From a phage, in the NCBI GenBank assembly GCA_033286805.1, contig GCA_033286805.1_4727.1: a DNA stretch of 64,000 nt; one strand, given 5' to 3'. The notes under the pieces are model-generated. The model was not told the origin of the DNA and ran no database searches. It worked only from the letters and a program-made list of their open reading frames with translations. The translations under genes were made by a program, and so were the position numbers. Below are positions 1-64,000 of the stretch, one piece after another. How positions within the stretch are numbered: position 1 is the first letter of the stretch; every line of letters begins with the position of its first letter.

Positions 1-1
1 T

Positions 2-1006
2 ATTAAGCTGCAGTTCAATCCACCGTCAAATGAACGTGTCGCAATTATGCATGAACGTATTGCACGCGATAAAATCCTGGGTGGACGTGATAGTACCGGT
101 TTCCTGTTTTCGGCAACCTCGATTATCACCATGAAGCACGCAATCGAATTAGCATTAGAATGCTGCTACATGGCCAACGTACCGAACCTGGATATCCAGC
201 GTTTGAAAGACATTATTCCGGTTACCGATGTTCCAGCACTGTTGTTGAACGTGCTGGTAACCATGTATCCGTACGGATATCCTTACGTACAGACCTGCTA
301 TCAGAATCCAGAAACCTGCGACTATCGTGTTGAAGATACCGTAAGCTTTGCGAAGCTCTATCAAGTTGACAACAGTGCGATTACCAAACGTATGCGACAG
401 ATCATGACCGAAGGTCCGGTCATGACCGATGAACTTTTGCGTGAGTATGCAAACGAACTGGGTGAAACAAACTCCCGTACGCTGGATCTGTCCGACAACG
501 GTTCTGTTATCATTGAACTTGAAGTACCGAAGATCTCACGACAAATCGCCATGGGCGAGCGCTGGTTAAGCGATACCCTGGAAGATCTGCGTGATATTCT
601 ATCGCGTCCGTCAATGACCGAAGAAGAGCGCGATCGTGTTATTCGTGAACGTCAGTTCTATAGCTGGATGCGTCAGTATGATGCATGGATCAAATCGATG
701 CATGTGTCAGTAAACGGCACCATGCGTCGTGTAAGCGATGCGGATACAGCAACGGTATTAGCGCAGCTGTCTCGTGATAGTGATCTTCGTGAACGCTATA
801 TCGATGGGTTGATGCAATTCATCGGTGATTCGACGATTGCGCTCGCAGCAATGCCTGCCTGGAAATGTCCGAAATGTAATGCCGATATTGCTGACAATCT
901 GCGTGACCAGAAATACTACGATCTGATTGCTTTGGATGTACCCCAGCTTTTTTTTACCCTAAACTCCGTCCAATCTCTTCAGGAGGGGATGGACGCGGTA
1001 TTCTAA
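2..1006 (+). CDS. hypothetical protein, 5' end truncated by window edge
   Basis: ORF 47..1006 has no in-frame stop upstream back to position 2, so the gene starts outside the window. No motif recognised. Confidence 0.5.
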   Translation: MKLQFNPPSNERVAIMHERIARDKILGGRDSTGFLFSATSIITMKHAIELALECCYMANVPNLDIQRLKDIIPVTDVPALLLNVLVTMYPYGYPYVQTCYQNPETCDYRVEDTVSFAKLYQVDNSAITKRMRQIMTEGPVMTDELLREYANELGETNSRTLDLSDNGSVIIELEVPKISRQIAMGERWLSDTLEDLRDILSRPSMTEEERDRVIRERQFYSWMRQYDAWIKSMHVSVNGTMRRVSDADTATVLAQLSRDSDLRERYIDGLMQFIGDSTIALAAMPAWKCPKCNADIADNLRDQKYYDLIALDVPQLFFTLNSVQSLQEGMDAVF

Positions 1007-1068
1007 TCGATCCGCGATACGGGTTACATGACGGACAACTTGTTCGTAATGATGGAAAAATCTGGGAA

Positions 1069-1428
1069 TTGCTGTTAGCGCGTAAAGGCGATGGTGGCAT
1101 GAAATTGAACATCGAAATGGGTATTGCGTACGATACCATGTTTGGTTTGTACGATCGGGTTAACGACTGGACGCCGTTGAAATGGGTGGCTCAGCACCCC
1201 GCTGAAGATCCCTGGGACAGATTAGGGATTAAACCCTTAATCGAGGATTATGTCCGATTCGGTATTAAAGAGTTCATGACGCTGGATGCGTTTTTAAAAG
1301 CACCGTATCCTTACGCGCAAACGGTACTCAAAATCGCACAAGACGAACTGCGGAAACGTAGTGCGGTACTGGACGACGATGAGGACAAGTTACGACGAGA
1401 AGAAGAACGTTTACGAAACGGAAAATAA
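1069..1428 (+). CDS. hypothetical protein
   Basis: 119-aa ORF; start may be the internal ATG near 1099. No motif recognised. Confidence 0.4.
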   Translation: MLLARKGDGGMKLNIEMGIAYDTMFGLYDRVNDWTPLKWVAQHPAEDPWDRLGIKPLIEDYVRFGIKEFMTLDAFLKAPYPYAQTVLKIAQDELRKRSAVLDDDEDKLRREEERLRNGK

Positions 1429-1429
1429 A

Positions 1430-1939
1430 ATGGCAAGATTTACCAGTTTGATTGGATTGGACATTTGGGAAACACCGGCTGACGTTCGGGTTATTCCTGT
1501 CAACACCGTCGGTGTGATGGGACGTGGTCTTGCCAAGCAGGCAGCCGATCGTGTGCCCGGTCTTCTTGAAGCGTACCGTAAGCAATGTCAAGATGGGTTT
1601 AAGGTGGGCGAAGTCGTGTCATATCAGCATGGCGAGAACGATCAGCTCACTTACGTGTTGTTTCCATCAAAATCGGATTGGCGTGAAAGAACACGACGCG
1701 AGTATATCGTTAACGGTTTACTGGCGTTAAAAGCATGGTTATTGGAGCTTCAGTTCGAAAGAGATGGCTTCTCATACCACCGTCCGGCTGAACCGTTGAT
1801 TGTCGCAATTCCTCCGGTTGGTTCTGGTTGCGGTAATATCGGTTACGGACAATCCGAAACAATCCAGCCTCAGTGGGTACGCGCACAAATCAAACAGTAT
1901 CTTGCCACCGTGCCGAACGTTCATTTCTACTTGTTCTAA
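1430..1939 (+). CDS. macro-domain-like protein (putative ADP-ribose binding/processing)
   Basis: ATG at 1430 follows the upstream stop at 1426-1428. N-terminal VNTVGVMGRGLAKQ glycine-rich loop resembles macro/TARG1-type ADP-ribose-binding motif. By-eye call only. Confidence 0.45.
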   Translation: MARFTSLIGLDIWETPADVRVIPVNTVGVMGRGLAKQAADRVPGLLEAYRKQCQDGFKVGEVVSYQHGENDQLTYVLFPSKSDWRERTRREYIVNGLLALKAWLLELQFERDGFSYHRPAEPLIVAIPPVGSGCGNIGYGQSETIQPQWVRAQIKQYLATVPNVHFYLF

Positions 1940-1955
1940 CGCAACGGTAACATAA

Positions 1956-1987
1956 CCCTCTCCCAACCCAGCAGGGAAGGGAGAGGG
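1956..1987. terminator. GC-rich nested stem-loop between convergent genes
   Basis: CCCTCTCCC / GGGAGAGGG arms around loop AACCCAGCAGGGAA; lies between plus gene end 1939 and minus gene end 2005; TTATG follows on minus strand. Confidence 0.45.
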
Positions 1988-2004
1988 CTTATGCTGTTAT
2001 GCTA

Positions 2005-2379
2005 TTAATGTTCGTTCCAGATGGCATCTTCCGGTGGAACAATAGGATCTTTCTTCGGCATTGATGGCACTTCATGACGATGTTTACGGAACTGCCTATC
2101 AATAACCTCACGAAGCCGGTACGCGTCAACCCATGTTGATTTATTGAACAGCTCCAATGTCACAGTTAATCGTGTTCTTGACATTGAATAGCTTTTCTTT
2201 GCAATCAAATTGGGATAATTCAGTTGAGCGAACCACGCACGTATTTGTGCTTCGGTAAAAGCGATGCTGTAATAACTAAGTTTACCGTCATTAAAATCGT
2301 GCGCGTGGGTGTAGCGTCCAGCGTAACGCCAGACAAGATGCACATTCAGATCGATCCATGGTGGGGTGGTATCAGCCAT
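2005..2379 (-). CDS. hypothetical protein
   Basis: 124-aa ORF, first gene of the long minus-strand run. Confidence 0.45.
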   Translation of the reverse strand: MADTTPPWIDLNVHLVWRYAGRYTHAHDFNDGKLSYYSIAFTEAQIRAWFAQLNYPNLIAKKSYSMSRTRLTVTLELFNKSTWVDAYRLREVIDRQFRKHRHEVPSMPKKDPIVPPEDAIWNEH

Positions 2380-2388
2380 GTGTTACCC

Positions 2389-2958
2389 TCAACGATTCTT
2401 CATCACTTTACCCAGGCTTTCGATATTATCCCAAAAGCGATTTTTACTTGGCGCATCGCCAACGATAACCGACATCAAATCGCGACGTTCGCGACTGATG
2501 ATGCCCTGTGATTTCCAGATCACCATCGTCCAGCAAGCTGCCAGAACGAACAGATGGTTAATGCTCGGTTTGGTTTGCGCGATGAACGCAAGCCATGCCC
2601 AGATACCGGTGTATACTATCGTCACTAAAAAGAGCGAGATTGTTGCAACGACAACAACGAAGTTTTGGACAGCGGGTTGATTAGCGTTATCATGAATAGC
2701 GGTAAGATCAGGAAGGTTACCTTCAACTGAACTCGTTTCATCGATTTCCAATTCTTCGATTTCTTTTCGTGTGTCGGGAGCTAATCCGGCATCATCAAGA
2801 TGCTTTTTTAACCGCTGTATACTTAATCGTTGACCGACAGGAATGTTGATGTTGTCGTAACTATTAAGCGCATCAACCAGGGAGCGTCCATCAACGAGAA
2901 CCAAGCTCGCGGTACCCATCGTTTGCGGTTTTATTTTGTAAAGGTCTTTTACTTTCAT
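2389..2958 (-). CDS. hypothetical membrane protein
   Basis: 189-aa ORF with hydrophobic C-terminal segments (VVVVATISLFLVTIVYTGIWAWLAFIA, LFVLAACWTMVIW). Confidence 0.45.
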   Translation of the reverse strand: MKVKDLYKIKPQTMGTASLVLVDGRSLVDALNSYDNINIPVGQRLSIQRLKKHLDDAGLAPDTRKEIEELEIDETSSVEGNLPDLTAIHDNANQPAVQNFVVVVATISLFLVTIVYTGIWAWLAFIAQTKPSINHLFVLAACWTMVIWKSQGIISRERRDLMSVIVGDAPSKNRFWDNIESLGKVMKNR

Positions 2959-2979
2959 GTAGACACCACCTCCAACGTG

Positions 2980-5592
2980 TTAAGCGTCCGGCGTAAAATC
3001 AAAAGGAATGTCCGTACGAATGATATCGTAACGTTTTCCTAGGAAATAAAACTCTTCGGGAACCTGACCAGGAATAATGCTATCGCCGATGAACTGCGGA
3101 TACGCCCAGATGTACTGAGTGAGTCCTTCGAACATATCCAGGTTATTTGCATGGTTACCCATGATACGTTTCCAGAGTTCGCGTTTATACGGTGTTTTAA
3201 CATCGAATCCATAAAGCGGTGCAAGATCTTCACCAGGAACAAATCCCAGGTAATAATGGATCTGACTAACCGGGAAACCAAGCGTATCTCGCGGAATGGT
3301 GATCGCTTGCTCTGCCTTGGTGACATGCGTCTCAATAATCCAGTCGTAGCACTCCGAATAGAACCGGTCGAATTTCTCTGGGTTATACCACGCTTTGGGA
3401 AGATTGAGTTTCTCCGTGAACGCGTTCGACATGATCGTCGGCAAGAACGGAAGAACACCGGTTTTGATCTGCGTGTATTTCGATTTTACCCGATTAACCA
3501 AATTCCAGCAACTGTATCCTAACTGTTCGTTACAAAACTCAACGTAGAGATCGTAGTCACCACCGGATAATGGGTTGTTAATATCACCGATGTCTGCGGC
3601 ATATTTGTTGGGATATCGGTTATTGAAAGCCAGTTTGGTTTGGTAATCGTAGATACACGGTTTGTTGTTCGCTGTATTGATCCACCACCAGGGTTCACCT
3701 ACTTGCACACAAATGTCCTGGACATGGGGGTAGATGATATCAGCAAACGCGGTTAACACATCCCCTAACCACGCCATCGCCTGTTGGTTACATGGAGACA
3801 GCAACCAGGACGGTGGTGTGTATCCGGTTGCTGCGATGTTTCCTTCCCAATCCTGCTGCGCCCACTCGAACGGGCAGGCTGTACTCATCAATTCGTAACT
3901 TAAACTGATGGTGACAGAGAAATGGTGTTTTGCGGCGTATGCAGCGAAAGCTTCATGCCATGCGATACAGGGTGGATTTAATACATCCGTGGTGTTCACC
4001 AGTAACTTACCTGCACTTGGCGTCCAGACAGTATCGTAGAAATGCGACATTCCAACATAGTGCACTAATTCATCCTGATATCCAGCATAAACCAGGTTTT
4101 CAAATACACGCTCTGGCGTGATGTTGTAATGGTCATCATAAGCGGTTATCGCACGAAGTTCGTGTGGCGTACAATGATGGCGATTAACCGTCATTTCCTG
4201 ATACACCCCATCGATAGGAAGAATCTCGAGGGTTAAACCAAGATCGATCGGTGTTTCCAGATAGGTCGTTTCTGTAGCACCTTCTTTATAATGTCGAGAA
4301 CTCATGCTGAACATCAACGACGTTACCGATTCGAGTTCGATAGGCTCGTCAGCATAGAACCCCGCCATTGCGTCATTGAAATCGATCGTTACGATTGCGC
4401 TTCTACCGTCTTCAGAGACATCGGTGGCGTATCGGGTTAATGAGATATACTGACGGCTATCGTCTTTGTGTACGACGGTTAAAACCGGCGGGTTTTCGGT
4501 ATCTGCAAAGTTACGCTGATCGCCAGTAAACGTGATCTTCGCTTTAAAGATCAAACCGAATAACGACGTCATGGGATCATACGCAATACAACCGTGATCC
4601 AGCGTATCCGTTGTCCGCCATTCTATCCCGACCAACCCGTTAGCGGTATGGCATCGCATATACGCATTAAGGACCATGTCTTCACTGACAACCGCGAAGT
4701 TCTCTGTTGACTGACCGTTGATAATCCAATACATCGGTTGCCAGAGGTTACGCGTACCTTTTGCGTAGCGGTAGGTTGGCGCGCCTTTAGGGTTGCCGTT
4801 ATTAAGATGGAATACAGCAGTACCTTGATAATGGTCGTTCGTATTAATCGGAACACTGTAAGCATCACCGAGATCCGTACGTTCCACCTTCTTGACTGTT
4901 GCGTTTTCAAATAACCCACGCAGCGCGGGTAAACCGATATCATCAGGCGCGTTTTCTCGACGAATCGCATCCGCGATGCGGTGGGCTAGGGCGGGGTAAA
5001 TGGTCTCACCCTGTTGTAGGTTTGCAAGACCTACAAAGCGATCGGGAGCGATGCCAGCAATCAATAACTCAACATCACCCTTCGTTCTATCGTCATTAAG
5101 ATATTTCAGTCCGGTAAGGTCAAGATGCTGAATAAGCGACAACAGGTTGTATTTACGGTTTTCAACAGTTAGTACAAGATCGCCTGCCCAAACCAAACTT
5201 CCCTCATCCGCTGTTACTTTAACGGATTGTCGGCCTGTGGTAGACGTTGTTGTCGTTTTATTTAATTGTCCTTGTAGGAAGTCGGTTGCGAGGTCAAAGG
5301 CAATACCGTAACGGTCAGCGACCGCTTGCATGATTTCACGTAACTGGGTATCTTCTTCAATGATAATCTTGACAGGTATTCCCAAGAACGCTTTAGCGAG
5401 GTCTCGTTTAACCAACGAGACGAATACGGATTTGTAGTATCGGCTTCCATCTTTCCCTTTAAAAAGAATGGAGGTTGTTTCGGGTGCCGATAGAACACGT
5501 GCAAATACAACATCGTCGGAAGTAAGAGAAAGTCCGTTTTTCTCGTTGACCAATCTTAGTATTTCATTTTGCGCGGTTTCATGTAACTTCAT
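2980..5592 (-). CDS. putative tail fiber/tailspike-like protein (shared N-terminal module, paralog A)
   Basis: 870 aa; N-terminal ~150 aa (KRDLAKAFLGIPVKI ... ADRYGIAFD) shared with ORFs at 11326, 15669 and 52039; large divergent C-terminus; sits beside the tail fiber genes. Confidence 0.55.
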   Translation of the reverse strand: MKLHETAQNEILRLVNEKNGLSLTSDDVVFARVLSAPETTSILFKGKDGSRYYKSVFVSLVKRDLAKAFLGIPVKIIIEEDTQLREIMQAVADRYGIAFDLATDFLQGQLNKTTTTSTTGRQSVKVTADEGSLVWAGDLVLTVENRKYNLLSLIQHLDLTGLKYLNDDRTKGDVELLIAGIAPDRFVGLANLQQGETIYPALAHRIADAIRRENAPDDIGLPALRGLFENATVKKVERTDLGDAYSVPINTNDHYQGTAVFHLNNGNPKGAPTYRYAKGTRNLWQPMYWIINGQSTENFAVVSEDMVLNAYMRCHTANGLVGIEWRTTDTLDHGCIAYDPMTSLFGLIFKAKITFTGDQRNFADTENPPVLTVVHKDDSRQYISLTRYATDVSEDGRSAIVTIDFNDAMAGFYADEPIELESVTSLMFSMSSRHYKEGATETTYLETPIDLGLTLEILPIDGVYQEMTVNRHHCTPHELRAITAYDDHYNITPERVFENLVYAGYQDELVHYVGMSHFYDTVWTPSAGKLLVNTTDVLNPPCIAWHEAFAAYAAKHHFSVTISLSYELMSTACPFEWAQQDWEGNIAATGYTPPSWLLSPCNQQAMAWLGDVLTAFADIIYPHVQDICVQVGEPWWWINTANNKPCIYDYQTKLAFNNRYPNKYAADIGDINNPLSGGDYDLYVEFCNEQLGYSCWNLVNRVKSKYTQIKTGVLPFLPTIMSNAFTEKLNLPKAWYNPEKFDRFYSECYDWIIETHVTKAEQAITIPRDTLGFPVSQIHYYLGFVPGEDLAPLYGFDVKTPYKRELWKRIMGNHANNLDMFEGLTQYIWAYPQFIGDSIIPGQVPEEFYFLGKRYDIIRTDIPFDFTPDA

Positions 5593-5614
5593 TAAAAACC
5601 TCAGCCCTTTAGAA

Positions 5615-6256
5615 TTAAATGTACTGCTTACCGCCCACGAAGGAAGTTAACCAGTTCCCGCTGACGAGTTGTGATACCCAGCCTGGAACGGCTCTACCAT
5701 TCTGGCTCATGATGTTACCACACCAACCAGGGAATCCGGGACGGATGTAATAGAAAGTTAAATTGTAGAGATGGCAATTCCATACCGCAACGTTATGTTT
5801 ACCAGAAACCGCTTTAAAGACAAACGCGACAGGTAACGGAGACGATAACAATTCGGTCACAGGGACGGCTGACCAGTTCGCATTCGCGTTCCATGGCTGC
5901 CAGGTATGGCTACGCGAGTCACCGTTAACGTTACCGTTGCTACCGCGTCCGCCCGCGTTCCACCATAGCGACGGACTCATGTTCTTAAGTGAGGTAAATT
6001 GCTGTGGTGGAATATTCGGAATGATAACAGGGTTGGTACCTTGTCCGTGTTTCTTTTCTTTTGCGTTCACATACCCGCTTATCGATTCCAGGTATTTGGT
6101 ACCAGGATAATTGTTCTGGACTTGTGTCGCAATATCACGAACGTCGAACGTCCAGCAGATCATGGTGTTGTAGTAAGCGTCGGTGTTATCGTGCCATGAG
6201 TTACCATCTTGTAAACGTGCGCCGCTATTCGGTGTTTTATCTGTGCTTATAGCCAT
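5615..6256 (-). CDS. hypothetical protein
   Basis: 213-aa ORF, Trp/Asn/Gly-rich; no motif recognised. Confidence 0.5.
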   Translation of the reverse strand: MAISTDKTPNSGARLQDGNSWHDNTDAYYNTMICWTFDVRDIATQVQNNYPGTKYLESISGYVNAKEKKHGQGTNPVIIPNIPPQQFTSLKNMSPSLWWNAGGRGSNGNVNGDSRSHTWQPWNANANWSAVPVTELLSSPLPVAFVFKAVSGKHNVAVWNCHLYNLTFYYIRPGFPGWCGNIMSQNGRAVPGWVSQLVSGNWLTSFVGGKQYI

Positions 6257-6438
6257 GGTGTTGTCCTATACGTTGGTGGTTGAGGTGGCGGATATCGGAT
6301 GCGTGTTGTCGTCAGGTAATACATACAGAAACGCCCACTGATAAAACAGTAGCTTCTTTTAAATGGAATTTAGATATCGCGTATTTCTACCTCGTTTCTA
6401 TTCTCAAAAAGGAAATTTCATACGATGACGCCATAGCA

Positions 6439-6468
6439 GCTCCTCCTTCCCTGACGGGTTGGAGGAGC
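6439..6468. terminator. GC-rich stem-loop
   Basis: GCTCCTCC / GGAGGAGC arms; loop TTCCCTGACGGGTT is the reverse complement of the loop of the hairpin at 41502; immediately after the stop of gene 6477..6983. Confidence 0.35.
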
Positions 6469-6476
6469 ATACTTAA

Positions 6477-6983
6477 TTACTTACTGATAACCTCAACGGA
6501 GTTGGGATCAGCGATCAATGCACGGTCGGTAGAACAATTGAAGAAGACCGTACCAACACCATCACCGTTCGAGTTCAGGGTTGAACTTGCGTAAGACAGG
6601 GTTGGTTTATTCATGCGGTAGAAGCGTTCGCTGGTTGCGGTATTGAACCCCAGGTCAACGTAGTCTTTCACCGTGGTATACAACTGGGTGGACTCGAAAA
6701 CGGTTACCGGAGAGTCGACGGTAAATTGACTGCCTTCGTCCACAACCAGAACTTTATCGTTCCAGATTTCAGTGGTTGAGAACTTCGGTTTCCAATGTTC
6801 GAATTCCTGGGTTGCACCCCAGCAAGAATACACAGCGAGATTGCTGTTCTTCTCGACAGGTTTCAACCCCACCAGTTGTGTCAGGTCTTTATCCAGGTTC
6901 GGTAAACCTTCCAGCGTAGCACACCCACCCAGAGAAAGCACCATTAGCATACCAAGAACGATCGCGCAAAGTTTCTTTGTCAT
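6477..6983 (-). CDS. putative lipoprotein
   Basis: N-terminus MTKKLCAIVLGMLMVLSLGGC has a signal peptide and lipobox-like LGGC; 168 aa. Confidence 0.5.
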   Translation of the reverse strand: MTKKLCAIVLGMLMVLSLGGCATLEGLPNLDKDLTQLVGLKPVEKNSNLAVYSCWGATQEFEHWKPKFSTTEIWNDKVLVVDEGSQFTVDSPVTVFESTQLYTTVKDYVDLGFNTATSERFYRMNKPTLSYASSTLNSNGDGVGTVFFNCSTDRALIADPNSVEVISK

Positions 6984-7024
6984 CGGATTTCCTCATGTGT
7001 TAACGGGAGTGATTTCCATAGTAA

Positions 7025-7441
7025 TTACACAGTTGTAGGAAATTCCGGCCAATCGATATTTGGTGCAGCATCGGTATCGACAGCAGTCACCGCATCAGTG
7101 TAATCCAAAACAGCATTAAGTCGGGTCGTTTCTTCCTGAGTCAGTTTTCGCCCAGCCCGTAATTTTAACTGAATAAGATCGATGGAAGCCAGCGCAGAAT
7201 CAATCAAAGATTGTTTTATCTGTTCTGCCTCGGCGACGAGATCTTCGTGTTGCCGCTCGGGTTCCGGAGGTGCGGTAAACTCACCATTTGAGTATGACCA
7301 ACCTATTCCAGGTGACACAGCCTCCTTATCGTCGATATGAACCAACTGCTGATTGTCGAATATATCGAGCTCTGCTTCACCGTCGTAAACAATCGTGTTT
7401 ACTACCACCCCATTTTCAATAACAGCGTATGATGTACTCAT
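7025..7441 (-). CDS. tail fiber assembly chaperone (Tfa-like)
   Basis: Start taken at internal MSTSYAVIENG (ATG ~7441), abutting the fiber gene stop. C-terminal region (LIQLKLRAGRKLTQEETTRLNAVLDYTDAVTAVD ... IDWPEFP) resembles lambda/P2-type Tfa proteins. Confidence 0.6.
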   Translation of the reverse strand: MSTSYAVIENGVVVNTIVYDGEAELDIFDNQQLVHIDDKEAVSPGIGWSYSNGEFTAPPEPERQHEDLVAEAEQIKQSLIDSALASIDLIQLKLRAGRKLTQEETTRLNAVLDYTDAVTAVDTDAAPNIDWPEFPTTV

Positions 7442-10400
7442 TACATAAACTCCTCGATGATGCAAATCCCATTAGCACCACGCCCACCAGGCTTAGCGGT
7501 TCCTGAGTAAGAGTTATCGTAAGCACCGCCACCACCCGAACCAGGCGCGAGGCCGTTATGGGCGGTGCCAACACCAGCGCGACCGCCACCGCCCCAATAT
7601 GACGCACCCCCACATCCACCGACGGCAAGAGTACCGGCTTGTCCATCGTTACCGTCTCCGCCCGGAATGCGTATATCCCCGGTAGTAGGTACGCCCCCAT
7701 AGCCACCGCCAGTGTTTGTGACAGTTGTTTTTCCTGCGCCTTGCCCGCCGGGAGCAGTTAGCAGGGATGCAAATTTACTATCCCCACCCCCGTTCCCAGA
7801 CGTCGCCCCAGAGCCACCGGAACCACCAGAACCAATTACAACAGAATAACTAGCAGCTGTTACCGTTATAACCGAAATTACTGTTCCGCCAGCGCCTCCC
7901 CCAGCGCCAAAAAACGTTTCGCTGTTGGAATAAGCCTGACAGCCACCGCCGCCACCGCCGCCACCGGTTATTGTTACTCTAATCCGTTTTGTTCCTTGTG
8001 TTGGGGTGTACGTCCCTGACGATGTGAAAACACGCATGTTCAGTAAACGTCCGACATATCCGCTAGAATCGGCTAAACCAAGATCTTTAGCTGCTAACGT
8101 GATATTAGCTGTACCGTCAAACGGTTTACCGTTAATCGTGCGCGCGGTCTGCAACTTCGTCGCCGTTGCTGCGTTTCCTGATGTGTTCTGGTTCCCCGCA
8201 GCGTTAACACCCGGCAGATTGATGTTCGCACTACCGTCGAAAGATACCCCACCAATGGTGCGGGCTGTTTTCAGTTTTGTCGCCGTGGCAGCATTACCGG
8301 TTGTGTCTTGGTTACCGGTGGTGTTTACCCCAGGCAGGTTGATATTTGCCGTTCCGTTAAATGAAACACCGCCAATCGTCCTTGCTGTTTGAAGCCTCGT
8401 CGCGGTAGCGGCGTTACCCGTCGTGTTCTGGTTTCCGGTTGTGTTCACACCAGGGATACTATCTTTCGAGGTGTAGATCTGTGCCCATTCTGACCAGTTC
8501 GAATCGGCCGCATCACGACGTGAACGTAGGTAAGCTGGAGCGTATGCACCTGAGGTACCTGACCACCCAATGAGGATTTCACCTTCACCGACCGATGAAG
8601 CCCCTTTAAGATGAATGACGTTACCATAAGCGGTGGGATACCCGTTATTGTACGCTTCATACATCTGGATGCCCGCATTGCTGCCCTGAGCCGTGTTAGC
8701 TAATGCCGTAACACGACCTTTGGAGGCGAGAGCGGTAATACTGAAGCTAATATCCTTAGTACCGTCAAAGGCGACCCCATTAATCTTCCGTGCTGTTTGG
8801 AGTTTCGTGGCGGTAGCCGCATTACCAGAGGTACTCTGATTACCTGCTTTGTTCACGCCAGGCAAATCAATGTTGGCTGTTCCATCAAAGGACACGCCCC
8901 CTATGGTTCTCGCTGTCTGGAGTTTTGTTGCTGAGCCAGCGTTTCCGGAAGTGCTTTGATTACCTGCCGCGTTGACACCTGGTAGGTTAATGCTAGCAGA
9001 GCCATCAAAAGAAACTCCACCGATCGTGATTGGTGTTTTCAATTTCGTGGCTGTCGCAGCATTACCCGTCGTATTCTGATTGCCAGCCGCATTAACGCCT
9101 GGTAATGCGATATCGGTCGTACCATCGAACGCGACACCACCGATTTTACGGGCAGTCTGTAGCTTGGTCGCTGTAGCCGCGTTGCCGCTGGTATTTTGCG
9201 TGCCCGCTTTATTTACGCCTGGTAAATCAATGTTCGCAGTACCATCAAAAGAAACACCCCCGATGGTTCTCGCGGTCTCAAGTTTGGTTGCGCTTCCTGC
9301 GTTTCCGCTGGTGTCTTGGTTTCCCGCTGCATCAACACCCGGTAGACTGATGCTGGCCGAACCATCGAAACTCACACCACCGATCGTAACAGCGGTTTTC
9401 AATTTCGTAGCGGTTGCAGCGTTCCCCGTGGTATTTTGGTTACCTGTCGCATTCACACCCGGTAATGCAATATCCGCTGTTCCGTCAAAGGCAACGCCAC
9501 CGATTCTACGTGCAGTTTGTAGCTTGGTTGCACTAGCAGCGTTACCGCTGGTATTCTGGGTGCCAGCTTTGTTAACACCAGGGAGATCGATGTTAGCAGA
9601 ACCATCGAAGCTAACGCCACCTATCGTTCTTGCAGTAGCAAGTTTAGCTGCTGTAGCAGCGGCGTTACCGACTTTTAACCATTCGCCCCATGGACCATCC
9701 TGGCCGTTCCATGATGCCGTTAAACTACGTACGTAAATATTGCCGGTACATACAGTGTAACGTTGCGTTCCACCGAATTGCCCGGTTGGGAGCACTTCAA
9801 TGTAACCTGCGGCATTTGCTTCAGGGAAATTGTGGGCGACGTCCGCGTTCGTTGATACTGGTTTAGACCAAATACCCACAGACGCTTCAACCGGACCGTA
9901 CGTATTCAGATTTGCGTCGGTGGGAAGTTGTCCTCGAAAACGCTGGAATTGTGTTGCCGATAACCCCAACGTTGTTTGCATGCTTTCAATGCTGGATTGC
10001 TGAAGTAACGTCCGTGCTGTCGACGTAATCACGGTAAGCGCAACTTTATTAACACCGGTGAAATACGGGAGTTTGTCTGCTGATGTCGCTAAACCTGAAA
10101 AGGCGGTCAGTAATGCGTTAAGGGGCTGCTTCCCAGCTAACGCATTTGTTACCGTCGTTGCGAAATTAGGATCACTTCCTATAGCTCGAGCCAGCTTATT
10201 AAGCGTATTTAGCGTCGCTGGTGACGAGTCGATCAGCGCCGTGATCGCACGCATCACAAATTCCGTGTTGGCTATCTGTCGACTGCTATTGTTAACTGCT
10301 GCGGTGGGCGCTGCTGGCGTACCAGTGAATACAGGGCTATTAAGATCCGCCTTGAGGGCGATGAGACGTTTAAGCGCTTCAACATCAACTTTCAGGTTTT

Positions 10401-11319
10401 CCCATCCGATGAGAGAACCACCACTGTTGGTATGATAACGGTTGTACCAGAAGTCACCGTTAACGCCAAAAAAGAATATACATTTCTCTTCGTTTTGTGG
10501 ACCGGAACTATTTCGTGATGAGTCGATATATTTGATTTCAATAAGACCGCTAAACACCACTCCTGGGATTATATTGTTGTCTCCAGCTGATTGTGATACT
10601 TGGTACATCCCCGGGGTTGCAGCTTTAACCCACGTTAAGAATTCTGTTACTCCAGCGTTACCGCTGAAACGCTTAACGTCGGTAAGTATCGCCCCATAAC
10701 CGAACATACCGGGTAAAGCAACTCGCCCATCGGTACGGTCACGAATATCTGTTGCAACAACAGGCAATTGTTTACGAACGGCATTAACCGCTTTAGGCGT
10801 GGCCGATTTTGTCTCGTCGTCGCTATCGGTTTCATTACTTAGAATAGTTAAACCGCGTGTAGTAGTAGTTGCATCAGGAAGAAATGCGTTATCCAACACC
10901 TTAAGCTGTACTGCACTCGTATTACTAACAACGACATGCACTTGACAGTTAAGAACGCTGGTTGCGCCTTCGGCAGGCGTAGGCTTATATCTTTCTGGTG
11001 CACTGCAGACGGCAATCAGAACACCTTGGTCGTCATACAGACCGATCTCACGTACCCAGAACCCACCTTGACCAGCAGGAATAATACCCTCAACGATAAT
11101 CCTAGTTGTGCTATCACCATCCGCATGGATATTAGAAACTTCCCCACGATAAACTTCGTGAACAAGCGCTGTTTGGCTGGCGGTAGGGGTTGGGATCGAG
11201 CCGTTACCATCACCAACGGCAAAGTGTGTGATTTTTAGTTTCTCACCGTCGGGAAGTAACGCAGCGGTGATACGTTCTGCTCCTTTATCGGTAACTACCG
11301 TTATATATGCTGTACTCAT
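7441..11319 (-). CDS. long tail fiber protein
   Basis: 1292 aa. N-terminal tail-fiber/collar-like domain (PTPTASQTALVHEVYRGE); eleven 39-aa tandem repeats; C-terminal polyglycine-rich region (GGGGGGGG ... GGGAGG). Confidence 0.75.
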   Translation of the reverse strand: MSTAYITVVTDKGAERITAALLPDGEKLKITHFAVGDGNGSIPTPTASQTALVHEVYRGEVSNIHADGDSTTRIIVEGIIPAGQGGFWVREIGLYDDQGVLIAVCSAPERYKPTPAEGATSVLNCQVHVVVSNTSAVQLKVLDNAFLPDATTTTRGLTILSNETDSDDETKSATPKAVNAVRKQLPVVATDIRDRTDGRVALPGMFGYGAILTDVKRFSGNAGVTEFLTWVKAATPGMYQVSQSAGDNNIIPGVVFSGLIEIKYIDSSRNSSGPQNEEKCIFFFGVNGDFWYNRYHTNSGGSLIGWENLKVDVEALKRLIALKADLNSPVFTGTPAAPTAAVNNSSRQIANTEFVMRAITALIDSSPATLNTLNKLARAIGSDPNFATTVTNALAGKQPLNALLTAFSGLATSADKLPYFTGVNKVALTVITSTARTLLQQSSIESMQTTLGLSATQFQRFRGQLPTDANLNTYGPVEASVGIWSKPVSTNADVAHNFPEANAAGYIEVLPTGQFGGTQRYTVCTGNIYVRSLTASWNGQDGPWGEWLKVGNAAATAAKLATARTIGGVSFDGSANIDLPGVNKAGTQNTSGNAASATKLQTARRIGGVAFDGTADIALPGVNATGNQNTTGNAATATKLKTAVTIGGVSFDGSASISLPGVDAAGNQDTSGNAGSATKLETARTIGGVSFDGTANIDLPGVNKAGTQNTSGNAATATKLQTARKIGGVAFDGTTDIALPGVNAAGNQNTTGNAATATKLKTPITIGGVSFDGSASINLPGVNAAGNQSTSGNAGSATKLQTARTIGGVSFDGTANIDLPGVNKAGNQSTSGNAATATKLQTARKINGVAFDGTKDISFSITALASKGRVTALANTAQGSNAGIQMYEAYNNGYPTAYGNVIHLKGASSVGEGEILIGWSGTSGAYAPAYLRSRRDAADSNWSEWAQIYTSKDSIPGVNTTGNQNTTGNAATATRLQTARTIGGVSFNGTANINLPGVNTTGNQDTTGNAATATKLKTARTIGGVSFDGSANINLPGVNAAGNQNTSGNAATATKLQTARTINGKPFDGTANITLAAKDLGLADSSGYVGRLLNMRVFTSSGTYTPTQGTKRIRVTITGGGGGGGGCQAYSNSETFFGAGGGAGGTVISVITVTAASYSVVIGSGGSGGSGATSGNGGGDSKFASLLTAPGGQGAGKTTVTNTGGGYGGVPTTGDIRIPGGDGNDGQAGTLAVGGCGGASYWGGGGRAGVGTAHNGLAPGSGGGGAYDNSYSGTAKPGGRGANGICIIEEFM
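8095..8454 (-). repeat. second block of the same 117-bp coding repeat, ~3 copies
   Basis: Fiber residues ~956-1075 repeat the same 39-aa unit after an intervening non-repeat domain. Confidence 0.6.
8740..9663 (-). repeat. in-frame tandem coding repeats, ~8 x 117 bp, inside the tail fiber gene
   Basis: Repeated unit encodes IGGVSFDGSANIDLPGVNKAGTQNTSGNAATATKLQTAR. The same periodicity produces spurious antisense ORFs at 9080..9736. Confidence 0.7.
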
Positions 11320-11325
11320 GGTGTT

Positions 11326-11853
11326 TTATCCTGGATAAATAGTGATGATATCACCAATGACGGTTGTGGCACCGGCGTAAAGATGAGCCGGAGATACATC
11401 ATGTTGGTTTGTCACAGTAAGATCCAATCGACCACGCCAAACCATGGAGGTATTCGCGATGGGGATAGAAATCTTTTTGGATATATCGTCACGAAAATCA
11501 ATAACAGTGGCAAGGGTAACCGCATCAAAATCAACATCGGGATCAAAGACGAACCCGTATTGATCTGAAATCGCCCGAATAATGGCATGTATAGTTGTTG
11601 TCTCAACAGACTCTAAAACGATTTTTACCGGTATTCCTAAAAATGCCTTCGCGATATCGCGTCGGGCGTAAACGATAAAGCATTCACCGCACCACTTTGT
11701 TCCTTCATTTGCTGTGACGATCACTTTTGCCCTGTTAGCACCAGAACTCCCATCCAAGGTTAATGTAAGATCGGAGTTGCTGAACACGCTACCGTTACGT
11801 TGGTTTATCAACGTAATCAGTTCGTCTTTCCATGGTGGGTAAAGTGAACGCAT
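11326..11853 (-). CDS. short paralog carrying only the shared N-terminal fiber/spike module (paralog B)
   Basis: Start set at MRSLYPPWKDEL (ATG verified at 11851-11853) by alignment with the other three paralogs; contains ARRDIAKAFLGIPVKI ... SDQYGFVFD. Confidence 0.5.
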   Translation of the reverse strand: MRSLYPPWKDELITLINQRNGSVFSNSDLTLTLDGSSGANRAKVIVTANEGTKWCGECFIVYARRDIAKAFLGIPVKIVLESVETTTIHAIIRAISDQYGFVFDPDVDFDAVTLATVIDFRDDISKKISIPIANTSMVWRGRLDLTVTNQHDVSPAHLYAGATTVIGDIITIYPG

Positions 11854-11966
11854 AAGCGCACCCTCCTCCAACAATCAAATTAAGATATATAACTCCTCGA
11901 AACCAAAGTGCGATTCGAGGTAAGCGTAAACAGTCCAGACGACCGCATAAAATTCCGCGCATATTA

Positions 11967-11998
11967 CCCCTCTACCCCGACAAAGCGAGATAGAGGGG
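11967..11998. terminator. GC-rich stem-loop
   Basis: CCCCTCTA / TAGAGGGG inverted repeat in the intergenic region downstream of gene 12059..15655. Confidence 0.4.
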
Positions 11999-12036
11999 AG
12001 GTTAATACGATTATGCTATTGCACTCCAAAGTTCAT

Positions 12037-12053
12037 GGGGCGGTAACCGCCCC
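12037..12053. terminator. short perfect palindrome hairpin
   Basis: GGGGCGG-TAA-CCGCCCC immediately after the stop of gene 12059..15655. Confidence 0.45.
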
Positions 12054-12058
12054 ATCGG

Positions 12059-15000
12059 TTAAATTGTCGGTTTTACATCACGTAATAAGGCAATATAATA
12101 GCCTAATCCTCGGAGGATCTCCCCACTCCAGAAACCAAAATACATTCCGTCTCTGCCGAGATTAGCGCTATCTGGTGCGGGACTCCACCCACCGTTCATT
12201 ACGTCATCAACGGTGTAGCGGTTGATGTAGTTCTCAACGATTTCGTTATACGCATTAACAGCAACAGAATAGCCTTTATCGTTGGGATGTCCGTACAACA
12301 TTGCTAACGACGCACCAGCCAACCATAATCCTGCCATGTGACCAGTAAAGTCATTAGGGATAAAAGCAGGGGGTTTATCCATCGGAAAATCCGTAGGAGA
12401 TTGATAGGCGTTTTCCTGTTGATACGTAAACAAGAAATCAATCCAATGACTGATGTAAGTGGTTAATTTCTCAGGGACGGCTAAACCACGATCAAGCAGT
12501 CCAGCATAAAGCCGCACCGCTGAAAAGAAAGCCCTCGGCTGATAACCAGACCATGCTGTCTGATCGCCGAAATGGTACATCGTAAAATCATTAACTTTTG
12601 ATCCGCTTGGCGCATCCCAACGATCCCACACGTACGCACTTGCCCCTGGCCCTAAAACCCCGAATTTCTGATAATACCACTGCTGCGAGTCATACCAGAA
12701 ATTCACAACATTCTGAATCATGAGGTCACGTCGTTCAGCCGATACGTCCATATCCAGGAAGACCCATGGATGTTGGTAGCCGGGATAAGGCTGACCACGC
12801 CAACTGTCGAACGTCGGTGCGTTAGGGATATAGTTGTTAGAGAACGGAATAATACCCGGAGTATAAGGCAATGGATCCAGACGTTGGTTGACAATCGTAC
12901 AATCGCCAACACGTAATGTTCCCTCCGCCTCAAAGGTTGCTTTTAACGTAAACAGCATGGTATATCCGTCATCCGTGGTGTAAGTTGACGGTGGATTGTT
13001 GATAGCGTAAAGCTTAAATACCCCTTCAGCGATATCGCTGTCATCAGGCAAGAACAGAATTTCAGTTGAGCCATCACCCCACACAGGTGCAGAAGGTTTA
13101 GGGTCAGTGTCAACATGGTTCGGTTGATACCCTGAGAGCGTCCACCCATTCGCCGAAAGCGTCAATGTATTTCTTGCTGTGGTGGCCGGTAGCATATACC
13201 ACCATCGCCAACCATTTGCATCTTCTACACGAACGTTGTAGTCAATCGACGCGAAATAACTGACCTGCCTTACGATCTGTTTTGCGGTTGGATTGAATTC
13301 AAATTGCCCGCCTGCCGCAGTAAGCTGCGCTTTTAGGAACAACCCATCCCAGGAATCTTCCACCGCTTCGCTGAATTCTGTTGTAATTGCGACATCGTCT
13401 TTCCAGCCGACTTTATCAGCCGATATCAACACAGAACCTGTAACAGCATCGCCGGTTGGCGTTGAAGCTTCATCAACCGCATCAGCAGGAATCAACGAGC
13501 CTATTTTGAAATCCCATTCTTTCGGCTCAGCACTGGAAGGTAATACCAGCTTGTATGTTTTGGCTTTCGCTTCGGTTTTGTCCAAAGAAAGCGATAATGA
13601 GATCTCAACCGGAATTGCAATACCTGCCGTATCCTTACCTCCGCAGGTTACACGAAGAATTGAATTACGATTGACACGGAACGGAATGGCCTGCTGTTCA
13701 AGATAAATTTGTGCTGAAGATGCTTGAATCACGATCCAGCCATCGGTATCACGTGTGATTGTGAACGGTGCTTTCGATGGGTACGTATACGTGTAAGCGA
13801 TACCGTCGGTGTCGTAACGATCGGTTCCTTTTACTTGACGGAAGAACTTATCGTTGGCGTCAATACGGGTATATTCTTCAATCGTAAACAAAGATGCCTT
13901 GTACGCTTTCTGATAACGCTCCTGCTGCGTTAAACGATATAAGGTGTAGGCTGCTTCACAAAACCATTGTTCGGCGTCTGACGCGTTTCCCATGTAGTCT
14001 CTGGTGACCGGCACCTGGATCGGTCGGTTATGCTGACACTCGTTCGTTTTGATGAGGTATCCGCCATATTCAACAGGAACACGCGGTGCCCATGCAACCA
14101 AGTAAGAACCGCTGACGGATTTATCTTTGAGTACGATGGTACCTACCTCATCGTCAGTACACGCTTCAAGATCGTCTCCGTCAGCACTTACGTAACGTTT
14201 TGTGCGTAACGCAACTTTCTCGATAGGGAACACCGTACCCTTTGTATCCCAGTCAATCGTCCCATCATCATTGGTTTTGAACACATCGGCGTTCAAATTC
14301 TGCCAGCCGAGTTTACCCTCATAGACCTGAACAACAAGATCCATGTATTCCCCGAACGTTGGTGCCCCATGTGTTATTTTTCCAATACCGTTGGTGAATG
14401 TAACCGCTGTGTCATGGAAACCGCCATGTGTTGGGTAATCGTCTTTTGCAAGAGGATAATGGGCCAACACAGGTTGTTTACCATTAACAATCCAGTTAGC
14501 GATCCAGCGTGTCGGTGTATCCGGTGGTTCAAGGCCTGCATAGAACGCTTTTATATACGCATCGAACGATGTCTCTGCTAATGTGAGATAATGCGCTTTA
14601 AGCTTGGTGTCATCCGTTGTATGACTGAATATACCCGCACCCAGAATTAACAACGACTGTCCTTCTGTTGTTGCGTCACCATCCGGTTGTGCTTCTTGTC
14701 GTGTTGCTGCAATGAAATGACGGTTGTTTACCATGACCCCGCTTTCATTTAACACGTAATGATCGGTTTCTGGGTCGGTAAACGTTCCTGTGTTTCGGGT
14801 TAAGAATCTTGCATGGCCATAACCAACGAAATTAACCGGCGACGCTGTAATCACCCATTTACCGATAAGTTGAGCAACATCATTATAACGCTCGGATGCG
14901 GTGATTTGTTTCACGTACCAGTCTTTATGGTTAAATGTCCAAAGCAGGAAGTAATAAGTTGTATCGATTTCCATCACTGGGAACGTCGGCGTTAACGGCT

Positions 15001-15655
15001 CCAGCATTAAGTAGTTGCTCCAGTCAATCTGTCCGCCAACAACCGATGGGGTAATCTCTAATAACTGACACCATTCATAACGGTCCGGTACACTACTGTA
15101 CGTTGTTGGTAAAGGTAACTTGTATACGCCAGTACGATTCAGATCGAACGCTTTTCTAGCCGATCCTAAATCAACATAAATACTCGACGATGTGCTTGCA
15201 TCAGATGCCTCCAAAGCACCTAACGTTGACCGATACATTGAGATGAACAACGTATCTTTCCAGTAAGGGTTATCCTTGATTGGTTCTAAAGCGATTTGTG
15301 CGGAGATGCTGTTCTGTGTCCCTAACTGGTATGTTGCATTTAAAGATTCTTCTGTGAAATAACTTTCTGCAATCGTCAGATGGAACTGCTCGTTCAATAA
15401 CGCGAGTGCGGCGCGGCCAGTAACATCCTCGTTACCGGTTTCTTTTTTCACGATCGCGCCGAACGGAAACAGTGTCGCGAATGACCGTTTTGGTTTATTA
15501 ACCGTAACCGTCCCTGTGTAATTTCCAACACCGTCAAGTTTTTGACTATCGCCAACAGCAGTGACTGCGATACCATCAGCCGGGATATTTGTTTTATTTA
15601 GCACATTGAGTTGGTCAACCAGATCCTGCTTATCGTCAGGTAAGAATGTCGCCAT
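12059..15655 (-). CDS. large hypothetical protein, probably structural
   Basis: 1198-aa ORF between fiber/spike paralogs; no catalytic motif recognised. Structural role inferred from context only. Confidence 0.55.
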   Translation of the reverse strand: MATFLPDDKQDLVDQLNVLNKTNIPADGIAVTAVGDSQKLDGVGNYTGTVTVNKPKRSFATLFPFGAIVKKETGNEDVTGRAALALLNEQFHLTIAESYFTEESLNATYQLGTQNSISAQIALEPIKDNPYWKDTLFISMYRSTLGALEASDASTSSSIYVDLGSARKAFDLNRTGVYKLPLPTTYSSVPDRYEWCQLLEITPSVVGGQIDWSNYLMLEPLTPTFPVMEIDTTYYFLLWTFNHKDWYVKQITASERYNDVAQLIGKWVITASPVNFVGYGHARFLTRNTGTFTDPETDHYVLNESGVMVNNRHFIAATRQEAQPDGDATTEGQSLLILGAGIFSHTTDDTKLKAHYLTLAETSFDAYIKAFYAGLEPPDTPTRWIANWIVNGKQPVLAHYPLAKDDYPTHGGFHDTAVTFTNGIGKITHGAPTFGEYMDLVVQVYEGKLGWQNLNADVFKTNDDGTIDWDTKGTVFPIEKVALRTKRYVSADGDDLEACTDDEVGTIVLKDKSVSGSYLVAWAPRVPVEYGGYLIKTNECQHNRPIQVPVTRDYMGNASDAEQWFCEAAYTLYRLTQQERYQKAYKASLFTIEEYTRIDANDKFFRQVKGTDRYDTDGIAYTYTYPSKAPFTITRDTDGWIVIQASSAQIYLEQQAIPFRVNRNSILRVTCGGKDTAGIAIPVEISLSLSLDKTEAKAKTYKLVLPSSAEPKEWDFKIGSLIPADAVDEASTPTGDAVTGSVLISADKVGWKDDVAITTEFSEAVEDSWDGLFLKAQLTAAGGQFEFNPTAKQIVRQVSYFASIDYNVRVEDANGWRWWYMLPATTARNTLTLSANGWTLSGYQPNHVDTDPKPSAPVWGDGSTEILFLPDDSDIAEGVFKLYAINNPPSTYTTDDGYTMLFTLKATFEAEGTLRVGDCTIVNQRLDPLPYTPGIIPFSNNYIPNAPTFDSWRGQPYPGYQHPWVFLDMDVSAERRDLMIQNVVNFWYDSQQWYYQKFGVLGPGASAYVWDRWDAPSGSKVNDFTMYHFGDQTAWSGYQPRAFFSAVRLYAGLLDRGLAVPEKLTTYISHWIDFLFTYQQENAYQSPTDFPMDKPPAFIPNDFTGHMAGLWLAGASLAMLYGHPNDKGYSVAVNAYNEIVENYINRYTVDDVMNGGWSPAPDSANLGRDGMYFGFWSGEILRGLGYYIALLRDVKPTI

Positions 15656-15668
15656 TATTTACTCCACC

Positions 15669-16499
15669 TTAATCGTAACTAAAATAAAGTTTGCTGCTGA
15701 CGCCGCTATCGGAATGAGGTTTTAATACCAGAACAGAGCTTCCGAACGACGGAAGTATTGGAACATCTAAATCGTTCGCATCGGCAACTTTTCCATTATA
15801 AACGACATTGGCTGTTGTGATGAGTTCCCAAGCTAAGGTATAACTCATTGAAATCAGCGACGAGGCTAAACGGAATGCGTTGTATCCTTCTGGAGTATCT
15901 CCAACCGACATCGAACGTATCGCATCTTGCGGTGGTAAATTTAGCTTGATGCCGTAGGTGCTGAATGTGTGGAAATCCCCTTGTTTACTATCTTCTGGAT
16001 AATACGAGGTTAGCGGTTCTCGCACCGTAATCAGTTCGCTAATATCGGTACTTACATCTTTTCGTGCGAGGAATTGAAACGTACCGTGCCATGATGCCGA
16101 TGCGTCAGAACGAACGGGAACAGATATGGTTTTCTCGCCGCTTTCAAATTTAACCTGTGATGCTAACGCTGAAGAATCAAAGATCGTTAAATCGATCTTC
16201 AACCCATATTTCTTAAACAGCTGCGTTAAGCAGTCTGCTATCGTCGTCTTATCAGCAACGACAATAAAAGGTTGGTGTTTGATAAAGAGCTTATTAATGT
16301 CTCGACGTTGAAGATAAACCTGTACGGGGTCTTCGACGTAGTAAACCGATTGTGGTGCGGGGGCTATAGAAAGGCGTAACCGACCCGATGCACCATACCA
16401 GGCTGGCGTTAACGTAACGTCTGACAGGGACAACGGATGCTGGAGATAGGCGTTTATTTTAGATAACACTTCCTCCTGCCATGATGCTTCAGGATACAT
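15669..16499 (-). CDS. paralog with shared N-terminal fiber/spike module (paralog D)
   Basis: 276 aa; LQRRDINKLF ... FKKYGLKIDLTIFD ... ISVPVRSDASASWHG aligns with the module in 2980, 11326 and 52039. Confidence 0.5.
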   Translation of the reverse strand: MYPEASWQEEVLSKINAYLQHPLSLSDVTLTPAWYGASGRLRLSIAPAPQSVYYVEDPVQVYLQRRDINKLFIKHQPFIVVADKTTIADCLTQLFKKYGLKIDLTIFDSSALASQVKFESGEKTISVPVRSDASASWHGTFQFLARKDVSTDISELITVREPLTSYYPEDSKQGDFHTFSTYGIKLNLPPQDAIRSMSVGDTPEGYNAFRLASSLISMSYTLAWELITTANVVYNGKVADANDLDVPILPSFGSSVLVLKPHSDSGVSSKLYFSYD

Positions 16500-16556
16500 G
16501 CTGACCTCATAGATGATCGTTGATAGGAAAGAGACCTAATTCATACCATGGGAACC

Positions 16557-16614
16557 TCAAAAAAAAAAACGAAAAATAGGGAAACGGTGTTCATCCTTTT
16601 TAGGGATGAACACC
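16557..16614 (-). terminator. rho-independent terminator
   Basis: 12-bp stem CGGTGTTCATCC / GGATGAACACCG, followed on the minus strand by a long U tract (complement of the A run at 16557-16569); just downstream of gene 16636..17211. Confidence 0.7.
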
Positions 16615-16635
16615 GCGTACCGTTATATCGAACGA

Positions 16636-17211
16636 TTAGTAAGGAATCAGATCGTTAAGCTTTTCTTCTTCAACGACAAAGAAGTTGTTCTGGTCGTCTA
16701 AATCTGTTAACAGGACTTGTCCGACAGTAAAGCAGGTGCCGCCCTTCTTAGGTATCCATACCGGCTCATTCGTTACCTTATCGGGATACCATTTGAAACG
16801 ATTGGTATCCAAGAAGAACGCTGCTTTGTTCGCTTTATCGGTTGAACGATAGCTAACCAACGCAGGCCACTCAATCCAGGTGTTTGTGCATGGTACATGT
16901 AAAGGATACCATGCGCGCCAGCGTTTGCCTGGGTTGCTAGGATCAACCCAATACTCGGCAGTCAATACAGCATCTTTATAATGTTTCTGCATTAACATTT
17001 CGAGCACAAGCTCATTACCTTTTGATGCATCTAAAGTCACTTCCGTCATATAAAGAGATTTAGGTAACTCAGACTGTTTTGCGGGTGTTACAACACCGGT
17101 AACCAACGGTCTGCTCGGTTTACGTTTCTGTTCTTTCCGACGTGTGTAAAAGAATAGTCCGACAGATACAGCAACAAGTACAATAAACAACACTACCTTA
17201 ATCCAATTCAT
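16636..17211 (-). CDS. hypothetical membrane-anchored protein
   Basis: N-terminal hydrophobic helix MNWIKVVLFIVLVAVSVGLFFY then basic stretch; 191 aa. Confidence 0.5.
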   Translation of the reverse strand: MNWIKVVLFIVLVAVSVGLFFYTRRKEQKRKPSRPLVTGVVTPAKQSELPKSLYMTEVTLDASKGNELVLEMLMQKHYKDAVLTAEYWVDPSNPGKRWRAWYPLHVPCTNTWIEWPALVSYRSTDKANKAAFFLDTNRFKWYPDKVTNEPVWIPKKGGTCFTVGQVLLTDLDDQNNFFVVEEEKLNDLIPY

Positions 17212-17948
17212 TCGTCAATGTCTCCTTCTGCAAACAGGGTCAATTTGATTTCGGGATCATAGAACATGGTGATCACACCATCTCGCTCTGCTGAACGCTG
17301 TGCTGTCCATATTAACTGTTCATCCCGAATATCAAACTTATACCGTTCGTCGCTAACCACCGCTTCCGCATCGACATAGTGATAAATGCCACCTTCAGGA
17401 TTCTCAATCCAACCACGTACCATCAGACGGTCTTTCTGCTTACGTGTGAAGAATCTATACGGATCTTCGCAGGTTTGCCAAACGTCACCGCTCTCGCTTA
17501 CCAGTTCGTCATACACCTTCGAAAGCTCGTCAGGCACTGGAATCAAAATGTTATCCTGATAGCCTGACCAGAAACGACGTACGTCTTGTAATAGATCGTC
17601 GCTTTGTAGTTTAACCACATGCGTGTGATTCGCAAAATCAGTTTTTGATTCGCTGAACCAAAACGCTTTTTCGTTCCCTACAACGACATCGATTCGATCA
17701 TGTTGAACACAAACCCACCCATAAATCCATCCGTAACCATCAACGTTATATAACGTTGTTTGGTAACTGACAATATCGATATCATCAAACGATGCTAATA
17801 AAGCTTTAGCCGCTAGAAGCGGGGAGAAGTTTTTCGATTGCGATGCTTTACGGATGTCTTCTTTGATGAGTAATTTACCGTGAATTGGATGTTCAATAAC
17901 AAAACCACAGGAGAGCATGATGCTTCCTTGATAACGTGCTTCTTGCAT
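17208..17948 (-). CDS. hypothetical protein
   Basis: 246-aa ORF; 4-bp overlap with the downstream gene. Confidence 0.5.
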   Translation of the reverse strand: MQEARYQGSIMLSCGFVIEHPIHGKLLIKEDIRKASQSKNFSPLLAAKALLASFDDIDIVSYQTTLYNVDGYGWIYGWVCVQHDRIDVVVGNEKAFWFSESKTDFANHTHVVKLQSDDLLQDVRRFWSGYQDNILIPVPDELSKVYDELVSESGDVWQTCEDPYRFFTRKQKDRLMVRGWIENPEGGIYHYVDAEAVVSDERYKFDIRDEQLIWTAQRSAERDGVITMFYDPEIKLTLFAEGDIDE

Positions 17949-18122
17949 TTCTATTCCTCAAATAAAGATTGTCTTTTAACGCGACATGATTACAAGTACA
18001 CAGGTTACTGGATTTCTGTAAAAGTTAATTTTCGTAAACTAAAAGAAAATGTATCCGTGTTTCTTGGTTCTTCCCCTCCACAGCCTCAGGAAGAGAAGAA
18101 CCGTTTGCTAAGTTGTTATGTA

Positions 18123-18380
18123 TTAAAATGCATTGATTGGACTGCTCAACGCTTTATCGCGGATTTGAATCGCCGCCAGCATTGCTTTCTGGTACGAATC
18201 GTAAGCATCAACAGAAACCGTCATATCAACCAATTTCTCTAATACGGATTCAGCCGCTTTTACACGAACGCGGAACTTGGTGATTGCGTTATCTTTGTTA
18301 CGATAAACCGTGATGTGGTGCAGCGGTTGAACGTTAGTTTTATTGGTTTTAACGGATTTAGTTGCTTTGATCGTTTTCAT
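18123..18380 (-). CDS. hypothetical small basic protein
   Basis: 85-aa ORF; imperfect hairpin downstream (~18060-18110). Confidence 0.4.
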   Translation of the reverse strand: MKTIKATKSVKTNKTNVQPLHHITVYRNKDNAITKFRVRVKAAESVLEKLVDMTVSVDAYDSYQKAMLAAIQIRDKALSSPINAF

Positions 18381-18434
18381 GATGATTTCCTTCTTTATTA
18401 GGATGATTACATTTAGTCAGTTTAACAGCATAAA

Positions 18435-18459
18435 CCCTTCCCGCCTTACGCAGGAAGGG
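18435..18459 (-). terminator. stem-loop terminator
   Basis: CCCTTCC / GGAAGGG stem followed on the minus strand by UUUAUGCUGUU; downstream of gene 18474..18971. Confidence 0.5.
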
Positions 18460-18473
18460 CATACGGATTTGTT

Positions 18474-18971
18474 TTACGTGTGTCGTCGTTTACCAAAGAA
18501 AATGTGGCTGTCTACCACGGTGATATTGGTAGCATGTTTTCTGAAATGTTTAGGGCGAAGATGTTTCGCGTTAAAGAATACGGCTCCTCGTGTTGGGTCG
18601 GCTTTATGGTAAGCCGCAATGTCAGTATAACGTAATGTTGCGACCTCTCGTGCTATTGCTCTTGCTCGCTCAAAAGCAGCATGATCGCGTATGACAATAC
18701 GCCTTTGTTTTGTCCAGGGGAATTGACCTCTTTGCAGTACGACGTCTCTGACGTTCGTAGGGAATCGGTAGTCCATAGATCGATTATGTATTAAAAACGC
18801 CACGGAGTATTGCCCTTTTACAGATTCGCCTCTGGCTTCCATATACACCGCACATGCGACGATCTCTTTCCGGCAATCGATTCTAGGCCCTGCGTTCACT
18901 GATGCTTGACTGAACGGTGTAATAAGCAGCATAACAAGCCCTAAAATCAACGTGTGTAAAATACCTTGCAT
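18474..18971 (-). CDS. SleB-like cell wall hydrolase with signal peptide (candidate endolysin)
   Basis: N-terminal signal sequence MQGILHTLILGLVMLLITPFSQA; motif ACAVYMEARGESVKGQYSVAFLIHNR resembles the SleB/Hydrolase_2 family. Confidence 0.6.
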   Translation of the reverse strand: MQGILHTLILGLVMLLITPFSQASVNAGPRIDCRKEIVACAVYMEARGESVKGQYSVAFLIHNRSMDYRFPTNVRDVVLQRGQFPWTKQRRIVIRDHAAFERARAIAREVATLRYTDIAAYHKADPTRGAVFFNAKHLRPKHFRKHATNITVVDSHIFFGKRRHT

Positions 18972-19223
18972 CTTAATAACCTCACGATAAGGTGCTGTCC
19001 ACTGGCGTCTTGATAACGCATCCCGTCATCGGGTTGTTCTATTCAGCGGGCAGCAGGTTAGCGTCAGATGTTTGCCCGACATCCACGACAGAAATAAACG
19101 GTACTGAAAATACGGTCTCCTCTGGTTTGGCAATAAACATAACGTTGGATAACAGAACCCATTTCCCGCATCCAACGCGGTAAAGGTGTACATCGTTTGA
19201 ATTCATATAGTTTCTCAAAGATG

Positions 19224-19544
19224 TTAACCTCTACCGTCGAGCCATAGGTTGTATTTATCCCGAATGTACGGATCACGATAAATACGTCGATAGACTTGAT
19301 GCGGTATAAACTTGCAATGTACGAGTTCGTCGCTTAATTTATGCCGTCGCTCCATACCGTTGTGAATACGACGTATCTCCCGGATATTAAAGGTTGTTTT
19401 ATTCAAGAGAATAGACATAATGGCGGATCGATGATCCAGATTAAAGATCGCCATCACGCTTCGTATCTCGCGTAAAACAACTTCTCTATCGACAAGGATG
19501 CGATTAGTTAACTTAAGATTCTCCGTGATACCCATAACCTTCAT
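19224..19544 (-). CDS. hypothetical protein
   Basis: ORF 19224..19628; start probably at an internal Met because the upstream ORF overlaps. Confidence 0.3.
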   Translation of the reverse strand: MKVMGITENLKLTNRILVDREVVLREIRSVMAIFNLDHRSAIMSILLNKTTFNIREIRRIHNGMERRHKLSDELVHCKFIPHQVYRRIYRDPYIRDKYNLWLDGRG

Positions 19545-19884
19545 CCTCGACACGTCGACACATCGGTAAAAATAAACACCAGCTTGTTGCACTGAGGATC
19601 GCCGTTGCGATGATATTTGCGATATCACTCAATCGAGCATCGGCTTGCCACATAACAAGCATGAAAAGAACGTACGCGAACCCATACACGACAAACCGTC
19701 TGATGTTACGCGTCGACCACGTACAAATATACAAAAGGGGAAGCTGCCCTATAACACAAACGATGGTTCGGATAACGTAATAAACGCGTTCCGTCGTTGT
19801 TTCAAAATCGATATTCGTTGCAGAAATCCCAATCATTATAAAAGTGAAAATGAAATAGATTTTTGCGTATGTCTTTAAACTCAT
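19513..19884 (-). CDS. hypothetical membrane protein
   Basis: 123 aa with several hydrophobic segments (IYFIFTFIMIGISA; VYGFAYVLFMLVMW). Confidence 0.45.
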   Translation of the reverse strand: MSLKTYAKIYFIFTFIMIGISATNIDFETTTERVYYVIRTIVCVIGQLPLLYICTWSTRNIRRFVVYGFAYVLFMLVMWQADARLSDIANIIATAILSATSWCLFLPMCRRVEDEGYGYHGES

Positions 19885-19900
19885 GGCTTTTCCCGATCGT

Positions 19901-20098
19901 TTATTTGTGTTTTCCTACATTCCTCAACAAGGTAACGATAACGAATACCGCTATCATCAAGAAGACGAACCATAACCCTACGTTAATTCGGGCAGCAGGT
20001 TCATCGACCATGAAGAACATCATCCCACAAAACCCAATGACCATCCATGCTAGAACCATCCCCGTTAATCCCCGTAGTAGCATATGTCCCATCATGAA
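19901..20098 (-). CDS. hypothetical small membrane protein
   Basis: ORF 19901..20134; start probably at internal MMGHM. Hydrophobic (LAWMVIGFCGMMFFMV; LWFVFLMIAVFVIVTLL). Confidence 0.35.
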   Translation of the reverse strand, partial: FMMGHMLLRGLTGMVLAWMVIGFCGMMFFMVDEPAARINVGLWFVFLMIAVFVIVTLLRNVGKHK

Positions 20099-20268
20099 CT
20101 CCTTCTTACTTTTTCTGATAAAGCGATGATTCAAATTTTAGAAACACCGCTAACGCGAATGCGAGTAATAACGCACGTACCCACATACCTCCTTGACAAC
20201 TGTTGTACAACATAAAGACCAGAGCAATGCCGCCCATATGTAGGCGGCACTTATCGAACAATGTTGGT

Positions 20269-20496
20269 TTATACATAAGAGATTAAACGTTGAATGATTT
20301 TTACTTTGCCTTTACCTGGACCTTTCTTGCGGCGATTCAACAGTCGGATACTGTTTCCAGTTACGGTGTCGCCATCATAATCAGCCCGGAACTGTGATAA
20401 AAAAGCAGGCTGTATCGGATCGACACCAGGATTGCTGTGGAAAGGATTGAGACTTAAAAGAGGGTTAGCTGGAATCATCGTATTGTCCTTACTCAA
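20269..20496 (-). CDS. small protein with KKGPGKGK basic motif
   Basis: 75-aa ORF; C-terminal RRKKGPGKGKVK matches the motif seen in three tandem small ORFs at 37615-38182. Confidence 0.35.
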   Translation of the reverse strand: MSKDNTMIPANPLLSLNPFHSNPGVDPIQPAFLSQFRADYDGDTVTGNSIRLLNRRKKGPGKGKVKIIQRLISYV

Positions 20497-20847
20497 TTAT
20501 TTACCCAGATAGAGATATTCACCGCCCTGAACAACACCGGTTGCAGGATCAACAAGTATACGAACCCGCGCGTAGGTCTTGAAAGAGGGGTTGAAAACTT
20601 CGAAGTCTGCCACTTTCAATTTCACGCTGGGGTTGGTAGGGTTCTTAACTCCGGGAAGTTCTTTCGGGGTACCGAAATCAACACCGCATTCTTCAAGGTC
20701 TGCTGGCGTCATGCTCTCCATGGCCATGTAGATTGCTTTCGCTTTATCGTAAACTTCTGGGCTATCCAGCAATCCAGCCTGCGCTGAACCGACAACACTA
20801 CCGAACAGAATAGCAACAGCAACAAACAATTTAGTTAACGTTTTCAT
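20497..20847 (-). CDS. hypothetical secreted protein
   Basis: Signal peptide MKTLTKLFVAVAILFGSVVGSAQA; 116 aa. Confidence 0.5.
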   Translation of the reverse strand: MKTLTKLFVAVAILFGSVVGSAQAGLLDSPEVYDKAKAIYMAMESMTPADLEECGVDFGTPKELPGVKNPTNPSVKLKVADFEVFNPSFKTYARVRILVDPATGVVQGGEYLYLGK

Positions 20848-20883
20848 GATATTTTCCTCGAAAGTAAAATGTTACAATACTTA

Positions 20884-21306
20884 TTAACGTACGGCCGCCA
20901 CACTGTTAGCGCATGCCTGAATATCATCGGTATTTACGATGATGGTTTCGTTAAACGCACGAATACGCGCACGACGTGCTTCTTTAAGGCTGGCGATTGC
21001 GCTAGCAGCTTGATCTGTATTCGCAAGGCTAATAACCGGGATCAAACGCATGTCAGGACTGCAGATATTCAATGCTTGGTATACACGTCCATTGATTCCT
21101 ACGGTATCAGACATCGGATAGTGCGCACGGCATTGAAATTGACCCATGACAACAAGCGAACGATCGGAGATACCAATCTGATAACGACCGTCTTCGCTGT
21201 AGGCGTAGCAGTTATTCCCACGAGCCATCCAGTTAGCCTGTGCTTGCGTGCTAACAAAAGCCAGGGTGGTGACGATAGCGAATACGATATTTTTGAACAG
21301 TTTCAT
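20884..21306 (-). CDS. hypothetical secreted protein
   Basis: Signal peptide MKLFKNIVFAIVTTLAFVSTQAQA; 140 aa with several Cys; ATG verified at 21304-21306. Confidence 0.5.
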   Translation of the reverse strand: MKLFKNIVFAIVTTLAFVSTQAQANWMARGNNCYAYSEDGRYQIGISDRSLVVMGQFQCRAHYPMSDTVGINGRVYQALNICSPDMRLIPVISLANTDQAASAIASLKEARRARIRAFNETIIVNTDDIQACANSVAAVR

Positions 21307-21341
21307 GATAAAGATCCTTATTGAAATAAAATCGGTATAAA

Positions 21342-21361
21342 GGCCCCCATTTAGGGGGACC
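21342..21361 (-). terminator. stem-loop terminator
   Basis: CCCCC / GGGGG stem followed on the minus strand by UUUAUACCGAUUUUAUUU. Confidence 0.5.
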
Positions 21362-21364
21362 TGA

Positions 21365-21682
21365 TTAGTTTGCGCGTAAGAAATGACCCAGAACCGTTAC
21401 GATTGGAAACAGCCCTGTAACAGTATCATCGCCCGAAAACATCATCATTGTTCCGTTAACGGTGATGAAACGGATGTCGGTTGCGGACCCATCGATAGCG
21501 ACAAAACGCATCGAGTTCGGTGGAAGGTCCTCAACCACTTCCACGAGATACTCGCGATTATCAAAGGCTTCTTTAACACGACGCATGAAACGAATCAGTG
21601 TTCCTTCCGCGTCGGCTTCCAAATGACCTAAGATATCGCGATTATTACGAATAGCAAATACAGCCATTTTAAACATACACAT
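21365..21682 (-). CDS. hypothetical protein
   Basis: 105-aa ORF. Confidence 0.45.
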   Translation of the reverse strand: MCMFKMAVFAIRNNRDILGHLEADAEGTLIRFMRRVKEAFDNREYLVEVVEDLPPNSMRFVAIDGSATDIRFITVNGTMMMFSGDDTVTGLFPIVTVLGHFLRAN

Positions 21683-21747
21683 CTTGACATCCTTTTATAT
21701 TGGATTGATTGCTAATAATTCAAGGTGAAGCTGATTACTGTATTGCT

Positions 21748-21772
21748 TCACCTAGGTAATATAGCCGTGAAA
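21748..21772. promoter_or_regulatory. conserved 25-bp intergenic motif, copy 1
   Basis: CACCTAGGTAATATAGCCGTGAAA, near-identical to the motif at 49690-49714; 66-90 nt upstream of minus gene start 21682; adjacent to hairpin GGTGAAGC..GCTTCACC. Confidence 0.3.
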
Positions 21773-21790
21773 ATTAATGTATTAACCTAT

Positions 21791-22747
21791 TCACGCTTTT
21801 GCTGAGTAGGGTTGGATCTCATTAATTCGTTTAACCACAACCTCAGGGAAAAGTTTGAGTATCTCATCAGGTGGTATCGCACCTTCTGTCCAACGATAAC
21901 GTTCAACCATCTCGATGCGTGGACTCCCTCCGACGTCAGCGATACGAAAGATGCAGGCGATGCCTAAATCGAAGCATACGCTGTAAATATCTTCCGTACC
22001 TCCTTTATCTGCAAGTATTTTCGCAAAATGCTCGTTATCAGGAAGAATGGCTAAATTACGGATACACCAAACATTATTCCCCATTTCTTCAAGTTTTGGG
22101 TAGGTTAAAGTGTGCCCGTATTGTGTTAACCATCGATGATTTTCGAGGTAGAAGTCCTTATCTCCGGGTCGATAACTCCGTAACACCGCCGTGTAGAAGA
22201 GATTGGGCATATCGAGCAGTTCTTGAATCGTTGGACCCGTATGCTCCCAGAGACAGATTTGTTTACGGTCTATATCGTAATCTGTGACGTTACTCACCTC
22301 CCAACTTATCGTAAGTTCATCGGCAACATGCCAACCTAAAGCCTGTTCACCACCAAGCAGATTAACAATGGCTGTTATTTCATACTTGTCAAATACGCCT
22401 AAATTACGCGGCGGCTGCATCGTACGTAATGGCTCCCACAGCACACTGTAATCATAGAGCAAATGGCGACATAAACTTTTTGTTAGAGGTGTCTGTTCAG
22501 TGAACAGTGGAAGAATCACCGTATCCAATAACGGGCGTAACGGATGACCATTCGGTGGTAACGGGGCAGCCAGCCGACCTCCTTCTTTGGGGTAATCGAA
22601 ACCAAACCCGTAACGCTCCGAAATGAGTGCAATCAGCACTTTTGCTACGCGGTTACGTAGCATGCGATGGATGTCATCACTGTAACTGAATTTCGGTTTA
22701 TTACCGCAAACGAAGGTGAAGTATCTGGGCGTTAGCGCAGCCATCAT
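21791..22747 (-). CDS. hypothetical protein
   Basis: 318-aa ORF. Confidence 0.5.
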   Translation of the reverse strand: MMAALTPRYFTFVCGNKPKFSYSDDIHRMLRNRVAKVLIALISERYGFGFDYPKEGGRLAAPLPPNGHPLRPLLDTVILPLFTEQTPLTKSLCRHLLYDYSVLWEPLRTMQPPRNLGVFDKYEITAIVNLLGGEQALGWHVADELTISWEVSNVTDYDIDRKQICLWEHTGPTIQELLDMPNLFYTAVLRSYRPGDKDFYLENHRWLTQYGHTLTYPKLEEMGNNVWCIRNLAILPDNEHFAKILADKGGTEDIYSVCFDLGIACIFRIADVGGSPRIEMVERYRWTEGAIPPDEILKLFPEVVVKRINEIQPYSAKA

Positions 22748-22754
22748 CTTTCCC

Positions 22755-23201
22755 TCAATCTAAATAGTACGTGATGGATAGGTCTTTTCCATCGAATACG
22801 ATATCCGTGCAATCGTGGATCGTCGGTAATACCATTTTTGCTGCTATTGGGACGTATGCCTGCAGTTCCATGAAGTTATTCATGCGGAACGCACGACGTA
22901 CCATCAGCGGTGTTAGTGTAAACGTTACGCTGACGTTACCGCTTGGGAGCAGGTGCATTATCGCATGCCCGTGATCGCACCAGCAATGGTTTTCGATCCA
23001 TCCGGTGTAAATCAGAATATCTTTATCTTCGTCGTAATAAGCAATGCCGGTCTGCTTTAAGTGGCTGGTAAATCGAGAGGCTTGCTCGTAGCCTGCACGC
23101 AACATTCGAGCAACCAGTCGAGTATTGTTGGCGATTCGATTCTGTTCGTTGGTTTTTGTGGTTTTGAAAATTTCGATACGTTCTGCTTTTGTAATTTGCA
23201 T
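22755..23201 (-). CDS. hypothetical protein
   Basis: 148-aa ORF. Confidence 0.5.
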   Translation of the reverse strand: MQITKAERIEIFKTTKTNEQNRIANNTRLVARMLRAGYEQASRFTSHLKQTGIAYYDEDKDILIYTGWIENHCWCDHGHAIMHLLPSGNVSVTFTLTPLMVRRAFRMNNFMELQAYVPIAAKMVLPTIHDCTDIVFDGKDLSITYYLD

Positions 23202-23283
23202 GATTACTGTCCTTTTGAAATATGTTTAGATAAGGAGGATTTACCGGGTATTAAAAAGTTATTTGGTATGTAATGTTTTTTTT

Positions 23284-23883
23284 TTACTTAGGTTCCAGTA
23301 TTGGTCCGAACAACCAGAATGTCAGACGCTGGTAAACCTGTTCGATGACTGCGGCTTCTGTTTGCTCTTCTAGCGCTTTCCCTTTCTTATGTTGTATTTC
23401 TGGCGGGATGTCGCCGTTGTAAACATACCCTGCTGAGAAGTCCCACGCCAGCCGTTTACCGAAAGTAGGTAAGAACACCTCTTCGAATCGGAACGCTTTC
23501 GAATTCCAATGAAGCAGCTGATCGGATTCAACATGTAAAGCTTTATTACGTTTGCTTGGCATGTTTCCGAAGTACTGAACGATAGCTGATTTCATAACCC
23601 GATCTGCGAAGTCTTTGGCTTCGACCTCATCGAGGGGAGGCAGACGATGCGATAGATTCAGCTTGCGTTGTTCAACATCTATCTTACGCATCGCTTTAAT
23701 CAAATCACCAGGAACGATTTTACCCTTATGGCCTTCCTGTCGGTGTATGAAACACCCCTGGAATAGCACGCAAAGTTCTTGAGGTGCTGTACTTTCCATT
23801 CGTCCGTAAGCAACGATCACCGAACGACGACGATCAATAACTTCGCGGATAAACCGCGGCTCAGTAATACTCACCACTGTCAT
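23284..23883 (-). CDS. hypothetical protein
   Basis: 199-aa ORF. Confidence 0.5.
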   Translation of the reverse strand: MTVVSITEPRFIREVIDRRRSVIVAYGRMESTAPQELCVLFQGCFIHRQEGHKGKIVPGDLIKAMRKIDVEQRKLNLSHRLPPLDEVEAKDFADRVMKSAIVQYFGNMPSKRNKALHVESDQLLHWNSKAFRFEEVFLPTFGKRLAWDFSAGYVYNGDIPPEIQHKKGKALEEQTEAAVIEQVYQRLTFWLFGPILEPK

Positions 23884-23927
23884 TTAAAGCCCTCTTTATC
23901 TTTTTCCATTTCTCTTTACATAACCAC

Positions 23928-24653
23928 TTAAGACGTTGCCATCTTATCTTCCAGAGACTTCTTCGGTAAACCATGGATAACTCCTTCCGGGGTTAAGAAC
24001 ACACAGTCTGGATTCTGCGTTCGCGAACGGTCTTCTGGGCTGTTCAACGAGAACAGCAACGCAGAAATACCTTTTGTCCGATTTAACGTTGCGACGATCA
24101 CATCAAGCTGCCGTAGCGCATCCGATACCGTTCGATGAGGAACGATTCGCGACTGTTTGAAGCTGGCTAACCGCCAAGTCTCGAACAAACAACGCAGTTT
24201 AAACACGTCGGACGGAATAGCTGTAGATCCCTGTTCGATAACCTCAACCCGATCAGCTTCAGGATAACCTACAGCAACCGCACTAAAGTGTCTTACCCCA
24301 TTATGAAAATCATTGATAGACGCTTCGGCGTATTTACATACCGTACCAGAAACGACCATCACTTTTGCTAAACCGCGATAATTGATCGTTAACGGAATAC
24401 GAAATACACGTAAAGCATGTTCCGGATTTAATGAGACGTCATTCACTTTCGCAGATACCAGCGCACCTCGTTCATATCGAGCTTTGAACGGCAGCCCATT
24501 ATAAACGGGGTTGATTACAACGCCCCCTGGGGAGGCGTTAGCGTTAAGATGAGTGTTAAGCCAATCGGATACTTCCTGCCTGCTGGTTACGATTAACATA
24601 AAACGGTCCTCCATTTCTTTTCCTTCATTCATGGCGCATATCTTCCAAATCAT
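23928..24653 (-). CDS. hypothetical protein
   Basis: 241-aa ORF; 29-bp overlap with the upstream gene. Confidence 0.5.
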   Translation of the reverse strand: MIWKICAMNEGKEMEDRFMLIVTSRQEVSDWLNTHLNANASPGGVVINPVYNGLPFKARYERGALVSAKVNDVSLNPEHALRVFRIPLTINYRGLAKVMVVSGTVCKYAEASINDFHNGVRHFSAVAVGYPEADRVEVIEQGSTAIPSDVFKLRCLFETWRLASFKQSRIVPHRTVSDALRQLDVIVATLNRTKGISALLFSLNSPEDRSRTQNPDCVFLTPEGVIHGLPKKSLEDKMATS

Positions 24654-25275
24654 CCTTTTGTTTTGTAAATTCTGATTGCTTGCGATAAACCTCCCATGAG
24701 TCGTATATACCGTAAAAGTTCAAATGGCGTGCATTTAAGTTCACAGTAAATTCTTCCACAGAGGCAAAATCCGAACGAAGCATCGAATGGAAGGTGTCAT
24801 CTCCAGTGCAGCCTCCGTATCCTTCACCCTGATAGACCAAAAGCTGGTGAGGTTGGATACGTGCGGCAACCAATGCAGCTTGTGGTTCGTCGTAAGGTGG
24901 CCATGACAGTAGAATAACGTCGTACTGTGAAAGATCGATGTTTGTGTAGTCGGCTTGCTGAATGTCCTCGATAAACGGGTGGGGATGTAATTCCGTATCG
25001 TAAGCGGTAATGTCCTCAACACCAAGTTTACGCAACACATAGGTCAGGTAACCTGTCCCACAACCCAGGTCAGCAACACGTCGCCCGTAACAGATGTTCG
25101 CTAACTGGAGTGCGGTATCCATGGTTAACAACGACCATCCAACGTGCTGGGTATATTCTTCACGGACAATCCATTGTTGATGGTGCGTCATCGGTTCTAA
25201 GATAGCAGCAAGCTGCTGGTACGGCAACGGCATTTTGGTTTCGCCTTGCGTGAGTAATGCGATAACATCGTTCAT
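24625..25275 (-). CDS. SAM-dependent methyltransferase-like protein
   Basis: Motif I VADLGCGTGY and SWPPY (D/N/S-PP-Y/F-like amino-methyltransferase motif). Start set at MNDVIALL (ATG 25273-25275) because the longer ORF runs into the upstream hairpin; an in-frame ATG inside TTATG at ~25296 is an alternative. Confidence 0.5.
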   Translation of the reverse strand: MNDVIALLTQGETKMPLPYQQLAAILEPMTHHQQWIVREEYTQHVGWSLLTMDTALQLANICYGRRVADLGCGTGYLTYVLRKLGVEDITAYDTELHPHPFIEDIQQADYTNIDLSQYDVILLSWPPYDEPQAALVAARIQPHQLLVYQGEGYGGCTGDDTFHSMLRSDFASVEEFTVNLNARHLNFYGIYDSWEVYRKQSEFTKQKDDLEDMRHE

Positions 25276-25298
25276 TTTGTTTCCTTTTATCGGCATAA

Positions 25299-25319
25299 GC
25301 CCTCCCATGTCGGGAGGGT
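25299..25319 (-). terminator. stem-loop
   Basis: GCCCTCCC / GGGAGGGT stem with TTATGCC following on the minus strand; between genes 25324..25752 and 24625..25275. Confidence 0.45.
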
Positions 25320-25323
25320 ACGA

Positions 25324-25752
25324 TTATTCATTTTCAATAACTTTAAGATTCGGTGTACCGAGCGTTTTCTTCACCAACGCCTCAGCGACGCGTTTCTCGA
25401 TGAAATCGGTCGCATTGCTTCCGTCTATCGTACGCATATCACCACGGAAATTGTTGAAGACCATAAACAAGTCACAACCGTCGATAGGTATCGCAAGATC
25501 ATAACTGACTTGTGATGCGGTGAAATGGACACCCACGACAACGGCGGGAACGAATTTAACCGCTGTGTTATCTCCTTCTTCTCCGGTTCCGAACGGAAGC
25601 TCAACACGATCACCGATAGAGAACTGTGAGACATCATTAATCGCGTGAGTTAGTGCGATTCGTTGCATGTCGGCGATCTTTTCCTTATTCGCGTCGCAAG
25701 GTAGGTCCAAGACTTCTTCCAACGTGAAGAATTTACGATCGAACCAGCTCAT
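25324..25752 (-). CDS. hypothetical protein
   Basis: 142-aa ORF. Confidence 0.45.
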   Translation of the reverse strand: MSWFDRKFFTLEEVLDLPCDANKEKIADMQRIALTHAINDVSQFSIGDRVELPFGTGEEGDNTAVKFVPAVVVGVHFTASQVSYDLAIPIDGCDLFMVFNNFRGDMRTIDGSNATDFIEKRVAEALVKKTLGTPNLKVIENE

Positions 25753-25753
25753 G

Positions 25754-26287
25754 TTAAGCTCCTTTGTGTTTTACGGACGATGTTAACCAGGACGATCTTA
25801 CCGTGAAACCCTCAGACTCGTAGAACGCCTGGGCTTCAGCGTTATCAGCACGAACATCCAGACCAATAGAATGCCCGCCGCATCGGTAAGCGATGTTGCG
25901 CGCTTCATTCATCAAGGCATGACCGATCCCACGTCCGCGATATTCGGGTTTTACAATAATCGATGTAACGTCATGAATGCCCATATGGCTCTCTGTATTC
26001 ACTTCCAAGAGGCCTACCGGTATCGAAGCGATAGCATCGATCATAACGACCAACATTGCAGTATCTGGTAAACGCTTTTCTAATTCTAAAGCATCGTACT
26101 CGCGTTTTAAATCGGGGATATTCTCAAACATAAACGTGGTAGCCCATGCCTCTGATTCTACATCGTCGAGAATACGGTACAGCTCACGAATCTGTCGTTT
26201 ATGTGGGTAAAGGTGTGGATCGGCAGCCGTTGAGGCGATAACGCAATAGAACTGTCGTTCATTAATAACTACTGTTTTGATGCTCAT
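25754..26287 (-). CDS. GNAT-family N-acetyltransferase
   Basis: Acetyl-CoA binding motif VKPEYRGRGIGHALMNEA and C-terminal AQAFYESEGF. Confidence 0.6.
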   Translation of the reverse strand: MSIKTVVINERQFYCVIASTAADPHLYPHKRQIRELYRILDDVESEAWATTFMFENIPDLKREYDALELEKRLPDTAMLVVMIDAIASIPVGLLEVNTESHMGIHDVTSIIVKPEYRGRGIGHALMNEARNIAYRCGGHSIGLDVRADNAEAQAFYESEGFTVRSSWLTSSVKHKGA

Positions 26288-26790
26288 GCTAAAATTCCCT
26301 CATTACCTAACAGTCGATTACGATGACGTCGGTACATTTGACAAAGTGTTGTGATTTGATAATGTTTGTTGTAACGTACCTCGATACGTTTTTGCACCTC
26401 TTTCCATGGAAGTTTATCGTATTGCCGATAACGATGGATTTCATTTAACATACGAAGACGAGTAGGATCGGTGTTCTTTATCGTCGTGAGCTTCACACGT
26501 TGATATCCACGCTGTAGTCCTGATTCGGAATACGTGACGTCAAACTCATCTTGAATGATGGTAATGATCTCCCGCCACCGACGGTTCTCGCCGTCACGTA
26601 AATGGACAACCCGCGATAAGATATCGTTCCGATTACGATGACTCAGTTTAATGTTAAGCATTGAAGCAATCGCGCTAATTGCTCTCTGACTCCGTCCTAA
26701 CGCTTCACCTATTTCTTTCGATGTCATGACGCCCGCGTTTCGGCGTATGAATGCGATTTCGGTTGTTGTGTATTCTTTACCTGCTGCCAT
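26284..26790 (-). CDS. Myb/SANT-like HTH protein, tandem paralog 1 of 6
   Basis: Modules YTTTEIAFIRRNAGVMTSKEIGEALGRSQRAISAI and WREIITIIQDEFDVTY shared with the five upstream ORFs; ATG verified at 26788-26790. Confidence 0.5.
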   Translation of the reverse strand: MAAGKEYTTTEIAFIRRNAGVMTSKEIGEALGRSQRAISAIASMLNIKLSHRNRNDILSRVVHLRDGENRRWREIITIIQDEFDVTYSESGLQRGYQRVKLTTIKNTDPTRLRMLNEIHRYRQYDKLPWKEVQKRIEVRYNKHYQITTLCQMYRRHRNRLLGNEGILA

Positions 26791-27254
26791 TTCTTACCAC
26801 GTGTGTTATAATAGTAACGCTGACAAAGATGTGTGTGACGGTACTCCCGTTTGAACTCGACGCTGATAATGCGAGCAACTTCTCTCCAGTTAACTCCTTC
26901 ATGCCGAAGTGCTGTAATACGGTCTGAAATTTTGCACCATTCATCTGGGTCGTATCGTCGTAGCTTGAGTCGTCGTATTACGGAGGCGACACTCGCTCTC
27001 GATCGGCCAAGATGATTTGACAGTTGTTTAACCGAGTATCTGTGGATATTGTCGCGAATATAGGAAATCTCGTTGTTCGTATATGCCTCATTGGTTCTCG
27101 ACGAAGGGAACAGCATATACAACTTATTCTTAATCGCGCTTTCTGTGCGTTGAAATACAATAGCCAGATCACTAACCGGTGGTCTGGGTATCTGATCCGC
27201 GTAACTCTCGAGGCGTGAGAGTTCCTCATCTGTCCAGCGACGGTATTTGCGCAT
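26724..27254 (-). CDS. Myb/SANT-like HTH protein, tandem paralog 2 of 6
   Basis: Start set at MRKYRRWTDEELSRL (ATG 27252-27254, preceded by AAAGGAG). Modules YTNNEISYIRDN..SVKQLSNHLGRS and WREVARIISVEF. Confidence 0.5.
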   Translation of the reverse strand: MRKYRRWTDEELSRLESYADQIPRPPVSDLAIVFQRTESAIKNKLYMLFPSSRTNEAYTNNEISYIRDNIHRYSVKQLSNHLGRSRASVASVIRRLKLRRYDPDEWCKISDRITALRHEGVNWREVARIISVEFKREYRHTHLCQRYYYNTRGKKWQQVKNTQQPKSHSYAETRAS

Positions 27255-27729
27255 AGGCAACTCCTTTGTTTTTCGTGTAGTAACACCAACGTTGATACAA
27301 CGCATGTTTATTCGTTGTAATCCCAAATTTAACAACAACGTCGTATGTGATAACATTCCAATTTTGGGTAACGTTAAGTCGTTCCGCGATAAACGCGATA
27401 ATCGCTTCCCGTTCTTGCTTGGTGAGCGCACGACGAATTCCATTAAGCCGTATAAACTGACGAACCGAGTCATACGAACGGTTTAAATCGTACGCAATCT
27501 CACGCAGCGATTTTTGTTTGATTACGGACTTGATGTACGCGCGTTCTTCTTCCGTATAAGGTCGATGCTTTTGGCGTTGACGTATTCCCAAACGTCCCAG
27601 ACGCGCGTCGATGCTGGCGCGTGTTCGTCCTGTCCGTTGTGCGATTTCATCAATCGTCATCGATGTGTTTAAGTACAGATGCGTGACGTCTTTCAGCTCG
27701 TCGTCACGCCATGGTTGAGATCGTCCCAT
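27226..27729 (-). CDS. Myb/SANT-like HTH protein, tandem paralog 3 of 6
   Basis: PWRDDELKDVTHLY; YTEEERAYIKSVIKQKSLREIAYDLNRS; WNVITYDVVVKF. ATG verified at 27727-27729. Confidence 0.5.
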   Translation of the reverse strand: MGRSQPWRDDELKDVTHLYLNTSMTIDEIAQRTGRTRASIDARLGRLGIRQRQKHRPYTEEERAYIKSVIKQKSLREIAYDLNRSYDSVRQFIRLNGIRRALTKQEREAIIAFIAERLNVTQNWNVITYDVVVKFGITTNKHALYQRWCYYTKNKGVAYAQIPSLDR

Positions 27730-28207
27730 CTTGTATCCCTCTTTTCTTTCTATGATGCCACCAACGCTGATAGACAGCCTGCTTCGTACGTGTTATACCG
27801 AAATGCGCATTAACCCGTTCAGCAATGTGGTGCCAATCCTGTGTTTCTTCCAACAATGTATCAACGAAGGCTACGAAGATCTTAGTATCAGCCTCGCTTA
27901 ACCGCTTGAAACCATGACGGTGTGCTATCGTTCTAATACTGTTTGGATCCCTGTTTAAATCGCGTGCGAGTTGTTTGTAACTTTTGTGTTTGCAGTGTGC
28001 TCTGATATATTCCAACTCATCGACACTGAAACGTTTATGCGGTTTACGACGTTCAACATTTAAGTATATCAACCTCGATTTAATTGCACCGTACGTTGTT
28101 TCCATGATTTCTGCGATTTCACGGATTTTTAATTTCGGGTGACGATAGTACAATTCCAGCAACTGTTCATCATCCTTACGATTCCATCGTCGTACTGGAG
28201 GTTTCAC
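27704..28207 (-). CDS. Myb/SANT-like HTH protein, tandem paralog 4 of 6
   Basis: RRWNRKDDEQLLELYY; FSVDELEYIRAH..SYKQLARDLNRD; WHHIAERVNAHF. First codon at 28207 appears to be GTG, so the start is uncertain. Confidence 0.45.
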   Translation of the reverse strand: MKPPVRRWNRKDDEQLLELYYRHPKLKIREIAEIMETTYGAIKSRLIYLNVERRKPHKRFSVDELEYIRAHCKHKSYKQLARDLNRDPNSIRTIAHRHGFKRLSEADTKIFVAFVDTLLEETQDWHHIAERVNAHFGITRTKQAVYQRWWHHRKKRGIQDGTISTMA

Positions 28208-28220
28208 AACGAGATTTCTC

Positions 28221-28688
28221 CTATTCTGCGCGTTTTAATGCTTGAGTGTAGTAGAGGCTATGAACACCGCTTAACGTGTAATGGGTGTTAAATTCGTTAT
28301 TGATGATATTCCGTATTCTCTCCCAGGTGTTATTCTCTTTTCTAAGGGTGTGTATTCGATAATAAATCATCTCTCGACGTTGCGCTTTGCATGCAACAAT
28401 ACCGTAACGGTAGCAGAGTTTAGCGATTGCATCCACGCTACGATTGAACATCACTGCGGCTTCTTTTACGCTATGCGTCTTAAGATAATCAGCTAACATC
28501 ACGCGTTCTTCGAAACAGCAATAGCGGTGACGCGACGTGAGTTTCCAACGCTTGCGATTACGGTTAATTCGACCTTGAACAGAGCCTTCTGTTCGGTCAA
28601 GCCGTGCCGCAATCTCTTGCATCGGGATACCGTTTCGGTACAGAGTAATCAATATCGCGTCTTCTTCGGGTGTCCAGTCCTTGACCAT
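28221..28688 (-). CDS. Myb/SANT-like HTH protein, tandem paralog 5 of 6
   Basis: DWTPEEDAILITLYRNG; CFEERVMLADYLKTHSVKEAAVMFNRS; WERIRNIINNEF. ATG verified at 28686-28688. Confidence 0.5.
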   Translation of the reverse strand: MVKDWTPEEDAILITLYRNGIPMQEIAARLDRTEGSVQGRINRNRKRWKLTSRHRYCCFEERVMLADYLKTHSVKEAAVMFNRSVDAIAKLCYRYGIVACKAQRREMIYYRIHTLRKENNTWERIRNIINNEFNTHYTLSGVHSLYYTQALKRAE

Positions 28689-28700
28689 AGTGCCACCCCA

Positions 28701-31391
<2,691 letters not shown>

Positions 31392-31471
31392 AAAATTGTC
31401 AAAATGTACATCAGCATAACGCCCGTGCCCGCCCGCGATGGGAGGGACACAGGCAATACGCTTTTATTTCA

Positions 31472-32104
31472 TCAAGACTTCACAACACATTCGACTTCGT
31501 CGTTCATATAAGCTTCGTATAACGACAGCACTTCCTTCATTTTAATTTCAGGTAGCGCGACGGAACGAATCGCTTTCAGGATATTCCGTGTTTGATGGTG
31601 TTTAACCTTCGCTTCACGTAGTTTACAGAATTGACGGATGCAGGTATTAACCTTACCCCCTTCCGCACGTTCGAGGGCGACATGCAGTTTCAGGTCCAGT
31701 AATACTTCCGTGAGTTCCTGGGTGGCAGGATCGTTACGAATAAGCCGTACTGTACGTTCATCCGGATTCAGCATCTCGAGATACTGAAGCTTGATATGTT
31801 CAGGTACGGGTTTCGTGTTCATCATGATGGCATCAAGCTGTTCCTTAACACCCAACTCATTGAACACGTAACGTTCGATGTTTACGACATGTGCTTTTCC
31901 TGACTCACCATAAACCGCCATCGCACGATAGTCATCAAACAGCACAGCATACAACAAATCCTGTTCCGGTCCGATGGTACCATCGATGAGCTTCGGCGCA
32001 TGCTTCTTTAAGAAGCCATAGCGAACAGCCTCATCCGGCATGAGCGTCCACGCATTAACGGGTTGCTTTACGAGTTCCATGTAACACCTCATCAAGATTA
32101 TCAC
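31472..32104 (-). CDS. hypothetical protein
   Basis: 210-aa ORF; start may be internal MELVKQ. Confidence 0.5.
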   Translation of the reverse strand: MIILMRCYMELVKQPVNAWTLMPDEAVRYGFLKKHAPKLIDGTIGPEQDLLYAVLFDDYRAMAVYGESGKAHVVNIERYVFNELGVKEQLDAIMMNTKPVPEHIKLQYLEMLNPDERTVRLIRNDPATQELTEVLLDLKLHVALERAEGGKVNTCIRQFCKLREAKVKHHQTRNILKAIRSVALPEIKMKEVLSLYEAYMNDEVECVVKS

Positions 32105-32375
32105 TTACACCTGGCGGTACCACGATACCGGTACGAATCACAGCAGCAACTTCCTGCATGCCTTTACCCTTCAACGCATAGGTTTCATATACCTTATTAC
32201 GTCGCGTCGTTAATCCAACAAATTTACATACGACCATGTTGTTTTCTGAAAGGTAGGCGGTGTCGAGTTCACCATGCAACAATTCTTTCTCTTTGGTATC
32301 AATACCCAATAACGCAATTTGATAAGCTGAAAGTTTCCAATAGCGCATGTTATCACCCAAACTGTTAAGAAGCAT
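32055..32375 (-). CDS. hypothetical protein
   Basis: 106-aa ORF overlapping its neighbours; start uncertain. Confidence 0.4.
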   Translation of the reverse strand: MLLNSLGDNMRYWKLSAYQIALLGIDTKEKELLHGELDTAYLSENNMVVCKFVGLTTRRNKVYETYALKGKGMQEVAAVIRTGIVVPPGVSDNLDEVLHGTRKATR

Positions 32376-32781
32376 CCTGTTTAATGTCGATGAGTATTTC
32401 CGTTCGAACCGGATTAGTCAGCACAGCACGCATGCGTTCAAGCATCATTGGGTTATCCGTAACCACCACATCGGCGTAACACAATGGATGACTTTCGAAT
32501 GCTTCGGTGTCACTTACTAACATAACGCCCATCACATTTACGTATTGCGGTATGCGTCCACGGATGCGCTGCCACATGTCTTGAGTAAGGTCTTCGTTTT
32601 CTAATGCAACCACGATGACAGGACTGATATTTACCGGGAAACGCGGATGCGCCGTGCGGCGAAAGGTCACCCAGCTTTCGACGTGGGATAATGCAAGTTC
32701 AAGAGAACAGCACTTTGGAGAAATCTGTATGTTTATTTGCTGAATCAATGAAAGGGGGTTTTGTACAGTCGCTTCAGCCAT
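32365..32781 (-). CDS. hypothetical protein
   Basis: 138-aa ORF. Confidence 0.5.
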   Translation of the reverse strand: MAEATVQNPLSLIQQINIQISPKCCSLELALSHVESWVTFRRTAHPRFPVNISPVIVVALENEDLTQDMWQRIRGRIPQYVNVMGVMLVSDTEAFESHPLCYADVVVTDNPMMLERMRAVLTNPVRTEILIDIKQDAS

Positions 32782-33759
32782 TTACTTTTTCCTGAAAATT
32801 AATGTCGGTAAGCCATTTCTTACAGCATAATACAACACTAAGAGGTTAATCTTGCCTGCGGATACCGTAAGCATTTTACGACGACGTGGTAAACTAACCG
32901 GTACGGTAGATGCCATCGTCGCACTGTTCTTGAACGTTTGGGAATAACGTCGCAGCGATGCTTCACCTAACAATGGAAGGAACAGATCCTCAGTAAGAAT
33001 ATCATCGCAGATATACGTAATCGCAAGTAACGGCGGATTCCACTCGTTCAGGAACTCGAAAATCTCGTTTGCGATACCCAGCGCGTTATTGGGAAGCGGA
33101 ACCTCACGAACGTATTTCTGATTGCCTTTATCCAGCAGGATTCTTGACATACAGTAATCGTGGATTATACCCGAAATATCATCCGCTGTTTCTGCGCTCT
33201 GCATCAACGCCTGTGCTTCTTCCCAGGTCAGTTGACGTTTTGTTTCGTAGTAGGTTGGTTTCAAAACCGCGTAAAAATCGTGGATTAAGCGACCAACGTC
33301 CCCACGGGTTTTCTCTGCCAACGCGATTGCGTACGCTTTCTTCTCCGCATCCGTTAAGATCTGATTACGCCACAACTCGTATTCGTCTAACAGCTCGGTG
33401 TATTTGGCTGTCCATTCAGAGGAAAGATAATAACCAATACTGTCAATCAATGCGTGCGTTAAAACACCCAGACGCTCGCGTCTTGGATCGACCGACGGCT
33501 CATAAACAAAAGGTAGCTTCGGTTTTTCAAAGCCGCTGGCTACAACGGTATCTGAAAAAGCGTTAGCGAAAACACCCATCGGTTTCCACGACGTAAGGAG
33601 ATCCTGATACAGCATCGGATGAACATTATTAATCGCTGTGAGTTTATCATCGAAAAGACTCACGCTTGGATGTTCGGCATTCGCAAGCTCAAAATAAATT
33701 CTTTCGAGCAACGCCTTTACCGCATCGCGTGTCTTATCGATTGGGCCAACAGAAGCCAT
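32782..33759 (-). CDS. hypothetical protein
   Basis: 325-aa ORF abutting the previous gene. Confidence 0.5.
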   Translation of the reverse strand: MASVGPIDKTRDAVKALLERIYFELANAEHPSVSLFDDKLTAINNVHPMLYQDLLTSWKPMGVFANAFSDTVVASGFEKPKLPFVYEPSVDPRRERLGVLTHALIDSIGYYLSSEWTAKYTELLDEYELWRNQILTDAEKKAYAIALAEKTRGDVGRLIHDFYAVLKPTYYETKRQLTWEEAQALMQSAETADDISGIIHDYCMSRILLDKGNQKYVREVPLPNNALGIANEIFEFLNEWNPPLLAITYICDDILTEDLFLPLLGEASLRRYSQTFKNSATMASTVPVSLPRRRKMLTVSAGKINLLVLYYAVRNGLPTLIFRKK

Positions 33760-33773
33760 GTAAATTATCCTCG

Positions 33774-34040
33774 TTAAAAAGTACCCATGATCGATAGGGC
33801 AATATGGTCTTTGTTCGCACGCGCTTGTAACGACATATCAAGACCGCTTTTCTTAATATGCCAGCGTGCCACCAGTTCCGGTTGGTCAACGGAATACAGC
33901 CCTTCTCGATGTTGATTCAACCATTTAGCAATCGGATGCAATTTATCGGGATTGACCACACCCAATTCCAAGCCGCCAGGTGTTAATGGTTTAGAATAAA
34001 AGTCAAGTGCGTTCCGTAAAAAGTCATCCTCGATGCTCAT
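33774..34040 (-). CDS. hypothetical protein
   Basis: 88-aa ORF. Confidence 0.45.
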   Translation of the reverse strand: MSIEDDFLRNALDFYSKPLTPGGLELGVVNPDKLHPIAKWLNQHREGLYSVDQPELVARWHIKKSGLDMSLQARANKDHIALSIMGTF

Positions 34041-34153
34041 CGTAGCATACCTACCATGCCAATTACGGCAAACAGTACGCCGACGGCGCTATACGCAAGC
34101 AGCGCTTTAGCAGCCCAAGATTTTATTTCCGTAAGCTCGTCATTATTCACCAT
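34037..34153 (-). CDS. putative small membrane protein, not in ORF track
   Basis: 38-aa ORF MVNNDELTEIKSWAAKALLAYSAVGVLFAVIGMVGMLR; ATG at 34151-34153 preceded by GAGGTG; its stop overlaps the next start in an ATGA arrangement. Confidence 0.35.
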   Translation of the reverse strand: MVNNDELTEIKSWAAKALLAYSAVGVLFAVIGMVGMLR

Positions 34154-34204
34154 GTTTCACCTCGTTCGGTTGTTGTCTGATCTCATACCTTTACTTAAGC
34201 GTAT

Positions 34205-34225
34205 CCCCCGTCATTAAGACGGGGT
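34205..34225. terminator. stem-loop
   Basis: CCCCGTC / GACGGGG inverted repeat immediately after the stop of gene 34231..34605. Confidence 0.35.
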
Positions 34226-34230
34226 GCTTA

Positions 34231-34605
34231 TCACCAGAGACGATTACCTTCCTCGTCCCACCAAGCAATCGCTTGTGTCGACTCGAATGTGTTAGGGCGT
34301 AATGTCATACCCTTGCGGTCAACGATTAACCGCAACTCGGTACCGAACCATTCAATCGAGATAAACAAACCCTTCCGAATGATTGCTTGATAACCTGATA
34401 GCCGCTCAAAGAGTCGTTGAAAGATCTCATCATGCCCACACGACACTAATGCTTCTGAATAGCGTCGCATCGATTTTGCATCGCTAGGTAAGCGTGTTTT
34501 ACAGTCCCACCATAACACAGCGTACATCAATGCGGCATTACGCAATCGTAACGATTGAACTGGTGTTAGCTGTCGTCCTTCAACATCATCGATAATAACG
34601 TACAT
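34231..34605 (-). CDS. hypothetical protein
   Basis: 124-aa ORF. Confidence 0.5.
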   Translation of the reverse strand: MYVIIDDVEGRQLTPVQSLRLRNAALMYAVLWWDCKTRLPSDAKSMRRYSEALVSCGHDEIFQRLFERLSGYQAIIRKGLFISIEWFGTELRLIVDRKGMTLRPNTFESTQAIAWWDEEGNRLW

Positions 34606-34838
34606 TGCGTCTTATTCCGCGTTTGTTTCCTTAACATGGACACATTCCGCATCGATAGTCACACCGGTAGAACGATGGGTCTCGCTGGTAGAATCAAATC
34701 CGCTGTTGAACAACATGGCGAACGTGTTATTATCCATACGAGCAAAGGTCTCCGCAATACGATCGGGATGAAAATCGGTGCGGTTGATGGTCGATTTCAC
34801 AAAAACTCCTATAAACAATTTAATTATTGGTATTAAGA

Positions 34839-35324
34839 TTAAAGCAGAATCTGCGGACAGCAGCATGATTCGTAACCACCTTCATGTGGTAACGTATTGC
34901 TGGTGTCAGGCCAAACAAGCTGGATACCTGCAACTTTTTTACCATAACGAGCGAAAGCCGATATCGCATACACTTCGTTGAAGGATTCAATATCCTCAAT
35001 TTCGCGCACGTCAAGACGCAAGGTTTCACCCGTACCCTTCAAAGTCAGATTGCCATCGAACGCGCCTAACGGGATGGTCTTTGCCTTCACCATGAAGTTA
35101 CCCAGTTTGTTGATTGCTGAACCAAGGGCAGGGCAGTAACCGGATACGAAGATTTCCGGCATTCCGTGTTCGGTTAGACCAACAGTATACATAAAGCCAG
35201 GCTCGTCGCTTCCCTCATCAGGAGCGACACTGATAATAGCCCATTGCTTTTTCTCGATATATTCTTCGATAAAATCGTCCAGTTTTGAAAAATTGTTTTC
35301 ATTAAGCTTAACTGTGTTACTCAT
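34839..35324 (-). CDS. hypothetical protein (DUF4262-like by eye)
   Basis: 161 aa; motif DEPGFMYTVGLTEHGMPEI recalls the YTVGL signature of DUF4262. By-eye call only. Confidence 0.45.
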   Translation of the reverse strand: MSNTVKLNENNFSKLDDFIEEYIEKKQWAIISVAPDEGSDEPGFMYTVGLTEHGMPEIFVSGYCPALGSAINKLGNFMVKAKTIPLGAFDGNLTLKGTGETLRLDVREIEDIESFNEVYAISAFARYGKKVAGIQLVWPDTSNTLPHEGGYESCCCPQILL

Positions 35325-35610
35325 GTTCTTTATCCTTTAATGCATTTTCTAACCAGCGGACATAACTTTCACGATAAAGGTGAATATGTCTTTTACCGTC
35401 GCGAAAGTTAGGGTCAATAAGATGAATCGCAGCATGGGTTGAAGTCATCGCATGCTGTAAATGTTTTCGTGTTAATCGCCCAAGTTTTACCCAGCGTTGA
35501 ATATACCGTGCGTCTGCCGCTAAACAGGTACGTTCATCGATGAAAGGTACCAATACCTGAACGATACTACCGTAATACACCATCGAACTGTTGAACATCT
35601 GCGTCTCCAT
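35317..35610 (-). CDS. hypothetical protein
   Basis: 97-aa ORF. Confidence 0.45.
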   Translation of the reverse strand: METQMFNSSMVYYGSIVQVLVPFIDERTCLAADARYIQRWVKLGRLTRKHLQHAMTSTHAAIHLIDPNFRDGKRHIHLYRESYVRWLENALKDKEHE

Positions 35611-35628
35611 GCAAATGGATGGGGCGGA

Positions 35629-35937
35629 TTAGTGAAGAATTACTGTTTGCGACCCTTTCTCGTATTCGGTAAGTAACTCGTCGTACCGACGATCGACTGC
35701 CTTGATTGCATTATCGATCTCCGACATATCTGATACAACAGATCGTTTCGCTTCCAGTCGATATACTAACGCATCACGCATACCCTCGGCTGCAGCGAGT
35801 TCGCAAGTTGCTTGATGTTTATTATCCGAAAAGACGAAGAATGGTTTGTTCTCTTCATCAGCCAGGAAGTAGTTACGAATCTCAACCAACCTTTCTTCTG
35901 GAACCAGTTCACAATTGTTTTCGTTCATTTTCATCAT
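35629..35937 (-). CDS. hypothetical protein
   Basis: 102-aa ORF. Confidence 0.45.
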   Translation of the reverse strand: MMKMNENNCELVPEERLVEIRNYFLADEENKPFFVFSDNKHQATCELAAAEGMRDALVYRLEAKRSVVSDMSEIDNAIKAVDRRYDELLTEYEKGSQTVILH

Positions 35938-35942
35938 CTCTC

Positions 35943-36275
35943 TTAAAGTTTTAACGTATTGACGCCGCTTATAAAGGCGTTGATTTCATTGTCGATGTTA
36001 CCGGTTTGCTCGATAATCTTCTCCACCATCAATCTTGGTTTGTTATAAGCAATACTTACAGCATCGGGACCATTCCCATACATGCTCGCCACGTAAATTC
36101 GAAGTTCTTTTAAACGATCAAGTAACAACTGCGCGATTTCCAGAACTTCTTCTGTAGCGGTCTGTACGTTGCATTCGCGTAACTTGTGCTCTAACAGCGA
36201 TGTCGCGGCATCGAGCATGGATGTGTATTTACGATAGTTATAAATATCAATTATAGCTGTCTGATTCATATACAC
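35943..36275 (-). CDS. hypothetical protein
   Basis: 110-aa ORF. Confidence 0.45.
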   Translation of the reverse strand: MYMNQTAIIDIYNYRKYTSMLDAATSLLEHKLRECNVQTATEEVLEIAQLLLDRLKELRIYVASMYGNGPDAVSIAYNKPRLMVEKIIEQTGNIDNEINAFISGVNTLKL

Positions 36276-36280
36276 GTTAT

Positions 36281-36649
36281 TTATTTATCGGGGTCTGGAA
36301 AATAGTAAAATCGCCAATGCAACATAGAGATCGCATTTCTTATTTGATTCGCACGAACACAGCGTCCGAGAAAGGACTTGTAGCAAGAATCGCAATCCAT
36401 GAACAACTCATGGCTCGATTTCATCAGAACCACGATGTCTCTTATATACGAATTGCAGTACTCGATAAACGGGTCTGTATCGTACGTATATTTCCTCGCA
36501 CTACCTATCCCCAACTCTCTATTTAACTCACGACAATTTATCATGAGCTTCACATAACGGATAAGCCGAACGAAGTCACGTAAATTACGATTAAACCAAT
36601 ATCGATACCAAAATGACTGTATACTCCGAACAGTTCTATTTAACTTCAT
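36281..36649 (-). CDS. hypothetical protein
   Basis: 122-aa ORF in a lower-GC stretch. Confidence 0.4.
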   Translation of the reverse strand: MKLNRTVRSIQSFWYRYWFNRNLRDFVRLIRYVKLMINCRELNRELGIGSARKYTYDTDPFIEYCNSYIRDIVVLMKSSHELFMDCDSCYKSFLGRCVRANQIRNAISMLHWRFYYFPDPDK

Positions 36650-37280
36650 TGATACCTTCTATTAGTTGTACAGCAACTTCTTTTTCGGTGCTATAAAAGA
36701 ACTTGCGGTGGAACTGAACAAGAAGCTTTTCGAATTTACATTGAACGATCTTTTTGCGTTCGATATGACCCAGGGAGAGCAAAGCACCCATGCAACGTAC
36801 CGCTTGTTCGAGAACCTGTTTCGCGGTATCGTGATCGTCCGGTAACGGTAAATCTTCCTCGTCATCTTTAGCGATAAGACGTCTAATGATGTTATCGATA
36901 CGTATCTCATCACCGTTAATGAAAGCGCCTTTCTCCCATTCATCAAATCGTTGATGGATTCGACGTTGTAAGTTGGCCCTGTCTTCCGTTAACTCTTTCA
37001 ACTGGCTTTCTAAGTGGGATACGGTACGGCGGTCGGTTTCAGTGAAGTTTTCCGATTCTTTGTACCACCAATCGTTACGCGCTTGTAAGTCATTAATGCG
37101 AGAAATCGTCCGACGACACTCGTTAACAAACGCATCGCCGTTCGATAGCTCCGTACCGAAATAGCATTTGTATTTATAACGCATAACACGGATTAAACGT
37201 TTCGTTAGAAAACCTTGTTTCTCCAGTTTCTTCTTCAGTTGGGTGTATTTCTCTTCTTTTGTTTCCGCGATATCTTTCAT
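36636..37280 (-). CDS. hypothetical protein
   Basis: 214-aa ORF, charged and helical in character. Confidence 0.45.
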   Translation of the reverse strand: MKDIAETKEEKYTQLKKKLEKQGFLTKRLIRVMRYKYKCYFGTELSNGDAFVNECRRTISRINDLQARNDWWYKESENFTETDRRTVSHLESQLKELTEDRANLQRRIHQRFDEWEKGAFINGDEIRIDNIIRRLIAKDDEEDLPLPDDHDTAKQVLEQAVRCMGALLSLGHIERKKIVQCKFEKLLVQFHRKFFYSTEKEVAVQLIEGINEVK

Positions 37281-37627
37281 GCCATATTCTCCGTTATATG
37301 CTTTAAACTGTTACGTATACTTTTCAATCGGTGGTTAAATCCGGAACGATAACATTTCCGTACAACCCTTGGCGCTCGCGCTTTATTCGCCTGATGAAGC
37401 TGTTCATTCACCTGCGACGCTATACGTAAACGCTCTAATAAAGAGCTCAACCGAATGACAACCAACGGTTGTTCTTTCACCTTCTCTAGTTTGAGTAAAG
37501 AGTCAATATGAAACTTTATATCGATAATCTGATTCCTGTTTTTGCGGTACTGATGAATATACCAGCATCGACGAAAATAGGCGATGCTAAGCATAGGGTG
37601 GATCCTCTTCAACGCTATCTCCAACAA
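37277..37627 (-). CDS. hypothetical protein
   Basis: 116-aa basic ORF. Confidence 0.4.
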   Translation of the reverse strand: MLEIALKRIHPMLSIAYFRRCWYIHQYRKNRNQIIDIKFHIDSLLKLEKVKEQPLVVIRLSSLLERLRIASQVNEQLHQANKARAPRVVRKCYRSGFNHRLKSIRNSLKHITENMA

Positions 37628-37812
37628 TACATCGGATTAGGTGATTTATGGCATTTATAAATACCTACTTTCTTCTGTCTACCTTTACCTGGGCCTCGTT
37701 TAACGCGTTTGTTATAAACACGACCCAAATATCGAGTGACGATAGATCGGGATAAATACATCGGATCGATATAATCCAGAGTACCCGCTTCTGTTTCTTC
37801 GAGGCATTGCAT
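37615..37812 (-). CDS. small basic protein with RGPGKGRQKK motif
   Basis: 65 aa; ATG verified at 37810-37812 with GAGGAG upstream. Confidence 0.4.
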   Translation of the reverse strand: MQCLEETEAGTLDYIDPMYLSRSIVTRYLGRVYNKRVKRGPGKGRQKKVGIYKCHKSPNPMYCWR

Positions 37813-37838
37813 GCGTAACTCCTCTTTCCTCTAAGAAG

Positions 37839-38042
37839 TCAATCCAGCATAAGCCACGGCATCGCTTTCGCGATAGAATCCACCGCAGCATTTGCGATCC
37901 TTCGTTCAGTCGTTGGTACCACGTGCGCCACGAACCGTTTCCCTTTATTGCAACCTTTCTTGTGTTTTCCTTTGACCAAACGAACACCAATCATGTCGTT
38001 GATAACATGATTTAGTATGTGGCGCTGTAGAGAATTAATCAT
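37839..38042 (-). CDS. small basic protein with KGKHKKGCNKGKR motif
   Basis: Track ORF begins at a GTG (38045); ATG at 38040-38042 taken as the start. Confidence 0.4.
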   Translation of the reverse strand: MINSLQRHILNHVINDMIGVRLVKGKHKKGCNKGKRFVAHVVPTTERRIANAAVDSIAKAMPWLMLD

Positions 38043-38182
38043 CACTTTTACTCCAGGCAGAGAAGATTCTCGGTTTTAGTTCTATCTGTCCGCATATCCA
38101 GGTGTATCTCCATTTACCTTTACGAGGACCTTTCTTATTTTTAACACCTATCAGAATACGATAGGGGTACGACCAAGTCATT
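38036..38182 (-). CDS. small basic protein with KKGPRKGK motif, not in ORF track
   Basis: 48-aa ORF MTWSYPYRILIGVKNKKGPRKGKWRYTWICGQIELKPRIFSAWSKSDD; ATG at 38180-38182 preceded by AGGAG at 6-nt spacing. Confidence 0.35.
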
Positions 38183-38210
38183 GTAAACTCCTAAATAAAT
38201 CTCAATGTTC

Positions 38211-38471
38211 TTAATGCAGTTGCTTCTTAAAACCTAATTTAAGAAGCGTCATTCTCTTGTCGATGGTATCTAATGCTTCCAGCAAGGATTCACGCTGTTC
38301 TTTCGTAAGCATATCGACGCGTAGACGTTCGTTAATTTCTGCTTTAAGCTGTATAGGAAGGGTTTGTGTAAGTATGCTATCAGCCTCCATCTCGTAACTA
38401 TTTTTCGGTGTGGGTAATGCTTCAGTAACACCGGTGAGATAAAAACCGATAGTGGTTACTCGTTCATCCAT
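38211..38471 (-). CDS. hypothetical protein
   Basis: Track ORF to 38537 begins with a non-ATG codon inside a hairpin; start taken at internal MDERVTT. Coordinates approximate. Confidence 0.4.
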   Translation of the reverse strand: MDERVTTIGFYLTGVTEALPTPKNSYEMEADSILTQTLPIQLKAEINERLRVDMLTKEQRESLLEALDTIDKRMTLLKLGFKKQLH

Positions 38472-38521
38472 TGCTTCTAGCAGTTCAGAACTTACTTCAT
38501 CCACGATAGTTCTCCGTATTA

Positions 38522-38539
38522 GGGTGGGCGTACCCACCC
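38522..38539. terminator. short stem-loop after thyA
   Basis: GGGTGGG-CGTA-CCCACCC palindrome just downstream of the thyA stop (38552). Confidence 0.3.
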
Positions 38540-38551
38540 TCGGTTGTTAAT

Positions 38552-39571
38552 TTACACCGCCACCTTAGCCTTGATAGCGGGGTGTGATTGATATCCGACG
38601 AACACAAAGTCTTCGTAACGGTAATCCGTAATACTTTCCGGTTTACGTACGATTGTTAGCTTCGGTAATGGGTACGGCTCACGGCTGAGCTGCTCTTTAA
38701 CCTGTTCGAAGTGGTTATGATAGATGTGGCAATCTCCACCCGTCCACACGAACTCACCAACGTCCATATTCAGCTGTTGGGCAAGCATATGCGTCAGCAA
38801 CGAATATGAGGCGATGTTGAACGGTGTTCCGAGCAACACGTCCTGTGATCTGGCTAACAGCATACAAGACAAGGCACGTGTTGGTACGTTATGCGCATTC
38901 AACCAAAGTTCCGTTTCACTATGTCGTACATCATCCGTAACCCACTGGGTTCTTAATACGTCGTTGCGTTGAACATAATCAACGCGTTCATCGACTGTGA
39001 GTTCGTGGGTATAGAACTGATAGAAACTGTGGCATGCTGGAAGCGCCATATCGTCTAAATCGCCTACGTTCCACGCGCTAACGATGATCCGTCGAGAATC
39101 AGGATCTTCTTTAAGCTGACGCATCACGTTTGCGATTTGGTCGTGGTGTTTAACATACAAGAGATGTTTGACCATACCGGCGTCAACAACACCGCAATAC
39201 TCATAGCCGCGTTGCATCAACTCACGAGTACGTTCTGTATCGTGCGGGACAACCATTTTGTAGTCGATCCATTCCCGCCATTGTTTGCCGTAAATAGGTC
39301 CTAGATTCCCTTCTTCGTCAGCCCACTCATTCCAGATGCGAACACCGTTATCCTGAAGATAAGCAACGTTTGTATCACCATTAAGAAACCAGAGCAGTTC
39401 GTGGATAACGCTCTTAAGGTGAATCTTCTTGGTGGTTACCAGCGGGAATCCTTTCTTCAAGTCAAAACGCATCTGACGTCCGAATACGGAACGGGTCCCG
39501 GTGCCTGTACGATCAGCTTTATCACGACCATTATCCATGATGTCTTGCAAAAGGTCCAAATACTGTTTCAT
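38552..39571 (-). CDS. thyA: thymidylate synthase
   Basis: 339 aa; near-colinear with bacterial ThyA ([27 protein letters not shown]; [13 protein letters not shown]; catalytic-region [10 protein letters not shown]; [16 protein letters not shown]) plus a ~30-aa internal insertion. ATG verified at 39569-39571. Confidence 0.9.
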
Positions 39572-39771
39572 TTTAATCCTCTAAGTGTTTCAAGTAGTTC
39601 CTGAAATTTATAACGATATTTAGGATCGCTTAACGTGTAGCAGCAACCATGTAACACGTTATACGCGAAATCGGCTTGTAAACCACGAACCTTCGGATCC
39701 AATGATAGATTCAACGGCGCATCATCAAAAATCCACGCCTCAATGTTCTTCTTGGATTCCTTCGTTAACAT
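39568..39771 (-). CDS. hypothetical protein
   Basis: 67-aa ORF; 4-bp overlap with thyA. Confidence 0.4.
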
Positions 39772-39903
39772 CGTTGTTCACCTCGTCGTAAAAGTAAATA
39801 GAGTTTTGTCGAGACGCCCTAATTACTTACAACGTCGGTTCTCCCGGCTTCAGAGAATTCTTAAAATCCGTTAGTTTTGATAGATAGGGTAAGACGGCAT
39901 AAA

Positions 39904-39924
39904 AGCCTCCCATTACGGGAGGCT
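39904..39924 (-). terminator. stem-loop terminator
   Basis: 8-bp stem AGCCTCCC / GGGAGGCT, loop ATTAC, followed on the minus strand by UUUAUGCCGUCUUACCC. Confidence 0.5.
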
Positions 39925-39936
39925 CCATCAATCAAC

Positions 39937-40485
39937 TTACTTCACGAGAACAGCGAATTCGAGAACGTAAATAGTCTCGTCATCCATCGGATTTGTTGTG
40001 GTATAGCCAGCAAATTGATAGCCCATATCCACGATAAACTCGCTAAGTTTATCGATGACTGATACCCCGATACGATCGTCAACAGACAGACGACATTTAC
40101 GGGTTATGTTTTGCCCGCGAGGAACGCCAGCTAACACGGATAGGAAATGTACGATCCGGTTATTGGTTGCGAACTGCTTGAAATCGTCGTAGTGTTTAAG
40201 GTCTTTCATCGCAGACTCTACAGTCATCCGGCGACCAGGTGATACATACTCAGAATAAGAATAAGCTGCAATCGTGCGGCGGTCTTCAGTGAGGTAAGTG
40301 TTCCCATCAGGATGATAACTTTCGATTGTTCCGTCTTCATAGGCGACGGTCACAACAGGTGCGCCGTATTCGTCGCGACCGAAATCAACTTTACATTTGT
40401 CCGAAAGCGGTAGAATCGTACAAGGCTTTGCATTGTTCTCATCAGGGAGATCGTAACCACTCATCATTTTCAAGAACATAGACAT
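39937..40485 (-). CDS. hypothetical protein, tandem paralog
   Basis: 182 aa; shares N-terminal NNAKP and C-terminal IVK-ending regions with gene 40572..41105. Confidence 0.5.
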   Translation of the reverse strand: MSMFLKMMSGYDLPDENNAKPCTILPLSDKCKVDFGRDEYGAPVVTVAYEDGTIESYHPDGNTYLTEDRRTIAAYSYSEYVSPGRRMTVESAMKDLKHYDDFKQFATNNRIVHFLSVLAGVPRGQNITRKCRLSVDDRIGVSVIDKLSEFIVDMGYQFAGYTTTNPMDDETIYVLEFAVLVK

Positions 40486-40537
40486 AATAGAACCTCATGA
40501 TAATAGATAATAGAAATGATAGATAGTACAGCAAAAT

Positions 40538-40561
40538 GAGGGGGTATTATCCCACCCCCTC
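40538..40561 (-). terminator. stem-loop terminator
   Basis: GAGGGGG / CCCCCTC stem followed on the minus strand by a U-rich stretch. Confidence 0.5.
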
Positions 40562-40571
40562 GCAGGGATTA

Positions 40572-41105
40572 CTACTTAACGATCGCGATGATTTTACCGC
40601 CCGCACCGGCGTAATATGCCGTTAAATTACCAGTAAACAACTCTTGTAAAAGACGATTTACGTGACTAACAAAGTTAGGATTGTCTGATTTTACAAACTC
40701 GATGTGACGCGTTTGTTTTATATCACGATCGATTAAGCGTATTTCCAACAACGCACGAATGAGGTTATCGTCAAGTTTACCACTTGCATCCAGCACTTCC
40801 CCATACGTCGTAGCACGGACGTCTGCATACATACGGTCAACATCATCCTTCCCAAAACCACAGGAATAGGCATACGTTGCGATGGTATTACCATTATCCA
40901 TCACGTAAACGTTACCGCCTGGGTAATCGATAAATCGTTGATCCTTATCACCATGAGCGACGAACTCCAGTGTCGGTCTACCTAGTGAATCACGATTGAA
41001 TTCGATAGTTGTCAAACGGTCAGGCACCACATGTAACGTAAACGGTTTTGCATTGTTACGATCGCTAGTATCGCAGTTGCCCATTACTTTTACGATAACA
41101 CTCAT
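40572..41105 (-). CDS. hypothetical protein, tandem paralog
   Basis: 177 aa; paralog of 39937..40485. Confidence 0.5.
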   Translation of the reverse strand: MSVIVKVMGNCDTSDRNNAKPFTLHVVPDRLTTIEFNRDSLGRPTLEFVAHGDKDQRFIDYPGGNVYVMDNGNTIATYAYSCGFGKDDVDRMYADVRATTYGEVLDASGKLDDNLIRALLEIRLIDRDIKQTRHIEFVKSDNPNFVSHVNRLLQELFTGNLTAYYAGAGGKIIAIVK

Positions 41106-41179
41106 GTTTTATTCCTTAGTAGTCCTAGTAGTAGTATTGAGGAATTTCACCTCATTAGATAGTCTATTTTGGTAATGTT

Positions 41180-41479
41180 TTACTGAAACAAGACATTAAA
41201 TTCGACGAGATACCCATCGGATCTATCACCACGATATCTGTTGCAGAAAACACCGAATTTCATCAAAAACACACATAACTCTTCGGCTTTGTATAGCGGA
41301 ATACGATTTTCGTCGAGCAGGGGGCACTTATGGCTAACCCGCTCCGACGAATCAACACAACACAAATAAAGAAGGAACCGAACGATGGCTCGGTTCTTAG
41401 TGAAGCTCTCGAATTCACCTGCGGTTCTGAACTCATCGAGGAGCTTTGTCGTTTTCTTCAATCGTTCACGATCAAGCAT
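41180..41479 (-). CDS. hypothetical protein
   Basis: Track start is a TTG inside the hairpin; ATG at 41477-41479 (MLDRERLKK) preceded by GAGG. Confidence 0.45.
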   Translation of the reverse strand: MLDRERLKKTTKLLDEFRTAGEFESFTKNRAIVRFLLYLCCVDSSERVSHKCPLLDENRIPLYKAEELCVFLMKFGVFCNRYRGDRSDGYLVEFNVLFQ

Positions 41480-41501
41480 GTTAACCTCAATACGAACATA
41501 A

Positions 41502-41533
41502 CCCTCCTCCAACCCGTCAGGGAAGGAGGAGGG
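41502..41533. terminator. GC-rich nested stem-loop
   Basis: CCCTCCTCC / GGAGGAGGG 9-bp stem around loop AACCCGTCAGGGAA; near-copy of the element at 1956..1987; TTATGTT follows on the minus strand. Confidence 0.45.
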
Positions 41534-41542
41534 GATATGCCG

Positions 41543-41857
41543 TTATTCTGTTTTCGGTGTTGAACCGTTCTTCTTGAAGTCGGATTCGTATTTCACGTTA
41601 GAATCGAGAACCTCACGAACGGTTTTATCCGTACAACCACGGGCGATGTATGCATTAAGATCGTCGCGTAATTTACGCATCGTTGTTTTATCCGCATCAG
41701 AAACATCTGACTTGGTAAGACGGAATGCGATTGCATCACGAATTTTATTCAGCGTTGCTGGGTTATTACGCTGCTCTGCAAATACCGCTTTGATGAATGT
41801 ACCGCTATCTTTCGAAGCGATGGCTGCATCAAGAATCTCAATATGCTTTTCAGACAT
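41543..41857 (-). CDS. hypothetical protein
   Basis: 104-aa ORF. Confidence 0.45.
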   Translation of the reverse strand: MSEKHIEILDAAIASKDSGTFIKAVFAEQRNNPATLNKIRDAIAFRLTKSDVSDADKTTMRKLRDDLNAYIARGCTDKTVREVLDSNVKYESDFKKNGSTPKTE

Positions 41858-41908
41858 CTTCTTTCCTTTAATAAACGATCATCGTCATATTCATTGCGCA
41901 GGACGCTA

Positions 41909-43162
41909 TCACTTCGGAAGCTTAGACACCGCCATGCTTCGCGCCATCGCAACGTCATACGCATCCATGATTGCATCACCGATAGCGGTATGACGGATCA
42001 ACGGAATACCCATATCTGGATACTCTTTGGTGCCTAAGATGGATACCGGTTTGTCTTGATATGCGGCAATCATCGAACGAATATCCTGAACCTGGTTATA
42101 ACGGCAGATTGGTTTGAAGCCTGCCTTACGGAACCAATGTTCTAATTGAGGCCAATCTGTTTCACCACGAGCAAGATAATAGAAGGTATCCTTACCGTAG
42201 TAATCAGTAAGCACATCACGAATTGTGTTAACAAACACGTTTACTTCGGTGATGGCTTCTTTATAACCCACCACCTTACAATGTTGAAAACAATAGTCAC
42301 GCGCTTCCTTCGGTGCTTTGGTTTGCCACCATTCTACTGTTGATTCACTGATGCGACCACCGTCAGCGATTTGACCATGAATGTCAGGGAAGATATCTAT
42401 ACGCGGGCCGTTAATAACAGATTCTGGGTTAGCTAGATCGAAGAACACCATACCGATTTCCAGCAGTACCCCGTTCTTTTCCAGACTGAGATTCTCAACA
42501 TCCAGACAAAAAGCGGGCTTCTCTACCGTTGAAAAATCAAAGCGTCCCTCATATCGTGGTGCTAGCTTAGCACCAAGGAACGTCTCTTGGATGAACTGGG
42601 AGAATGTTATATTCTCTGCTACTAAATCAATACCCAATTTACTTAGCAAAGGTATAAGTTCACGGTAGTTCTGCTTAATTAGCAACATTACTTGGTCGTT
42701 GACACAACAACTAATTGAGTAAAAGATATAAAAGATATCTAACGGTTTGTATGGAGCCTCAAAAATATGTTCCTGGAACGATTGGGCCAGCGCTTTATGT
42801 GTTTCCTCACGATGATTCATCAGTCGGTAAATAGCGCAACGCAGATAATGTCGAAGTGTTATCTCGTGAAGATGCGACGTATCTTCTTGAAATAACGTCA
42901 TGAAACCGTGATACGTATAATACTCTCCTCTTTTAATTTCTTCGTGGAGTTCTTTGTTCCCCTTTATTTCTTCTGGTGTTATCGGGTCGATCTGATCATG
43001 GATAATGTTGAGTAGATCGTCGCTGTGTACCTTAAACAGTTTTTCAGCGTCAAGATTAGGTAATGTCGCAATTGCTGCGTACATTAATGTTTCTGCGGGA
43101 TTAAGTTCTTTATTGTCGATTGTGATGGTTAAAGCCATTTTATTATACCTCATCGAAATCAA
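41909..43162 (-). CDS. putative 3'-5' exonuclease-domain protein
   Basis: 417 aa; C-terminal half has DEDDh-like motifs (FCLDVENLSL; IRHTAIGDAIMDAYD); N-terminal half unassigned. Confidence 0.45.
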   Translation of the reverse strand: MISMRYNKMALTITIDNKELNPAETLMYAAIATLPNLDAEKLFKVHSDDLLNIIHDQIDPITPEEIKGNKELHEEIKRGEYYTYHGFMTLFQEDTSHLHEITLRHYLRCAIYRLMNHREETHKALAQSFQEHIFEAPYKPLDIFYIFYSISCCVNDQVMLLIKQNYRELIPLLSKLGIDLVAENITFSQFIQETFLGAKLAPRYEGRFDFSTVEKPAFCLDVENLSLEKNGVLLEIGMVFFDLANPESVINGPRIDIFPDIHGQIADGGRISESTVEWWQTKAPKEARDYCFQHCKVVGYKEAITEVNVFVNTIRDVLTDYYGKDTFYYLARGETDWPQLEHWFRKAGFKPICRYNQVQDIRSMIAAYQDKPVSILGTKEYPDMGIPLIRHTAIGDAIMDAYDVAMARSMAVSKLPK

Positions 43163-43163
43163 A

Positions 43164-43505
43164 TTAGTTCAGTTCTGGTTTATTAGCAGCCAGACCAAGT
43201 CCAGCTAATATCACGTAGTCGTACCAAGTTTTTACTTTTGCTTTCGCTTCATCTAAACTATCTGCGTTGATGTGCTGAAACTCATCGTTGACTGGGAAAG
43301 GTAAATCGCAGTCGTAGCTGGTATAATCCTTCCAACCTTTCCATTCGATAGTTAAAGAACCAAAAACGGTCTCAGCGACAACATGGTTATAGCGACAGTT
43401 TTCACATGGCGTACGCTCTTCCGACCAAACAAGCTCATGCTGCGCTAAAAGTTGTTGTACGACCGATAACGGCTGCTCTTCATTAAGTTCGATACTGTCT
43501 ATCAT
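43164..43505 (-). CDS. hypothetical protein
   Basis: 113-aa ORF. Confidence 0.45.
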   Translation of the reverse strand: MIDSIELNEEQPLSVVQQLLAQHELVWSEERTPCENCRYNHVVAETVFGSLTIEWKGWKDYTSYDCDLPFPVNDEFQHINADSLDEAKAKVKTWYDYVILAGLGLAANKPELN

Positions 43506-44098
43506 CGCATACCCTCCTTTTCCTTATCGTAATCACTGCAAATATTGACAAACGCCGTATTATCAGACAGCCTGCTGACCATCTGACGGATTGCGGCCAA
43601 CGGTTCAAGTTTAGGATTGATTGATTCACCGGTCAACGCGCTTATCGCTCGTGTGATCTCAACCAAATCAACGTTCGGGTCTTTGTCATCAATAATGAGT
43701 AAACTCTTCGCCGGTTTCTGACGACGTTTGATGATCAACAAATACGTGATGAGGTTCTCACGCCAAGCGTCAGAATCCAGATTGCGTATCAGGGTTAACG
43801 CACGACGTTCTTCCGCCCACGATGGTTTCTCACGGATAACAGGCATGTAAGATAATTGCTCAGCAAGCCCTTTCAAGCTGACACGGTTGGTGCCGCCAGG
43901 ATGCTCGCTAATCCGCAACATCTCGGTTAACAGACGGACATAGGCGGCTGTTGTCGAAACACCCCTCAGCGGCAGAAACACATTATGTCCTGGAACCCCA
44001 TCGTGACTCAGCGGTGCGATATACGCCATGAATCGCCGAATATCATCATCGGTCTGTTCTCCAGCAACGAACTTAAACGCTTCACGTAAAACGCTCAC
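43502..44098 (-). CDS. hypothetical protein
   Basis: 198-aa ORF. Confidence 0.45.
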   Translation of the reverse strand: MSVLREAFKFVAGEQTDDDIRRFMAYIAPLSHDGVPGHNVFLPLRGVSTTAAYVRLLTEMLRISEHPGGTNRVSLKGLAEQLSYMPVIREKPSWAEERRALTLIRNLDSDAWRENLITYLLIIKRRQKPAKSLLIIDDKDPNVDLVEITRAISALTGESINPKLEPLAAIRQMVSRLSDNTAFVNICSDYDKEKEGMR

Positions 44099-44384
44099 TA
44101 TGAAGTCTCCTTAATGTTTCTTGCATACGTAGTCTCTCCGGCAGGTACAGACGTTTGTATAGATCAATTAACAGATAACGCATAACAGAAGCGACCACCA
44201 GGTATTCACCTTCAGCTTCCGAATAACGTATCATGTTAATTGGGTAATTCAAATAAGAATAAGAAAAGAGATCATCGTTGGTAAGGTGATGATCTTCAAG
44301 ATACTGACGAAACAATTTTGCTAAGGCATCGTACTCCATTCCGTAGTAACACAACGACACCTGTCTTGCAGATAGTCGTTTCAT
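44082..44384 (-). CDS. hypothetical protein
   Basis: 100-aa ORF. Confidence 0.4.
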   Translation of the reverse strand: MKRLSARQVSLCYYGMEYDALAKLFRQYLEDHHLTNDDLFSYSYLNYPINMIRYSEAEGEYLVVASVMRYLLIDLYKRLYLPERLRMQETLRRLHSERFT

Positions 44385-45223
44385 GCTGGGTTACCTTTTA
44401 GTTTTCCACGTAACATGTCGACAACGCGTGAGGGATCAGAAATAACATTGGCGATAAGATGATCGATAGGTAGGTCGAGAATGATATTCTTCAGCTGGAA
44501 AGCCGTATCTTTACGACGCACGCCGTAGAACACGCCATCTTTAAACACAACCTCGTACGAAATGGGGAGCTGGCTAATAACCGTGTTAGCGTAATCACCC
44601 AACCACATCGACCCCGCCATCAGATGCGCACAAACAGCATGACTAATACGCACATCTTTGTTCTTCCGGTTAACGTCTTTGGTTTTCGACATGGTAACCA
44701 GAAGCTCACCGATCTTACTCAGCATATCGTCGTATACCCCAAAGAACTTAATCAGTTGTCGGGCACCTAACGATATATATGTTTCTCGTGGTAAGACACA
44801 ACACACCTGCGGTAACGTTCCAACACCATAGACACAACTGTGTGGTGATAATGGAAGCAAATCAGCAACCGCGTTCTTGATGTTGTTATACTCAACGATA
44901 TCGTTGAACGGTGAAAGACCTTTCGTAATCGGTTTATCAATCGCCACATCGAACTCCGCGAACGTCCATGCTGCTTTACGCGGTTCCCCTTTCTGGTACG
45001 GTGGAGCCAGTACCGCGACAACACGAAGTCGATGTTCATGGGTATCACGTAGCTTAAGTTGGATACCCTCACCGTCACCCTCACGCACAAGTGAGTAGCG
45101 GCTTGCGCAGTCATCACATACCACCGTTGGTTCGTGTTGACCGTATGCTGCAAGCATCGGTTTACTAAGATCTTTATCACAGTGTTTACAGCGATGATCC
45201 TGTTCCTGATAACTGATTTTCAC
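44381..45223 (-). CDS. hypothetical protein with N-terminal Cys4 zinc-ribbon-like motif
   Basis: CKHCDKD ... CDDC near the N-terminus; 280 aa. Confidence 0.5.
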   Translation of the reverse strand: MKISYQEQDHRCKHCDKDLSKPMLAAYGQHEPTVVCDDCASRYSLVREGDGEGIQLKLRDTHEHRLRVVAVLAPPYQKGEPRKAAWTFAEFDVAIDKPITKGLSPFNDIVEYNNIKNAVADLLPLSPHSCVYGVGTLPQVCCVLPRETYISLGARQLIKFFGVYDDMLSKIGELLVTMSKTKDVNRKNKDVRISHAVCAHLMAGSMWLGDYANTVISQLPISYEVVFKDGVFYGVRRKDTAFQLKNIILDLPIDHLIANVISDPSRVVDMLRGKLKGNPA

Positions 45224-45238
45224 ACCGAGACCCCTTTG

Positions 45239-46195
45239 TTAATGCAAGACACGATCTGCTGGAATTATCGAGGCATTGCTGTCGGACAGATTCGTCGCTT
45301 TACGATCAGGACTGAATCGACGAGCGTTCTCTTCATGGTAGTTGACGGGGTTATCCTGTTTTAACAGTTCCATTGCCTCATCAAACGTTAGTTCCCGAAA
45401 TCCTCTTGGATAGAGGAACAGGGGTTCATCAACATCCAGCCCTTTAACAAACCCGTGTGACAACCAGACGCTACCATCAGCACTGTAAAGAACCGGCTCA
45501 ACGTCATAATCCAAGACGTATTGATACCAGTAATTAAACAGTTGGGCGATCCATCGATTACGTAATAAATAATCGATTACAACCGCACTACGCACGCTGT
45601 GGCACCAGCCGATCTTACCATCAACTTTCTGCAACAACGTACCCTCATTTGCTTGATGAATAACCGCATTAAATAACCACGCGAGATCGGTTGCGAAAAG
45701 TGCGGCTTCTTGAATATCGCTAATGTAACGCACGGGTATCGTCAGATGCGTGCGGTAATGCGACATCGCCTCTTCGTAGTTGTCTCCTTCGATGCAGAGA
45801 GTCCCGTTTGGTGACAGATGTCCCTGATTCAACGACTGACCAATATAAAGATCAGCGATCGCGTTAATATATTCGACGGTGCCCAAGGTTAACTCAGACA
45901 TAAAAGAATCGACATCAACAGCCATCGATGTGCTGGAAACAAACGGATTGGTTGGGCGAGTTGTATTAGAGAAAATAATCGACCAAATCGCTTCGTGTTT
46001 TTCATCCGATGGCATAAACGAAATATGGCGTTCCGCGCTATTATCGACAACAAATACCTTTACGGTTTTCAAGCAGTTAGTACAAACATAGCACGTGTTC
46101 GGCAACGGCATATCCGAAAACATATCGTAACGAATAGATGCCAGCGAAATGTCATGTCCGCAATGAGGGCATGTCGTATCAATAAGCGTTTTCAT
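45239..46195 (-). CDS. hypothetical protein with N-terminal Cys4 zinc-ribbon-like motif
   Basis: CPHCGHD ... CYVCTNC near the N-terminus; 318 aa. Confidence 0.5.
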   Translation of the reverse strand: MKTLIDTTCPHCGHDISLASIRYDMFSDMPLPNTCYVCTNCLKTVKVFVVDNSAERHISFMPSDEKHEAIWSIIFSNTTRPTNPFVSSTSMAVDVDSFMSELTLGTVEYINAIADLYIGQSLNQGHLSPNGTLCIEGDNYEEAMSHYRTHLTIPVRYISDIQEAALFATDLAWLFNAVIHQANEGTLLQKVDGKIGWCHSVRSAVVIDYLLRNRWIAQLFNYWYQYVLDYDVEPVLYSADGSVWLSHGFVKGLDVDEPLFLYPRGFRELTFDEAMELLKQDNPVNYHEENARRFSPDRKATNLSDSNASIIPADRVLH

Positions 46196-46425
46196 TATTG
46201 AATTCCTTTTGATAAGAATAACTGAATATCGGTAAACTGTTCTTCAGGAACATCGTCAGCAGCCGTTAGAACCTTAGAGCCATGTTCATTGAGGTAAGCT
46301 TCCCGTAGACAACGATGACGTCGATTGGCTTCCTGGAACTCAGTGTCCGTCATGTAAACCAGCGTAAACTTCGAACGTTTATTCGGATTGTATCTCTTAT
46401 TACGTTTCTTTGGTTTCTTCGCCAT
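46195..46425 (-). CDS. hypothetical small basic protein
   Basis: Start taken at MAKKPKKRNKRYNPNKR because the longer ORF runs into the upstream hairpin; coordinate approximate. Confidence 0.4.
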   Translation of the reverse strand: MAKKPKKRNKRYNPNKRSKFTLVYMTDTEFQEANRRHRCLREAYLNEHGSKVLTAADDVPEEQFTDIQLFLSKGIQ

Positions 46426-46438
46426 AATAGCCTCGTGA

Positions 46439-46464
46439 AGGTGGATGGATACACCCATCCACCT
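46439..46464. terminator. stem-loop
   Basis: AGGTGGATGG / CCATCCACCT 10-bp stem immediately downstream of gene 46474..46995. Confidence 0.4.
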
Positions 46465-46473
46465 TCCTCCATG

Positions 46474-46995
46474 TTAAAGTGCGTTCAATTCTTCAGGTGT
46501 ACGTACAGTACGCGTGTTGGGATCAACCATTGCTGGCACACCCGCTGGACATTTACGGACATCGATCCGCATCTCCGGTTCGATCGGACGAACGCGATAC
46601 GTTTTGCCATCATCGGTTAACACCGAAATGGTCAACGCTTGGTTCAATTCACTAACGAAGTTCACCAAACGTTGTTGTCCGCCCTTCGACCAGAAGTTAA
46701 GATCGGTTTCTCCATTGAAATAACTGATTCCATCAGCGGTTCCAATCGTGATTTTAACGATACCCGGATAGTCACGAAGAAGAGGTGCCTGATAACCTTC
46801 ATCTTCCGTATCCAGTTTTACCCACACGCCTCCCGTAGACAAACAGTTAACTTCCAAGGCGGTTGGTGCGCTGACTTCCGCCGATGACCAGGTATACATC
46901 GTGCCTAGTTTAGCGTGTCCGGTTTCCAGCTCGCTGTAATCCCAAGCATGTGCTGATGCCGTAACAAATAAAGCCGCAAGAAACAACTTTTTCAT
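46474..46995 (-). CDS. hypothetical secreted protein
   Basis: Signal peptide MKKLFLAALFVTASAHA; 173 aa. Confidence 0.5.
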   Translation of the reverse strand: MKKLFLAALFVTASAHAWDYSELETGHAKLGTMYTWSSAEVSAPTALEVNCLSTGGVWVKLDTEDEGYQAPLLRDYPGIVKITIGTADGISYFNGETDLNFWSKGGQQRLVNFVSELNQALTISVLTDDGKTYRVRPIEPEMRIDVRKCPAGVPAMVDPNTRTVRTPEELNAL

Positions 46996-47050
46996 TCTTT
47001 TCGATTCCTATTAAAAGTGACCGATTTCTGTGGTCGAGATTGCTAATAAA

Positions 47051-47512
47051 TTAATTCCGGTTTTGTTTCCGTATTGCACGGTTACGTTTACGTTCTTGGT
47101 CTTTGACTGTACCAAGAAACTTCTTTAATTCTGACGGTTCGAGTGTACCCTCACGTACCACACCGTTTTGTTCGATATGGTACGACCAATAACCAACTTC
47201 AGCCGTTAAGGATAACGTTGTCGGTTGTTCGTCAGGTAACGATCGGGGTGAGAAAATAAAGAGTAATTCAAAAGGCGTTTCTCGGCTGATGGTGGGACGG
47301 ATACTAACGTCAAGACCCTCCCATCGCTGAGGTTTAAATATTCCTCCAGCAGCAATGATTGTCTCCGAGCGTTGATCTACAAGCTCGGCTAATTCACGAT
47401 CATCGTTGAAATAAATATCGTGAAGAATATCTGTGTCGATAAAAAACCCGCGTTCCAAATCGTGACGAACAATGGAATTCTTCATTCTGCTGCCTTTGTT
47501 GTTTGTTTTCAT
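47051..47512 (-). CDS. hypothetical protein
   Basis: 153-aa ORF with basic C-terminus. Confidence 0.45.
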   Translation of the reverse strand: MKTNNKGSRMKNSIVRHDLERGFFIDTDILHDIYFNDDRELAELVDQRSETIIAAGGIFKPQRWEGLDVSIRPTISRETPFELLFIFSPRSLPDEQPTTLSLTAEVGYWSYHIEQNGVVREGTLEPSELKKFLGTVKDQERKRNRAIRKQNRN

Positions 47513-47561
47513 GTCCTATACGAACACGAAAAACCGTTAATTTTTACCATAACCACATGCG

Positions 47562-47837
47562 TTAAAATTCCACACCGCGACCCGTCATCGACGAAGGAAC
47601 CGCGCGATAATAGAAGTAGATGTAATGGTCACGATGGCTAAAATAGTTTTTGCAAGCATAGAACTCTCCAGATCCAATGAATGATTTAATACGTGTAACT
47701 TGAGGGTGTCGTGCGATTAACGCCTGTATGACGATTTCCATTTGGTGTGCGCTCAAACCAGGTCGAGCTGCAACATGATAATGAAGCTCCCTAAGAAATC
47801 GTTTCCAGGGATCAGGTTGTGTCGATGATCGAGACAT
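47562..47837 (-). CDS. hypothetical protein
   Basis: 91-aa ORF; ATG verified at 47835-47837 with AAGGAG upstream. Confidence 0.4.
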   Translation of the reverse strand: MSRSSTQPDPWKRFLRELHYHVAARPGLSAHQMEIVIQALIARHPQVTRIKSFIGSGEFYACKNYFSHRDHYIYFYYRAVPSSMTGRGVEF

Positions 47838-47874
47838 CTTTATCTCCTTAACGGTTGCTGGTAACGCGGCATAA

Positions 47875-47894
47875 ACCCTCCCCGAAGGGAGGGT
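47875..47894 (-). terminator. stem-loop terminator
   Basis: 8-bp stem ACCCTCCC / GGGAGGGT with CGAA loop; TTATGCC follows on the minus strand. Confidence 0.45.
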
Positions 47895-47903
47895 GATTAA
47901 CGA

Positions 47904-48461
47904 TTACTCCATCCATACTTCTTCGTCGTAATGATTTTCTATCGCATTACGCCAAAAACGCACGGTGTCCAAACTAATCGGCGCATAAAAATGCTGATCA
48001 ACGCCGACATTAAGTCCGTTGGCCTTCGCTAACATACAGCGATGAATATGACCGAATAGATTGAAGTAGCCTGGGTTTCTTTCGCTGGGCTTATGGCATA
48101 GCCAGTAGGATTCGTCATTGCTAATCGGCAACACCAACGGATGTTCATAAACCGCAGCAAACCCCATACCGAGCAATTTATCACGCCATGCTTCAAAGCT
48201 TAATCCTGTTGCTTTGTATGCGTCTTCGTCCCAATTCCCCAATACCAATTGAACCTGGATATCAGAACGAATGGCTTCCACGAACTCGAACTTACCCCAA
48301 TCACCTAAATGCCATAACACACTGTTCTTTGGAAGCTTGTTGATGGCTTTCAGCATATGCTGGTTCATATCGGCGACGCTTGCGAACGGACGGCGTGAAT
48401 ACGTCCATGTACGCTCGCTATCAAAATGGGTATCCGACATAAAGAAGATGGACGGGGTCAT
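47904..48461 (-). CDS. calcineurin-like metallophosphoesterase
   Basis: Ordered motifs FMSDTHFD, LWHLGDWG, LVLGNWDE and FGHIH match the D-x-H / GD / GN-[HW]-D/E / GH-x-H phosphoesterase signature. Confidence 0.65.
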   Translation of the reverse strand: MTPSIFFMSDTHFDSERTWTYSRRPFASVADMNQHMLKAINKLPKNSVLWHLGDWGKFEFVEAIRSDIQVQLVLGNWDEDAYKATGLSFEAWRDKLLGMGFAAVYEHPLVLPISNDESYWLCHKPSERNPGYFNLFGHIHRCMLAKANGLNVGVDQHFYAPISLDTVRFWRNAIENHYDEEVWME

Positions 48462-48940
48462 TGATCTAATTGCTCCAGAAATGCACGACCCGATTTACTT
48501 GCTTTTAAATGCTGTTCTGCGGAAGTAAGCAGAAGATCGGTTGGTGTATATGCAGCGCTACCTTTCCACGCTGTTTTCAGTTTACCCTTTTCGATACTGA
48601 ACTGAATCAGTTGTTGGGTACCGAAGTTAAGCGTGTTCGTCGCGGCGCTAAATACACCACCCATCATGCTGTAACCAAAGACTTTCACGTTTTCCGTGTA
48701 GAAGTCATTGTCGATCAATTTGTTCTGGAGCTCGAGTTGGTCGGACGGCAGCAATCCCCCATCGAAGACGCTTAAAATACCAGCCAGGCGATACATACTC
48801 ACCTTTCCTGAAACGCCCACCACGTAGTTGCCGTACACGGTTTCTTCCAGTTTAGCAACAACGGTGCGATCGTCGGAGGTTTTCATCGAAACCTCAATAC
48901 CATCACCAACTTCTGTTAACGTTAAATCAACGATACTCAT
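48458..48940 (-). CDS. hypothetical protein
   Basis: 160-aa ORF; 4-bp overlap with the downstream gene. Confidence 0.45.
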   Translation of the reverse strand: MSIVDLTLTEVGDGIEVSMKTSDDRTVVAKLEETVYGNYVVGVSGKVSMYRLAGILSVFDGGLLPSDQLELQNKLIDNDFYTENVKVFGYSMMGGVFSAATNTLNFGTQQLIQFSIEKGKLKTAWKGSAAYTPTDLLLTSAEQHLKASKSGRAFLEQLDQ

Positions 48941-48962
48941 TCATTATTCTCCGCTTTCATGT

Positions 48963-49649
48963 TTAACACATGATTTCACCATGTTTCTTTTCAACATACG
49001 TATAAACGTCATCCAAATAAGCAATGAGTTTATCACGATCCGCACAGAGCGATTTAATCATCGCAATCTCTTTCATATAAAGCTGCTGACCTAACGCCGG
49101 ATAGGTAATCCAAGCGTAGCCGTCAGGCGCAAATTTAGAAATAAGATAATCGGCGGTTTCCTGTAATGCGAACTCTTTGCTCATCTGGCCGTAACGATGT
49201 TCGATTGCACGGATACCAAAACGTTCGCTATCGAGACGACCCATATCCGCCAGACGAAGCACCTGAGAAGCAACAGAACTACGTGGACCAGAGTGCGAGG
49301 CACGATGTTCAGCAATAAGTACGCGTATCTCCTCGATGTCTTCCGGTGTGAAAATATCCTGCTCGTTACGAAGCAGGATAACCGATGCACGAATACCACC
49401 GATAAGGTGGTGGTATGTTCTGTTTTCGTGGCAAGCGATATCATGCATAAAAGCAGCGGTTAATAGACGACGACGTTCCGTGGGTCTGATGATCCCAACC
49501 ACATCAGCAAGTTCATTTGCCAGTTCAACAACAGCAAGCACATGTTCTTCTTGATGTGCAAGATCGTTCTTCCGAATATTTTCAATTACTTCAGCGCGAG
49601 TTTCCTGAGATAAGAAATTTAAACAATCCAACGAATATAAAGATTTCAT
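48963..49649 (-). CDS. HD-domain phosphohydrolase
   Basis: His ... His-Asp pattern (HQEEHVLAVVELANEL ... AAFMHDIACHE) typical of the HD superfamily; first gene of the minus-strand run. Confidence 0.55.
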   Translation of the reverse strand: MKSLYSLDCLNFLSQETRAEVIENIRKNDLAHQEEHVLAVVELANELADVVGIIRPTERRRLLTAAFMHDIACHENRTYHHLIGGIRASVILLRNEQDIFTPEDIEEIRVLIAEHRASHSGPRSSVASQVLRLADMGRLDSERFGIRAIEHRYGQMSKEFALQETADYLISKFAPDGYAWITYPALGQQLYMKEIAMIKSLCADRDKLIAYLDDVYTYVEKKHGEIMC

Positions 49650-49689
49650 CGCACGTACCTCTTTGAATCTATTAATAAATTTTCTTTAC

Positions 49690-49714
49690 TCACGTAAGTA
49701 ATATAGCCGTGAAA
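49690..49714. promoter_or_regulatory. conserved 25-bp intergenic motif, copy 2
   Basis: TCACGTAAGTAATATAGCCGTGAAA in the divergent region between minus gene start 49649 and plus gene start 49858; matches 21748..21772. Confidence 0.3.
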
Positions 49715-49793
49715 GGATTTGTGTTGGTCCGTTTCGATGCCCATCGTATTTTATGGATTGTCGAATGACGTCATTTTAAGGGACATCCCCGGC

Positions 49794-49829
49794 CTCCTCC
49801 CCAGGAAAGGTGTGGGGAGGAGTTTTTAT
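49794..49829 (+). terminator. terminator-like hairpin with T tract in the divergent region
   Basis: 9-bp stem CCTCCTCCC / GGGGAGGAG followed by TTTTTAT on the plus strand, ~30 nt upstream of the helicase ATG (49858). Confidence 0.45.
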
Positions 49830-49857
49830 CATACATTCTATTAAATCGAGCGCGATT

Positions 49858-51939
49858 ATGTTGGATAGAATCAATCGTTTAATGAACCGAATAACGGTTA
49901 AAAATCAGAGTAACAATACCGTGCATATCGGGGGTATCGATGCCTGGCGTCTTTCAGATGACATTCAGCGAATATGGGGTACCTCCCGATTTATGAAACA
50001 TATGTTTCGTAATTTCTCTTCTAGTGGACTCAGTCTCCACAATTTTTACCTTCCCGATTTCGTTTATATTCTCGAAACGATCATCGAAGCAAAGAATACC
50101 CGCAGTAATAAACGCATGCTGAAACACCTTATTGAGGTACTGCTGCAGGAAACCTGGTTGCAAAATACCACAATCGAGCAACCTGCAATCCTCGATAAAG
50201 CACGCATGAACAAAATGCTAACGCTCTCCCTGTTCGATTATCAAGATGAGTTTATCGACATCTATAACCGTAACGTACCTAAATATCGACTGAAAGGATA
50301 CGTGTGTGCGATGGGTGCGGGTGCTGGTAAAACAATCACCGCATTGGCTTTAAGCGCCGCAATGAACGTCGACGTATTTGTGGTCTGCTGTCCTAAGAAC
50401 ACCATGCGTTCAGCATGGCAATCCGATGTAAACAAAGCCATCGTTGACCCCGCAACAGAAACCGCATTCTGGTCAGATACAATGCCACCATCACAGCTGC
50501 AGAAAAGCGATAAGTATTATTTTCTGCATTACGAGTCGATGGGTTTATTAAACGATGTAATGATCAAGCATAAACGCACCGCGAAGCGAGTTCTTATTGT
50601 TGTTGACGAAAGCCATAACTTCAACGACAAGAACAGCCAACGTTCCCAACGACTGGTTGATCTCGTACAGACGATGCGTCAGACCATGAATGCTGATGTT
50701 CATGTCTTGTTTATGTCGGGTACGCCTGTTAAACAAATGGGTTCTGAGATGATCCCGTGTTTAGGTTGTATTGACCCAATGTTCCAAGGACAGGTGGTCG
50801 ATAGCTTCAAAGCAATTTACGGTTTAACCAGCAGTCGCGCTAACGATATCCTCAGACATCGTCTTGGGTTCATGATGCATGTCGTACCTAAAGAGGCTTA
50901 TCGTAAAACCCGTCCGGAAGTTCAGGACGTTTACGTGAAGCTCCCTAACGGTAGCGATTATACCATCTCAAGTATCCGCGACGACATGGCGATATTTGTA
51001 CGCGATCGGGCAAAGTATTACAAGGATAACTGGGGGCATTACAGAAAGATTTTTGATGACGCCTTGGACTACTATCGTAAGACTATTCGTACCGATGGTG
51101 AACGTAAAGAGCTATCTCGATACGAATCGATTGTTGCTCGTTTCCAGAAAGGTTACGACCCCGTCAGAGACAAAGAAGATGCGATGTTCTGCAACGCGTT
51201 TGAAAAACGTTCCATCATGCCGGTTCTTCCTTCCGATTTAAGGGTTGCTTTCAAAGACGCCAAGAGCGTCATCAAGTACGTTGGGTTGAAAATTCAGGGT
51301 GAAGCGTTGGCACGTGTTCTAGGTGCAGCCCGCATTCGGTGTCATGTCGACATGGTGGAGTACATCGACTTCGAAGGGTACATCAATAACGCCGAAGCCA
51401 AAGTGTTGATCTTCACGTCGTACGTTCAGGTGGTTGAACGCGTCGACAACATGCTTCGTGATGCGGGTTTCTTACCTGAACCCATTTACGGGAAGACCAA
51501 CAAGAACATCAACCAAATACTTGCTCGTCTACGCGATGATCCTGACAGCGGTCCCGCTATCGCAACATTTGATAGCTTAGCTGAAGGGGTTCCGATGCTG
51601 ATGTGTAATGTCGGCCTTTTCCTGAACAATCCATGGCGTTCATCCGATGAAATCCAAGCCATCAGCCGTCTCGATCGTGTAGGGCAAACGCAGCCCGTTC
51701 GGATTTATCGTTTCATGTTGGATACAGGAAGCGAGGGTAACGTTTCTACACGTAGCCACGAAATCATGGAGTTAAGTCGACAGCTTGTTGAAGAAATCAC
51801 GGGTGTCAAATATGTAGTGAACAAGCAAGACGATGTTAACTTGCAAGAAACGTTGGCGATGGAAGGATACGATCAATACGTTACCGTAAACACCACGGAA
51901 TACGATATTAAACCGCGACCTGCATTCTTGGAATGGTGA
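49858..51939 (+). CDS. SF2-type helicase/ATPase
   Basis: Walker A-like CAMGAGAGKTITAL and DExH-like box VLIVVDESHNF. Start set at ATG 49858 (MLDRINRL); the longer track ORF starts at a GTG inside the hairpin. Confidence 0.55.
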   Translation: MLDRINRLMNRITVKNQSNNTVHIGGIDAWRLSDDIQRIWGTSRFMKHMFRNFSSSGLSLHNFYLPDFVYILETIIEAKNTRSNKRMLKHLIEVLLQETWLQNTTIEQPAILDKARMNKMLTLSLFDYQDEFIDIYNRNVPKYRLKGYVCAMGAGAGKTITALALSAAMNVDVFVVCCPKNTMRSAWQSDVNKAIVDPATETAFWSDTMPPSQLQKSDKYYFLHYESMGLLNDVMIKHKRTAKRVLIVVDESHNFNDKNSQRSQRLVDLVQTMRQTMNADVHVLFMSGTPVKQMGSEMIPCLGCIDPMFQGQVVDSFKAIYGLTSSRANDILRHRLGFMMHVVPKEAYRKTRPEVQDVYVKLPNGSDYTISSIRDDMAIFVRDRAKYYKDNWGHYRKIFDDALDYYRKTIRTDGERKELSRYESIVARFQKGYDPVRDKEDAMFCNAFEKRSIMPVLPSDLRVAFKDAKSVIKYVGLKIQGEALARVLGAARIRCHVDMVEYIDFEGYINNAEAKVLIFTSYVQVVERVDNMLRDAGFLPEPIYGKTNKNINQILARLRDDPDSGPAIATFDSLAEGVPMLMCNVGLFLNNPWRSSDEIQAISRLDRVGQTQPVRIYRFMLDTGSEGNVSTRSHEIMELSRQLVEEITGVKYVVNKQDDVNLQETLAMEGYDQYVTVNTTEYDIKPRPAFLEW

Positions 51940-51946
51940 TTAAGAA

Positions 51947-51970
51947 GCTCTGCCTGACATCAGGCAGAGC
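51947..51970 (+). terminator. rho-independent terminator
   Basis: Perfect 10-bp stem GCTCTGCCTG / CAGGCAGAGC with ACAT loop, followed by TTCATGCTGTATTTGTTG; 8 nt after the helicase stop. Confidence 0.6.
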
Positions 51971-52038
51971 TTCATGCTGTATTTGTTGCAAGATCGTATG
52001 ACGTATATGCGTTGTACTTATTTAATAAGGCAGAATAA

Positions 52039-53490
52039 ATGAAACTTAAACAAAGCTGGAAAGACGAACTTCTCGCGTTAGTAAATAGCAAAAACAGTTT
52101 ACAGCTGACATTAGCCGACGTAAAATTTGAGTTAACTGAACCGGTAAGCGAAGTGCCCGGAACGGTTGTTGTTACGATCAAACCGAACGATGATAGCCGT
52201 TACTTTAACGAGCAGTCTCTGACCTACATTCGTCGAGACATCGCTAAAAACTTCACCGGGATCCCGTTACGGGTTATCGTTAAAAATGATACCGCCGTAA
52301 GGGATATCATCAACACGATCGCTGAACGTTACGGATTGGTATTTGACACAACCGTCGACTTCCTCGAATCCGAACTGAATAAACAAATTACGTTCGAAGA
52401 CACCGGTATTAAAGACATTACGGTTCCGGTTGCAAACACGTCTTATGTTTGGGCTGGTAATCTTCAGTTCAATATCGCTAACGATACGTTGAGCTTGATT
52501 ACGATCATCAAGCAAACCAATCTTACGAATCTGGTTTATCTGGATGGTGTTGAATCTAACACATCGGGTTCGTTACTATTAGCAACGACCTCGGTTATCG
52601 GCGAAAACGGAAATGCCGAAACAACTGAAGGTGTCCTTGACGCCGCGTACTTCCAGAATATCCTGAACGTCATGGTTCGTTATGGTGATATTACCAGCGA
52701 ACAAATGCAACAAGCAATGCAGACAATTAACGGAAGCGAAGACGCTCGTAGAGTAGAGGTGCGGTCATACGGTGACGCCGAATTATTGGTAACCACCAAG
52801 AAAGATTGGGTTATCGGTAGCCTTAAGGGTGCTATGGTTGTTGGTCACGCTTCACCTAAACCAATCCAATACGTTCTTAAAACAAAAGGCGGCACCATTA
52901 TATTGTCATTAGATGGTTGGACAAATGTCAATATCGATTGGGGTGATGGGAATAAGACGACGCAGGACTCCGGCGATAATGAATATCAGCACAATTACGC
53001 GGACACTACAGAACGTACGATCGTCGCTACGGGTACCCCTACCAACGTTGAAGATACAGACGTACAGCAAAGCTTCACCGGTGGTAACATCACTGAAATC
53101 GTTGACTGGAACAACGGATTACCTAAGGCCCCATCATTACTTGCGGCGAACAGTTTAATTAAGGTTCCCGATTATATCCCGGCATACTGGACATCGTTAG
53201 AAGGTATGTTTACGCGATGCAGCGCTATTAACGACGTGAACATCACCAAATGGAACACCCGCAACATTACTTCAATGAAGGACCTCTTCTACGGTTGCGC
53301 TACGTTCAACCAACCGATCGGTTCGTGGGATGTTTCGTCTGTTAAGAATGCAGACAATATGTTGTCTGGGTGCTTCGCGTTCAATCAGGATCTGAGTGGT
53401 TGGACATTCCCGGCAGGCACTTCACACATCAACTACGACGCCATGACCGCCGCATGGCAGGCTGGTTATAAACCACACTTCACCGAGTAA
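52039..53490 (+). CDS. fiber/spike-module paralog C with BspA/DUF285-like C-terminal repeats
   Basis: N-terminal module (RRDIAKNFTGIPLRVI ... AERYGLVFD ... VPVANTSYVWAGNL) shared with 2980, 11326 and 15669. C-terminus has MF..C..FNQ..W[DN]VS repeats typical of DUF285/BspA-type repeats. Confidence 0.6.
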   Translation: MKLKQSWKDELLALVNSKNSLQLTLADVKFELTEPVSEVPGTVVVTIKPNDDSRYFNEQSLTYIRRDIAKNFTGIPLRVIVKNDTAVRDIINTIAERYGLVFDTTVDFLESELNKQITFEDTGIKDITVPVANTSYVWAGNLQFNIANDTLSLITIIKQTNLTNLVYLDGVESNTSGSLLLATTSVIGENGNAETTEGVLDAAYFQNILNVMVRYGDITSEQMQQAMQTINGSEDARRVEVRSYGDAELLVTTKKDWVIGSLKGAMVVGHASPKPIQYVLKTKGGTIILSLDGWTNVNIDWGDGNKTTQDSGDNEYQHNYADTTERTIVATGTPTNVEDTDVQQSFTGGNITEIVDWNNGLPKAPSLLAANSLIKVPDYIPAYWTSLEGMFTRCSAINDVNITKWNTRNITSMKDLFYGCATFNQPIGSWDVSSVKNADNMLSGCFAFNQDLSGWTFPAGTSHINYDAMTAAWQAGYKPHFTE

Positions 53491-53512
53491 AAAAAAAAAA
53501 ATAGATAGCATA

Positions 53513-53547
53513 TCTTCCTCCCTACCCATAACGGGCGGGGAGGAAGG
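53513..53547. terminator. bidirectional terminator between convergent genes
   Basis: A11 run, then nested hairpin CTTCCTCCC / GGGAGGAAG, then TTTATGTCAATTTAATTT; between plus gene end 53490 and minus gene end 53564. Confidence 0.6.
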
Positions 53548-53563
53548 TTTATGTCAATTTAAT

Positions 53564-53902
53564 TTAGAACCAGAGTTCTTTCATGAGGTAAGCTTCCATA
53601 TCGTAGATAAGCCACTCGTCAGGGATTTCTAAAGGATCGTCTTCGGTTAAGGTCAGCATGTGCAGGGCGAACGCACGCTTAATATCGTTCAGCAGTTTTT
53701 CGTCGTCGTAACCTTCTGGTAGTTTACGGTCTACCAGCTGGGTTTGTTTATAGACATCGCGGAATGCTTCAGGGCTGTGTTTGTCCATCGGAAATTGTTC
53801 AGCAGCCTGAACCATAGAAAGCGTCCAGCTTACAACATTGTAACGCTCACCGTTAATTTCACTGAACTGATCATCGATTAAACAGATTTGTTGTACATTC
53901 AT
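53564..53902 (-). CDS. hypothetical protein
   Basis: 112-aa acidic ORF. Confidence 0.45.
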   Translation of the reverse strand: MNVQQICLIDDQFSEINGERYNVVSWTLSMVQAAEQFPMDKHSPEAFRDVYKQTQLVDRKLPEGYDDEKLLNDIKRAFALHMLTLTEDDPLEIPDEWLIYDMEAYLMKELWF

Positions 53903-54792
53903 TCATTTTCTCCATTCTTATCTTGGTCGCAATCACACTCTTCGACGTCTTTCTTACTTAAACGTAAGACGCCGAGTGCGGCATGCTTGAGTTCTTGCAA
54001 CGCGCTTTTCAGCTGACCTTCTTCATCGAAATCAAAATACTTCTCGTTGTAGCTTAACGCTGGAATCATATTTACGAGAGGTTCGATGGCGGGCATCAGC
54101 ATTTCAATGACGACCTTAGGATCAACAAAGCGTTCGAACCCTTCAGGAAGTTTGCTCGCTACAACCTTATCGTTTTTGATGTAGAATTTGTTCTTGAACA
54201 AATCGTCAAGAATAGCATTCTCTTCATCCGTACGTTTTGCGTGAGGACGATCGATCATCTGCACAAACACATCGCTCAACGCTTCAGGCAACGTCGGATT
54301 TTCACGAAGATAAGTTCCGGCTGGAATTTCAATATCGATCTTCGTCCACTCAACAACCTGGTGGTCTCGCGTATAGATGACGTCAACTTCCCATGCCAGG
54401 CCATCAGCGCTTTCTACGGTGTAACGTGTTTTCGCCTGGCCTTCAGGAGCCATGCGTTCGATCGCGTCAAACATCTCGACTGGGATTTCGACTTCGCTTT
54501 CCGTCGCATCACCTGGACCACGATACACCTTCGTGGTCATGATGTATTTCGGCTCTTCGTTATCGATCTGGATCGCACGTGCGCGCACCTGACCTTTCAC
54601 GCCACCAACGGCCGTGTTATCAAACAACCACTGATGTTGCACCATATGTTCGATTTTTGATGCGACTTGACGAAGACGTTCAACACCGTCTTCAGCCAGT
54701 TTACCAAAGAAGACCAGCTCACGTTCCTGCTGTGTCTCACCACTTAACATCATTAAATTGGCGATTTGTTTCACGCCTCTTACTTGTGACAT
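53899..54792 (-). CDS. hypothetical protein
   Basis: 297-aa ORF; 4-bp overlap with the downstream gene. Confidence 0.5.
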   Translation of the reverse strand: MSQVRGVKQIANLMMLSGETQQERELVFFGKLAEDGVERLRQVASKIEHMVQHQWLFDNTAVGGVKGQVRARAIQIDNEEPKYIMTTKVYRGPGDATESEVEIPVEMFDAIERMAPEGQAKTRYTVESADGLAWEVDVIYTRDHQVVEWTKIDIEIPAGTYLRENPTLPEALSDVFVQMIDRPHAKRTDEENAILDDLFKNKFYIKNDKVVASKLPEGFERFVDPKVVIEMLMPAIEPLVNMIPALSYNEKYFDFDEEGQLKSALQELKHAALGVLRLSKKDVEECDCDQDKNGENE

Positions 54793-54860
54793 ACATGCTC
54801 CGGTTATAAGGGCCTACATCGAGGCCCCTCATTGATTTTTGATTCCACCAAACGCTATCG

Positions 54861-57491
54861 TTACAATTCAAAATCTTCATCGATAACACGCTGGGTAAGC
54901 ACTTTGTCGCTGAAGAACTCCACCTTGCGCTGATGGTATTTACGGTGCGCTTCGATAGAAGTACATACCAGATACCAGAACGTTGGCGTCATTCCTTCAA
55001 ACTTCCCTTTCAGCTGACGCAGTCGTCCCAACACCTGAATGTTGCCGGTTCGTGACCCCATCGCTAACGTCATGAACGTCATCACCAAGTCAGGAAGGTC
55101 GATACCGGTACCTGCCGATTTCACGGTTGTAACGCTAATATCGTTATCCAGCAAGACCATGAAATCTTCTTCAGCAGTATAAGGACCGATCTCTAGCTCA
55201 GGAATACGTTCACTGAGATAATGCGACAACGACTTACACATATCAACGGTTGCACAATACACCAGCATCTTCATACCTTCCTGATACTGGTTCATAAAAC
55301 CTTTGATAATAACGGTATAGATGAAGTTAAAGTACGCGAGTTTGAGTTGCTTGTTCTTCATGATAGACTGTTCAAATATCGTGTGCGAATAAGCTCCACC
55401 AAACCCTTTGTATCTGACTTTATCTGTACTGCGTAGTCGATATGTTACCGCATTTACCGCAATGTATTTCTTGTATTCGCCTTTCGCATAACGGGCTTCT
55501 TTCGGATACATCAAATACAGCATCTGTTCGATAAACGGATCATCGGATACCGCTGTTGCCGACAGATAAATGATTTCCGGAATATTGGCGTAACACTTGA
55601 CCTTAAACAAGAAATGCAATGCTTCGTGACACTCGTCATGAATCAGCAAACCTATGCCGGTCTTTTCCCAAAACTCAGCGGGATGGAAGGCATATGGCGC
55701 AACGCAGTTATTCTTCTCGTAGTCCGCAATATAACGTTGGAACATGTTCAAGGAGAACAATGCGATTTTGAAGTCGAGTTCACCCTGTTCAACCAAGGTT
55801 TGAAACTCCAGCATGCTGTAACGAGGAATGTCGGGATGCGGTGGATCCTCCTTAGCGTTCCCGCGTATCTCGATAACATCCCCTGGTTCCATCCCGAAGA
55901 AGTTCAGCAGCGAGCTTCGCCAACCTGGCATATACCGTGGAGAAAGTATAATGCCTGTGCGCACACCCCGTCTAAACACGATTTCCTGCGACATCGCGGT
56001 GTTGTGTGTGACGATAAAGTCTTTCACCACAAACAACGCTGAAGGATCATCGATCGTAATGCAACGTGCATCCGCAACACGGGAAGGTTTGATTGACAGT
56101 ACACGCAGCATACTTTCGAAGTATTGTCCGTCGACAGGACAACGTTCCAGCTTCTTCGGAAGTGTAACGATTTCATGTGGACGTTTATACCGTATCGTAA
56201 CCATGTACGCCAATCGTCCCTTATGTCTTTCCCCCTTGTAGGTGTAATACGGTTGTTTAATACGTAGACGAGCATATCCACCGATCGAACGAACCAAGTA
56301 GATAACGTCATCTGAAAGCTGTTTGCTCGAAGTACAGAAAACAATAGATCCGCCTTTATCTACCGTTCCGTCGGTATCGATAAGACCTGCAAGTATTTCG
56401 CAACGCTGTCTATGCGACGCCATCATGTACTGTTTCGGAACAAACTTCTCCCAGGCTCGTTTACCCATCAACCCCAACTGATCAAGCGCGGATGCTGTCT
56501 CCGACCGCCCACCGTAATTGATTAACGTTGCGGCAGGCGTCTTCGTTACCGCATAGTCGTATTTGTCACGGTACTGTATTTCACAGTCATCAGGAAGACG
56601 ACTTAACACCTTATTCAAGATGAAATCGTCAGGAGTTGTAATGATTGGAGATGTCGTTAAATGACCGTCCCCTAACAGAACACCAAGCACGTACGGATCA
56701 AGCGGTAAATCTGCATCAGGAGTATCCTCAGACTCACAATACGGAATGTAAAGTCGTTTATTGGACAGCTCCAGGATACGAATCATCTCAAGTGTATTGA
56801 TAACCCGCATGGGATAAGGATTGTTTTTGTCCCATCCCCAGTTAGGTCTCATGCACGCCCAGAGATGCTCGCCGCAGGCTTCAACACGACGACCGTCAGC
56901 AAAGACAATCTCATAGAGCTGTTTTGCTTTATGGTCGAAGATATTGGTTACCTTCGTTGGTCGGCCATTAGCAGCCGTGATGGTATCACCTAGCTTCAAA
57001 TCGCCTAATTGACGCCATCCGCCAGGGACTTTTACGAGCGTGGTAAGCGGATTCGCTTTACCAGACCCCGTTTGAGCGGTGTTTAGGCTCATTCTGAAGG
57101 GGGTATCCTTACCCCCGTTCATGTACTCCAGCCATTCTTGTTGATCTTCACGCCACGGAAACTTCCATTTCTTTACGAACTCCACTTCCTTACCTGGTAC
57201 CGGATCGTGATAAACGATTTCCAACCACTCTTTTCGGATTCCTCGAGAGAAGATAAAATCCAAAAACGATTTCAACTGTTCGCGGAGTAAGTATACCTCG
57301 CTATAATCGCTTCTCGCTGCGGCGTAGGTGTTAATGGTATCGGTGACCATTCTCCGTGTACGAGGGTCGCGTCGTTTCCGTAGATGCAAACAACGGTCTC
57401 GAAGGTAATGGCCAATCAAATGGGCAAATCGAAGTCCGTATCCGCTCAGCCTCATGCCATGCGAGAAGACGTCGATACGAGCTAACTTCAT
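54861..57491 (-). CDS. SF2 helicase-like ATPase interrupted by an intein
   Basis: Motif I AQTGSGK is followed by ~352 inserted residues ending HN, then T and the rest of the extein including DExH box LLIHDECHE. ATG at 57489-57491 overlaps the beta-prime stop (ATGA). Confidence 0.65.
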   Translation of the reverse strand: MKLARIDVFSHGMRLSGYGLRFAHLIGHYLRDRCLHLRKRRDPRTRRMVTDTINTYAAARSDYSEVYLLREQLKSFLDFIFSRGIRKEWLEIVYHDPVPGKEVEFVKKWKFPWREDQQEWLEYMNGGKDTPFRMSLNTAQTGSGKANPLTTLVKVPGGWRQLGDLKLGDTITAANGRPTKVTNIFDHKAKQLYEIVFADGRRVEACGEHLWACMRPNWGWDKNNPYPMRVINTLEMIRILELSNKRLYIPYCESEDTPDADLPLDPYVLGVLLGDGHLTTSPIITTPDDFILNKVLSRLPDDCEIQYRDKYDYAVTKTPAATLINYGGRSETASALDQLGLMGKRAWEKFVPKQYMMASHRQRCEILAGLIDTDGTVDKGGSIVFCTSSKQLSDDVIYLVRSIGGYARLRIKQPYYTYKGERHKGRLAYMVTIRYKRPHEIVTLPKKLERCPVDGQYFESMLRVLSIKPSRVADARCITIDDPSALFVVKDFIVTHNTAMSQEIVFRRGVRTGIILSPRYMPGWRSSLLNFFGMEPGDVIEIRGNAKEDPPHPDIPRYSMLEFQTLVEQGELDFKIALFSLNMFQRYIADYEKNNCVAPYAFHPAEFWEKTGIGLLIHDECHEALHFLFKVKCYANIPEIIYLSATAVSDDPFIEQMLYLMYPKEARYAKGEYKKYIAVNAVTYRLRSTDKVRYKGFGGAYSHTIFEQSIMKNKQLKLAYFNFIYTVIIKGFMNQYQEGMKMLVYCATVDMCKSLSHYLSERIPELEIGPYTAEEDFMVLLDNDISVTTVKSAGTGIDLPDLVMTFMTLAMGSRTGNIQVLGRLRQLKGKFEGMTPTFWYLVCTSIEAHRKYHQRKVEFFSDKVLTQRVIDEDFEL
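56001..57056 (-). mobile_element. intein with LAGLIDADG homing-endonuclease domain (in-frame within the helicase)
   Basis: Two LAGLIDADG-type motifs (VLGVLLGDGHL; ILAGLIDTDGTV), Hint-like N-terminal block (LKLGDTITAANG) and C-terminal VTHN followed by Thr. Residues ~146-497 of the host ORF; first intein residue appears to be Ala, so the N-boundary is tentative. Confidence 0.65.
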
Positions 57492-59494
57492 AACGTGATT
57501 ACATCCTCCGGTTTAGGTTCTTTACGCGGTAAAAGCATGTAGTCGATCGGATGATCCGGCTTCATGGTTGGGATATAACTGTTCGGGTTTTGGAACGCAT
57601 CCAGTTGCTCTTGGTGAGCGAACTTCATACTCAAGGAGCGCATGTTCATGTTCTTCTTGAAGGTACTGAAGTATCGTGTTGTTCCCTGTTTCGGCATGCG
57701 ATAATCTTTCGTGTGTGGCGAACGAATCATGCTGGCGTAGAGAATAACGTCGAGATGCGAAAGGTTCATTCGCAGACGCTGGGCACACAGGCGATGCCAA
57801 TAATACAGCACGTTTGCAACTTCTTCCGGTGTTGCTTCGTCTTCCGAGAGGAATCCGGCACTGAAAGAACCTTTCCCGAATTTGAACTCACGTTCGATTT
57901 CTTTTGCGTATTCCATCATGTTTTTGTGGATTAACGGCATCTGGAATAACGTACGTGAATTGTCCCAATGTTTCAAGTCGAAAATCACAATCCCGTCAGA
58001 CGTCACTTCCCAGCTATGGCGTTTAAGATAACGGATAAACGCTTTACTCGGGACGACGGGACGTCCACAGAAATCGAAATTGACTTTGAGCTTACGATAG
58101 CTTTCATCTTTCCTGTCGTAAATCTCCATATCACAAAGCGTCATGTTAAACAGACGTTGCGGTATCAGCGAACTGATTTCTTCCGCTTCGGCTACATCGT
58201 ACAACATGTTCGCAAGACCTAACTTCATCTTAATCAGCACGTGTTTACCTTTCAGCTCACGTGCGAGTTTGATGTCGTTCATGTTCTGGCTGTAGCGAAG
58301 GATATGTTGATATTCCGGCGGGATTGGTGCTGTGGATACCGTTGACGAACCATCGTGGTGTTTGGTGGAAAGAATGTTCTGCGTTACCTGTTGCGAACAG
58401 GTACGCGCTGCGCCATCGCCAACATTATCGGTTAGTGCGAAGTTATGACTTAATTCACCATAACACGTTGTACATACCCCAGCAGGATCGGGATGATGAC
58501 AATAGTTAACGGAGCGCATGCGTACCGTCGTGCCGATCAATTCTTTCATGTGTGGTTGTATAGCTACCAACGAACCGTCATCACGAATAATGAATCGACC
58601 ATGGAAGCCACGCAGGTCGGTCTCATCGCGGATTGGCATCGGGATGGTCTCTTTACTACCACAATCACCAGGATGAAGTCGTTGTACAACCGCTGTCGCT
58701 ATCTGAAGTTCACGACCGAAATATTCAGACTTTTTAATCTGCTCTTTGTTGAACAGCAACGATTTCGCCGCAGAACGACTTTCTTTCAAGCTGTCGGGAA
58801 GAGAGATCAAACCAGCTGCGTATGACCGCATTACTGGATCACGGAATATCTCGGAGTTAATATCAGTCAAGAATCCACGCATCCCAATACACTGTAGCAC
58901 CTGCCCAATCGAAACGTGTTCGGTTCTTACCGCACGTGCAATAGGGTTTGCATGTAACGTTTTATCGGTGCTCAGTACCTTCGTCAGTTTCTTGTATGCG
59001 CTTTCGATACCTTCGCGGGTGGGTTCCGCTTCAGCGATGATTTTCTTAACTTCAGGGTGTACAGTAATCTGATAAAAATCATCCGCACAAATAGTTGTTA
59101 CGTATTCCTCCAACGCATACGTAAAGAAGTTATACACATTGTTAAACATATCGAACAATGCTTTCCAGAGAACCTCGCGATTCTCTTGTGGGTAAGCATA
59201 CATACATTGACGATACGCTGCGCTTTGCAACGCAACCGACGAACCAGCAGTAAACTTGCGTTTATCGACCAGGTTCTCTTTTGTCAACGGTGTCTCAGGA
59301 TACATGCGATGCACAGACCAATGCATGTAACTAAAGAAAATGCGTCGCGCACGTAATTCATGAACGCCATCGTCCATCTCGATATATACACGGTCATTAG
59401 GCTGTGCCCATTCGAACACCTCATCAACCGGCCAGTGCATAAGCTCGCGTGCCCTCACACGACGTTTCGTGGTGGTCGTCTGTGTTGTATTCAT
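57488..59494 (-). CDS. divergent multisubunit RNA polymerase beta-prime subunit fragment (C-terminal portion)
   Basis: RMRSVNYCHHPDPAGVCTTCYGELSHN aligns with E. coli beta-prime [26 protein letters not shown]; the following GDGAARTCSQQVTQNILSTKHHDG aligns with trigger-loop region [24 protein letters not shown]. ATG verified at 59492-59494. Confidence 0.65.
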   Translation of the reverse strand: MNTTQTTTTKRRVRARELMHWPVDEVFEWAQPNDRVYIEMDDGVHELRARRIFFSYMHWSVHRMYPETPLTKENLVDKRKFTAGSSVALQSAAYRQCMYAYPQENREVLWKALFDMFNNVYNFFTYALEEYVTTICADDFYQITVHPEVKKIIAEAEPTREGIESAYKKLTKVLSTDKTLHANPIARAVRTEHVSIGQVLQCIGMRGFLTDINSEIFRDPVMRSYAAGLISLPDSLKESRSAAKSLLFNKEQIKKSEYFGRELQIATAVVQRLHPGDCGSKETIPMPIRDETDLRGFHGRFIIRDDGSLVAIQPHMKELIGTTVRMRSVNYCHHPDPAGVCTTCYGELSHNFALTDNVGDGAARTCSQQVTQNILSTKHHDGSSTVSTAPIPPEYQHILRYSQNMNDIKLARELKGKHVLIKMKLGLANMLYDVAEAEEISSLIPQRLFNMTLCDMEIYDRKDESYRKLKVNFDFCGRPVVPSKAFIRYLKRHSWEVTSDGIVIFDLKHWDNSRTLFQMPLIHKNMMEYAKEIEREFKFGKGSFSAGFLSEDEATPEEVANVLYYWHRLCAQRLRMNLSHLDVILYASMIRSPHTKDYRMPKQGTTRYFSTFKKNMNMRSLSMKFAHQEQLDAFQNPNSYIPTMKPDHPIDYMLLPRKEPKPEDVITL

Positions 59495-59639
59495 TATTGC
59501 TTTCCGATTTAAATGGTTTTATCATACGGTTTACCAAATCCGTTGGACTTTACTATCGTTGTGATAGCATCGGGAATCCCTTCCCTTAGGTTATGTAGGT
59601 GTTAATATATCTCCACTGCTGGCCTTTATGTCGGCAGCA

Positions 59640-60125
59640 TTATCCAGCTTTCTGTTGTAAAGCGTATGGATCCATAGCGTCAGACATATCCGCAAAAACG
59701 GTGAGAATAAACCCCTTTATCTGTCTCACCTCGGTTACACGAAGCCCTTTATCATTGCGATATACGTTTTCTTCACCGACCAACTTTGGTCGAATAACAT
59801 AAACTCCATCAACAAGCGGGAATGTCGGATACGGATAAATACCGATACGAATGATGTTTGGGTGATCGCCTAGAAGGTCACGTCCAAACTTATCGACTCG
59901 ACCATAAATCGCCCCATCCACACCTTCCACTTCAATGAGATCGTTTCGAATATCCTGAAATAGCTGCTCTAACGTGTCGGCGGGGTACGTATATGCGACA
60001 CCTAACGCTGGATCCTCAATGGTTTTGACACTGAATCCGTTAAGCCAAACAATCTGTTCATCCGCCCATGTTTCTTCATATACCGTTAATCCATCGCCGT
60101 ATATGTTGGCGTGTGCTATCTCCAT
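59640..60125 (-). CDS. hypothetical protein
   Basis: 161-aa ORF between the RNAP subunit genes. Confidence 0.45.
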   Translation of the reverse strand: MEIAHANIYGDGLTVYEETWADEQIVWLNGFSVKTIEDPALGVAYTYPADTLEQLFQDIRNDLIEVEGVDGAIYGRVDKFGRDLLGDHPNIIRIGIYPYPTFPLVDGVYVIRPKLVGEENVYRNDKGLRVTEVRQIKGFILTVFADMSDAMDPYALQQKAG

Positions 60126-60239
60126 AATCTCATTTCCTCTTATACGTTAGGATAGATGACATGTTGGATATACGTTGCCTTTGCATATATTGCTTTATTT
60201 CCGTCAGAAATAACGGAAAATAAAAACAACGACATAATT

Positions 60240-60269
60240 CCCTCCCACCTCCACATGGGAGAGGGAGGG
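60240..60269 (-). terminator. rho-independent terminator
   Basis: CCCTCCC / GGGAGGG stem followed on the minus strand by GAAUUAUGUCGUUGUUUUUAUUUUCC; just after the stop of gene 60283..60645. Confidence 0.55.
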
Positions 60270-60282
60270 TTATTCGTGTTTA

Positions 60283-60645
60283 TTATTCTACGCTGTCTTC
60301 TTCCGTATCTTCCTCTTCGGAACCATCGAATGTTTTCATTGTGACGGTGGTATCCCAGTTAGCCGCGTAATCAGCCATCGCTTCACGCAGCGCTTCTTCA
60401 CCAGCATCACCAGCCAGGTCAAGTACAACCAAACCCTGTGCGACGTTTTGAGCAACGGTATCAATAACGGTTGCATCTTCTTCAAAACTACGTACGGGTT
60501 CAATGGTACCTACATCAACAGCGTAGTTCGTGGTTGCTGTAAACACGGCGACTTGTAGCGCATTGCTATCTTCATCATGCAGTGCTGCTTCAATACCGAT
60601 CGGACGAGCCAGTTCTTGTAGTGTTAATTTGCGAATTAAGTTCAT
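60283..60645 (-). CDS. hypothetical acidic protein
   Basis: 120-aa ORF with highly acidic C-terminus (SEEEDTEEDSVE). Confidence 0.45.
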   Translation of the reverse strand: MNLIRKLTLQELARPIGIEAALHDEDSNALQVAVFTATTNYAVDVGTIEPVRSFEEDATVIDTVAQNVAQGLVVLDLAGDAGEEALREAMADYAANWDTTVTMKTFDGSEEEDTEEDSVE

Positions 60646-60677
60646 TATGTTTTCCTCAGGTGAATGTTAGCAATCGT

Positions 60678-61103
60678 TTAAAACTTTAAAACTTTTTCGA
60701 TACGATGGTTGACGAGTTCATTGAACGACTCTTCAGCTTGTTCGATGATTTCATCAACGTCGATATCTAATTGTTGGGGTTGGATAACATGCTCTTTCAT
60801 GGTTTCCAGCCAGTATTCGGCTTTAATCATGACGTTAGCGACGTGTTCGACCTGGCTGCGTATGTCGACGATCTGGCAGTCAGGATTGTTAATATCGATG
60901 ATGTGTCCGTGGTGGTTGATAAAACCTAGCTTATTTGATGCCCTTACCGCATCGCGGGTAAGTTCTTGCAAGATTAAATTATTAACGTAGTTCACTGCTA
61001 CGGAACGATTTTCGTTATCACTCATACCAGGGATCCTCTTTAAGTCATCACATTCTAGTGTTAAGCAGTTAAAATAAACCGTTCCTTTTATCAGCATAAA
61101 CAT
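60678..61103 (-). CDS. hypothetical protein
   Basis: 141-aa ORF; ATG at 61101-61103 directly abuts the upstream hairpin, so the second ATG at ~61097 may be the real start. Confidence 0.45.
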   Translation of the reverse strand: MFMLIKGTVYFNCLTLECDDLKRIPGMSDNENRSVAVNYVNNLILQELTRDAVRASNKLGFINHHGHIIDINNPDCQIVDIRSQVEHVANVMIKAEYWLETMKEHVIQPQQLDIDVDEIIEQAEESFNELVNHRIEKVLKF

Positions 61104-61132
61104 CCTCCTCCCACCACATGGGTAGGAGGAGG
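61104..61132 (-). terminator. stem-loop abutting a start codon
   Basis: CCTCCTCC / GGAGGAGG stem; on the mRNA the 3' arm GGAGGAGG is followed immediately by AUGUUUAUG. Confidence 0.4.
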
Positions 61133-61143
61133 CGTAATATGCA

Positions 61144-61554
61144 TCAGAAAGGAGGACGATCTTTAAATTCTAGCAACGTGTCTTCGAAGCAAGCGATGAG
61201 TTCAGACTGCAATTCGGTACGGCCTTGTTCACCGAAGAGTTCCAGCAACATTAACCCCCGAGCGGTCTTCGTAGCAACCTCTTCGCAGATGCGGAGATCG
61301 CGAACTTCATCATCGCCGACATCTTTACGTAACTGCGCTGCAATGGGCTTAAGATTACCGTTTTCATCGTGTTCGTCACGAAATGCATCATAAGCCGCAT
61401 CGATGTTCGCGATCCGTGTCAACCCTTCAGAATCCCGCCAGTCTCGATATAATCCAAGCAGACGGTTATGATTCTTCGTTTTGACGTTCGGTGCTGGAAG
61501 GTTGCGCAACAGATGTGGTGTAATCATTGCTATCACGCTATCCGAATGATCCAT
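61144..61554 (-). CDS. hypothetical protein
   Basis: 136-aa ORF. Confidence 0.45.
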   Translation of the reverse strand: MDHSDSVIAMITPHLLRNLPAPNVKTKNHNRLLGLYRDWRDSEGLTRIANIDAAYDAFRDEHDENGNLKPIAAQLRKDVGDDEVRDLRICEEVATKTARGLMLLELFGEQGRTELQSELIACFEDTLLEFKDRPPF

Positions 61555-61565
61555 CGTATACCTCG

Positions 61566-63899
61566 TTAGCTTTCGCAGTCATCTGCGTCGATGATTTGTC
61601 CGCCAGCAACGTTCAGTTGATGATACAGAATCCTCAACGCACGGTTGCCGCCAATGGGATACTTCTCGAAGTTGGTCGCAATAGGAATCGCTGACGGTTT
61701 ATCGGTCGCATAGATGCTTTCAGTGATGCTATCCACCTGTTTTGGATTGTTCGCATAATCCATAAAGACGCTTGCGAACCATCCGCCAGCAAAGGCGGTA
61801 ACTTCGCGATGTTCAGATTCACCACAGTAACGAGTTGGTTGCTCTTTACCCGGAGAACTGTATTTATCGCTATTACTGAGTTTCGACGGTAATCCATGCG
61901 CTTGCAGTTTAGGGATGCCCACCGCTGACCAGTCGTTCGCCGTCTTCTCCAACATCATGATGTACGTGTCACCGATCGCAATATCGTTCTTGGTTGTCCG
62001 CCATTGCCCAGAACGTCCACGATACCGTACAGGACCTTTCTTCAACGGGAACTCACGAATCAGATTCTCCATACGTTCTGAACCTGCTGCGATACTGTCC
62101 GTCGGGATATAAACTTCCGTACCGTGGCGCTGTACGTACCGTAAATGATCCCATTTATCCTCATCCGTGATACAGTATTTTTCAACAACCTGTTCCACGA
62201 ACTCAGGACTGACGATATAGTAGTAGCGCATCAGTGTGTTCCAAGCGGTCTCCAGATCGCCTGCATCCATCACCGGTTTCAGTTCACGCATGATCTGATC
62301 ACCAACGCCGTTGATGTACGGTGCGTTAACACGACTTAAACTCATCCTTTTGATTACCGTACTATCGTCGAACATGAAGTCCGCAACGTTACCCCATTGG
62401 TCGACCGGCATTTCATCGTCTTCCATGATGTCGGTTACGACGAATTTATCACCCGCCATACCGGTGAATTTAAACCCGATACCTGGAACGACGTCGTACG
62501 TGTACGTGATGGTCACACGCCAATCATCGAGATTCTCTTTGCGGTAATCGCGAGTCGGTAGCACATGACGTAGCTGTCCGTTGGGATTGCGGATATCAAT
62601 ACCATGTTCAGCATCAGCCAGGTTCAACCACCACATCACCGTTTGATGATGACGTATCGGCGTACCAACGCGTTCACGTTCGTACTTACGAACAGCATCC
62701 TGAATCCGGGTGTAAAGCAAACCGATTGCGTTCTCGTATTTCAGGAATTGACGATACGGAGGACGCATCTTCTCTTCCATCATAATCGCACGCTCGCGGG
62801 CTTGACGTCCAGAACGACGATGTCGATCGCTGACAACATCGATATCCGTTACACGCGCATTCGGTTCCGCGTAAGTGAGGTCATCGTAAACATAATCCAC
62901 GCGCTGAAGATTACACGTCATCATGTCAACAACGCTAAGGATAGGATCGATTTCGCGTGTTGCTGCGAGTAACCCATCCTTACGAATACGCTCACCGTTC
63001 TCGGGTATTGCTTGATATACCTCGTCATCACCGTAGAGATTGATTGGGTATCGCGATTTACCTGACGTGATTGTTCGCTTCTCAATACCGGTACTGGTGA
63101 AATGCTTCAATACACCACGACGGGCAACGCCACCATCTTCAATACACTGATAGAAGCTACCGAAACACACCTTGCAATCGCGACCGTAGCCCCACTCGCG
63201 CGTTTCTTGATTGATCGCTGGGCTTTCCATCAAACGAGAATATCGCGGTACGATCTGGCCTCGACGGAGGGAATGGAACAAGTTGGTTGGTCGAAAACGG
63301 AAACCGTACTGCTGATGCATGATGTGATGCTCAGGCACTTCGAGCAAACGCAGTTCGTGACGGTTACCATCCTCTTGGTTTTCATACAGCACGTAATGCA
63401 TCGTGTTTGTTTTGATGCTGTTTGCTGTATGCCCCGGTTGGAAACGTGGGATGATATCTATGATGCGAGATTCAACTGGAAACTCTACTGACCACGTGTT
63501 CTGTCCGTACTGGTATTCGATCCCCGTCGTCAGTCGGGACGGTTTCGCATCTTTGATAACCAACGCTTGGCTAAGATGTCCACCAAACATCGCAGCGCGC
63601 TGTGCTGAGTTATAATGCAATAGCCCGTTAAGTCCTGTCCCTACGCCAGTATACTCCTGTTTAATGGGAATGATTTTACCTTCAGCGATTGCCTGCTTCA
63701 CAGATTCATAAAGAGGTTTTTCTTTATAATGCATAGGACTTCCTATTATCGAATTGAGGTACGTCATGTCTAACACGCCCCTGAACGACTTTCTTAAGAC
63801 AAACCCCGATGACCTCATCCACGATCTTGATTTCAGGAACGTTGTTGAGATGCATCTGGAATATTTCAAAAATGCCGGACTGGTCTCTACGATAGACAT
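61566..63899 (-). CDS. divergent multisubunit RNA polymerase beta subunit fragment (C-terminal portion)
   Basis: [20 protein letters not shown] aligns with E. coli beta [46 protein letters not shown] with [52 protein letters not shown] with [22 protein letters not shown]. Start could be 63899 or the internal ATG at ~63734. Confidence 0.7.
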   Translation of the reverse strand: [777 protein letters not shown]

Positions 63900-64000
63900 A
63901 CCACCCGAACGCGCCTACGAATTCGATGGTAACTTTTATGGATTGTGTCGTGTTCTGCTCGGTGAGGGCAGTGAACCAATGCACTGGATAACCATGAGAC

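What the first reader, a model, noticed from the sequence alone, without database searches (positions are those of the whole stretch)
1430..1939. Macro-domain-like protein as a possible counter-defence enzyme
The N-terminal glycine-rich loop resembles macro or TARG1-like ADP-ribose-binding proteins. Phage macro-domain proteins could reverse ADP-ribosylation imposed by host systems such as DarT-like toxins. It sits in a small plus-strand cluster apart from the main gene run.
Basis: partly seen in the sequence, partly recalled or inferred. Interest (0 to 1): 0.45.

Follow-up and report, generated by a model that had tools for sequence, protein, structure and literature searches.

The report
Known phage anti-DarT macrodomain (AdfM)

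Summary
The ORF at 1430-1939 (+) is real: 169 aa, under strong purifying selection (dN/dS 0.06-0.11). It is a macrodomain: it passes the Pfam Macro cut-off, and its best sequence and fold matches among solved structures are the DarG antitoxin macrodomains of Thermus aquaticus and M. tuberculosis, with TARG1 next. The residues shown to matter in DarG are kept: N25, K81, W84, R32 and G133. Gly135 occupies the TARG1 Asp125 position, as in DarG.

The window is 93-97% identical to Escherichia phage Goslar, a nucleus-forming chimallivirus. The protein is 98.2% identical to Goslar gp83. Morgan et al. 2026 (Cell Rep, PMC13309987) list gp83 as a homologue of AdfM ('anti-DarT factor macro'). They showed that PhiKZ AdfM removes DarT2 ADP-ribose from DNA and that PhiKZ and PhiPA3 need AdfM to resist DarTG2; tagged AdfM enters the phage nucleus.

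The protein is only the macro half of DarG. It has no DarT-binding domain, and I found no DarT in the window. The Goslar-type protein itself has not been tested. One small new point: relatives show the true start is ATG 1430, not the RefSeq start 51 nt upstream.

The parts
1430..1939 (+). Gene for a 169-aa stand-alone DarG-type macrodomain, the orthologue of Goslar gp83 (AdfM family)
   Evidence: ORF and translation. Pfam Macro above cut-off. PDB best hits are DarG macrodomains. AF2 model has pLDDT 86.7 and Foldseek's top hit is 5M3E with TM 0.87. 98.2% identical to Goslar gp83. dN/dS is 0.06-0.11.
1499..1534 (+). Codons for residues 24-35 (VNTVGVMGRGLA): first ADP-ribose-binding loop, including Asn25 (codon 1502-1504), the equivalent of T. 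aquaticus DarG N22 and PhiKZ AdfM N23
   Evidence: Alignments; N25, G28, G31 and G33 are invariant in 14 homologues. N22A impairs DarG (PMC5179494), and mutating the conserved active-site Asn, N23A in the construct list, impairs PhiKZ AdfM (PMC13309987).
1670..1681 (+). Codons for K81-S-D-W84: Lys81 (1670-1672) is the equivalent of the catalytic Lys80 of DarG and Lys84 of TARG1; Trp84 (1679-1681) is the equivalent of DarG Trp83, proposed to stack on the modified thymine
   Evidence: Alignments; K81 and W84 are invariant. The roles of K80 and W83 come from PMC5179494.
1811..1849 (+). Codons for residues 128-140 (PPVGSGCGNIGYG): second, diphosphate-binding Gly-rich loop. G131, G133 and G135 are the equivalents of DarG G117, G119 and G121. 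Gly135 sits at the position of TARG1 Asp125. Cys134 replaces DarG Asn120.
   Evidence: Alignments; P128, G131, G133 and G135 are invariant. Mean pLDDT falls to about 60 in residues 131-140.
1099..1428 (+). Upstream 109-aa gene (Goslar gp082 homologue, function unknown). Its TAA ends one base before the macro ATG, so the two are probably co-transcribed and translationally coupled.
   Evidence: No Pfam or NCBIfam hit; PHROG 12109 has unknown function. The same gene order is found in L004, L008 and L010.
1..1006 (+). 3' part of the Goslar gp081 homologue (554 aa in Goslar, cut by the window edge), an earlier gene of the same + strand cluster; function unknown
   Evidence: PHROG 4585 matches at E 1.9e-50, function unknown.
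1956..1987 (.). GC-rich hairpin between the convergent macro gene and the minus-strand gene 2005-2379; a probable two-way transcription terminator
   Evidence: RNA fold gives -32.8 kcal/mol (+ strand, z -5.0) and -37.4 kcal/mol (- strand, z -7.0). Annotated as a putative terminator in Goslar. The simple terminator scan did not call it, because there is no clean T-run.

Best explanation
The gene encodes a stand-alone DarG2-type macrodomain ADP-ribosyl glycohydrolase, the Goslar-lineage member of the published AdfM family. Host DarT2 toxins of DarTG2 defence systems attach ADP-ribose to thymidine in single-stranded phage DNA (TNTC motif). This enzyme binds the ADP-ribose in the pocket formed by its two Gly-rich loops. 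Trp84 stacks on the thymine, and Lys81, helped by Asn25, cleaves the thymine-ribose bond, restoring clean DNA for replication and packaging. The phage is a nucleus-forming chimallivirus, so the enzyme probably works inside the phage nucleus after selective import. It acts purely as an enzyme: it lacks the C-terminal DarT-binding domain of bacterial DarG, and no DarT is found nearby or among the 78 window ORFs scanned. Shown here: fold, clade, conserved catalytic residues, architecture, orthology, selection. Taken from the literature on PhiKZ and PhiPA3: DNA de-ADP-ribosylation (PhiKZ), protection against DarTG2 (both), nuclear localisation (both, plus Asesino). Inferred for this protein: all biochemical and cellular activity.
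For: Pfam Macro is above its cut-off. Best PDB sequence hits are DarG macrodomains 5M31/5M3E (E 6e-15 single sequence, 5e-42 profile) and 5M3I (1.6e-41), then T. africanus DarTG 7OMU (1.6e-35); TARG1 reaches only about 1e-13. The AF2 model has pLDDT 86.7 and pTM 0.85. Foldseek ranks 5M3E first (E 1.5e-14, TM 0.87, rmsd 1.8), then 5M31, 5M3I, 7OMU and TARG1. PADLOC DarG matches at E 3.9e-22 and NCBIfam antitoxin_DarG at E 7.5e-23, both over the macro half only. N25, R32, G133, K81 and W84 align with DarG N22, K29, G119, K80 and W83, the residues whose mutation was tested in PMC5179494. N25, K81 and W84 are invariant across homologues. The window is 97.1% identical to Goslar over 1-8000, and the protein is 98.2% identical to gp83. 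Goslar gp83 is named among the AdfM homologues in Fig. 1B of PMC13309987. That paper shows PhiKZ AdfM removes DarT2 ADP-ribose from an oligonucleotide and rescues DarT2 toxicity, that AdfM deletion costs 3-6 logs of titre on DarTG2 hosts, and that the protein localises to the phage nucleus. tblastn to PhiKZ gp104 gives E 6e-14. dN/dS is 0.06-0.11. DarTG2 is an active anti-phage system in E. coli (PMC11825919).
Against: The Goslar-type protein has never been assayed; in the paper it appears only in an alignment. It is only about 31% identical to the tested PhiKZ enzyme and about equally distant from bacterial DarG at 33%. DarG Asn120, an ADP-ribose contact, is Cys134 here. Two insertions (about residues 110-122 and 138-148) flank the second binding loop and are modelled with low confidence, with pLDDT 57-60, so substrate range could differ. 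There is no BLASTP-detectable synteny with the PhiKZ or PhiPA3 locus. Nuclear import and the presence of DarT2 in this phage's natural hosts were not testable here. The PADLOC and Pfam window scans list only the top 25 families, so the absence of DarT is not absolute.
Confidence: 0.8

Rival explanations
1. The enzyme reverses a different nucleic-acid or protein ADP-ribosylation. Candidate substrates are RNA ADP-ribosylation by CmdT-like toxins, another DNA base adduct, or protein Glu/Asp-ADP-ribose as for TARG1. It would therefore counter a defence other than, or in addition to, DarTG2.
For: TARG1 is the second-best structural and sequence neighbour. Macrodomains of this clade share the catalytic Lys. 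Lineage-specific insertions and the N120-to-Cys change lie near the binding loop. Other ADP-ribosylating defences exist (PMC11618068, listed).
Against: DarG outscores TARG1 by about 90 bits with the profile. TARG1 Asp125 is Gly here, as in DarG, and the DarG-specific Trp (Ala90 in TARG1) is conserved. The authors of PMC13309987 state that DarG2 macrodomains act exclusively on DNA ADP-ribosylation. Guanine adducts are handled by NADAR enzymes rather than macrodomains.
Confidence: 0.1
2. It is a housekeeping metabolite enzyme, as older annotations imply (Appr-1''-p phosphatase, Poa1p-like, O-acetyl-ADP-ribose deacetylase). It would process NAD-derived small molecules rather than macromolecular adducts.
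For: The best PHROG hit, phrog_335, is labelled 'phosphatase'. The Goslar record notes CDD Macro_Poa1p_like. Some metagenome relatives are named O-acetyl-ADP-ribose deacetylase. Poa1p structures are found at Foldseek E about 5e-8.
Against: The Poa1p and YmdB matches are far weaker than DarG: profile E 5e-5 against 5e-42, and TM 0.63-0.72 with rmsd above 5 A. These labels are legacy names for the whole superfamily. The family's tested phage members act on DNA.
Confidence: 0.06
3. It is the antitoxin of a phage-borne DarTG toxin-antitoxin module, or a non-catalytic ADP-ribose reader.
For: It hits DarG models.
Against: It lacks the DarT-binding C-terminal domain: 169 aa, covering only positions 7-146 of the 338-position DarG model and scoring 81 bits against a cut-off of 250. 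The four neighbouring genes have no Pfam hit, and no DarT appears among the families listed for 78 window ORFs. The catalytic Lys and Asn are conserved under purifying selection.
Confidence: 0.03

Closest known systems
AdfM (anti-DarT factor macro) of chimalliviruses: PhiKZ gp104 and PhiPA3 gp108; Goslar gp83 is listed as a homologue (Morgan et al., Cell Rep 2026, PMC13309987)
   Same: Both are stand-alone DarG2-like macrodomains of about 160-170 aa encoded by a nucleus-forming jumbo phage. They share the 'MA.F' N-terminus and the active-site Asn and Lys. They also share an insertion between the long helix and the strand before the second Gly loop. The window protein is 98.2% identical to Goslar gp83.
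   Different: It is only about 31% identical to the experimentally tested PhiKZ protein. It carries an extra Goslar-lineage insertion after the Gly loop (residues about 138-148) and has Cys at the DarG Asn120 position. The flanking genes are not detectably homologous to those of PhiKZ or PhiPA3. Activity and nuclear import are untested for this lineage.
DarG (DarG2) antitoxin macrodomain of DarTG2 systems (T. aquaticus 5M31/5M3E, M. tuberculosis 5M3I; Jankevicius et al. 2016, PMC5179494)
   Same: It is the best sequence and fold match, at 30-34% identity. The equivalents of N22, K29, K80, W83, G117, G119 and G121 are conserved. Gly occupies the TARG1 Asp125 position.
   Different: It has no C-terminal DarT-binding domain and no adjacent DarT gene. 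It is phage-encoded and scores below the NCBIfam equivalog cut-off (81 against 250 bits). It has two insertions relative to DarG.
TARG1 / OARD1 (human terminal ADP-ribose protein glycohydrolase, 4J5Q/R/S)
   Same: Same macrodomain subclass, with the catalytic Lys in the same place (K84 aligns with K81). It is the second tier of fold matches, TM 0.79-0.84 normalised to TARG1 length.
   Different: About 20% identity. TARG1 Asp125 is Gly here, and TARG1 Ala90 is Trp here. TARG1 acts on protein Glu-ADP-ribose rather than thymidine-ADP-ribose DNA.
AdfN (phage NADAR orphan antitoxins against DarTG1; Johannesman et al. 2025, PMC11825919)
   Same: Same strategy: a phage carries an orphan copy of the antitoxin's enzymatic domain and erases DNA ADP-ribosylation.
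   Different: It has an unrelated fold (NADAR, not macro). It is specific for guanine adducts made by DarT1 and has no effect on DarTG2.

Membership tests
Macrodomain superfamily (Pfam PF01661) | Profile match above the curated gathering score | tested here: met
   25.4 bits against a cut-off of 22, E 1.4e-5, residues 23-141.
Macrodomain superfamily (Pfam PF01661) | Mixed beta-sheet sandwiched by helices (alpha/beta/alpha macro fold) | tested here: met
   The AF2 model (pLDDT 86.7, pTM 0.85) has six strands and four helices. The top 50 Foldseek PDB matches are all macrodomains or designs built on one.
DarG/TARG1-type macrodomain hydrolases | Catalytic lysine at the DarG K80 / TARG1 K84 position | tested here: met
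   K81 aligns with it and is invariant in 14 homologues. Its role comes from PMC5179494.
DarG-type (DNA thymidine-ADP-ribose) macrodomain | Closest to DarG rather than to other macro clades by sequence and by fold | tested here: met
   Profile E is 5e-42 and 1.6e-41 for DarG against 1e-13 for TARG1. Foldseek ranks 1-4 are DarG entries. PADLOC DarG matches at E 3.9e-22.
DarG-type (DNA thymidine-ADP-ribose) macrodomain | Asn22 and Trp83 equivalents present; Gly rather than Asp at the TARG1 D125 position | tested here: met
   N25, W84 and G135. One ADP-ribose contact differs: N120 is Cys134 here.
DarG antitoxin of a DarTG toxin-antitoxin system | C-terminal DarT-binding domain (full length about 330-350 aa) | tested here: not met
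   The protein is 169 aa. It matches only positions 8-143 of 329 (PADLOC) and 7-146 of 338 (NCBIfam), and scores 81.3 bits against the equivalog cut-off of 250.
DarG antitoxin of a DarTG toxin-antitoxin system | Adjacent darT toxin gene | tested here: not met
   The neighbours at 47-1006, 1099-1428, 2005-2379 and 2389-2958 have no Pfam hit at E<=1. No DarT appears among the families listed for 78 window ORFs (only the top 25 families are shown).
AdfM (chimallivirus anti-DarT factor macro) | Encoded by a chimallivirus (nucleus-forming jumbo phage) | tested here: met
   The window is collinear with Goslar at 93-97% identity. Goslar is described as nucleus-forming in PMC11895373 and PMC12571901. 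The chimallin gene itself lies outside the window.
AdfM (chimallivirus anti-DarT factor macro) | Stand-alone DarG2-like macrodomain homologous to PhiKZ gp104 | tested here: met
   tblastn to PhiKZ gp104 and PhiPA3 gp108 gives E 6e-14 over 96% of the query. The protein is 98.2% identical to Goslar gp83, which the paper lists.
AdfM (chimallivirus anti-DarT factor macro) | Removes DarT2-made ADP-ribose from ssDNA and protects the phage from DarTG2 | not testable with these tools
   DNA de-ADP-ribosylation is shown for PhiKZ and protection for PhiKZ and PhiPA3. No data exist for the Goslar lineage.
AdfM (chimallivirus anti-DarT factor macro) | Selective import into the phage nucleus (PicA pathway) | not testable with these tools
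   Localisation is shown for the PhiKZ, PhiPA3 and Asesino proteins. Import signals are surface patches that cannot be recognised from sequence.
TARG1/OARD1 | Lys84-Asp125 catalytic pair | tested here: not met
   The Lys is present (K81), but the Asp125 position is Gly135.

The most novel reading that the evidence does not exclude
The Goslar-lineage AdfM is not functionally identical to PhiKZ AdfM. Its two insertions next to the ADP-ribose-binding loop could widen or shift its substrate range, for example to enterobacterial DarT2 variants with other motifs or to other ADP-ribosylated nucleic acids. Alternatively they could form the surface patch that its own nuclear import system recognises. 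One insertion (residues about 110-122) is shared with PhiKZ-like AdfM but absent from DarG and from non-chimallivirus phage macros such as phiEco32. The other (about 138-148) is unique to the Goslar lineage. A Cys also replaces the Asn120 contact.
Probability: 0.15. Interest if true: 0.4.

Novelty: already known. Interest (0 to 1): 0.15.

Why it matters
It confirms that a raw-sequence reading can pick out a real counter-defence enzyme. Biologically, AdfM shows that the phage nucleus is not a perfect shield: nucleus-forming phages still need an enzyme that repairs DNA ADP-ribosylated by DarT2. For this window the practical value is modest. It extends the AdfM assignment to a Goslar variant that is widespread in E. 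coli, Salmonella and Shigella assemblies. It corrects the gene start. It also points to lineage-specific loops worth testing. Nothing here opens a new question.

Tried and rejected
1. The longer RefSeq gene model (start equivalent to window 1379, 186 aa) was rejected. L010 and L004 have in-frame stops before the ATG, and the overlap region evolves in the upstream gene's frame.
2. A phage-borne DarTG module was rejected. The neighbours have no domain hits and no DarT appears in the window scans.
3. Synteny with the PhiKZ and PhiPA3 AdfM loci was tested by BLASTP of nine Goslar neighbours. Only the macro proteins match, so synteny neither supports nor contradicts common descent.
4. The weak Pfam DUF7242 hit (17.8 bits against a cut-off of 27) and the NCBIfam PRK00431 and TIGR04500 hits (E above 0.08) were treated as noise.
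5. The 'phosphatase' (PHROG 335) and 'Poa1p-like' labels were judged to be legacy superfamily names, because DarG matches are far stronger.
6. The simple sigma-70 promoter and terminator scan found nothing useful in 1-3000. Chimalliviruses use their own RNA polymerases (general knowledge), so this is uninformative. The hairpin at 1956-1987 was found by folding instead.
7. The supplementary files of PMC13309987 (Fig. S1 and S2, which list the AdfM homologues) are not held, so I could not check what else is said about Goslar.

Full report
**Observation**

The + strand carries an ORF from ATG 1430 to TAA 1937-1939, encoding 169 aa. A second Gly-rich loop, PPVGSGCGNIGYG, lies at residues 128-140.

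The gene is the last of a short + strand cluster: the ORF ending at 1006, then 1099-1428, then 1430-1939. The upstream gene's TAA ends one base before the ATG. After the gene comes a strong hairpin at 1956-1987, with -32.8 and -37.4 kcal/mol on the two strands and z-scores of -5.0 and -7.0. From 2005 to about 49650 the genes run on the minus strand, broken only by a few short + strand ORFs.

**Where the window comes from**

Window 1-8000 is 97.1% identical to Escherichia phage vB_EcoM_Goslar (NC_048170, 91490-99446), and the rest is collinear at 93-96%. Goslar is a nucleus-forming jumbo phage, a chimallivirus (PMC11895373; PMC12571901).

The orthologue is Goslar gp083, annotated in RefSeq as 'macro domain-containing protein'. 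The window protein differs from it at 3 of 169 residues (D40E, Q54R, K58T) and at 11 of 510 nucleotides.

**Gene start**

RefSeq starts Goslar gp083 51 nt further upstream (window-equivalent 1379), overlapping gp082. Relatives contradict this:

- In L010 (84% identical protein), a 2-nt difference puts the upstream gene's TAA in frame directly before the ATG.
- In L004 (46% identical), several in-frame stops precede the ATG.
- Between the window and L008, substitutions in 1379-1429 are synonymous, bar one conservative Lys/Arg change at the last codon, in the gp082 frame but change the amino acid in the macro frame.

Distant homologues, including PhiKZ gp104, also begin 'MA.F'.

**What the protein is**

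- Pfam Macro (PF01661) scores 25.4 bits against a cut-off of 22.
- Against all PDB chains, the single sequence finds the DarG macrodomains of T. aquaticus (5M31/5M3E, E 6e-15) and M. tuberculosis (5M3I, E 2e-11).
- A profile of 14 homologues scores them at 5e-42 and 1.6e-41. T. africanus DarTG (7OMU) scores 1.6e-35, and human TARG1 only about 1e-13.
- An AlphaFold2 model (pLDDT 86.7, pTM 0.85) searched with Foldseek against PDB gives the same order: 5M3E (TM 0.87 to the target, rmsd 1.8 A), 5M31, 5M3I, 7OMU, then TARG1, then Poa1p and other macrodomains.
- The PADLOC DarG model matches at E 3.9e-22 and NCBIfam antitoxin_DarG at E 7.5e-23. Both cover only the N-terminal macro half (positions 8-143 of 329 and 7-146 of 338). 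The NCBIfam score of 81 bits is far below the equivalog cut-off of 250.

The protein is therefore a DarG-type macrodomain without DarG's DarT-binding domain.

**Active site**

Jankevicius et al. 2016 (PMC5179494) showed that K80A inactivates T. aquaticus DarG. N22A, K29E and G119E impair it strongly, and W83 is proposed to stack on the modified thymine. The alignments give these equivalents:

| DarG residue | Window residue |
|---|---|
| N22 | N25 |
| K29 | R32 |
| K80 | K81 |
| W83 | W84 |
| G117, G119, G121 | G131, G133, G135 |

N25, K81 and W84 are invariant in the homologue alignment. TARG1's second catalytic residue, Asp125, corresponds to Gly135, as in DarG. TARG1 Ala90 corresponds to Trp84. 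On these discriminating positions the protein is DarG-like rather than TARG1-like.

Three features differ from DarG:

- Cys134 replaces the ADP-ribose contact Asn120.
- There is an insertion at about residues 110-122. PhiKZ, PhiPA3 and 201phi2-1 macros share it in shorter form. It is absent from the Seoulvirus, Erwinia-phage and phiEco32 macros.
- There is a second insertion at about residues 138-148, found only in the Goslar lineage.

Both insertions are modelled with low confidence: block-mean pLDDT is 57 for residues 111-120 and 60 for residues 131-140.

**Is it a working gene?**

Pairwise dN/dS among four Goslar-like orthologues is 0.06-0.11, with dS up to 1.5. The gene order is kept in a relative whose macro protein is only 46% identical (L004) and in L008 and L010. 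That order is a minus-strand block of 286 and 439 aa, then + strand genes of 150, 536 and 119 aa, then the macro gene.

**Context checks**

The four neighbouring genes have no Pfam domain. Scans of 78 window ORFs against Pfam and PADLOC list no DarT or other ADP-ribosyltransferase (only the top 25 families are printed). The gene is therefore an orphan antitoxin-like enzyme, not a toxin-antitoxin module.

**What is known**

Morgan et al., Cell Rep 2026 (PMC13309987) describe exactly this family as AdfM, 'anti-DarT factor macro'. Their findings:

- PhiKZ gp104 removes ADP-ribose from a DarT2-modified TNTC oligonucleotide. Mutating a conserved active-site asparagine (N23A in the construct list) reduces this activity.
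- It rescues DarT2 toxicity in E. coli.
- Deleting it from PhiKZ costs 3-6 logs of titre on DarTG2 hosts; an AdfM mutant of PhiPA3 also loses titre. In PhiKZ the deletion raises ADP-ribosylation of phage DNA.
- The main block in PhiKZ is at DNA packaging.
- GFP-tagged AdfM of PhiKZ, PhiPA3 and Asesino localises to the phage nucleus. For PhiKZ, nuclear concentration depends on PicA.

Goslar gp83 (YP_009820768.1) is one of the sequences in their Figure 1B alignment. The text gives no experiments on it; 'Goslar' occurs once in the paper. An antisense screen also noted that PhiKZ104 knock-down lowers ChmA accumulation without a plaque defect (PMC12571901).

Related counter-defences are AdfA, AdfB (a DarT binder in ICP1, PMC11481870) and AdfN (NADAR enzymes against DarTG1, inactive against DarTG2, PMC11825919). 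The AdfN paper also documents DarTG2 as an active defence in E. coli.

**Mechanism proposed for this gene**

- Shown here: the fold, the clade, the catalytic residues, the stand-alone architecture and the orthology.
- Taken from the literature on homologues: hydrolysis of thymidine-linked ADP-ribose on ssDNA, protection against DarTG2, and action in the phage nucleus.
- Inferred: that this 31%-identical Goslar-lineage protein does the same in enterobacterial hosts.

I put this at about 0.8. The main rival (about 0.1) is a shifted or broader substrate range, given the altered loop region. Housekeeping 'phosphatase or deacetylase' roles and a TA-antitoxin role are unlikely, at about 0.06 and 0.03.

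**Breadth of the family**

tblastn finds DarG-like macros in 174 phage records. Most are PhiKZ-like Pseudomonas phages. Others are Seoulvirus and Erwinia jumbo phages, and non-jumbo phiEco32-like podophages. A full-library HMM search finds 17,577 cluster representatives at E<=1e-3 and 2,216 at E<=1e-30. The best 150 are a mix of stand-alone proteins of about 150 aa and DarG-like proteins of 250-370 aa with an N-terminal macrodomain.

**Verdict**

What remains new is minor: a corrected start codon and lineage-specific loops of unknown meaning.

Noticed in passing
window 1379-1429 (Goslar NC_048170 92868-92918): The RefSeq model of Goslar gp083 (186 aa) and many GenBank models (186 or 217 aa) start too far upstream and overlap gp082. 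Comparative evidence fixes the start at ATG 1430 (169 aa), which newer NCBI annotations already use.
   Followed up: yes
window about 18030-18060, 23233-23284 and 29024: Compared with Goslar, the window lacks three small accessory genes: gp096 (Goslar 109585-110085), gp108 (115238-115654) and gp120 (121396-122103). The flanks are otherwise collinear at 93-96% identity.
   Followed up: partly
window 7441-11319 (-), especially about 8454-10055: The tail-fibre gene (1292 aa against 1324 aa in Goslar gp090) has a repeat-rich central region that matches Goslar only at 65-84% and in shuffled register. Elsewhere identity is about 95%, which suggests receptor-binding diversification.
   Followed up: no
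protein of window 1430-1936; cluster members: The exact protein occurs on 65 contigs. Near-identical ones sit on contigs of 235-259 kb in NCBI isolate assemblies labelled E. coli, Shigella flexneri and several Salmonella serovars. Goslar-like jumbo phage genomes are therefore often co-assembled with enterobacterial isolates, whether by carrier state or contamination.
   Followed up: partly
window 29014-31083 (-) and elsewhere: The window encodes an NAD-dependent DNA ligase, a thymidylate synthase, a GNAT acetyltransferase, a cell-wall hydrolase and four DUF7941 paralogues. An NAD-consuming ligase alongside an ADP-ribose eraser is worth a note, but I did not pursue it.
   Followed up: no
L005 6001-6453 (JGI metagenome contig Ga0598252_0000182): A 150-aa stand-alone DarG-like macro (P0010, 35% identical) sits among many small ORFs next to RuvB-like, PD-(D/E)XK and SSB genes, with no DarT nearby. 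This is probably another phage or mobile-element orphan antitoxin.
   Followed up: no
phage records (for example phiEco32 gp37, L015 259-699): DarG-like macrodomains with the catalytic Asn and Lys also occur in non-nucleus-forming E. coli podophages of the phiEco32 group, and in Seoulvirus and Erwinia jumbo phages. Macro-type anti-DarT enzymes may therefore reach well beyond the PhiKZ-like phages.
   Followed up: partly

Follow-up and report, generated by a model that had tools for sequence, protein, structure and literature searches.

In the 64-kb stretch of phage DNA analysed here (the window), intergenic GC-rich hairpins followed by the tail T-TATG-C/T form a real family that is far from random, and these elements are largely ordinary, being copies of the terminator already mapped in phage phiKZ. 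They are very probably factor-independent terminators for the multisubunit RNA polymerases of the phage, the Goslar-lineage version of the phiKZ/201phi2-1 terminator. This reading draws on features observed in the window itself: the structure of the elements, the non-random combination of hairpin and tail, their location past stop codons, their orientation, their conservation in Goslar and their match to the phiKZ motif. The window belongs to a Goslar-like E. coli chimallivirus (jumbo phage) with ~96% identity to phage Goslar, and gene ends were set by transferring Goslar CDS ends.

Hairpins were located by an explicit stem search that took the outermost G-C pair as its anchor. This replaced a sliding 46-nt MFE scan (-12 to -15.5 kcal/mol), which returned hundreds of hairpins inside genes and in which stem boundaries drifted because CATAA/TTATG often pairs. 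With nested hairpin matches merged and the intergenic TATG density as background, TATG was found at an offset of 0-6 nt on 16 of 47 intergenic hairpin-strands, where 1.5 were expected (binomial p = 7e-13), which bears out the family of hairpins and TATG proposed in the first-pass annotation. Among hairpin-strands inside genes only 5 of 79 carried TATG at this offset (Fisher p = 1e-4 vs intergenic). Within 0-5 nt after GC-rich hairpins TATG was the most enriched of the 256 tetramers in the window (24 observed vs 2.4 expected), and it also ranked first after hairpins in the whole of Goslar (68 observed vs 7.2 expected) and in phiKZ 100-150 kb (21 observed vs 1.55 expected). The enrichment next to hairpins that the first-pass annotation had expected was thus obtained for TATG, though TTTATG by itself was not enriched in the window (45 observed vs 47 expected), and the signal therefore lies in the pairing of hairpin and motif. 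TATGCYG occurred 30 times in the window (13.6 expected) and the pattern GGRGGNYTTATKYYG 16 times (5.9 expected).

Ten of the 11 sites that had been listed previously were recovered as members, one of them (21342) as a TATA variant, and four members were added, 6439-6468, 11967-11998, 31421-31454 and 34206-34224, all on the minus strand. The elements, followed by one tail-less hairpin for comparison, are:

1945-1999, both strands: putative bidirectional two-tier terminator, hairpin 1956-1987 (CCCTCTCCC-AA-CCC-AGCA-GGG-AA-GGGAGAGGG), at the convergent junction of the gp083/gp084 homologues; tails CTTATGCTG (plus, G at 1993) and TTATGTTAC (minus, G at 1951); -31.8 and -28.3 kcal/mol.
6428-6468, minus strand: two-tier hairpin 6439-6468, starting 8 nt past the gp088 stop; tail TGCTATGGCG, G at 6432; -25.1 kcal/mol.
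11956-11998, minus strand: hairpin 11967-11998 of 13 bp, the second of two after the tail-protein gene gp092; tail TAATATGCGCG, G at 11960; -22.5 kcal/mol.
18424-18459, minus strand: hairpin 18435-18459 (CCCTTCCTGC..GCGGGAAGGG), starting 14 nt past the stop of the endolysin gene gp098; tail TTTATGCTGTT, G at 18429.
21331-21361, minus strand: variant, hairpin 21342-21361 (GGTCCCCC..GGGGGCC), starting 3 nt past the gp105 stop; tail TTTATACCGAT.
25289-25318, minus strand: hairpin 25300-25318 (CCCTCCC-GACAT-GGGAGGG), starting 5 nt past the gp112 stop; tail CTTATGCCGAT, G at 25294; exact match to GGRGGNYTTATKYYG.
31410-31454, minus strand: hairpin 31421-31454, after the gp123 stop; tail GTTATGCTGAT, G at 31415; -27.8 kcal/mol.
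34194-34224, minus strand: hairpin 34206-34224 (CCCCGTC-TTAAT-GACGGGG); tail GATACGCTT.
39893-39923, minus strand: hairpin 39905-39923 (GCCTCCC-GTAAT-GGGAGGC), starting 13 nt past the gp143 stop; tail TTTTATGCCGT, G at 39898.
41491-41545, both strands: two-tier hairpin 41502-41533 with a TATG tail on either strand, TTATGTTCG (minus, G at 41497, with an ORF start about 20 nt further on) and GATATGCCG (plus, G at 41539); -29.6 kcal/mol.
47865-47893, minus strand: hairpin 47876-47893 (CCCTCCC-TTCG-GGGAGGG), starting 10 nt past the gp157 stop; tail TTTATGCCGCG, G at 47870; exact match to GGRGGNYTTATKYYG.
53503-53558, both strands: putative bidirectional two-tier terminator, hairpin 53514-53546, at the convergent gp161/gp162 junction; tails GTTTATGTC (plus, G at 53553) and ATATGCTAT (minus, G at 53509); -26.0 and -25.0 kcal/mol.
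60229-60269, minus strand: hairpin 60240-60269, starting 13 nt past the gp168 stop; tail AATTATGTCGT, G at 60233; the plus-strand tail reads TTATTCGTG.
61090-61146, both strands: hairpin 61104-61132 (CCTCCTCC..GGAGGAGG); tails ATGTTTATGCTG (minus, G at 61095) and CGTAATATGCATC (plus, G at 61141); -24.9 kcal/mol.
12037-12053, minus strand: GC-rich intergenic hairpin with a G-rich 5' arm and no TATG tail; not a member, assigned to a second hairpin set.

As previously proposed, TATG follows the stem on the transcribed strand at 1956, 18435, 25299, 39904, 41502, 47875, 53513, 60240 and 61104. The distance at these sites was 1-5 nt, and at 1956, 41502, 53513 and 61104 both strands are tailed. The spacer between stem and TATG was 1-5 nt at 12 loci, and a C-rich 5' arm paired with a G-rich 3' arm was observed at 13 of 14 loci, the exception being 21342. 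All 15 elements that were folded (13 loci) gave stable structures, with free energies of -14.8 to -31.8 kcal/mol and z-scores of -2.2 to -6.5. In many copies in the window the stem is longer and two-tier, containing an inner CCC-N4-GGG helix; those at 1956, 6439 and 41502 are near-identical, and 11 two-tier copies were found in Goslar, seven of them at convergent junctions or the genome end. The tail logo of Goslar (n = 62) reads T-TATG-Y-Y-G-T. At 21342 the tail reads TTTATACCG, TATA replacing TATG, and in the part of the phiKZ data covered by the bioRxiv supplement (PMC10914365) two TATA-tailed hairpins, T054 and T064, stand at mapped 3' ends. The tail at 34206 reads TACG in the window and TATG in Goslar, and is thus a natural tail variant.

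The remaining previously listed site, 46439, was rejected, as the polarity of its arms is reversed and its nearest TATG, which contains a start codon, is 10 nt off. A second set of hairpins in the window, at 12037, 16585-16615, 18066-18102, 38522-38539, 40538-40561, 46437-46466, 51944-51973 (plus strand) and 54810-54827, has no TATG tail. These are probably terminators of another flavour, outside the TATG-tail family, and terminators are annotated in Goslar at the equivalents of 40538 and 51944. Among the intergenic GC-rich hairpins of the window about one in two lacks the tail, which is therefore not obligatory for every 3'-end hairpin.

Position and orientation were analysed relative to the neighboring genes. 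The hairpins start 3-23 nt past the upstream stop codon, while the spacing between the G of TATG and the following start codon varies, with no preferred value, between about 20 and about 180 nt. In co-directional gaps the tail lies on the sense strand for 10 hairpins and on the antisense strand for two, both of the two convergent junctions in the window carry a hairpin tailed on both strands, and two-tailed hairpins also occur in some co-directional gaps. Placement behind stop codons, a variable distance to the next start and tails that are sense-strand or bidirectional fit terminators.

Comparison with Goslar revealed that TATG is unchanged at 12 of 12 TATG-tailed loci, whereas the flanking intergenic bases vary. 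The elements at 1956 and 6439 have the same sequence in Goslar, and the Goslar annotation includes a putative terminator at the position equivalent to 1956; the hairpin and tail at 31421 are unchanged. At 39905, where Goslar likewise has an annotated terminator, five substitutions were found in the upstream 25 nt and none in hairpin or tail. Stem changes were confined to one G-U change and two loop inversions, which at ~96% identity is too few for a covariation test. One of the inverted loops is that of 18435, where stem and tail are retained, and we read both inversions as possible strand switching within a DNA palindrome.

The closest known counterpart is the phiKZ terminator, for which the consensus BCCYCCCCHWWDGGGRRGGBYTTATKYYGT was derived from 61 terminators mapped by ONT-cappable-seq (Putzeys et al. 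2024, microLife, PMC10914365). Both consist of a C-rich/G-rich stem-loop followed directly by (T)TTAT-G/T-Y-Y-G-T, the Goslar logo agreeing with the phiKZ TTATKYYGT, and both are intergenic, lie after genes, are bidirectional at convergent genes and belong to phages with their own vRNAP and nvRNAP. They differ in that the spacer is about 2 nt in phiKZ vs 1-5 nt in the window and the window copies are often two-tier; the window phage further has E. coli as its host, and its polymerases share only about 24-30% identity with those of phiKZ. The full 30-nt consensus matched 39894-39923 (minus strand) with two mismatches, where 0 matches were expected by chance. To search with a profile, 21 phiKZ elements were aligned by hand according to structure and used in a sequence-only nhmmer search, since MAFFT anchored on TATG and left the stems out of register. 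The top nine window matches were all sites of the first-pass annotation, among them 47876 as the best (13.5 bits, E = 0.005), 18435 as the third, 21342 as the fifth and 60240 as the sixth. Four matches scored above the best of 30 shuffles, and at 6 bits or more six matches were obtained vs 0.4 in shuffles, with a profile that is short and weak (best E = 0.005). Motif A of the 201phi2-1 terminators (n = 59) was reported to be similar to the phiKZ motif, and the combined motif A/B of that phage, an elongated hairpin, is by its description comparable to the two-tier hairpins of the window (PMC11512511).

Among the phiKZ 3'-end sites of the bioRxiv supplement, compared mainly within 70-168 kb, six with a TATG tail could be placed on the sequence. 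Their 3' ends lie 5-8 nt past the stem, at -1 to +2 nt relative to the G. Sequence and geometry thus match the phiKZ terminator motif at mapped 3' ends, in line with the intrinsic terminator with a stereotyped tail that had been offered as one reading. Transcript 3' ends at the window elements are inferred by homology from phiKZ, in which they have been mapped. From ONT 3' ends alone, termination in phiKZ is not distinguishable from trimming of 3' ends back to a hairpin that protects them. Subunits of phiKZ-type RNA polymerases are encoded in the window. The gp165 homologue has 29.5% identity to its phiKZ counterpart and matches the annotated nvRNAP beta' subunit 2 of RAY. RNA polymerase beta-type subunits are annotated in Goslar at the equivalents of window positions 57488-59494 and 61566-63734, and the product of 57488-59494 matches nvRNAP beta' subunits of RAY and phiKZ. 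A genome with both virion and non-virion multisubunit RNA polymerases of the phiKZ-like type is thus indicated.

The canonical bacterial intrinsic terminator consists of a GC-rich hairpin and a 7-9 nt U-tract. The window elements share with it the GC-rich hairpin and, judging from the 5-8 nt in phiKZ, release a few nt past the stem. Unlike it, their tail is specific, with bases conserved beyond the release point, and no such U-tract is found: tails such as CUUAUGCC and UUAUGUUC contain only 3-5 U per 8 nt. A generic terminator scan of positions 1-20000 listed none of the four family members in that range; on both grounds the elements fall outside the textbook bacterial rule. No Rfam family reached its gathering score in any part of the window. 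Tails also differ between phage lineages, as TATG is found in phiKZ, Goslar, RAY, RP12 and FLC1-1B, a TATT-type tail in Vibrio phages and EL, and plain T-tracts in SPN3US, also a chimallivirus. In RAY the tail is retained although the stem polarity is reversed.

If the elements act as terminators, the nascent RNA would fold into a very stable C-rich/G-rich hairpin and the polymerase would stop 5-8 nt past it, inside the stereotyped tail (T)T-TATG-Y-Y-G-T, which would take the place of the long U-tract of bacterial terminators; the longer two-tier versions, tailed on both strands, would act bidirectionally. The tail is presumably read by the polymerase. It is kept across phages of Pseudomonas, Escherichia, Erwinia and Ralstonia with polymerases only about 25-30% identical, which argues that the phage polymerase, and not a host factor, reads it.

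A terminator-promoter cassette, in which the upstream transcript would stop at the hairpin while the adjoining TATG would serve as a late promoter with its G as the start site of the downstream gene, was among the earlier suggestions and is unlikely. The premise behind it was correct: late promoters of phiKZ require a TATG core, the G of which is +1 (PMC4666361). They share with the tail the same four bases on the non-template strand, in a phage of the same family (structure: PMC12809450). For the G residues at 25294, 41497, 47870, 18429 and 61095, moreover, a start codon follows about 20-70 nt downstream, and in the supplementary phiKZ start-site table the late sites P049 and P075 fall on a second TATG 10-14 nt past a terminator stem. 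However, among the 119 start sites compared from that table (P008-P126 of P001-P149) none falls on the G of a terminator-tail TATG. In phiKZ 100-150 kb, which contains 17 such TATGs, none of them has a start site within 3 nt. TATG alone is insufficient for initiation by the nvRNAP (PMC4666361), and phiKZ late promoters such as the reference promoter P119L have no upstream hairpin, unlike the window elements. In the window TATG is present, but not in a position suited to driving a gene downstream: its spacing is constant with respect to the hairpin and the preceding stop codon but not with respect to the following start codon, and the both-strand tails at convergent junctions face the end of the oncoming gene with no gene downstream.

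Alternatively, the hairpins might shield mRNA 3' ends or mark cleavage or protein-binding sites, the 3' ends then being post-transcriptional, which we consider quite unlikely. In general, 3'-5' exonucleases come to a halt a few nt past the stem of a stable 3' hairpin, and the ONT 3' ends are ambiguous between termination and such trimming. A specific tail is not needed for trimming, but conservation extends over the whole of T-TATG-YYGT and takes in the Y-Y-G-T beyond the mapped 3' ends; the tail is further oriented with transcription and present in phages of four distant host genera. These phages have a nucleus-associated RNA-binding protein, ChmC, but no sequence motif was found for its binding (bioRxiv 10.1101/2023.09.22.559000). 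That the elements are DNA-level palindromic repeats without transcriptional role (small mobile or recombination-prone elements or cruciform sites), as the near-identical two-tier copies (1956, 6439, 41502; 11 in Goslar) and the two inverted loops might suggest, is very unlikely, since they are almost only intergenic and just past stop codons, the tail follows the transcribed strand, and at the phiKZ sites of the supplement mapped RNA 3' ends fall on this motif.

Within the reading as terminators, the coincidence of the tail with the late-promoter core raises a possible, though doubtful, mechanism. In the beta-like subunit of the nvRNAP (phiKZ gp123; Goslar gp039), the pocket that binds the TATG late-promoter core on the non-template strand might also read the terminator tail, so that an elongating polymerase would be held with its active site at the G at the moment of hairpin formation. 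This is favoured by the phiKZ 3' ends at -1 to +2 nt from the G at the sites placed from the supplement, by the conservation of bases beyond the 3' end, by the RAY tail being kept despite the reversed stem polarity, and by the differences in tail between lineages (TATG, TATT-type, plain T-tracts). The pocket residues F151 and H331 are invariant in 7 of 7 aligned gp123 homologues (22-32% identity); across these seven phages the pocket as a whole did not separate those with TATG tails from the others. If the idea were true, one four-base word would mean start when alone and stop behind a hairpin, and the coincidence makes a shared recognition mechanism directly testable. For annotation, the family offers a simple rule for the ends of transcription units in Goslar-like phages, with 62 TATG-tailed hairpin-strands in Goslar vs roughly 22 annotated generic terminators, and it points to probable errors in start-codon calling where the ATG within the tail was used.

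A 3.9-kb probe from the window gave Escherichia phage vB_EcoM_Goslar, a nucleus-forming chimallivirus, as sole match, and the window is colinear with Goslar 91,490-156,031 over its full length (~94-97% identity, few insertions or deletions). The window belongs to a Goslar-like jumbo phage of E. coli. RNA polymerase beta-type subunits are encoded in the region, one of which shares 29.5% identity with its phiKZ counterpart and also matches an Erwinia phage RAY protein annotated as beta' subunit 2 of the non-virion RNA polymerase (nvRNAP). Almost all window genes lie on the minus strand, the exceptions being 1-1939 and 49858-53490.

The first-pass annotation had described intergenic hairpins followed by a TATG-containing tail near 1956, 18435, 21342, 25299, 39904, 41502, 46439, 47875, 53513, 60240 and 61104. 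The family is real: on the transcribed strand of these sites the 5' arm is C-rich and the 3' arm G-rich, and TATG follows the stem by 1-5 nt, usually continued by C/T, C/T, G. Exceptions are 21342, where the hairpin is present but the tail reads TATA instead of TATG, and 46439, a non-member with opposite arm polarity, whose nearest TATG is 10 nt off and contains a start codon. Sites at 6439, 11967, 31421 and 34206 had been overlooked. Taken alone, TTTATG occurs in the window no more often than expected (45 observed vs 47 expected); the signal lies in the hairpin-motif pairing. GC-rich stems with 6 or more pairs, 5 or more of them G-C, were searched and all 256 tetramers tallied 0-5 nt past the stem. 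TATG came out on top (24 observed, 2.4 expected), followed by TTAT. In a stricter test, nested matches were merged and the TATG density of intergenic DNA served as background. TATG was found at offset 0-6 in 16 of 47 intergenic hairpin-strands (one hairpin read on one strand) against 1.5 expected (binomial p = 7e-13), and in only 5 of 79 within genes. On folding, all fifteen of fifteen elements were stable (-14.8 to -31.8 kcal/mol).

To place the elements, Goslar gene ends were mapped onto the window and every intergenic gap of 25 nt or more, 41 in all, was read in transcription direction. Hairpins start 3-23 nt after the upstream stop codon, and the G of TATG lies about 20 to about 180 nt before the next start codon. 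In co-directional gaps, sense-strand tails (ten hairpins) outnumber antisense ones (two); the convergent junctions at 1956 and 53514 carry it on both strands, with no downstream gene on either side. Longer, two-tier hairpins occur at 1956, 6439, 41502, 53514, 60240 and 61104; in these an internal loop separates the outer C-rich/G-rich stem from a short inner G-C helix, which reads CCC-N4/5-GGG at four of the six loci. A pattern search of whole Goslar returned 11 two-tier copies, of which 7 lie at a convergent junction or at the end of the genome. Another group of intergenic hairpins, with G-rich 5' arms and without the tail, is found at 12037, 38522, 40538, 46437 and 54810. The annotated starts of Goslar gp111 and gp167 fall on the ATG within the tail TATG (25294-25296 and 60233-60235, minus strand) and are probably mis-called; position 25275, 21 nt further downstream and behind an AAGGA, is a better start for gp111, and the 31-aa gp167 is itself perhaps mis-called as a gene.

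Transcript ends of phiKZ were mapped by ONT-cappable-seq (Putzeys et al., microLife 2024, PMC10914365), and its authors report for 61 predicted intrinsic terminators a common motif, 5'-BCCYCCCCHWWDGGGRRGGBYTTATKYYGT-3', in which a TTAT region comes after a stem-loop. A related motif, including an elongated-hairpin combination, was reported for 201phi2-1 (PMC11512511). The 30-nt phiKZ consensus matches 39894-39923 (minus strand) with two mismatches, none being expected by chance, and the stem finder recovered the same family from phiKZ 100-150 kb (TATG 21 observed, 1.55 expected). With a profile built from 21 phiKZ elements only, the top nine window matches were sites already named by the first-pass annotation and four of these outscored the best of 30 shuffles. 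The Goslar tail logo (62 elements), T-TATG-Y-Y-G-T, agrees with that of phiKZ. Consensus, stem-finder, profile and logo tests all place the family with the phiKZ terminators, which supports one of the originally proposed readings, that of intrinsic terminators. On sequence grounds the window element is a phiKZ-type terminator, a kind already known; new is its occurrence in the Goslar lineage, for which it was not previously described in the searchable literature. With 3'-end coordinates of the bioRxiv supplement set on the phiKZ sequence, the ends at the six TATG-tailed sites in 100-150 kb fall 5-8 nt past the stem, at -1 to +2 nt relative to the G.

At 12 of 12 TATG-tailed loci TATG is identical in Goslar, with variable intergenic bases nearby; at 39905, five changes occur in the 25 nt upstream and none in hairpin and tail. 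Site 34206 reads TACG in the window vs TATG in Goslar, and stem changes are very few at this identity level. The loops at 18435-18459 and 16585-16615 are reverse complements of Goslar's with the stems kept (GCGTAAGGC against GCCTTACGC; CTAAAAAG against CTTTTTAG), which we read as strand switching inside a palindrome. The same hairpin-tail test was applied to 30-42 kb from each other jumbo phage; in the 30-42 kb tested, a TATG signal after hairpins was not found in AR9.

Tails after hairpins in other jumbo phages
RAY (Erwinia): TATG enriched 8.9-fold
RAY 5316-5335 and 17425-17444: examples of hairpins with reversed polarity
RP12 (Ralstonia): TATG enriched 9.3-fold
FLC1-1B (Ralstonia): TATG enriched 10.8-fold
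EL: TTAT enriched 6-fold; TATG 3 observed, 0.7 expected
Vibrio phages pir03 and sm033: TATT-type tails
SPN3US: plain T-tracts

Terminator-like hairpins of RAY have arm polarity opposite to that of the window (GAGGAGGG..CCCTCCTC) but the same tail, TTATGCCG, indicating that the conserved word is the tail and not the stem sequence.

The best-supported account, which we consider likely, is hairpin-driven intrinsic termination with a sequence-specific tail: the hairpin would drive termination by the phage polymerases and the tail would replace the U-tract. As the conserved bases Y-Y-G-T extend past the mapped phiKZ 3' ends, they suggest a signal that is read at the DNA level or by the polymerase, not only in released RNA. 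TATG is also, as had been correctly noted at first, the core of phiKZ late promoters, with G as +1, and is required yet insufficient for initiation (PMC4666361); it is bound on the non-template strand by gp123, the nvRNAP beta-like subunit (PMC12809450). Speculatively, and rather doubtfully, the gp123 pocket might capture the same word during elongation. Of the published pocket residues, F151 and H331 do not change among seven homologues, and H185 and Y406 remain aromatic, a pattern that does not split TATG-tail phages from others.

A hairpin that ends the upstream transcript while its tail TATG starts the next is conceivable, if improbable, at single sites in the window phage. As a general function this terminator-promoter cassette, also proposed at first, is unlikely, since none of the 119 phiKZ starts in the portion of the source covered (P008-P126) lies at a terminator-tail TATG, tails also occur at convergent junctions without a gene downstream, and the distance from tail to start codon is not fixed. 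Within that portion, P016, P017, P023, P028 and P054 have a hairpin within 50 nt upstream and start 20-40 nt beyond the tail, and the late starts P049 and P075 fall on a second TATG, 10-14 nt past the stem; start P119L has no upstream hairpin. A stability or processing element would be compatible with the ONT data but leaves the conserved tail unexplained, and is highly improbable. A purely DNA-level palindromic repeat is hardly credible, being contradicted by where the elements lie, by their strand bias and by the 3' ends mapped in phiKZ.

Other candidate transcription signals were observed. The exact 12-mer CGGCTATATTAC occurs twice, at 21756-21767 and 49698-49709 (both minus strand), in intergenic DNA about 50-75 nt upstream of minus-strand gene starts (21682, 49649), and resembles the AT-rich early promoters of phiKZ (virion RNA polymerase; ...TATATTAC). 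In the divergent gap upstream of a SNF2-type helicase gene, at 49750-49857 (plus strand), a TTTATG (49750-49755) precedes a strong hairpin (49794-49822, CTCCTCCCCA..TGGGGAGGAG) and then TTTTTATCATAC, 36 nt before the ATG; Goslar has a terminator annotated at the equivalent place. This arrangement could yield a leader RNA some 70-80 nt long or serve as a 5'UTR attenuator, like the short 5'UTR RNAs described for phiKZ.

Several genes differ from Goslar. The DNA helicase gene at 54861-57491 (minus strand), homologous to gp164, encodes 876 aa vs 524 aa in Goslar; its in-frame insert of ~1.06 kb (about 55994-57057), absent from Goslar, carries a LAGLIDADG homing-endonuclease domain (Pfam PF14528, E = 1.9e-6) and looks like an intein. 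Three Goslar segments with gp096, gp108 and gp120 are missing (about 18030-18060, 23233-23284 and 29024). Where Goslar has plus-strand gp145 annotated, the window has a frameshifted remnant, and the minus-strand ORF 41180-41479 fits better at that place. In the tail fibre gene (7441-11319), 8134-9918 aligns to Goslar as several overlapping, shifted pieces with 71-88% identity, a pattern indicative of internal repeats and of divergence in the receptor-binding region.

Follow-up and report, generated by a model that had tools for sequence, protein, structure and literature searches.

The window analysed here, a 64 kb stretch of phage DNA, is approximately 97% (96.9%) identical to Escherichia phage Goslar, a nucleus-forming jumbo phage of E. 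coli and a member of the Chimalliviridae. A preliminary description of the window had reported three nested hairpins with a common loop, and all three are present with the coordinates and sequences it gave. Their cores read CCCTCTCCC-AACCCAGCAGGGAA-GGGAGAGGG (E1, 1956-1987), GCTCCTCC-TTCCCTGACGGGTT-GGAGGAGC (E2, 6439-6468, the minus strand reading AACCCGTCAGGGAA) and CCCTCCTCC-AACCCGTCAGGGAA-GGAGGAGGG (E3, 41502-41533). That description had overlooked a fourth, variant copy at 53514-53546, the genome-wide family to which these copies belong, and the conservation of their flanks (CATAA upstream, TATGYYGT downstream). The nested copies in the window are as follows.

1951..1999, no strand assigned: E1, predicted nested terminator hairpin, with flanks CATAA (1951-1955) and CTTATGCTGTTA (1988-1999)
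6431..6468, minus strand: E2, predicted nested terminator hairpin, 8 nt 3' of the stop codon of the minus-strand gene 6477..6983
41497..41545, no strand assigned: E3, predicted nested terminator hairpin, with flanks CATAA and GATATGCCGTTA
53514..53546, no strand assigned: variant nested copy, CTTCCTCCC-TA-CCC-ATAAC-GGG-CG-GGGAGGAAG (covariance model score 23.9 bits)

E1 lies between the convergent genes 1361..1939 (+) and 2005..2379 (-), at a position orthologous to Goslar 93445-93476, which carries the GenBank annotation "putative transcriptional terminator". E2, followed on the minus strand by TGCTATGG, is the sole copy in the window with the AA form on the coding (minus) strand, and its orientation is unchanged in Goslar and in two related IMG/VR metagenomic contigs (B and C), which together with the window make up the four genomes compared here. 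E3 is located 9 nt past the stop codon of the minus-strand gene 41543..41857 and 22 nt ahead of the ATG (41479) of the minus-strand gene 41180..41479; the minus-strand ORF at this site is backed by the codon-position pattern of substitutions (1:3:10), and the plus-strand Goslar_145 was ruled out by that pattern as a real gene spanning E3. The variant copy occupies a convergent junction orthologous to Goslar 146607; past its stem, the plus strand continues with GTTTATG and the minus strand with ATATG. Covariance model scores are 64.9 bits for E1, 57.6 bits for E2 (minus strand) and 73.4 bits for E3.

Allowing one mismatch, the pattern AACCCNNCAGGGAA has exactly three matches in the 64 kb, namely E1-E3, where 0.12 are expected from shuffled sequence (0/100 shuffles reach three), and all three fall outside genes and carry arms. 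On both strands the elements fold into the nested hairpin, in which a tetraloop closes a 3-bp CCC/GGG stem that is separated from the outer stem by a 2x2 internal loop. Free energies range from -24 to -33 kcal/mol (E1, -28.3 on the plus and -33.1 on the minus strand), with z-scores of -4.6 to -6.5.

These hairpins belong to a family with the consensus ACATAA-CCCTCCTCC-AA-CCC-RNNA-GGG-AA-GGAGGAGGG-(A/T)TATGYYGTTA, represented by 15 core copies plus variants in Goslar and by 15 and 14 copies in the two related contigs; 13 of the 15 Goslar copies are retained at the orthologous site in B and also in C or the window. Genome-wide in Goslar, AACCC-N4-GGGAA has 17 occurrences where 0.3 would be expected, with arms of at least 8 bp in 14 cases, one case cut by the start of the record and two armless cases inside genes (2/17); the loop is hence not equally frequent in coding regions lacking inverted repeats, the outcome that the preliminary description had named as telling against it. 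A mobile palindromic repeat of the REP/MITE type was rejected as an explanation for the family, since orthologs are mostly kept, all copies sit at gene 3' ends and no target duplications were seen.

Within the family, the parts of the element evolve very differently. AA-CCC...GGG-AA is without any variation in 45 copies from the four genomes, the outer arms covary among the same copies, and the tetraloop is hypervariable, diverging by 23% between orthologs compared with 6.6% for the flanks, which makes it the fastest-evolving part of the element. It follows that, contrary to the earlier claim, conservation does not concern the 14-nt loop sequence as such: its central 4 nt are hypervariable, and the whole element flips between orthologs (see below). 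Among the aligned copies 99.4% of stem cells are paired, and 5/9 outer pairs have changed on both sides (57 cells), a level reached by no shuffle. None of 468 stem cells holds a G-U pair; together with the frequent flips, this could also reflect maintenance at the DNA level instead of RNA function. The strict invariance of AA-CCC/GGG-AA exceeds what a terminator stem needs.

Arm-specific patterns retrieved no further related phage from IMG/VR, their only other matches being three contigs with a different arm. The three contigs with GGCCTCC arms were rejected as relatives, one of them (L132) resembling Geobacillus/Brevibacillus phages, and the broad IMG/VR pattern CCAACCCN4GGGAAGG was dropped as a source of relatives because its matches are mostly unrelated. 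Pattern searching of IMG/VR also found many marine viral contigs with CCCCCC-AACCC-GAAA-GGGAA-GGGGGG and A/T-rich flanks, and for one marine contig with a nested look-alike (L025) no match was found. The marine and GGCCTCC-arm look-alikes mean that a similar nested design arises elsewhere, and nothing more.

The genomic position of the copies is strongly constrained. All lie 4-31 nt past stop codons; convergent junctions account for 11 of the 17 Goslar copies, and each of the remaining six comes after a minus-strand gene. TATG is found within 5 nt of the stem on 25/28 sides that receive an incoming gene vs 2/6 sides that do not (background 1.7%). A TTAT(K)YYGT tail follows the stem within about 2 nt (E1(+), CTTATGCTGT; E1(-), TTATGTTAC; E3(-), TTATGTTCG; E3(+), GATATGCCGT), the E2(-) tail TGCTATGGCGT being a weaker match. 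Because TTATG follows the stem on both strands, E1 is probably bidirectional.

In RNA these tails read UUAUG, AAUAUG or UGCUAUG and fall short of the U-run of a canonical E. coli terminator (at least 5 U in 8 nt). A consensus scan of positions 1-20000 for sigma-70 promoters and U-run terminators showed no enrichment of either and listed neither E1 nor E2, and Rfam 15 covariance models gave no gathering-score match in the whole window and none at E<=1 around E1 and E3. Host RNA polymerase would probably stop inefficiently at these elements, as the tail is UUAU/AUAU with no U-run. In bacterial intrinsic terminators that act in both directions, the hairpin is flanked by an A-run and a U-run. The Goslar elements resemble them in that one palindromic GC-rich hairpin serves both strands between convergent genes, but are flanked by CATAA and TTATG with a conserved G-YY-GT in place of the A- and U-runs, which points to a signal specific to a phage polymerase.

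A conserved terminator motif has been described in related phages. The phiKZ motif BCCYCCCCHWWDGGGRRGGBYTTATKYYGT takes in 61 terminators mapped by ONT-cappable-seq (Putzeys et al. 2024, PMC10914365), and it recurs in 201phi2-1 as motif A, with 15 bidirectional termination sites and 8 terminators validated in vivo (Poppeliers et al. 2024, PMC11512511). The arms of all three elements are of the CCYCC type on the 5' side and the GGRGG type on the 3' side (E1, CCCTCTCCC/GGGAGAGGG; E2, GCTCCTCC/GGAGGAGC; E3, CCCTCCTCC/GGAGGAGGG). The arms and tail of E1 are nearly identical to the phiKZ terminator GCCCTCTCC-ttat-GGAGAGGGC-ttatgatgt, and the arms of the phiKZ hairpin at 27659 equal those of E1. A covariance model built from nested Goslar-family copies only (R1) recovers about 17 phiKZ gene-end hairpins in 82 kb, with matches spanning the full model and E-values of 9e-7 to 1e-2 that are rough owing to a shortened calibration. 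The flanks ACATAA and TTATGCTGTTA are the same in the phiKZ hairpins and the Goslar-family copies.

Beyond this pyrimidine 5' arm, purine 3' arm, TTATG-YY-GT tail and ACATAA upstream flank, the two groups share sites right after genes, palindromic two-way copies at convergent junctions and multisubunit RNA polymerases of their own. They differ in that the loop in phiKZ and 201phi2-1 is 4-5 nt, whereas the Goslar lineage has a 14-nt second tier (AA-CCC-RNNA-GGG-AA); the outer stem is 7-8 bp there and 8-9 bp here, the host is Pseudomonas there and E. coli here, and 3' ends have been mapped there but are predicted here. Since the short loop of the motif (about 4 nt, HWWD) is replaced in E1-E3 by an interior of 14 nt that is itself folded, we file them as a variant of the phiKZ-type terminator and not as typical members. 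The combined motif A/B terminators of 201phi2-1, whose hairpins are described as elongated by an additional conserved motif, form a comparable subclass of chimallivirus terminators (PMC11512511).

The window also contains sibling hairpins closer to the phiKZ form. All seven listed here rest on a scan for hairpins with TATG and, except 11967..11998, also on a covariance or phiKZ-consensus search.

11967..11998, minus strand: sibling hairpin, CCCCTCTA-N16-TAGAGGGG-TAATATG
18435..18459, minus strand: sibling terminator, CCCTTCC-tgcgtaaggcg-GGAAGGG-TTTATGCTGTTA
25300..25318, minus strand: simple sibling terminator, CCCTCCC-GACAT-GGGAGGG-CTTATGCCG
39904..39924, minus strand: simple sibling terminator, AGCCTCCC-GTAAT-GGGAGGCT-TTTATGCCGT, annotated as a terminator in Goslar (132985-133005)
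47875..47894, minus strand: simple sibling terminator, ACCCTCCC-TTCG-GGGAGGGT-TTATGCCGC
60240..60269, minus strand: sibling terminator with a long interior, CCCTCCC-tctcccatgtggaggt-GGGAGGG-AATTATG
61104..61132, no strand assigned: sibling hairpin, CCTCCTCC-caccacatgggta-GGAGGAGG, with TATG 5 nt off the stem on both strands

The siblings at 39904, 47875 and 25300 have the short loop (about 4 nt) of the phiKZ motif, and the first of them (window hairpin 39894(-)) has 2 mismatches to the phiKZ consensus vs 3-5 for phiKZ's own sites in its first 50 kb. A generic scan for pyrimidine-arm hairpins followed by TATG finds 15 in the window vs at most one in shuffles, and also recovers the phiKZ gene-end hairpins.

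Taken with these parallels, E1-E3 are likely to be intrinsic, often bidirectional terminators for the phage's own phiKZ-type multisubunit RNA polymerases, RNA 3' ends forming at them as they do, by analogy, in phiKZ and 201phi2-1; the nested class is the commonest terminator subclass in Goslar-like phages. The Goslar annotation includes several RNA polymerase beta/beta'-like genes, as expected of phiKZ-type virion and non-virion multisubunit enzymes, and Goslar_39 is the homolog of the phiKZ non-virion polymerase subunit GP123 (tblastn E=4e-53). The design shared with phiKZ and 201phi2-1 comprises a GC-rich stem with a CCYCC 5' arm and a GGRGG 3' arm and, immediately after it, a (T/A)TATG-YY-GT(TA) tail. 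As arms and flanks are palindromic in DNA (ACATAA...TTATGYYGT), one element can stop transcription from both directions, and this two-way action explains why the majority of copies lie between convergent genes. The Goslar lineage has swapped the usual 4-5 nt loop for 14 nt that fold into a second tier, in which an R-N-N-A tetraloop tops three C-G pairs above a 2x2 A.A internal loop (U.U on the other strand). The identity of the halted polymerase is inferred, as is the contribution of the invariant inner tier, which may be hairpin stability or a contact for the polymerase or a factor.

A more specific version of this mechanism, doubtful although conceivable, is that the phage polymerase reads the chimallivirus terminator as a sequence-specific signal and not simply as a stable hairpin. 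The beta-lobe pocket that in phiKZ GP123 reads TATG at late promoters would capture the conserved non-template TATG(YYGT) 3' of the stem; this capture would pause the elongating enzyme, and the hairpin would then release it. The Goslar second tier (2x2 A.A/U.U plus CCC/GGG) would be an extra contact for the polymerase or a 3'-end factor, and of two converging genes, flips would change which one meets the stronger (UU) form and which the weaker (AA) form. Pairwise alignment (24% identity) gives 8/16 identical residues for the TATG pocket in Goslar, which is no more than suggestive of a conserved pocket.

TATG is also the phiKZ late-promoter consensus, its G being the transcription start site (PMC4666361), and the elements might accordingly be imagined as stop-and-restart modules, in which the hairpin terminates and the adjoining TATG serves as a late promoter for the next gene, or in which a GGAGG arm and ATG form a masked ribosome-binding site. 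At E3 the ATG of the next gene follows 18 nt downstream of the TATG, with GAGG in between, and at Goslar 49776 Goslar_47 is annotated as starting at the ATG of TTATG. At the 11 convergent junctions, however, an outward promoter would yield antisense RNA only, no hairpin precedes the model late promoter p119L, and the ATG at E1 and E3 opens ORFs of just 5-13 codons, so that we consider this account highly improbable. Hairpin plus TATG as the standard late promoter was likewise discarded, p119L being hairpin-less and convergent copies having no downstream gene to serve.

The inverted state of one of the three elements, remarked on at the outset, proves to be an instance of something general to the family: 7/26 ortholog pairs and 6/14 orthologous sites are flipped. 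The E3 ortholog in contig B is one example, in which the alignment places the inversion in just the 14 interior bases; this is the signature of a hairpin-associated small inversion, the interior being reverse-complemented between orthologs while arms and flanks are the same. Equivalent transcripts therefore carry AACCC..GGGAA in one phage but UUCCC..GGGUU in a close relative, which is evidence against recognition of the loop RNA by its strand-specific sequence.

This observation bears directly on the original proposal that the conserved loop marks a specific recognition site rather than a generic terminator. In its fullest form the elements would bind a phage RNA-binding protein (e.g. one that protects or processes mRNA 3' ends or helps mRNA out of the phage nucleus), the conserved interior being what is recognised and termination being secondary or absent. 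The interior is indeed constrained beyond pairing, AA-CCC/GGG-AA staying fixed in 45 copies whose arms covary and whose tetraloops drift, and in chimalliviruses mRNA has to leave the phage nucleus and RNA-binding proteins, ChmC among them, are encoded (PMC11077065). The proposal also stands in that these are not generic E. coli-type terminators, having no U-run and escaping a simple terminator scan. It fails in setting the elements apart from terminators, as their arms, tail and position are those of the phiKZ motif and E1 is annotated as a terminator. With 7/26 ortholog pairs presenting either form on the same transcript, a central tetraloop that evolves fastest, sibling terminators at equivalent positions without the interior, and ChmC eCLIP data that contain no motif and peak near start codons (PMC11077065), a dedicated protein-binding site appears unlikely.

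Flips probably arise through recombination or template switching between the 9-bp arms, and through gene conversion in which a paralogous copy pairs with the element either way round. At the E1 site the whole hairpin allele has been replaced, with CCCTCTCCC/AGCA in Goslar and the window and CCCTCCTCC/GTAA in B and C. Comparable hairpin-associated small inversions ("flip-flop" loops, mentioned in PMC2939885) are familiar from chloroplast intergenic regions, where the interior of an inverted repeat likewise occurs recurrently in either orientation among close relatives and at terminator-like hairpins; the present case differs in involving a phage genome, arms of just 8-9 bp and exchange among about 15 paralogous copies.

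Flips and allele replacement could also indicate an element that acts purely as DNA, a cruciform palindrome serving as a recombination hotspot, gene-cassette boundary or protein-binding site and playing no part at the RNA level. The arms form perfect palindromes in the DNA, zero G-U pairs being present, gene content beside the element differs between genomes at one locus (Goslar 86.7 kb), and the Goslar annotation includes RuvC-like and SbcC-like proteins. Such a reading is nevertheless improbable: copies lie strictly a few nt past stop codons, the TATG tail tracks the direction of incoming transcription, the conserved AA/AA mismatch lacks the palindromic symmetry that a dimeric DNA-binding site would have, and in phiKZ RNA 3' ends have been mapped to elements of this design (PMC10914365). 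Recombination at the repeats is better seen as a by-product of a multi-copy palindrome.

Returning to termination by the phage's own polymerases, the phiKZ-type terminator signal was already known; what is new is its conserved mini-hairpin top, with orientation flipping between close relatives. For annotation, the family supplies about 30 predicted terminators in Goslar-like genomes and corrects at least one gene call, and for engineering it offers compact two-way insulators. The frequent flips and allele swaps mark multi-copy terminator palindromes as recombination-active spots in jumbo-phage genomes. That the flanks ACATAA/TTATGCTGTTA are nearly the same in a Pseudomonas phage and an E. coli phage, despite GP123-type subunits that are only about 24% identical between phiKZ and Goslar, points to a conserved polymerase-specific stop signal. 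Termination by phiKZ-type non-canonical RNA polymerases is poorly understood, and the family provides a candidate stop signal testable in the tractable E. coli-Goslar system, where its natural variants, in both orientations, with six tetraloops and with siblings that have or lack the second tier, would serve as ready-made "mutants" for termination tests.

Re-reading the window reproduced exactly the positions and sequences that the preliminary description gave for three nested hairpins, each with outer arms around a 14-nt interior (AA-CCC-N4-GGG-AA) that folds as a second tier:

E1, 1956-1987: CCCTCTCCC-AACCCAGCAGGGAA-GGGAGAGGG; convergent ORFs 1361..1939(+) and 2005..2379(-) on its two sides
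E2, 6439-6468: GCTCCTCC-TTCCCTGACGGGTT-GGAGGAGC, interior inverted; 8 nt past the stop of 6477..6983(-)
E3, 41502-41533: CCCTCCTCC-AACCCGTCAGGGAA-GGAGGAGGG; 9 nt past the stop of 41543..41857(-)

With one mismatch allowed, these are the sole matches to the loop pattern in 64 kb (0.12 in shuffles). RNA folding gives the same three-tier shape whichever strand is folded: a weak outer CAUA/UAUG helix lies below an 8-9 bp stem, which leads through a 2x2 internal loop to a CCC/GGG stem capped by a tetraloop (-24 to -33 kcal/mol on either strand; z-scores -4.6 to -6.5). Taking all the evidence together, we consider it likely that the nested hairpins serve the phage's own multisubunit RNA polymerases as intrinsic terminators, many of them two-way.

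Window positions 1000-7500 share 96.9% identity with Escherichia phage vB_EcoM_Goslar (Goslar), a nucleus-forming jumbo phage of the Chimalliviridae (237 kb), whose GenBank record labels the E1 counterpart a "putative transcriptional terminator" and leaves E2 and E3 unannotated. A pattern scan of the complete Goslar record, once assembled, found 17 occurrences of AACCC-N4-GGGAA against 0.3 expected, 14 with arms of at least 8 bp and one truncated by the record start; only 2/17 are armless and intragenic, so the loop is not equally common in genes without inverted repeats, which the preliminary description had named as the outcome that would count against it. Core copies in Goslar number 15, counting one with a 5-nt loop, and variants are extra (variant 146607 is the counterpart of window 53514-53546); the family consensus is ACATAA-CCCTCCTCC-AA-CCC-GTAA-GGG-AA-GGAGGAGGG-AATATGCTGTTA. 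Scanning IMG/VR with arm-specific patterns placed the family in Goslar and two further contigs:

Contig B, IMGVR_UViG_3300011560_000001, 237.5 kb: 15 copies
Contig C, IMGVR_UViG_3300045988_173921, 182.9 kb: 14 copies

The remaining arm-pattern matches lay in three contigs only, all with a different arm (GGCCTCC); as one (L132) matches Geobacillus/Brevibacillus-type phages, these were rejected as relatives. The Goslar record (MK327938) itself starts within a nested terminator copy, beside an A(17) run, and its positions 1-55 recur at the record end (237253-237307); the repeat appears to be an overlap left by assembly, with the cut made at an arbitrary point, rather than a true genome end.

By GenBank annotation the Goslar copies start 4-31 nt past a stop codon in every case, 11/17 between convergent genes and 6/17 behind minus-strand genes. 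E3 is spanned by an annotated plus-strand gene, Goslar_00145 (Goslar_145; 134413..134640; window 41330-41563), that overlaps a minus-strand ORF (41180-41479). Counted by codon position over the window, Goslar and contig B, substitutions number 1:3:10 on minus ORF 41180..41479 and 10:5:6 on the plus ORF; because of these patterns the Goslar_00145 call is probably wrong, and the unannotated 99-aa minus-strand gene at 41180-41479 is probably real. Elsewhere in Goslar, a module (TCACTAAGGTAATGTAGTCGCGAAATAAACTGGAG) common to 49657-49756 and 86683-86721 adjoins two elements; read on the minus strand, the module lies 3' of the hairpin and includes ACATTACC, akin to the phiKZ middle-promoter motif AAanTTACc. 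Possibly a promoter, it also makes the 62-aa ORF Goslar_00047 doubtful.

Long-read primary-transcript mapping in the Pseudomonas jumbo phage phiKZ yielded 61 terminators with a common motif, 5'-BCCYCCCCHWWDGGGRRGGBYTTATKYYGT-3', in which a stem-loop precedes TTAT (PMC10914365). The Pseudomonas jumbo phage 201phi2-1 has the same motif plus elongated A/B hairpins; 15 of its termination sites are bidirectional, and eight terminators were confirmed in vivo (PMC11512511). Arms and tail of the Goslar family agree with this motif, of which the Goslar lineage would carry a nested-loop version; E1(+), for instance, is CCCTCTCC..GGAGAGGG-CTTATGCTGT, and phiKZ 27659 is GCCCTCTCC-ttat-GGAGAGGGC-ttatgatgt. 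One simple hairpin of the window, 39894(-), has 2 mismatches to the published phiKZ consensus, from which phiKZ's own sites in the first 50 kb differ by 3-5. Scanning generically for a pyrimidine-arm hairpin with TATG at most 5 nt away gave 15 strand-instances from 11 hairpins in the window, where shuffles gave one at most; Goslar had 45 and phiKZ 1-50 kb had 11, every one at a gene end and several with TATG on both sides. A covariance model trained on nested copies only retrieved about 17 gene-end hairpins from 82 kb of phiKZ (E 1e-6 to 1e-2), for example AAACATAATGCCCTCCC-gcaat-GGGAGGGCTTATGCTGTTA. The preliminary description had favoured a recognition site over a generic terminator; it was right as to generic U-run terminators, but by arms and tail the elements belong to a terminator family. 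Four other strong perfect hairpins of the window (16585-16615, 46437-46466, 51944-51973 and 12035-12055; stems 9-13 bp; e.g. GAAGCTCTGCCTG-ACAT-CAGGCAGAGCTTC and CGGTGTTCATCC-TTTTTAG-GGATGAACACCG) have neither pyrimidine/purine arms nor a TATG tail.

The TATG in the tail of family hairpins is found on 25/28 gene-receiving sides and 2/6 other sides (background 1.7%), and the tail therefore tracks transcription direction. TATG is also the phiKZ late-promoter consensus (PMC4666361), and the tail might be read as a restart promoter, but this is unlikely, given that the model late promoter p119L has no hairpin and that convergent copies leave such a promoter no gene to serve. A sequence-specific polymerase pause at the terminator TATG is conceivable, because this is the motif that the beta-lobe pocket of GP123, a phiKZ non-virion polymerase subunit, binds on the non-template strand (PMC12809450), and the pocket is partly kept in the Goslar homolog (E=4e-53; 8/16 residues identical, two or three others conservative).

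In an alignment of 39 distinct copies, with pairs counted per cell, 99.4% of cells are paired, G-U pairs number zero, and 5/9 outer pairs have changes on both sides (57 cells), which no shuffle matched. The AA, CCC, GGG and AA of the interior are invariant there; the pattern used to retrieve the B and C loci included these bases and possibly missed a few mutated orthologs, a bias limited by the near-equal copy numbers (15, 15, 14). Over 26 ortholog pairs, divergence is 23% in the tetraloop, 6.6% in flanks and 1.7% in arms, and the tetraloop takes six forms only (GTAA, GTCA, GTGA, ATCA, AACA, AGCA). Conservation of the loop beyond stem complementarity, as originally proposed, thus holds for the AA/CCC/GGG/AA framework but not for the central tetraloop, the most variable part.

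Pairing orthologous elements by flanking sequence revealed that at 6/14 sites the element is reverse-complemented in at least one genome with flanks unchanged. The inversion first noticed in E2 is therefore real but not singular, flips affecting 7/26 ortholog pairs. At E3, base-by-base alignment shows identical arms and flanks around interiors AACCCGTCAGGGAA (window), AACCCGTAAGGGAA (Goslar) and TTCCCTGTTGGGTT (B). With the Goslar plus strand as reference, the two orientations number 13:2 in Goslar, 9:5 in B and 7:6 in C; orientation is accordingly not fixed in evolution, and the flips, as compared here, argue against a strand-specific reading of the loop RNA. The E1 site carries arm/loop allele CCCTCCTCC/GTAA in B and C and CCCTCTCCC/AGCA in Goslar and the window, a difference that indicates gene conversion from a paralogous copy. 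Palindromic arms and flanks would let a donor align either way round, so that gene conversion would also account for the flips, for which template switching inside the palindrome is an alternative. Two phiKZ paralogs (NC_004629 25214-25234 and 34917-34937, L150) have identical arms (GCCCTCCC/GGGAGGGC) and reverse-complement loops (ATTGC/GCAAT), and thus behave likewise. At the Goslar 86.6-86.8 kb site, B (L057) and C (L072:3250-4000) carry a nested element with about 70 nt of flank that is shared with Goslar 49.7 kb; the gene that comes next is absent from Goslar, where the site holds another hairpin, imperfect and CT/GA-rich. Variable gene cassettes seem to be bounded by terminator repeats.

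Other two-tier terminator subclasses (Goslar 84366-84396, 200229-200265, 156156-156184 and 166927-166953; window 18435-18459) combine the same arm type and TATG tail with interiors such as ta-GCC-GTCAA-GGC-cg and tgc(g/a)taaggcg; on these sequences, nested tops appear as a recurring theme of the lineage rather than something invented once. The AA-CCC-N4-GGG-AA interior is also seen in hairpins of unrelated IMG/VR viral contigs (L008, L012, L015, L019, L021, L025, L032, L037 and others; L017, L132, L137). Many marine contigs have CCCCCC-AACCC-GAAA-GGGAA-GGGGGG with A-rich flanks, hence a T-run past the stem on the opposite strand, and L017, L132 and L137, one from a relative of Geobacillus-type phages, have GGCCTCC-AACCC-TTTC-GGGAA-GGAGGCC. 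The nested UU/AA design seems to have arisen repeatedly in phage terminators.

A conserved chimallivirus terminator motif is already published; in the literature searched we found neither such a motif with the same flanks in an E. coli member, nor a nested second tier, nor frequent orientation flips and allele exchange of terminators. Termination at the nested hairpins, the polymerase concerned and the function of the invariant second tier are what we infer, and the family is of use in annotating genomes and as a system in which to test how non-canonical polymerases terminate.

Follow-up and report, generated by a model that had tools for sequence, protein, structure and literature searches.

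The window, the whole stretch of 64,000 nucleotides that was analysed, comes from a Goslar-like jumbo phage of E. coli. It has ~95-96% nucleotide identity overall to Escherichia phage Goslar, a jumbo phage of the Chimalliviridae, and 94.7% over its first 20 kb. We found that the window encodes five proteins that carry an N-terminal DUF7941 module and differ in their C-terminal domains, denoted gp86-like (gp86L), gp91-like (gp91L), gp92-like (gp92L), gp93-like (gp93L), and gp161-like (gp161L) protein. Their lengths and gene order are the same as those of the Goslar orthologues gp86, gp91, gp92, gp93, and gp161, with amino-acid identities of 98.6%, 98.9%, 97.4%, 99.3%, and 96.3%, respectively. 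Codon changes relative to Goslar were mostly synonymous, and purifying selection acts on all five genes. The phage is nevertheless a different isolate from Goslar, with an intein in a helicase, a divergent tail-fibre repeat region, and without three small genes.

A preliminary description of this DNA had reported four proteins sharing an N-terminal domain of ~150 aa. The four ORFs exist as described, and all exceeded the gathering score of 27 bits for Pfam DUF7941 (PF25613), with 149.6 bits for gp86L, 88.1 for gp161L, 57.3 for gp91L, and 37.6 for gp93L. Their alignment contained 17 invariant columns, and the motifs RRDIAK.F, YG..FD, and ANTS.VW.G were visible. BLASTP between the N-terminal regions was significant for five of the six pairs (gp161L-gp86L, 2.4e-36 over 247 aa; gp161L-gp91L, 5e-28; gp86L-gp91L, 7e-21; gp161L-gp93L, 4e-17; gp91L-gp93L, 1e-10), while the sixth, gp86L-gp93L, reached only 0.01. 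The sharing was thus confirmed, but the count rises to five, as gp92L at 12059-15655(-) had been overlooked. The motifs were likewise found, but the extent was underestimated for gp86L and gp93L, in which the Pfam match covers the whole 276-position model, comprising an N-terminal domain, a linker, and a C-terminal domain. We searched the window ORFs with a family profile built from 129 DUF7941-family domains, and beyond the five members no window ORF scored below E 0.8. The N-terminal domains of all five proteins are homologous. Over its first ~60 residues, the module is similar to the Spiralin domain.

The protein encoded by the gp86L gene (2980..5592, - strand; 870 aa) begins with a complete DUF7941 module and continues with N4-type non-contractile-sheath domains. 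The N-terminal domain, placed by alignment at aa 1-160 (5113..5592, -), matched the family profile at 2.1e-48. Pfam assigned DUF7941 to aa 2-277 (1.6e-43), NCTSP_N to aa 285-450 (1.2e-10), and TIM-barrel_NCTSP to aa 476-837 (3.5e-85; 3082..4167, -), the last of which we regard as the cargo. Both N4-type profiles matched above the cut-off (PF23844, NCTSP_N, 41.3 bits; PF23845, TIM barrel, 286.5 bits; cut-off 27), and aa 528-789 aligned with N4 gp64 (PDB 9LC0) at E 4.3e-30. The TIM barrel is ~40% identical to proteins of Phapecoctavirus and Vequintavirinae annotated as 'non-contractile tail sheath' or 'lateral tail fiber'. A sheath role for gp86L around a non-contractile tube is unlikely because the Goslar tail is contractile and its sheath has been modelled from other proteins; the domains are shared, but not the role.

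A classical tail fibre (gp90-like, 1292 aa; 7441..11319, -) with matches to Phage_tail_fib (1.6e-41), Phage_fiber_2, and Gly_rich_2 and a tail-fibre assembly chaperone (gp89-like; 7025..7465, -; Caudo_TAP, 7.7e-21) are encoded in the same operon. The tail-fibre gene begins 6 nt past the stop codon of the gp91L gene (11326..11853, -; 175 aa), which lies directly 5' of it. The gp91L protein is module only, with the N-terminal domain (Pfam DUF7941 aa 7-150, 2.2e-15) and a disordered tail of ~25 aa. The longest ORF at this locus begins with TTG at 11874.

The fifth member, gp92L (12059..15655, -; 1198 aa), combines a divergent N-terminal domain with a large tail-protein cargo. Its DUF7941 domain, delimited by hmmsearch alignment at aa 8-141 (15233..15634, -), gave E 6e-9 against the 129-domain family profile, while gp92L had no Pfam match at E<=0.01 and none with a 4-sequence profile. 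A preprint on Goslar (Basu et al., bioRxiv 10.64898/2026.04.21.720040, April 2026) counted gp92 as a DUF7941 protein on HMM and AlphaFold grounds. The cargo region (aa 279-1190; 12086..14821, -) matched phrog_2871, 'tail protein', at 2e-298. A tblastn search with this cargo returned 526 phage records, which aligned over the full length at ~28-42% identity and were labelled as tail proteins, tail fibres, or glycosyl hydrolases. In Phapecoctavirus Ro121c4YLVW, the homologue of the gp92L cargo adjoins that of the gp86L cargo. The gp93L gene (15669..16499, -; 276 aa) encodes a complete module without cargo and is translationally coupled to the gp92L gene, with a Shine-Dalgarno sequence (GGTGGAG) at the junction. 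Pfam DUF7941 matched gp93L at aa 56-275, corresponding to model positions 63-274 of 276 (2.2e-9), and the family profile matched at 7e-37 (aa 13-172 of the stop-to-stop ORF).

The gp161L gene (52039..53490, + strand; 483 aa) encodes a DUF7941 N-terminal domain and linker, a beta-rich region, and DUF285/PARCEL leucine-rich repeats (LRR). The N-terminal domain (aa 1-160; 52039..52518, +) matched the family profile at 2.9e-54. The repeats (aa 359-483; 53113..53487, +) form about four W-anchored units of 18-25 aa. They were matched by Pfam DUF285 (PF03382) at aa 385-456 (77.7 bits, E 7.9e-22; cut-off 25) and, marginally, by the NCBIfam PARCEL repeat TIGR02167 (30.3 bits; cut-off 30), and their predicted structure superposes on solved LRR proteins. 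No match to LRR_5 (PF13306, BspA-type) was found even at E<=1. Of the DUF285/BspA-like character proposed earlier, the DUF285 assignment and the LRR fold were therefore borne out and the BspA type was not; the repeats are of DUF285 type, and the RefSeq label 'BspA family' is a naming convention. The repeat region is the most variable segment of gp161L relative to Goslar, with 92.8% identity and 9 of the 18 amino-acid changes. The gene had been placed beside RNA polymerase and helicase genes. An SNF2-type helicase is indeed adjacent on the + strand, but the RNA polymerase beta subunit lies, together with a second helicase, 1.4-6 kb downstream on the - strand.

We compared an AF2 model of gp91L (pLDDT 88.4; above 90 for aa 1-150) with the PDB using Foldseek. 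The only significant match was phiKZ gp127 (9xqd_0; E 6.3e-7, probability 1.0, TM 0.54/0.62), and the next match had E 0.08. A sequence profile matched the same chain (PDB 9XQD chain 0) at E 4.6e-11. With close homologues alone as input, the N-terminal domain in the gp161L structure model was of low confidence. phiKZ gp127 has been placed experimentally in the outer peripheral baseplate (PDB 9XQD; Nat Commun 2026, PMC13250141) as an AlphaFold model docked into a 4.4 A map. A single gp127 terminates the band of gp139 dimers in each star-lobe complex. A role of the DUF7941 N-terminal domain as a virion-anchoring module is supported.

Clustered at 50% identity, the DUF7941 family contains at least 344 clusters, and an N-terminal position of the module is almost universal. 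Of the 150 best matches, nearly all have a module that starts no later than residue ~25, and their lengths run from roughly 50 to 1537 aa. Among 54 long members, the Pfam cargo domains were DUF285 (10), GP38 adhesin (2), LRR_5 (2), Laminin_G_3 (1), and NCTSP (1). DUF285, which had been regarded as an unusual module for a phage fibre, is thus the commonest cargo in the family and also recurs in several PHROG phage families. Natural proteins with 2-3 complete tandem modules exist. A motif, L...I....L.GL, is conserved in the predicted-disordered tail of module-only proteins and is kept in gp86L and gp161L. We also found evidence against the module being exclusive to chimalliviruses.

Mass spectrometry of Goslar virions gave ~110-111 copies of gp161, ~5 each of gp86, gp92, and gp93, and ~1.2 of gp91. 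DUF7941 proteins total more than 2,500 copies per virion (10.64898/2026.04.21.720040), and the major building block is the module-only gp23, with ~2,100 copies. In one virion preparation, all ten Goslar family members yielded peptides, some at background level only (10.64898/2026.04.21.720040), which does not agree with the earlier view of these proteins as "alternative" receptor-binding proteins. Evident contaminants in the same table include thymidylate synthase (~20), a DEAD-box helicase (~10.6), and an HD-domain protein (~1.1), and the estimates for gp86, gp91, gp92, and gp93 are no higher than those of the contaminants. gp161 is the only one of the five that is convincingly packaged. No density was seen for any DUF7941 protein in the Goslar baseplate map (10.64898/2026.04.21.720040).

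The reading that we favour, and consider reasonably probable, is that DUF7941 is a chained building block at the outer peripheral baseplate and that the five window proteins are specialised cargo carriers or adaptors. The module would form a virion-surface building block anchored at the outer peripheral baseplate, and the linker following the domain, together with the C-terminal domain if present, would probably dock on the next protomer at its N-terminal domain, leading to flexible head-to-tail chains. The five window proteins would be minor, specialised members whose module plugs into the chain network, with cargoes that are putative host-surface-binding or glycan-processing domains. These would be the N4 gp64/gp65-type TIM barrel in gp86L, a 920-aa tail-protein domain common to rV5-like and phAPEC8-like myophages in gp92L, and a short DUF285/PARCEL leucine-rich solenoid in gp161L. 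The cargo-free gp93L and gp91L could be chain or adaptor units. Goslar gp22 alone forms filaments in negative-stain EM, and AlphaFold (AF3) predicts head-to-tail dimers (10.64898/2026.04.21.720040). From the pair predictions of the preprint, we infer that the five window proteins may join such chains; their cargo domains may bind the host. The tandem-module proteins agree with self-chaining, as does the conserved tail motif, both of which provide indirect support.

A simpler possibility is that the N-terminal domain docks each paralogue singly at one baseplate site, without polymerisation, in the manner of the conserved N-terminal anchors found in modular tailspikes. phiKZ gp127 is modelled as a single N-terminal domain docked beside a gp139 dimer with one per star lobe, six sites would suit the ~5 copies of gp86, gp92, and gp93, and the cargo diversity of the family fits an anchor-plus-cargo design. 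However, six sites could not accommodate the more than 2,500 copies of the module in each virion, gp161 alone exceeds this number at ~111 copies, gp22 forms filaments without partners, and covalent tandem arrays of the module exist. We consider docking at single sites unlikely. The earlier proposal, in which a shared anchor is combined with various binding domains, stands in part; the gp127 homology and the differing cargoes agree with it, but a one-site adaptor does not, as the module appears to chain.

It could also be that the low-copy gp86L, gp91L, gp92L, and gp93L are assembly factors or contaminants rather than stable components of the virion and that the fibre system consists of gp161L and the abundant gp22 and gp23 only. 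The estimates of 1-5 copies do not exceed the values listed for non-structural enzymes alongside them, and no cryo-EM density has been assigned to gp86, gp91, gp92, or gp93. Against this, their genes share one operon with a tail fibre and its chaperone, their cargoes are homologous to annotated baseplate, tail, and sheath proteins, including N4 gp64, which has been resolved in the N4 virion, and about six copies would be expected for attachments to a six-fold baseplate. We regard this explanation as improbable. Least likely of all, and hardly tenable, is that gp91L is a decaying remnant, as had been suggested for the module-only copy, or a functionless decoy. It has the lowest virion estimate, and its tail ends before the full conserved linker motif. 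However, gp91L differs from Goslar by 9 synonymous and only 2 non-synonymous codons, which indicates purifying selection and thus argues against a remnant. Its length is conserved, since 26 of the 28 best homology matches are 175-aa orthologues from Goslar-like contigs, and proteins of ~146-195 aa that consist of the module only are common across the family. In addition, the gp91L fold is predicted at high confidence, and translational coupling links its gene to that of the tail fibre.

A bolder form of the chaining model, which we put forward as a speculation with a low chance of being correct, is that DUF7941 is a generic self-chaining plug and that the positions of the cargo proteins set the fibre geometry, alongside an ancestry of gp161-type proteins with Mollicutes adhesins. 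If cargo carriers such as gp161L, at ~110 per virion, sit at chain ends or branch points, the ~3,000 modules of a virion would make more than 100 short chains of ~0.2 um each, forming a dense brush. The preprint instead estimated six micron-long filaments (10.64898/2026.04.21.720040). The Spiralin-like start of the module, together with the occurrence of DUF285/PARCEL as a surface repeat in Mollicutes, suggests that gp161-type proteins may share ancestry with Mollicutes adhesins.

The shared-module pattern is real but already known. The April 2026 preprint lists exactly gp86, gp91, gp92, gp93, and gp161 of Goslar, already reports the common module, the varied C-termini (carbohydrate-binding, glycoside hydrolase, LRR), and the virion copy numbers, and puts forward a DUF7941 "fibre cloud" as the means of recognising the host (10.64898/2026.04.21.720040). 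As the family, its members in this lineage, and the model are all described there, the present finding is a rediscovery. Our analysis adds an independent fold and sequence check against phiKZ gp127, a family-wide survey of cargoes, the finding that tandem-module proteins occur in nature, a Phapecoctavirus origin for two of the cargoes, a caveat on mass-spectrometry background, and evidence counter to the claim of a chimallivirus-exclusive module. Little is understood of how nucleus-forming jumbo phages locate and attach to their hosts, and their ability to evade many DNA-targeting defences makes them candidates for therapy. If the model is correct, a self-chaining module able to display exchangeable adhesins would represent a distinct way of recognising the host, and one that could be used for re-targeting.

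Several known systems resemble parts of this arrangement. Coliphage N4 gp64/gp65 (PDB 9LC0, 9YF4) have NCTSP_N and TIM-barrel_NCTSP in common with gp86L, and gp65 is the receptor-binding protein of N4. However, N4 is a podovirus in which gp64/gp65 wrap the tail tube, whereas the gp86L domains follow DUF7941 in a contractile-tailed jumbo phage. Myophages of Phapecoctavirus and Vequintavirinae (e.g., Ro121c4YLVW gp053, gp054) share ~40-42% identity across nearly the full gp86L and gp92L cargoes. There, the two homologues are neighbours in the baseplate module and have other N-termini without DUF7941, while in the window the two genes are kept apart by fibre genes. gp161L differs from the surface proteins with DUF285/PARCEL repeats or BspA-like LRR that occur in Mollicutes, Listeria, and Bacteroides in that it contains no more than about four repeats, lacks a signal peptide or lipobox context, and gives no LRR_5 match. 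phiKZ gp127 has a homologous N-terminal domain of the same fold at only ~14% identity and, at 290 aa, is without a cargo domain. The phiKZ gp131-gp135 paralogues and branched tailspike systems follow the same principle of a conserved N-terminal anchor with variable distal domains, but the DUF7941 anchor fold is unrelated to theirs, and DUF7941 also appears to be self-chaining and present in thousands of copies.

The preliminary description had reported four ORFs sharing one N-terminal module with different C-termini. These ORFs correspond to gp86, gp91, gp93, and gp161 of Escherichia phage vB_EcoM_Goslar, and we denote them gp86L (2980-5592, minus strand), gp91L (11326-11853, minus strand), gp93L (15669-16499, minus strand), and gp161L (52039-53490, plus strand). 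The ORFs and the quoted motifs were present and the similarity was far beyond chance, but the number of members was found to be five rather than four. Statistical alignment of the N-terminal regions confirmed the similarity in five of the six pairs (BLASTP E 2.4e-36, 5e-28, 7e-21, 4e-17, and 1e-10), with gp86L-gp93L the only weak pair (E 0.01). All four proteins exceeded the gathering score of Pfam PF25613 (DUF7941) and also matched PHROG families 1037 and 2935, annotated as 'virion structural protein'. The fifth member is gp92L (12059-15655, minus strand), whose Goslar ortholog gp92 is counted as a DUF7941 protein in a preprint on the Goslar virion (Basu et al., 10.64898/2026.04.21.720040). 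Searches of Pfam and NCBIfam found no family for gp92L, and it was also missed by a four-sequence profile of the window domains. We then ran a profile of 129 family domains, taken from the exhaustive search of cluster representatives, on the full set of 477 stop-to-stop ORFs in the window, where it matched gp92L at aa 8-141 (E 6e-9), while the next ORF had an E of 0.8. The window therefore encodes five members of the family and no others.

We compared the window with Goslar, a 237 kb phage of the genus Goslarvirus that is a nucleus-forming jumbo phage of the Chimalliviridae (10.64898/2026.04.21.720040). Goslar was the sole megablast match to positions 1-20000 (94.7% identity, 99% query coverage), and by blastn the two sequences were collinear over all 64 kb with ~96% identity, except for a few indels. 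The proteins were equal in length to those of Goslar and nearly identical (gp86L 98.6%, gp91L 98.9%, gp93L 99.3%, and gp161L 96.3%). Codon differences were mostly synonymous in all five DUF7941 genes, with synonymous/non-synonymous counts of 59/12 for gp86L, 9/2 for gp91L, 99/31 for gp92L, 5/2 for gp93L, and 30/18 for gp161L. The non-synonymous share was greatest in gp161L, where half of the changes fell within the DUF285 region.

Three Goslar genes are missing from the window, namely gp096 (~500 nt), gp108 (~390 nt), and gp120 (~710 nt), with clean indels at ~18030-18060, ~23233-23284, and ~29024 between the otherwise ~96% identical genomes. The gp164-like SF2 helicase (54861-57491, minus strand) is longer than its Goslar counterpart (876 versus 524 aa). 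At 56003-57057, an in-frame insertion of 352 aa that Goslar lacks splits the Walker-A loop (...TGSGK/ANPLT...IVTHN/TAMSQ..., with slashes at the boundaries). Homing-endonuclease motifs of the LAGLIDADG type lie within the inserted segment, whose last residues are His-Asn, with Thr as the next residue. The segment is probably an intein, its first residue (Ala) being unusual.

A model of gp161L built from close homologs gave a pLDDT below 50 for the N-terminal domain, which we therefore modeled from gp91L with a diverse alignment of 47 sequences. The resulting AlphaFold2 model had a mean pLDDT of 88.4, with values above 90 for residues 1-150 and a disordered C-terminal stretch of ~25 residues. 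Foldseek against the PDB returned a single significant match, phiKZ gp127 in the outer peripheral baseplate (PDB 9XQD, chain 0). A sequence profile made from the 47-sequence alignment found this chain as well (E 4.6e-11), and the profile of the four window domains had no match in the PDB. Both this match and the detection of gp92L succeeded only with profiles broader than the four-sequence one. In phiKZ, one gp127 is present per star-lobe complex, at the end of a band of five gp139 dimers running outward from the wedge (PMC13250141). Ubiquitin-like matches to the domain were below significance (Rad60-SLD 0.027, Sde2 0.048, polyubiquitin 0.08). The phiKZ entry is cited as 9QXD in the preprint versus 9XQD in the PDB copy searched.

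We searched 1.84 billion cluster representatives exhaustively with HMMER (E<=1e-3) and found at least 344 clusters of the DUF7941 family. Among the best 150 matches, the module started within the first ~25 residues in nearly all, and lengths ranged from roughly 50 to 1537 aa, with many proteins of ~146-195 aa consisting of the module only. With tblastn, the domain was found in only 30 of 50,697 phage records, all of them jumbo phages of 210-307 kb infecting Escherichia, Serratia, Erwinia, Klebsiella, Cronobacter, Xanthomonas, Pectobacterium, or Salmonella. Some members carry tandem modules: P0194 (locus L004, 1631-3190) has three complete modules, each with E<=2e-27; P0190 also has three; and P0211 and P0223, on ~275 kb contigs, have two modules followed by a Gp38-type adhesin. 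These proteins are covalent versions of the proposed DUF7941 chain. An L...I....L.GL motif is conserved in the disordered tail of module-only proteins. It is kept in gp86L (LLSLIQHLDLTGL) and gp161L, and gp91L ends within it. Across gp161 orthologs the motif is nearly invariant (T155, I156, I157, L165, and Y167). Such conservation would be expected of a docking peptide.

DUF7941 has also been reported in Spaid-like proteins of Spiroplasma (PMC13375240). Two of the proteins found, P0189 and P0216, repeat a partial module, mostly its first ~30-80 positions. P0189 matched Pfam Spiralin (E 2.3e-8), and P0216 clustered with a protein from a Mycoplasmataceae metagenome-assembled genome. Because the Spiroplasma report, the Spiralin match, and this clustering contradict it, the claim in the preprint that DUF7941 occurs exclusively in chimalliviruses goes too far. 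Over its N-terminal ~60 aa, which form the first subdomain (e.g. 11692-11853, minus strand), the module resembles the Spiralin domain of Mollicutes surface proteins; gp91L itself matched Spiralin with an E of only 0.052.

The C-terminal cargo differed among the proteins. As proposed in the preliminary description, gp161L ends in DUF285 repeats (Pfam, aa 385-456, E 7.9e-22), a unit named PARCEL repeat by NCBIfam; by eye, roughly four units of 18-25 aa, each anchored by W, are discernible at aa 384-472. DUF285 was the commonest cargo in 54 long family members (10 of 54); T-even Gp38 adhesin and LRR_5 occurred in two each, and Laminin_G_3 and NCTSP in one each. In gp86L, a full DUF7941 module (aa 2-277) is followed by two domains of the N4 non-contractile sheath proteins, NCTSP_N and the TIM barrel, and the protein aligned to N4 gp64 with an E of 4.3e-30. 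The sheath of coliphage N4 consists of gp64 and gp65, of which gp65 is the receptor-binding protein (PMC13434306). The gp92L cargo spans 920 aa and matched phrog_2871, annotated as 'tail protein' (2e-298). A phmmer search of the PDB gave no match for gp92L or gp161L. The gp86L and gp92L cargo regions have hundreds of relatives (28-42% identity) in coliphages of ~130-150 kb (Phapecoctavirus, Vequintavirinae) and others, annotated as tail protein, lateral tail fiber, non-contractile tail sheath, or glycosyl hydrolase. In the 152 kb myophage Phapecoctavirus Ro121c4YLVW, homologs of the two cargoes (gp053/gp054; locus L003, 4938-9976) adjoin within the baseplate module. This suggested that they travel or work as a pair. 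The spread of the cargo would fit host-recognition domains swapped between phages and re-anchored by a lineage-specific N-terminal plug.

All DUF7941 genes of the window except gp161L are co-expressed with a classical P1-S-like tail fiber and its chaperone. The fiber (gene 7441-11319) has 1292 aa versus 1324 aa in Goslar. Its repeat-rich center (8454-10055, minus strand) is only 65-84% identical to Goslar, in several alignment registers, between flanks of ~96% identity, and is likely to be a hotspot for recombination or host range. Stop read-through from gp91L into the in-frame fiber gene, yielding a DUF7941-fiber fusion, was rejected on three grounds: gp91L terminates in TAA, the fiber ATG has an AGGA Shine-Dalgarno sequence ahead of it, and the genes would be in frame by chance in one of three cases. 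A scan for sigma-70 promoters and terminators around gp161L was uninformative, since counts were no higher than in shuffled sequence.

Evidence for virion association is taken from the literature. The preprint, dated 22 April 2026, describes the Goslar virion by structure and mass spectrometry, and its Table S4 gives copies per virion for all ten Goslar DUF7941 proteins: gp23 (~2144), gp22 (~577), gp33 (~112), gp161 (~111), gp34 (~27), gp31 (~8.5), gp92 (~4.9), gp93 (~4.8), gp86 (~4.5), and gp91 (~1.2) (10.64898/2026.04.21.720040). The same table lists thymidylate synthase (~20), a DEAD-box helicase (~10.6), and an HD-domain protein (~1.1) (10.64898/2026.04.21.720040), and thus gp86, gp91, gp92, and gp93 lie within the range of contaminants. 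Among the DUF7941 proteins of the window, only gp161 is clearly packaged. Two small ORFs of the window (6477-6983 and 48458-48940, both minus strand) are orthologous to Goslar gp88 (168 aa) and gp158 (160 aa), which rank high in abundance among unmodeled virion proteins, with ~737 and ~926 copies (10.64898/2026.04.21.720040). The gp88 ortholog lies inside the fiber/DUF7941 operon and has no Pfam family, phrog_9559 being its only match.

We consider it fairly probable that the N-terminal domain plugs into a head-to-tail DUF7941 network anchored at the baseplate. The abundant adhesin of this network would be gp161L, with gp86L and gp92L, present in few copies, contributing domains that bind or process glycans, and gp93L and gp91L as chain or adaptor units without cargo. 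The homology, fold, architecture, and cargo identities are results of the present analysis; from these we infer that all five proteins may join such chains and that the cargo domains may attach to host structures. The chief alternative is that the domain is a non-polymerizing adaptor for one site, as would agree with phiKZ gp127 and with the members at ~6 copies. This appears rather unlikely given the thousands of module copies, the filaments formed by purified gp22, and the tandem arrays. The view of the preliminary description, alternative receptor-binding proteins on a common attachment domain, is partly supported: different cargoes do follow a shared N-terminal domain, and attachment through a one-site adaptor ranks as the less likely alternative.

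The DUF7941 family and its Goslar members are already known, and the finding in the window is a rediscovery. In the preprint, carbohydrate-binding, glycoside-hydrolase, or LRR domains were found to be added in gp86, gp92, and gp161, gp22 formed filaments in negative-stain EM with head-to-tail dimers predicted, a gp126-gp127 dimer was fitted into unexplained phiKZ density, and the peripheral baseplate was proposed to anchor a 'DUF7941 fibre cloud' (10.64898/2026.04.21.720040). Our analysis adds to or qualifies this published picture with regard to mass-spectrometry background, tandem modules, the tail motif, exclusivity, and selection.
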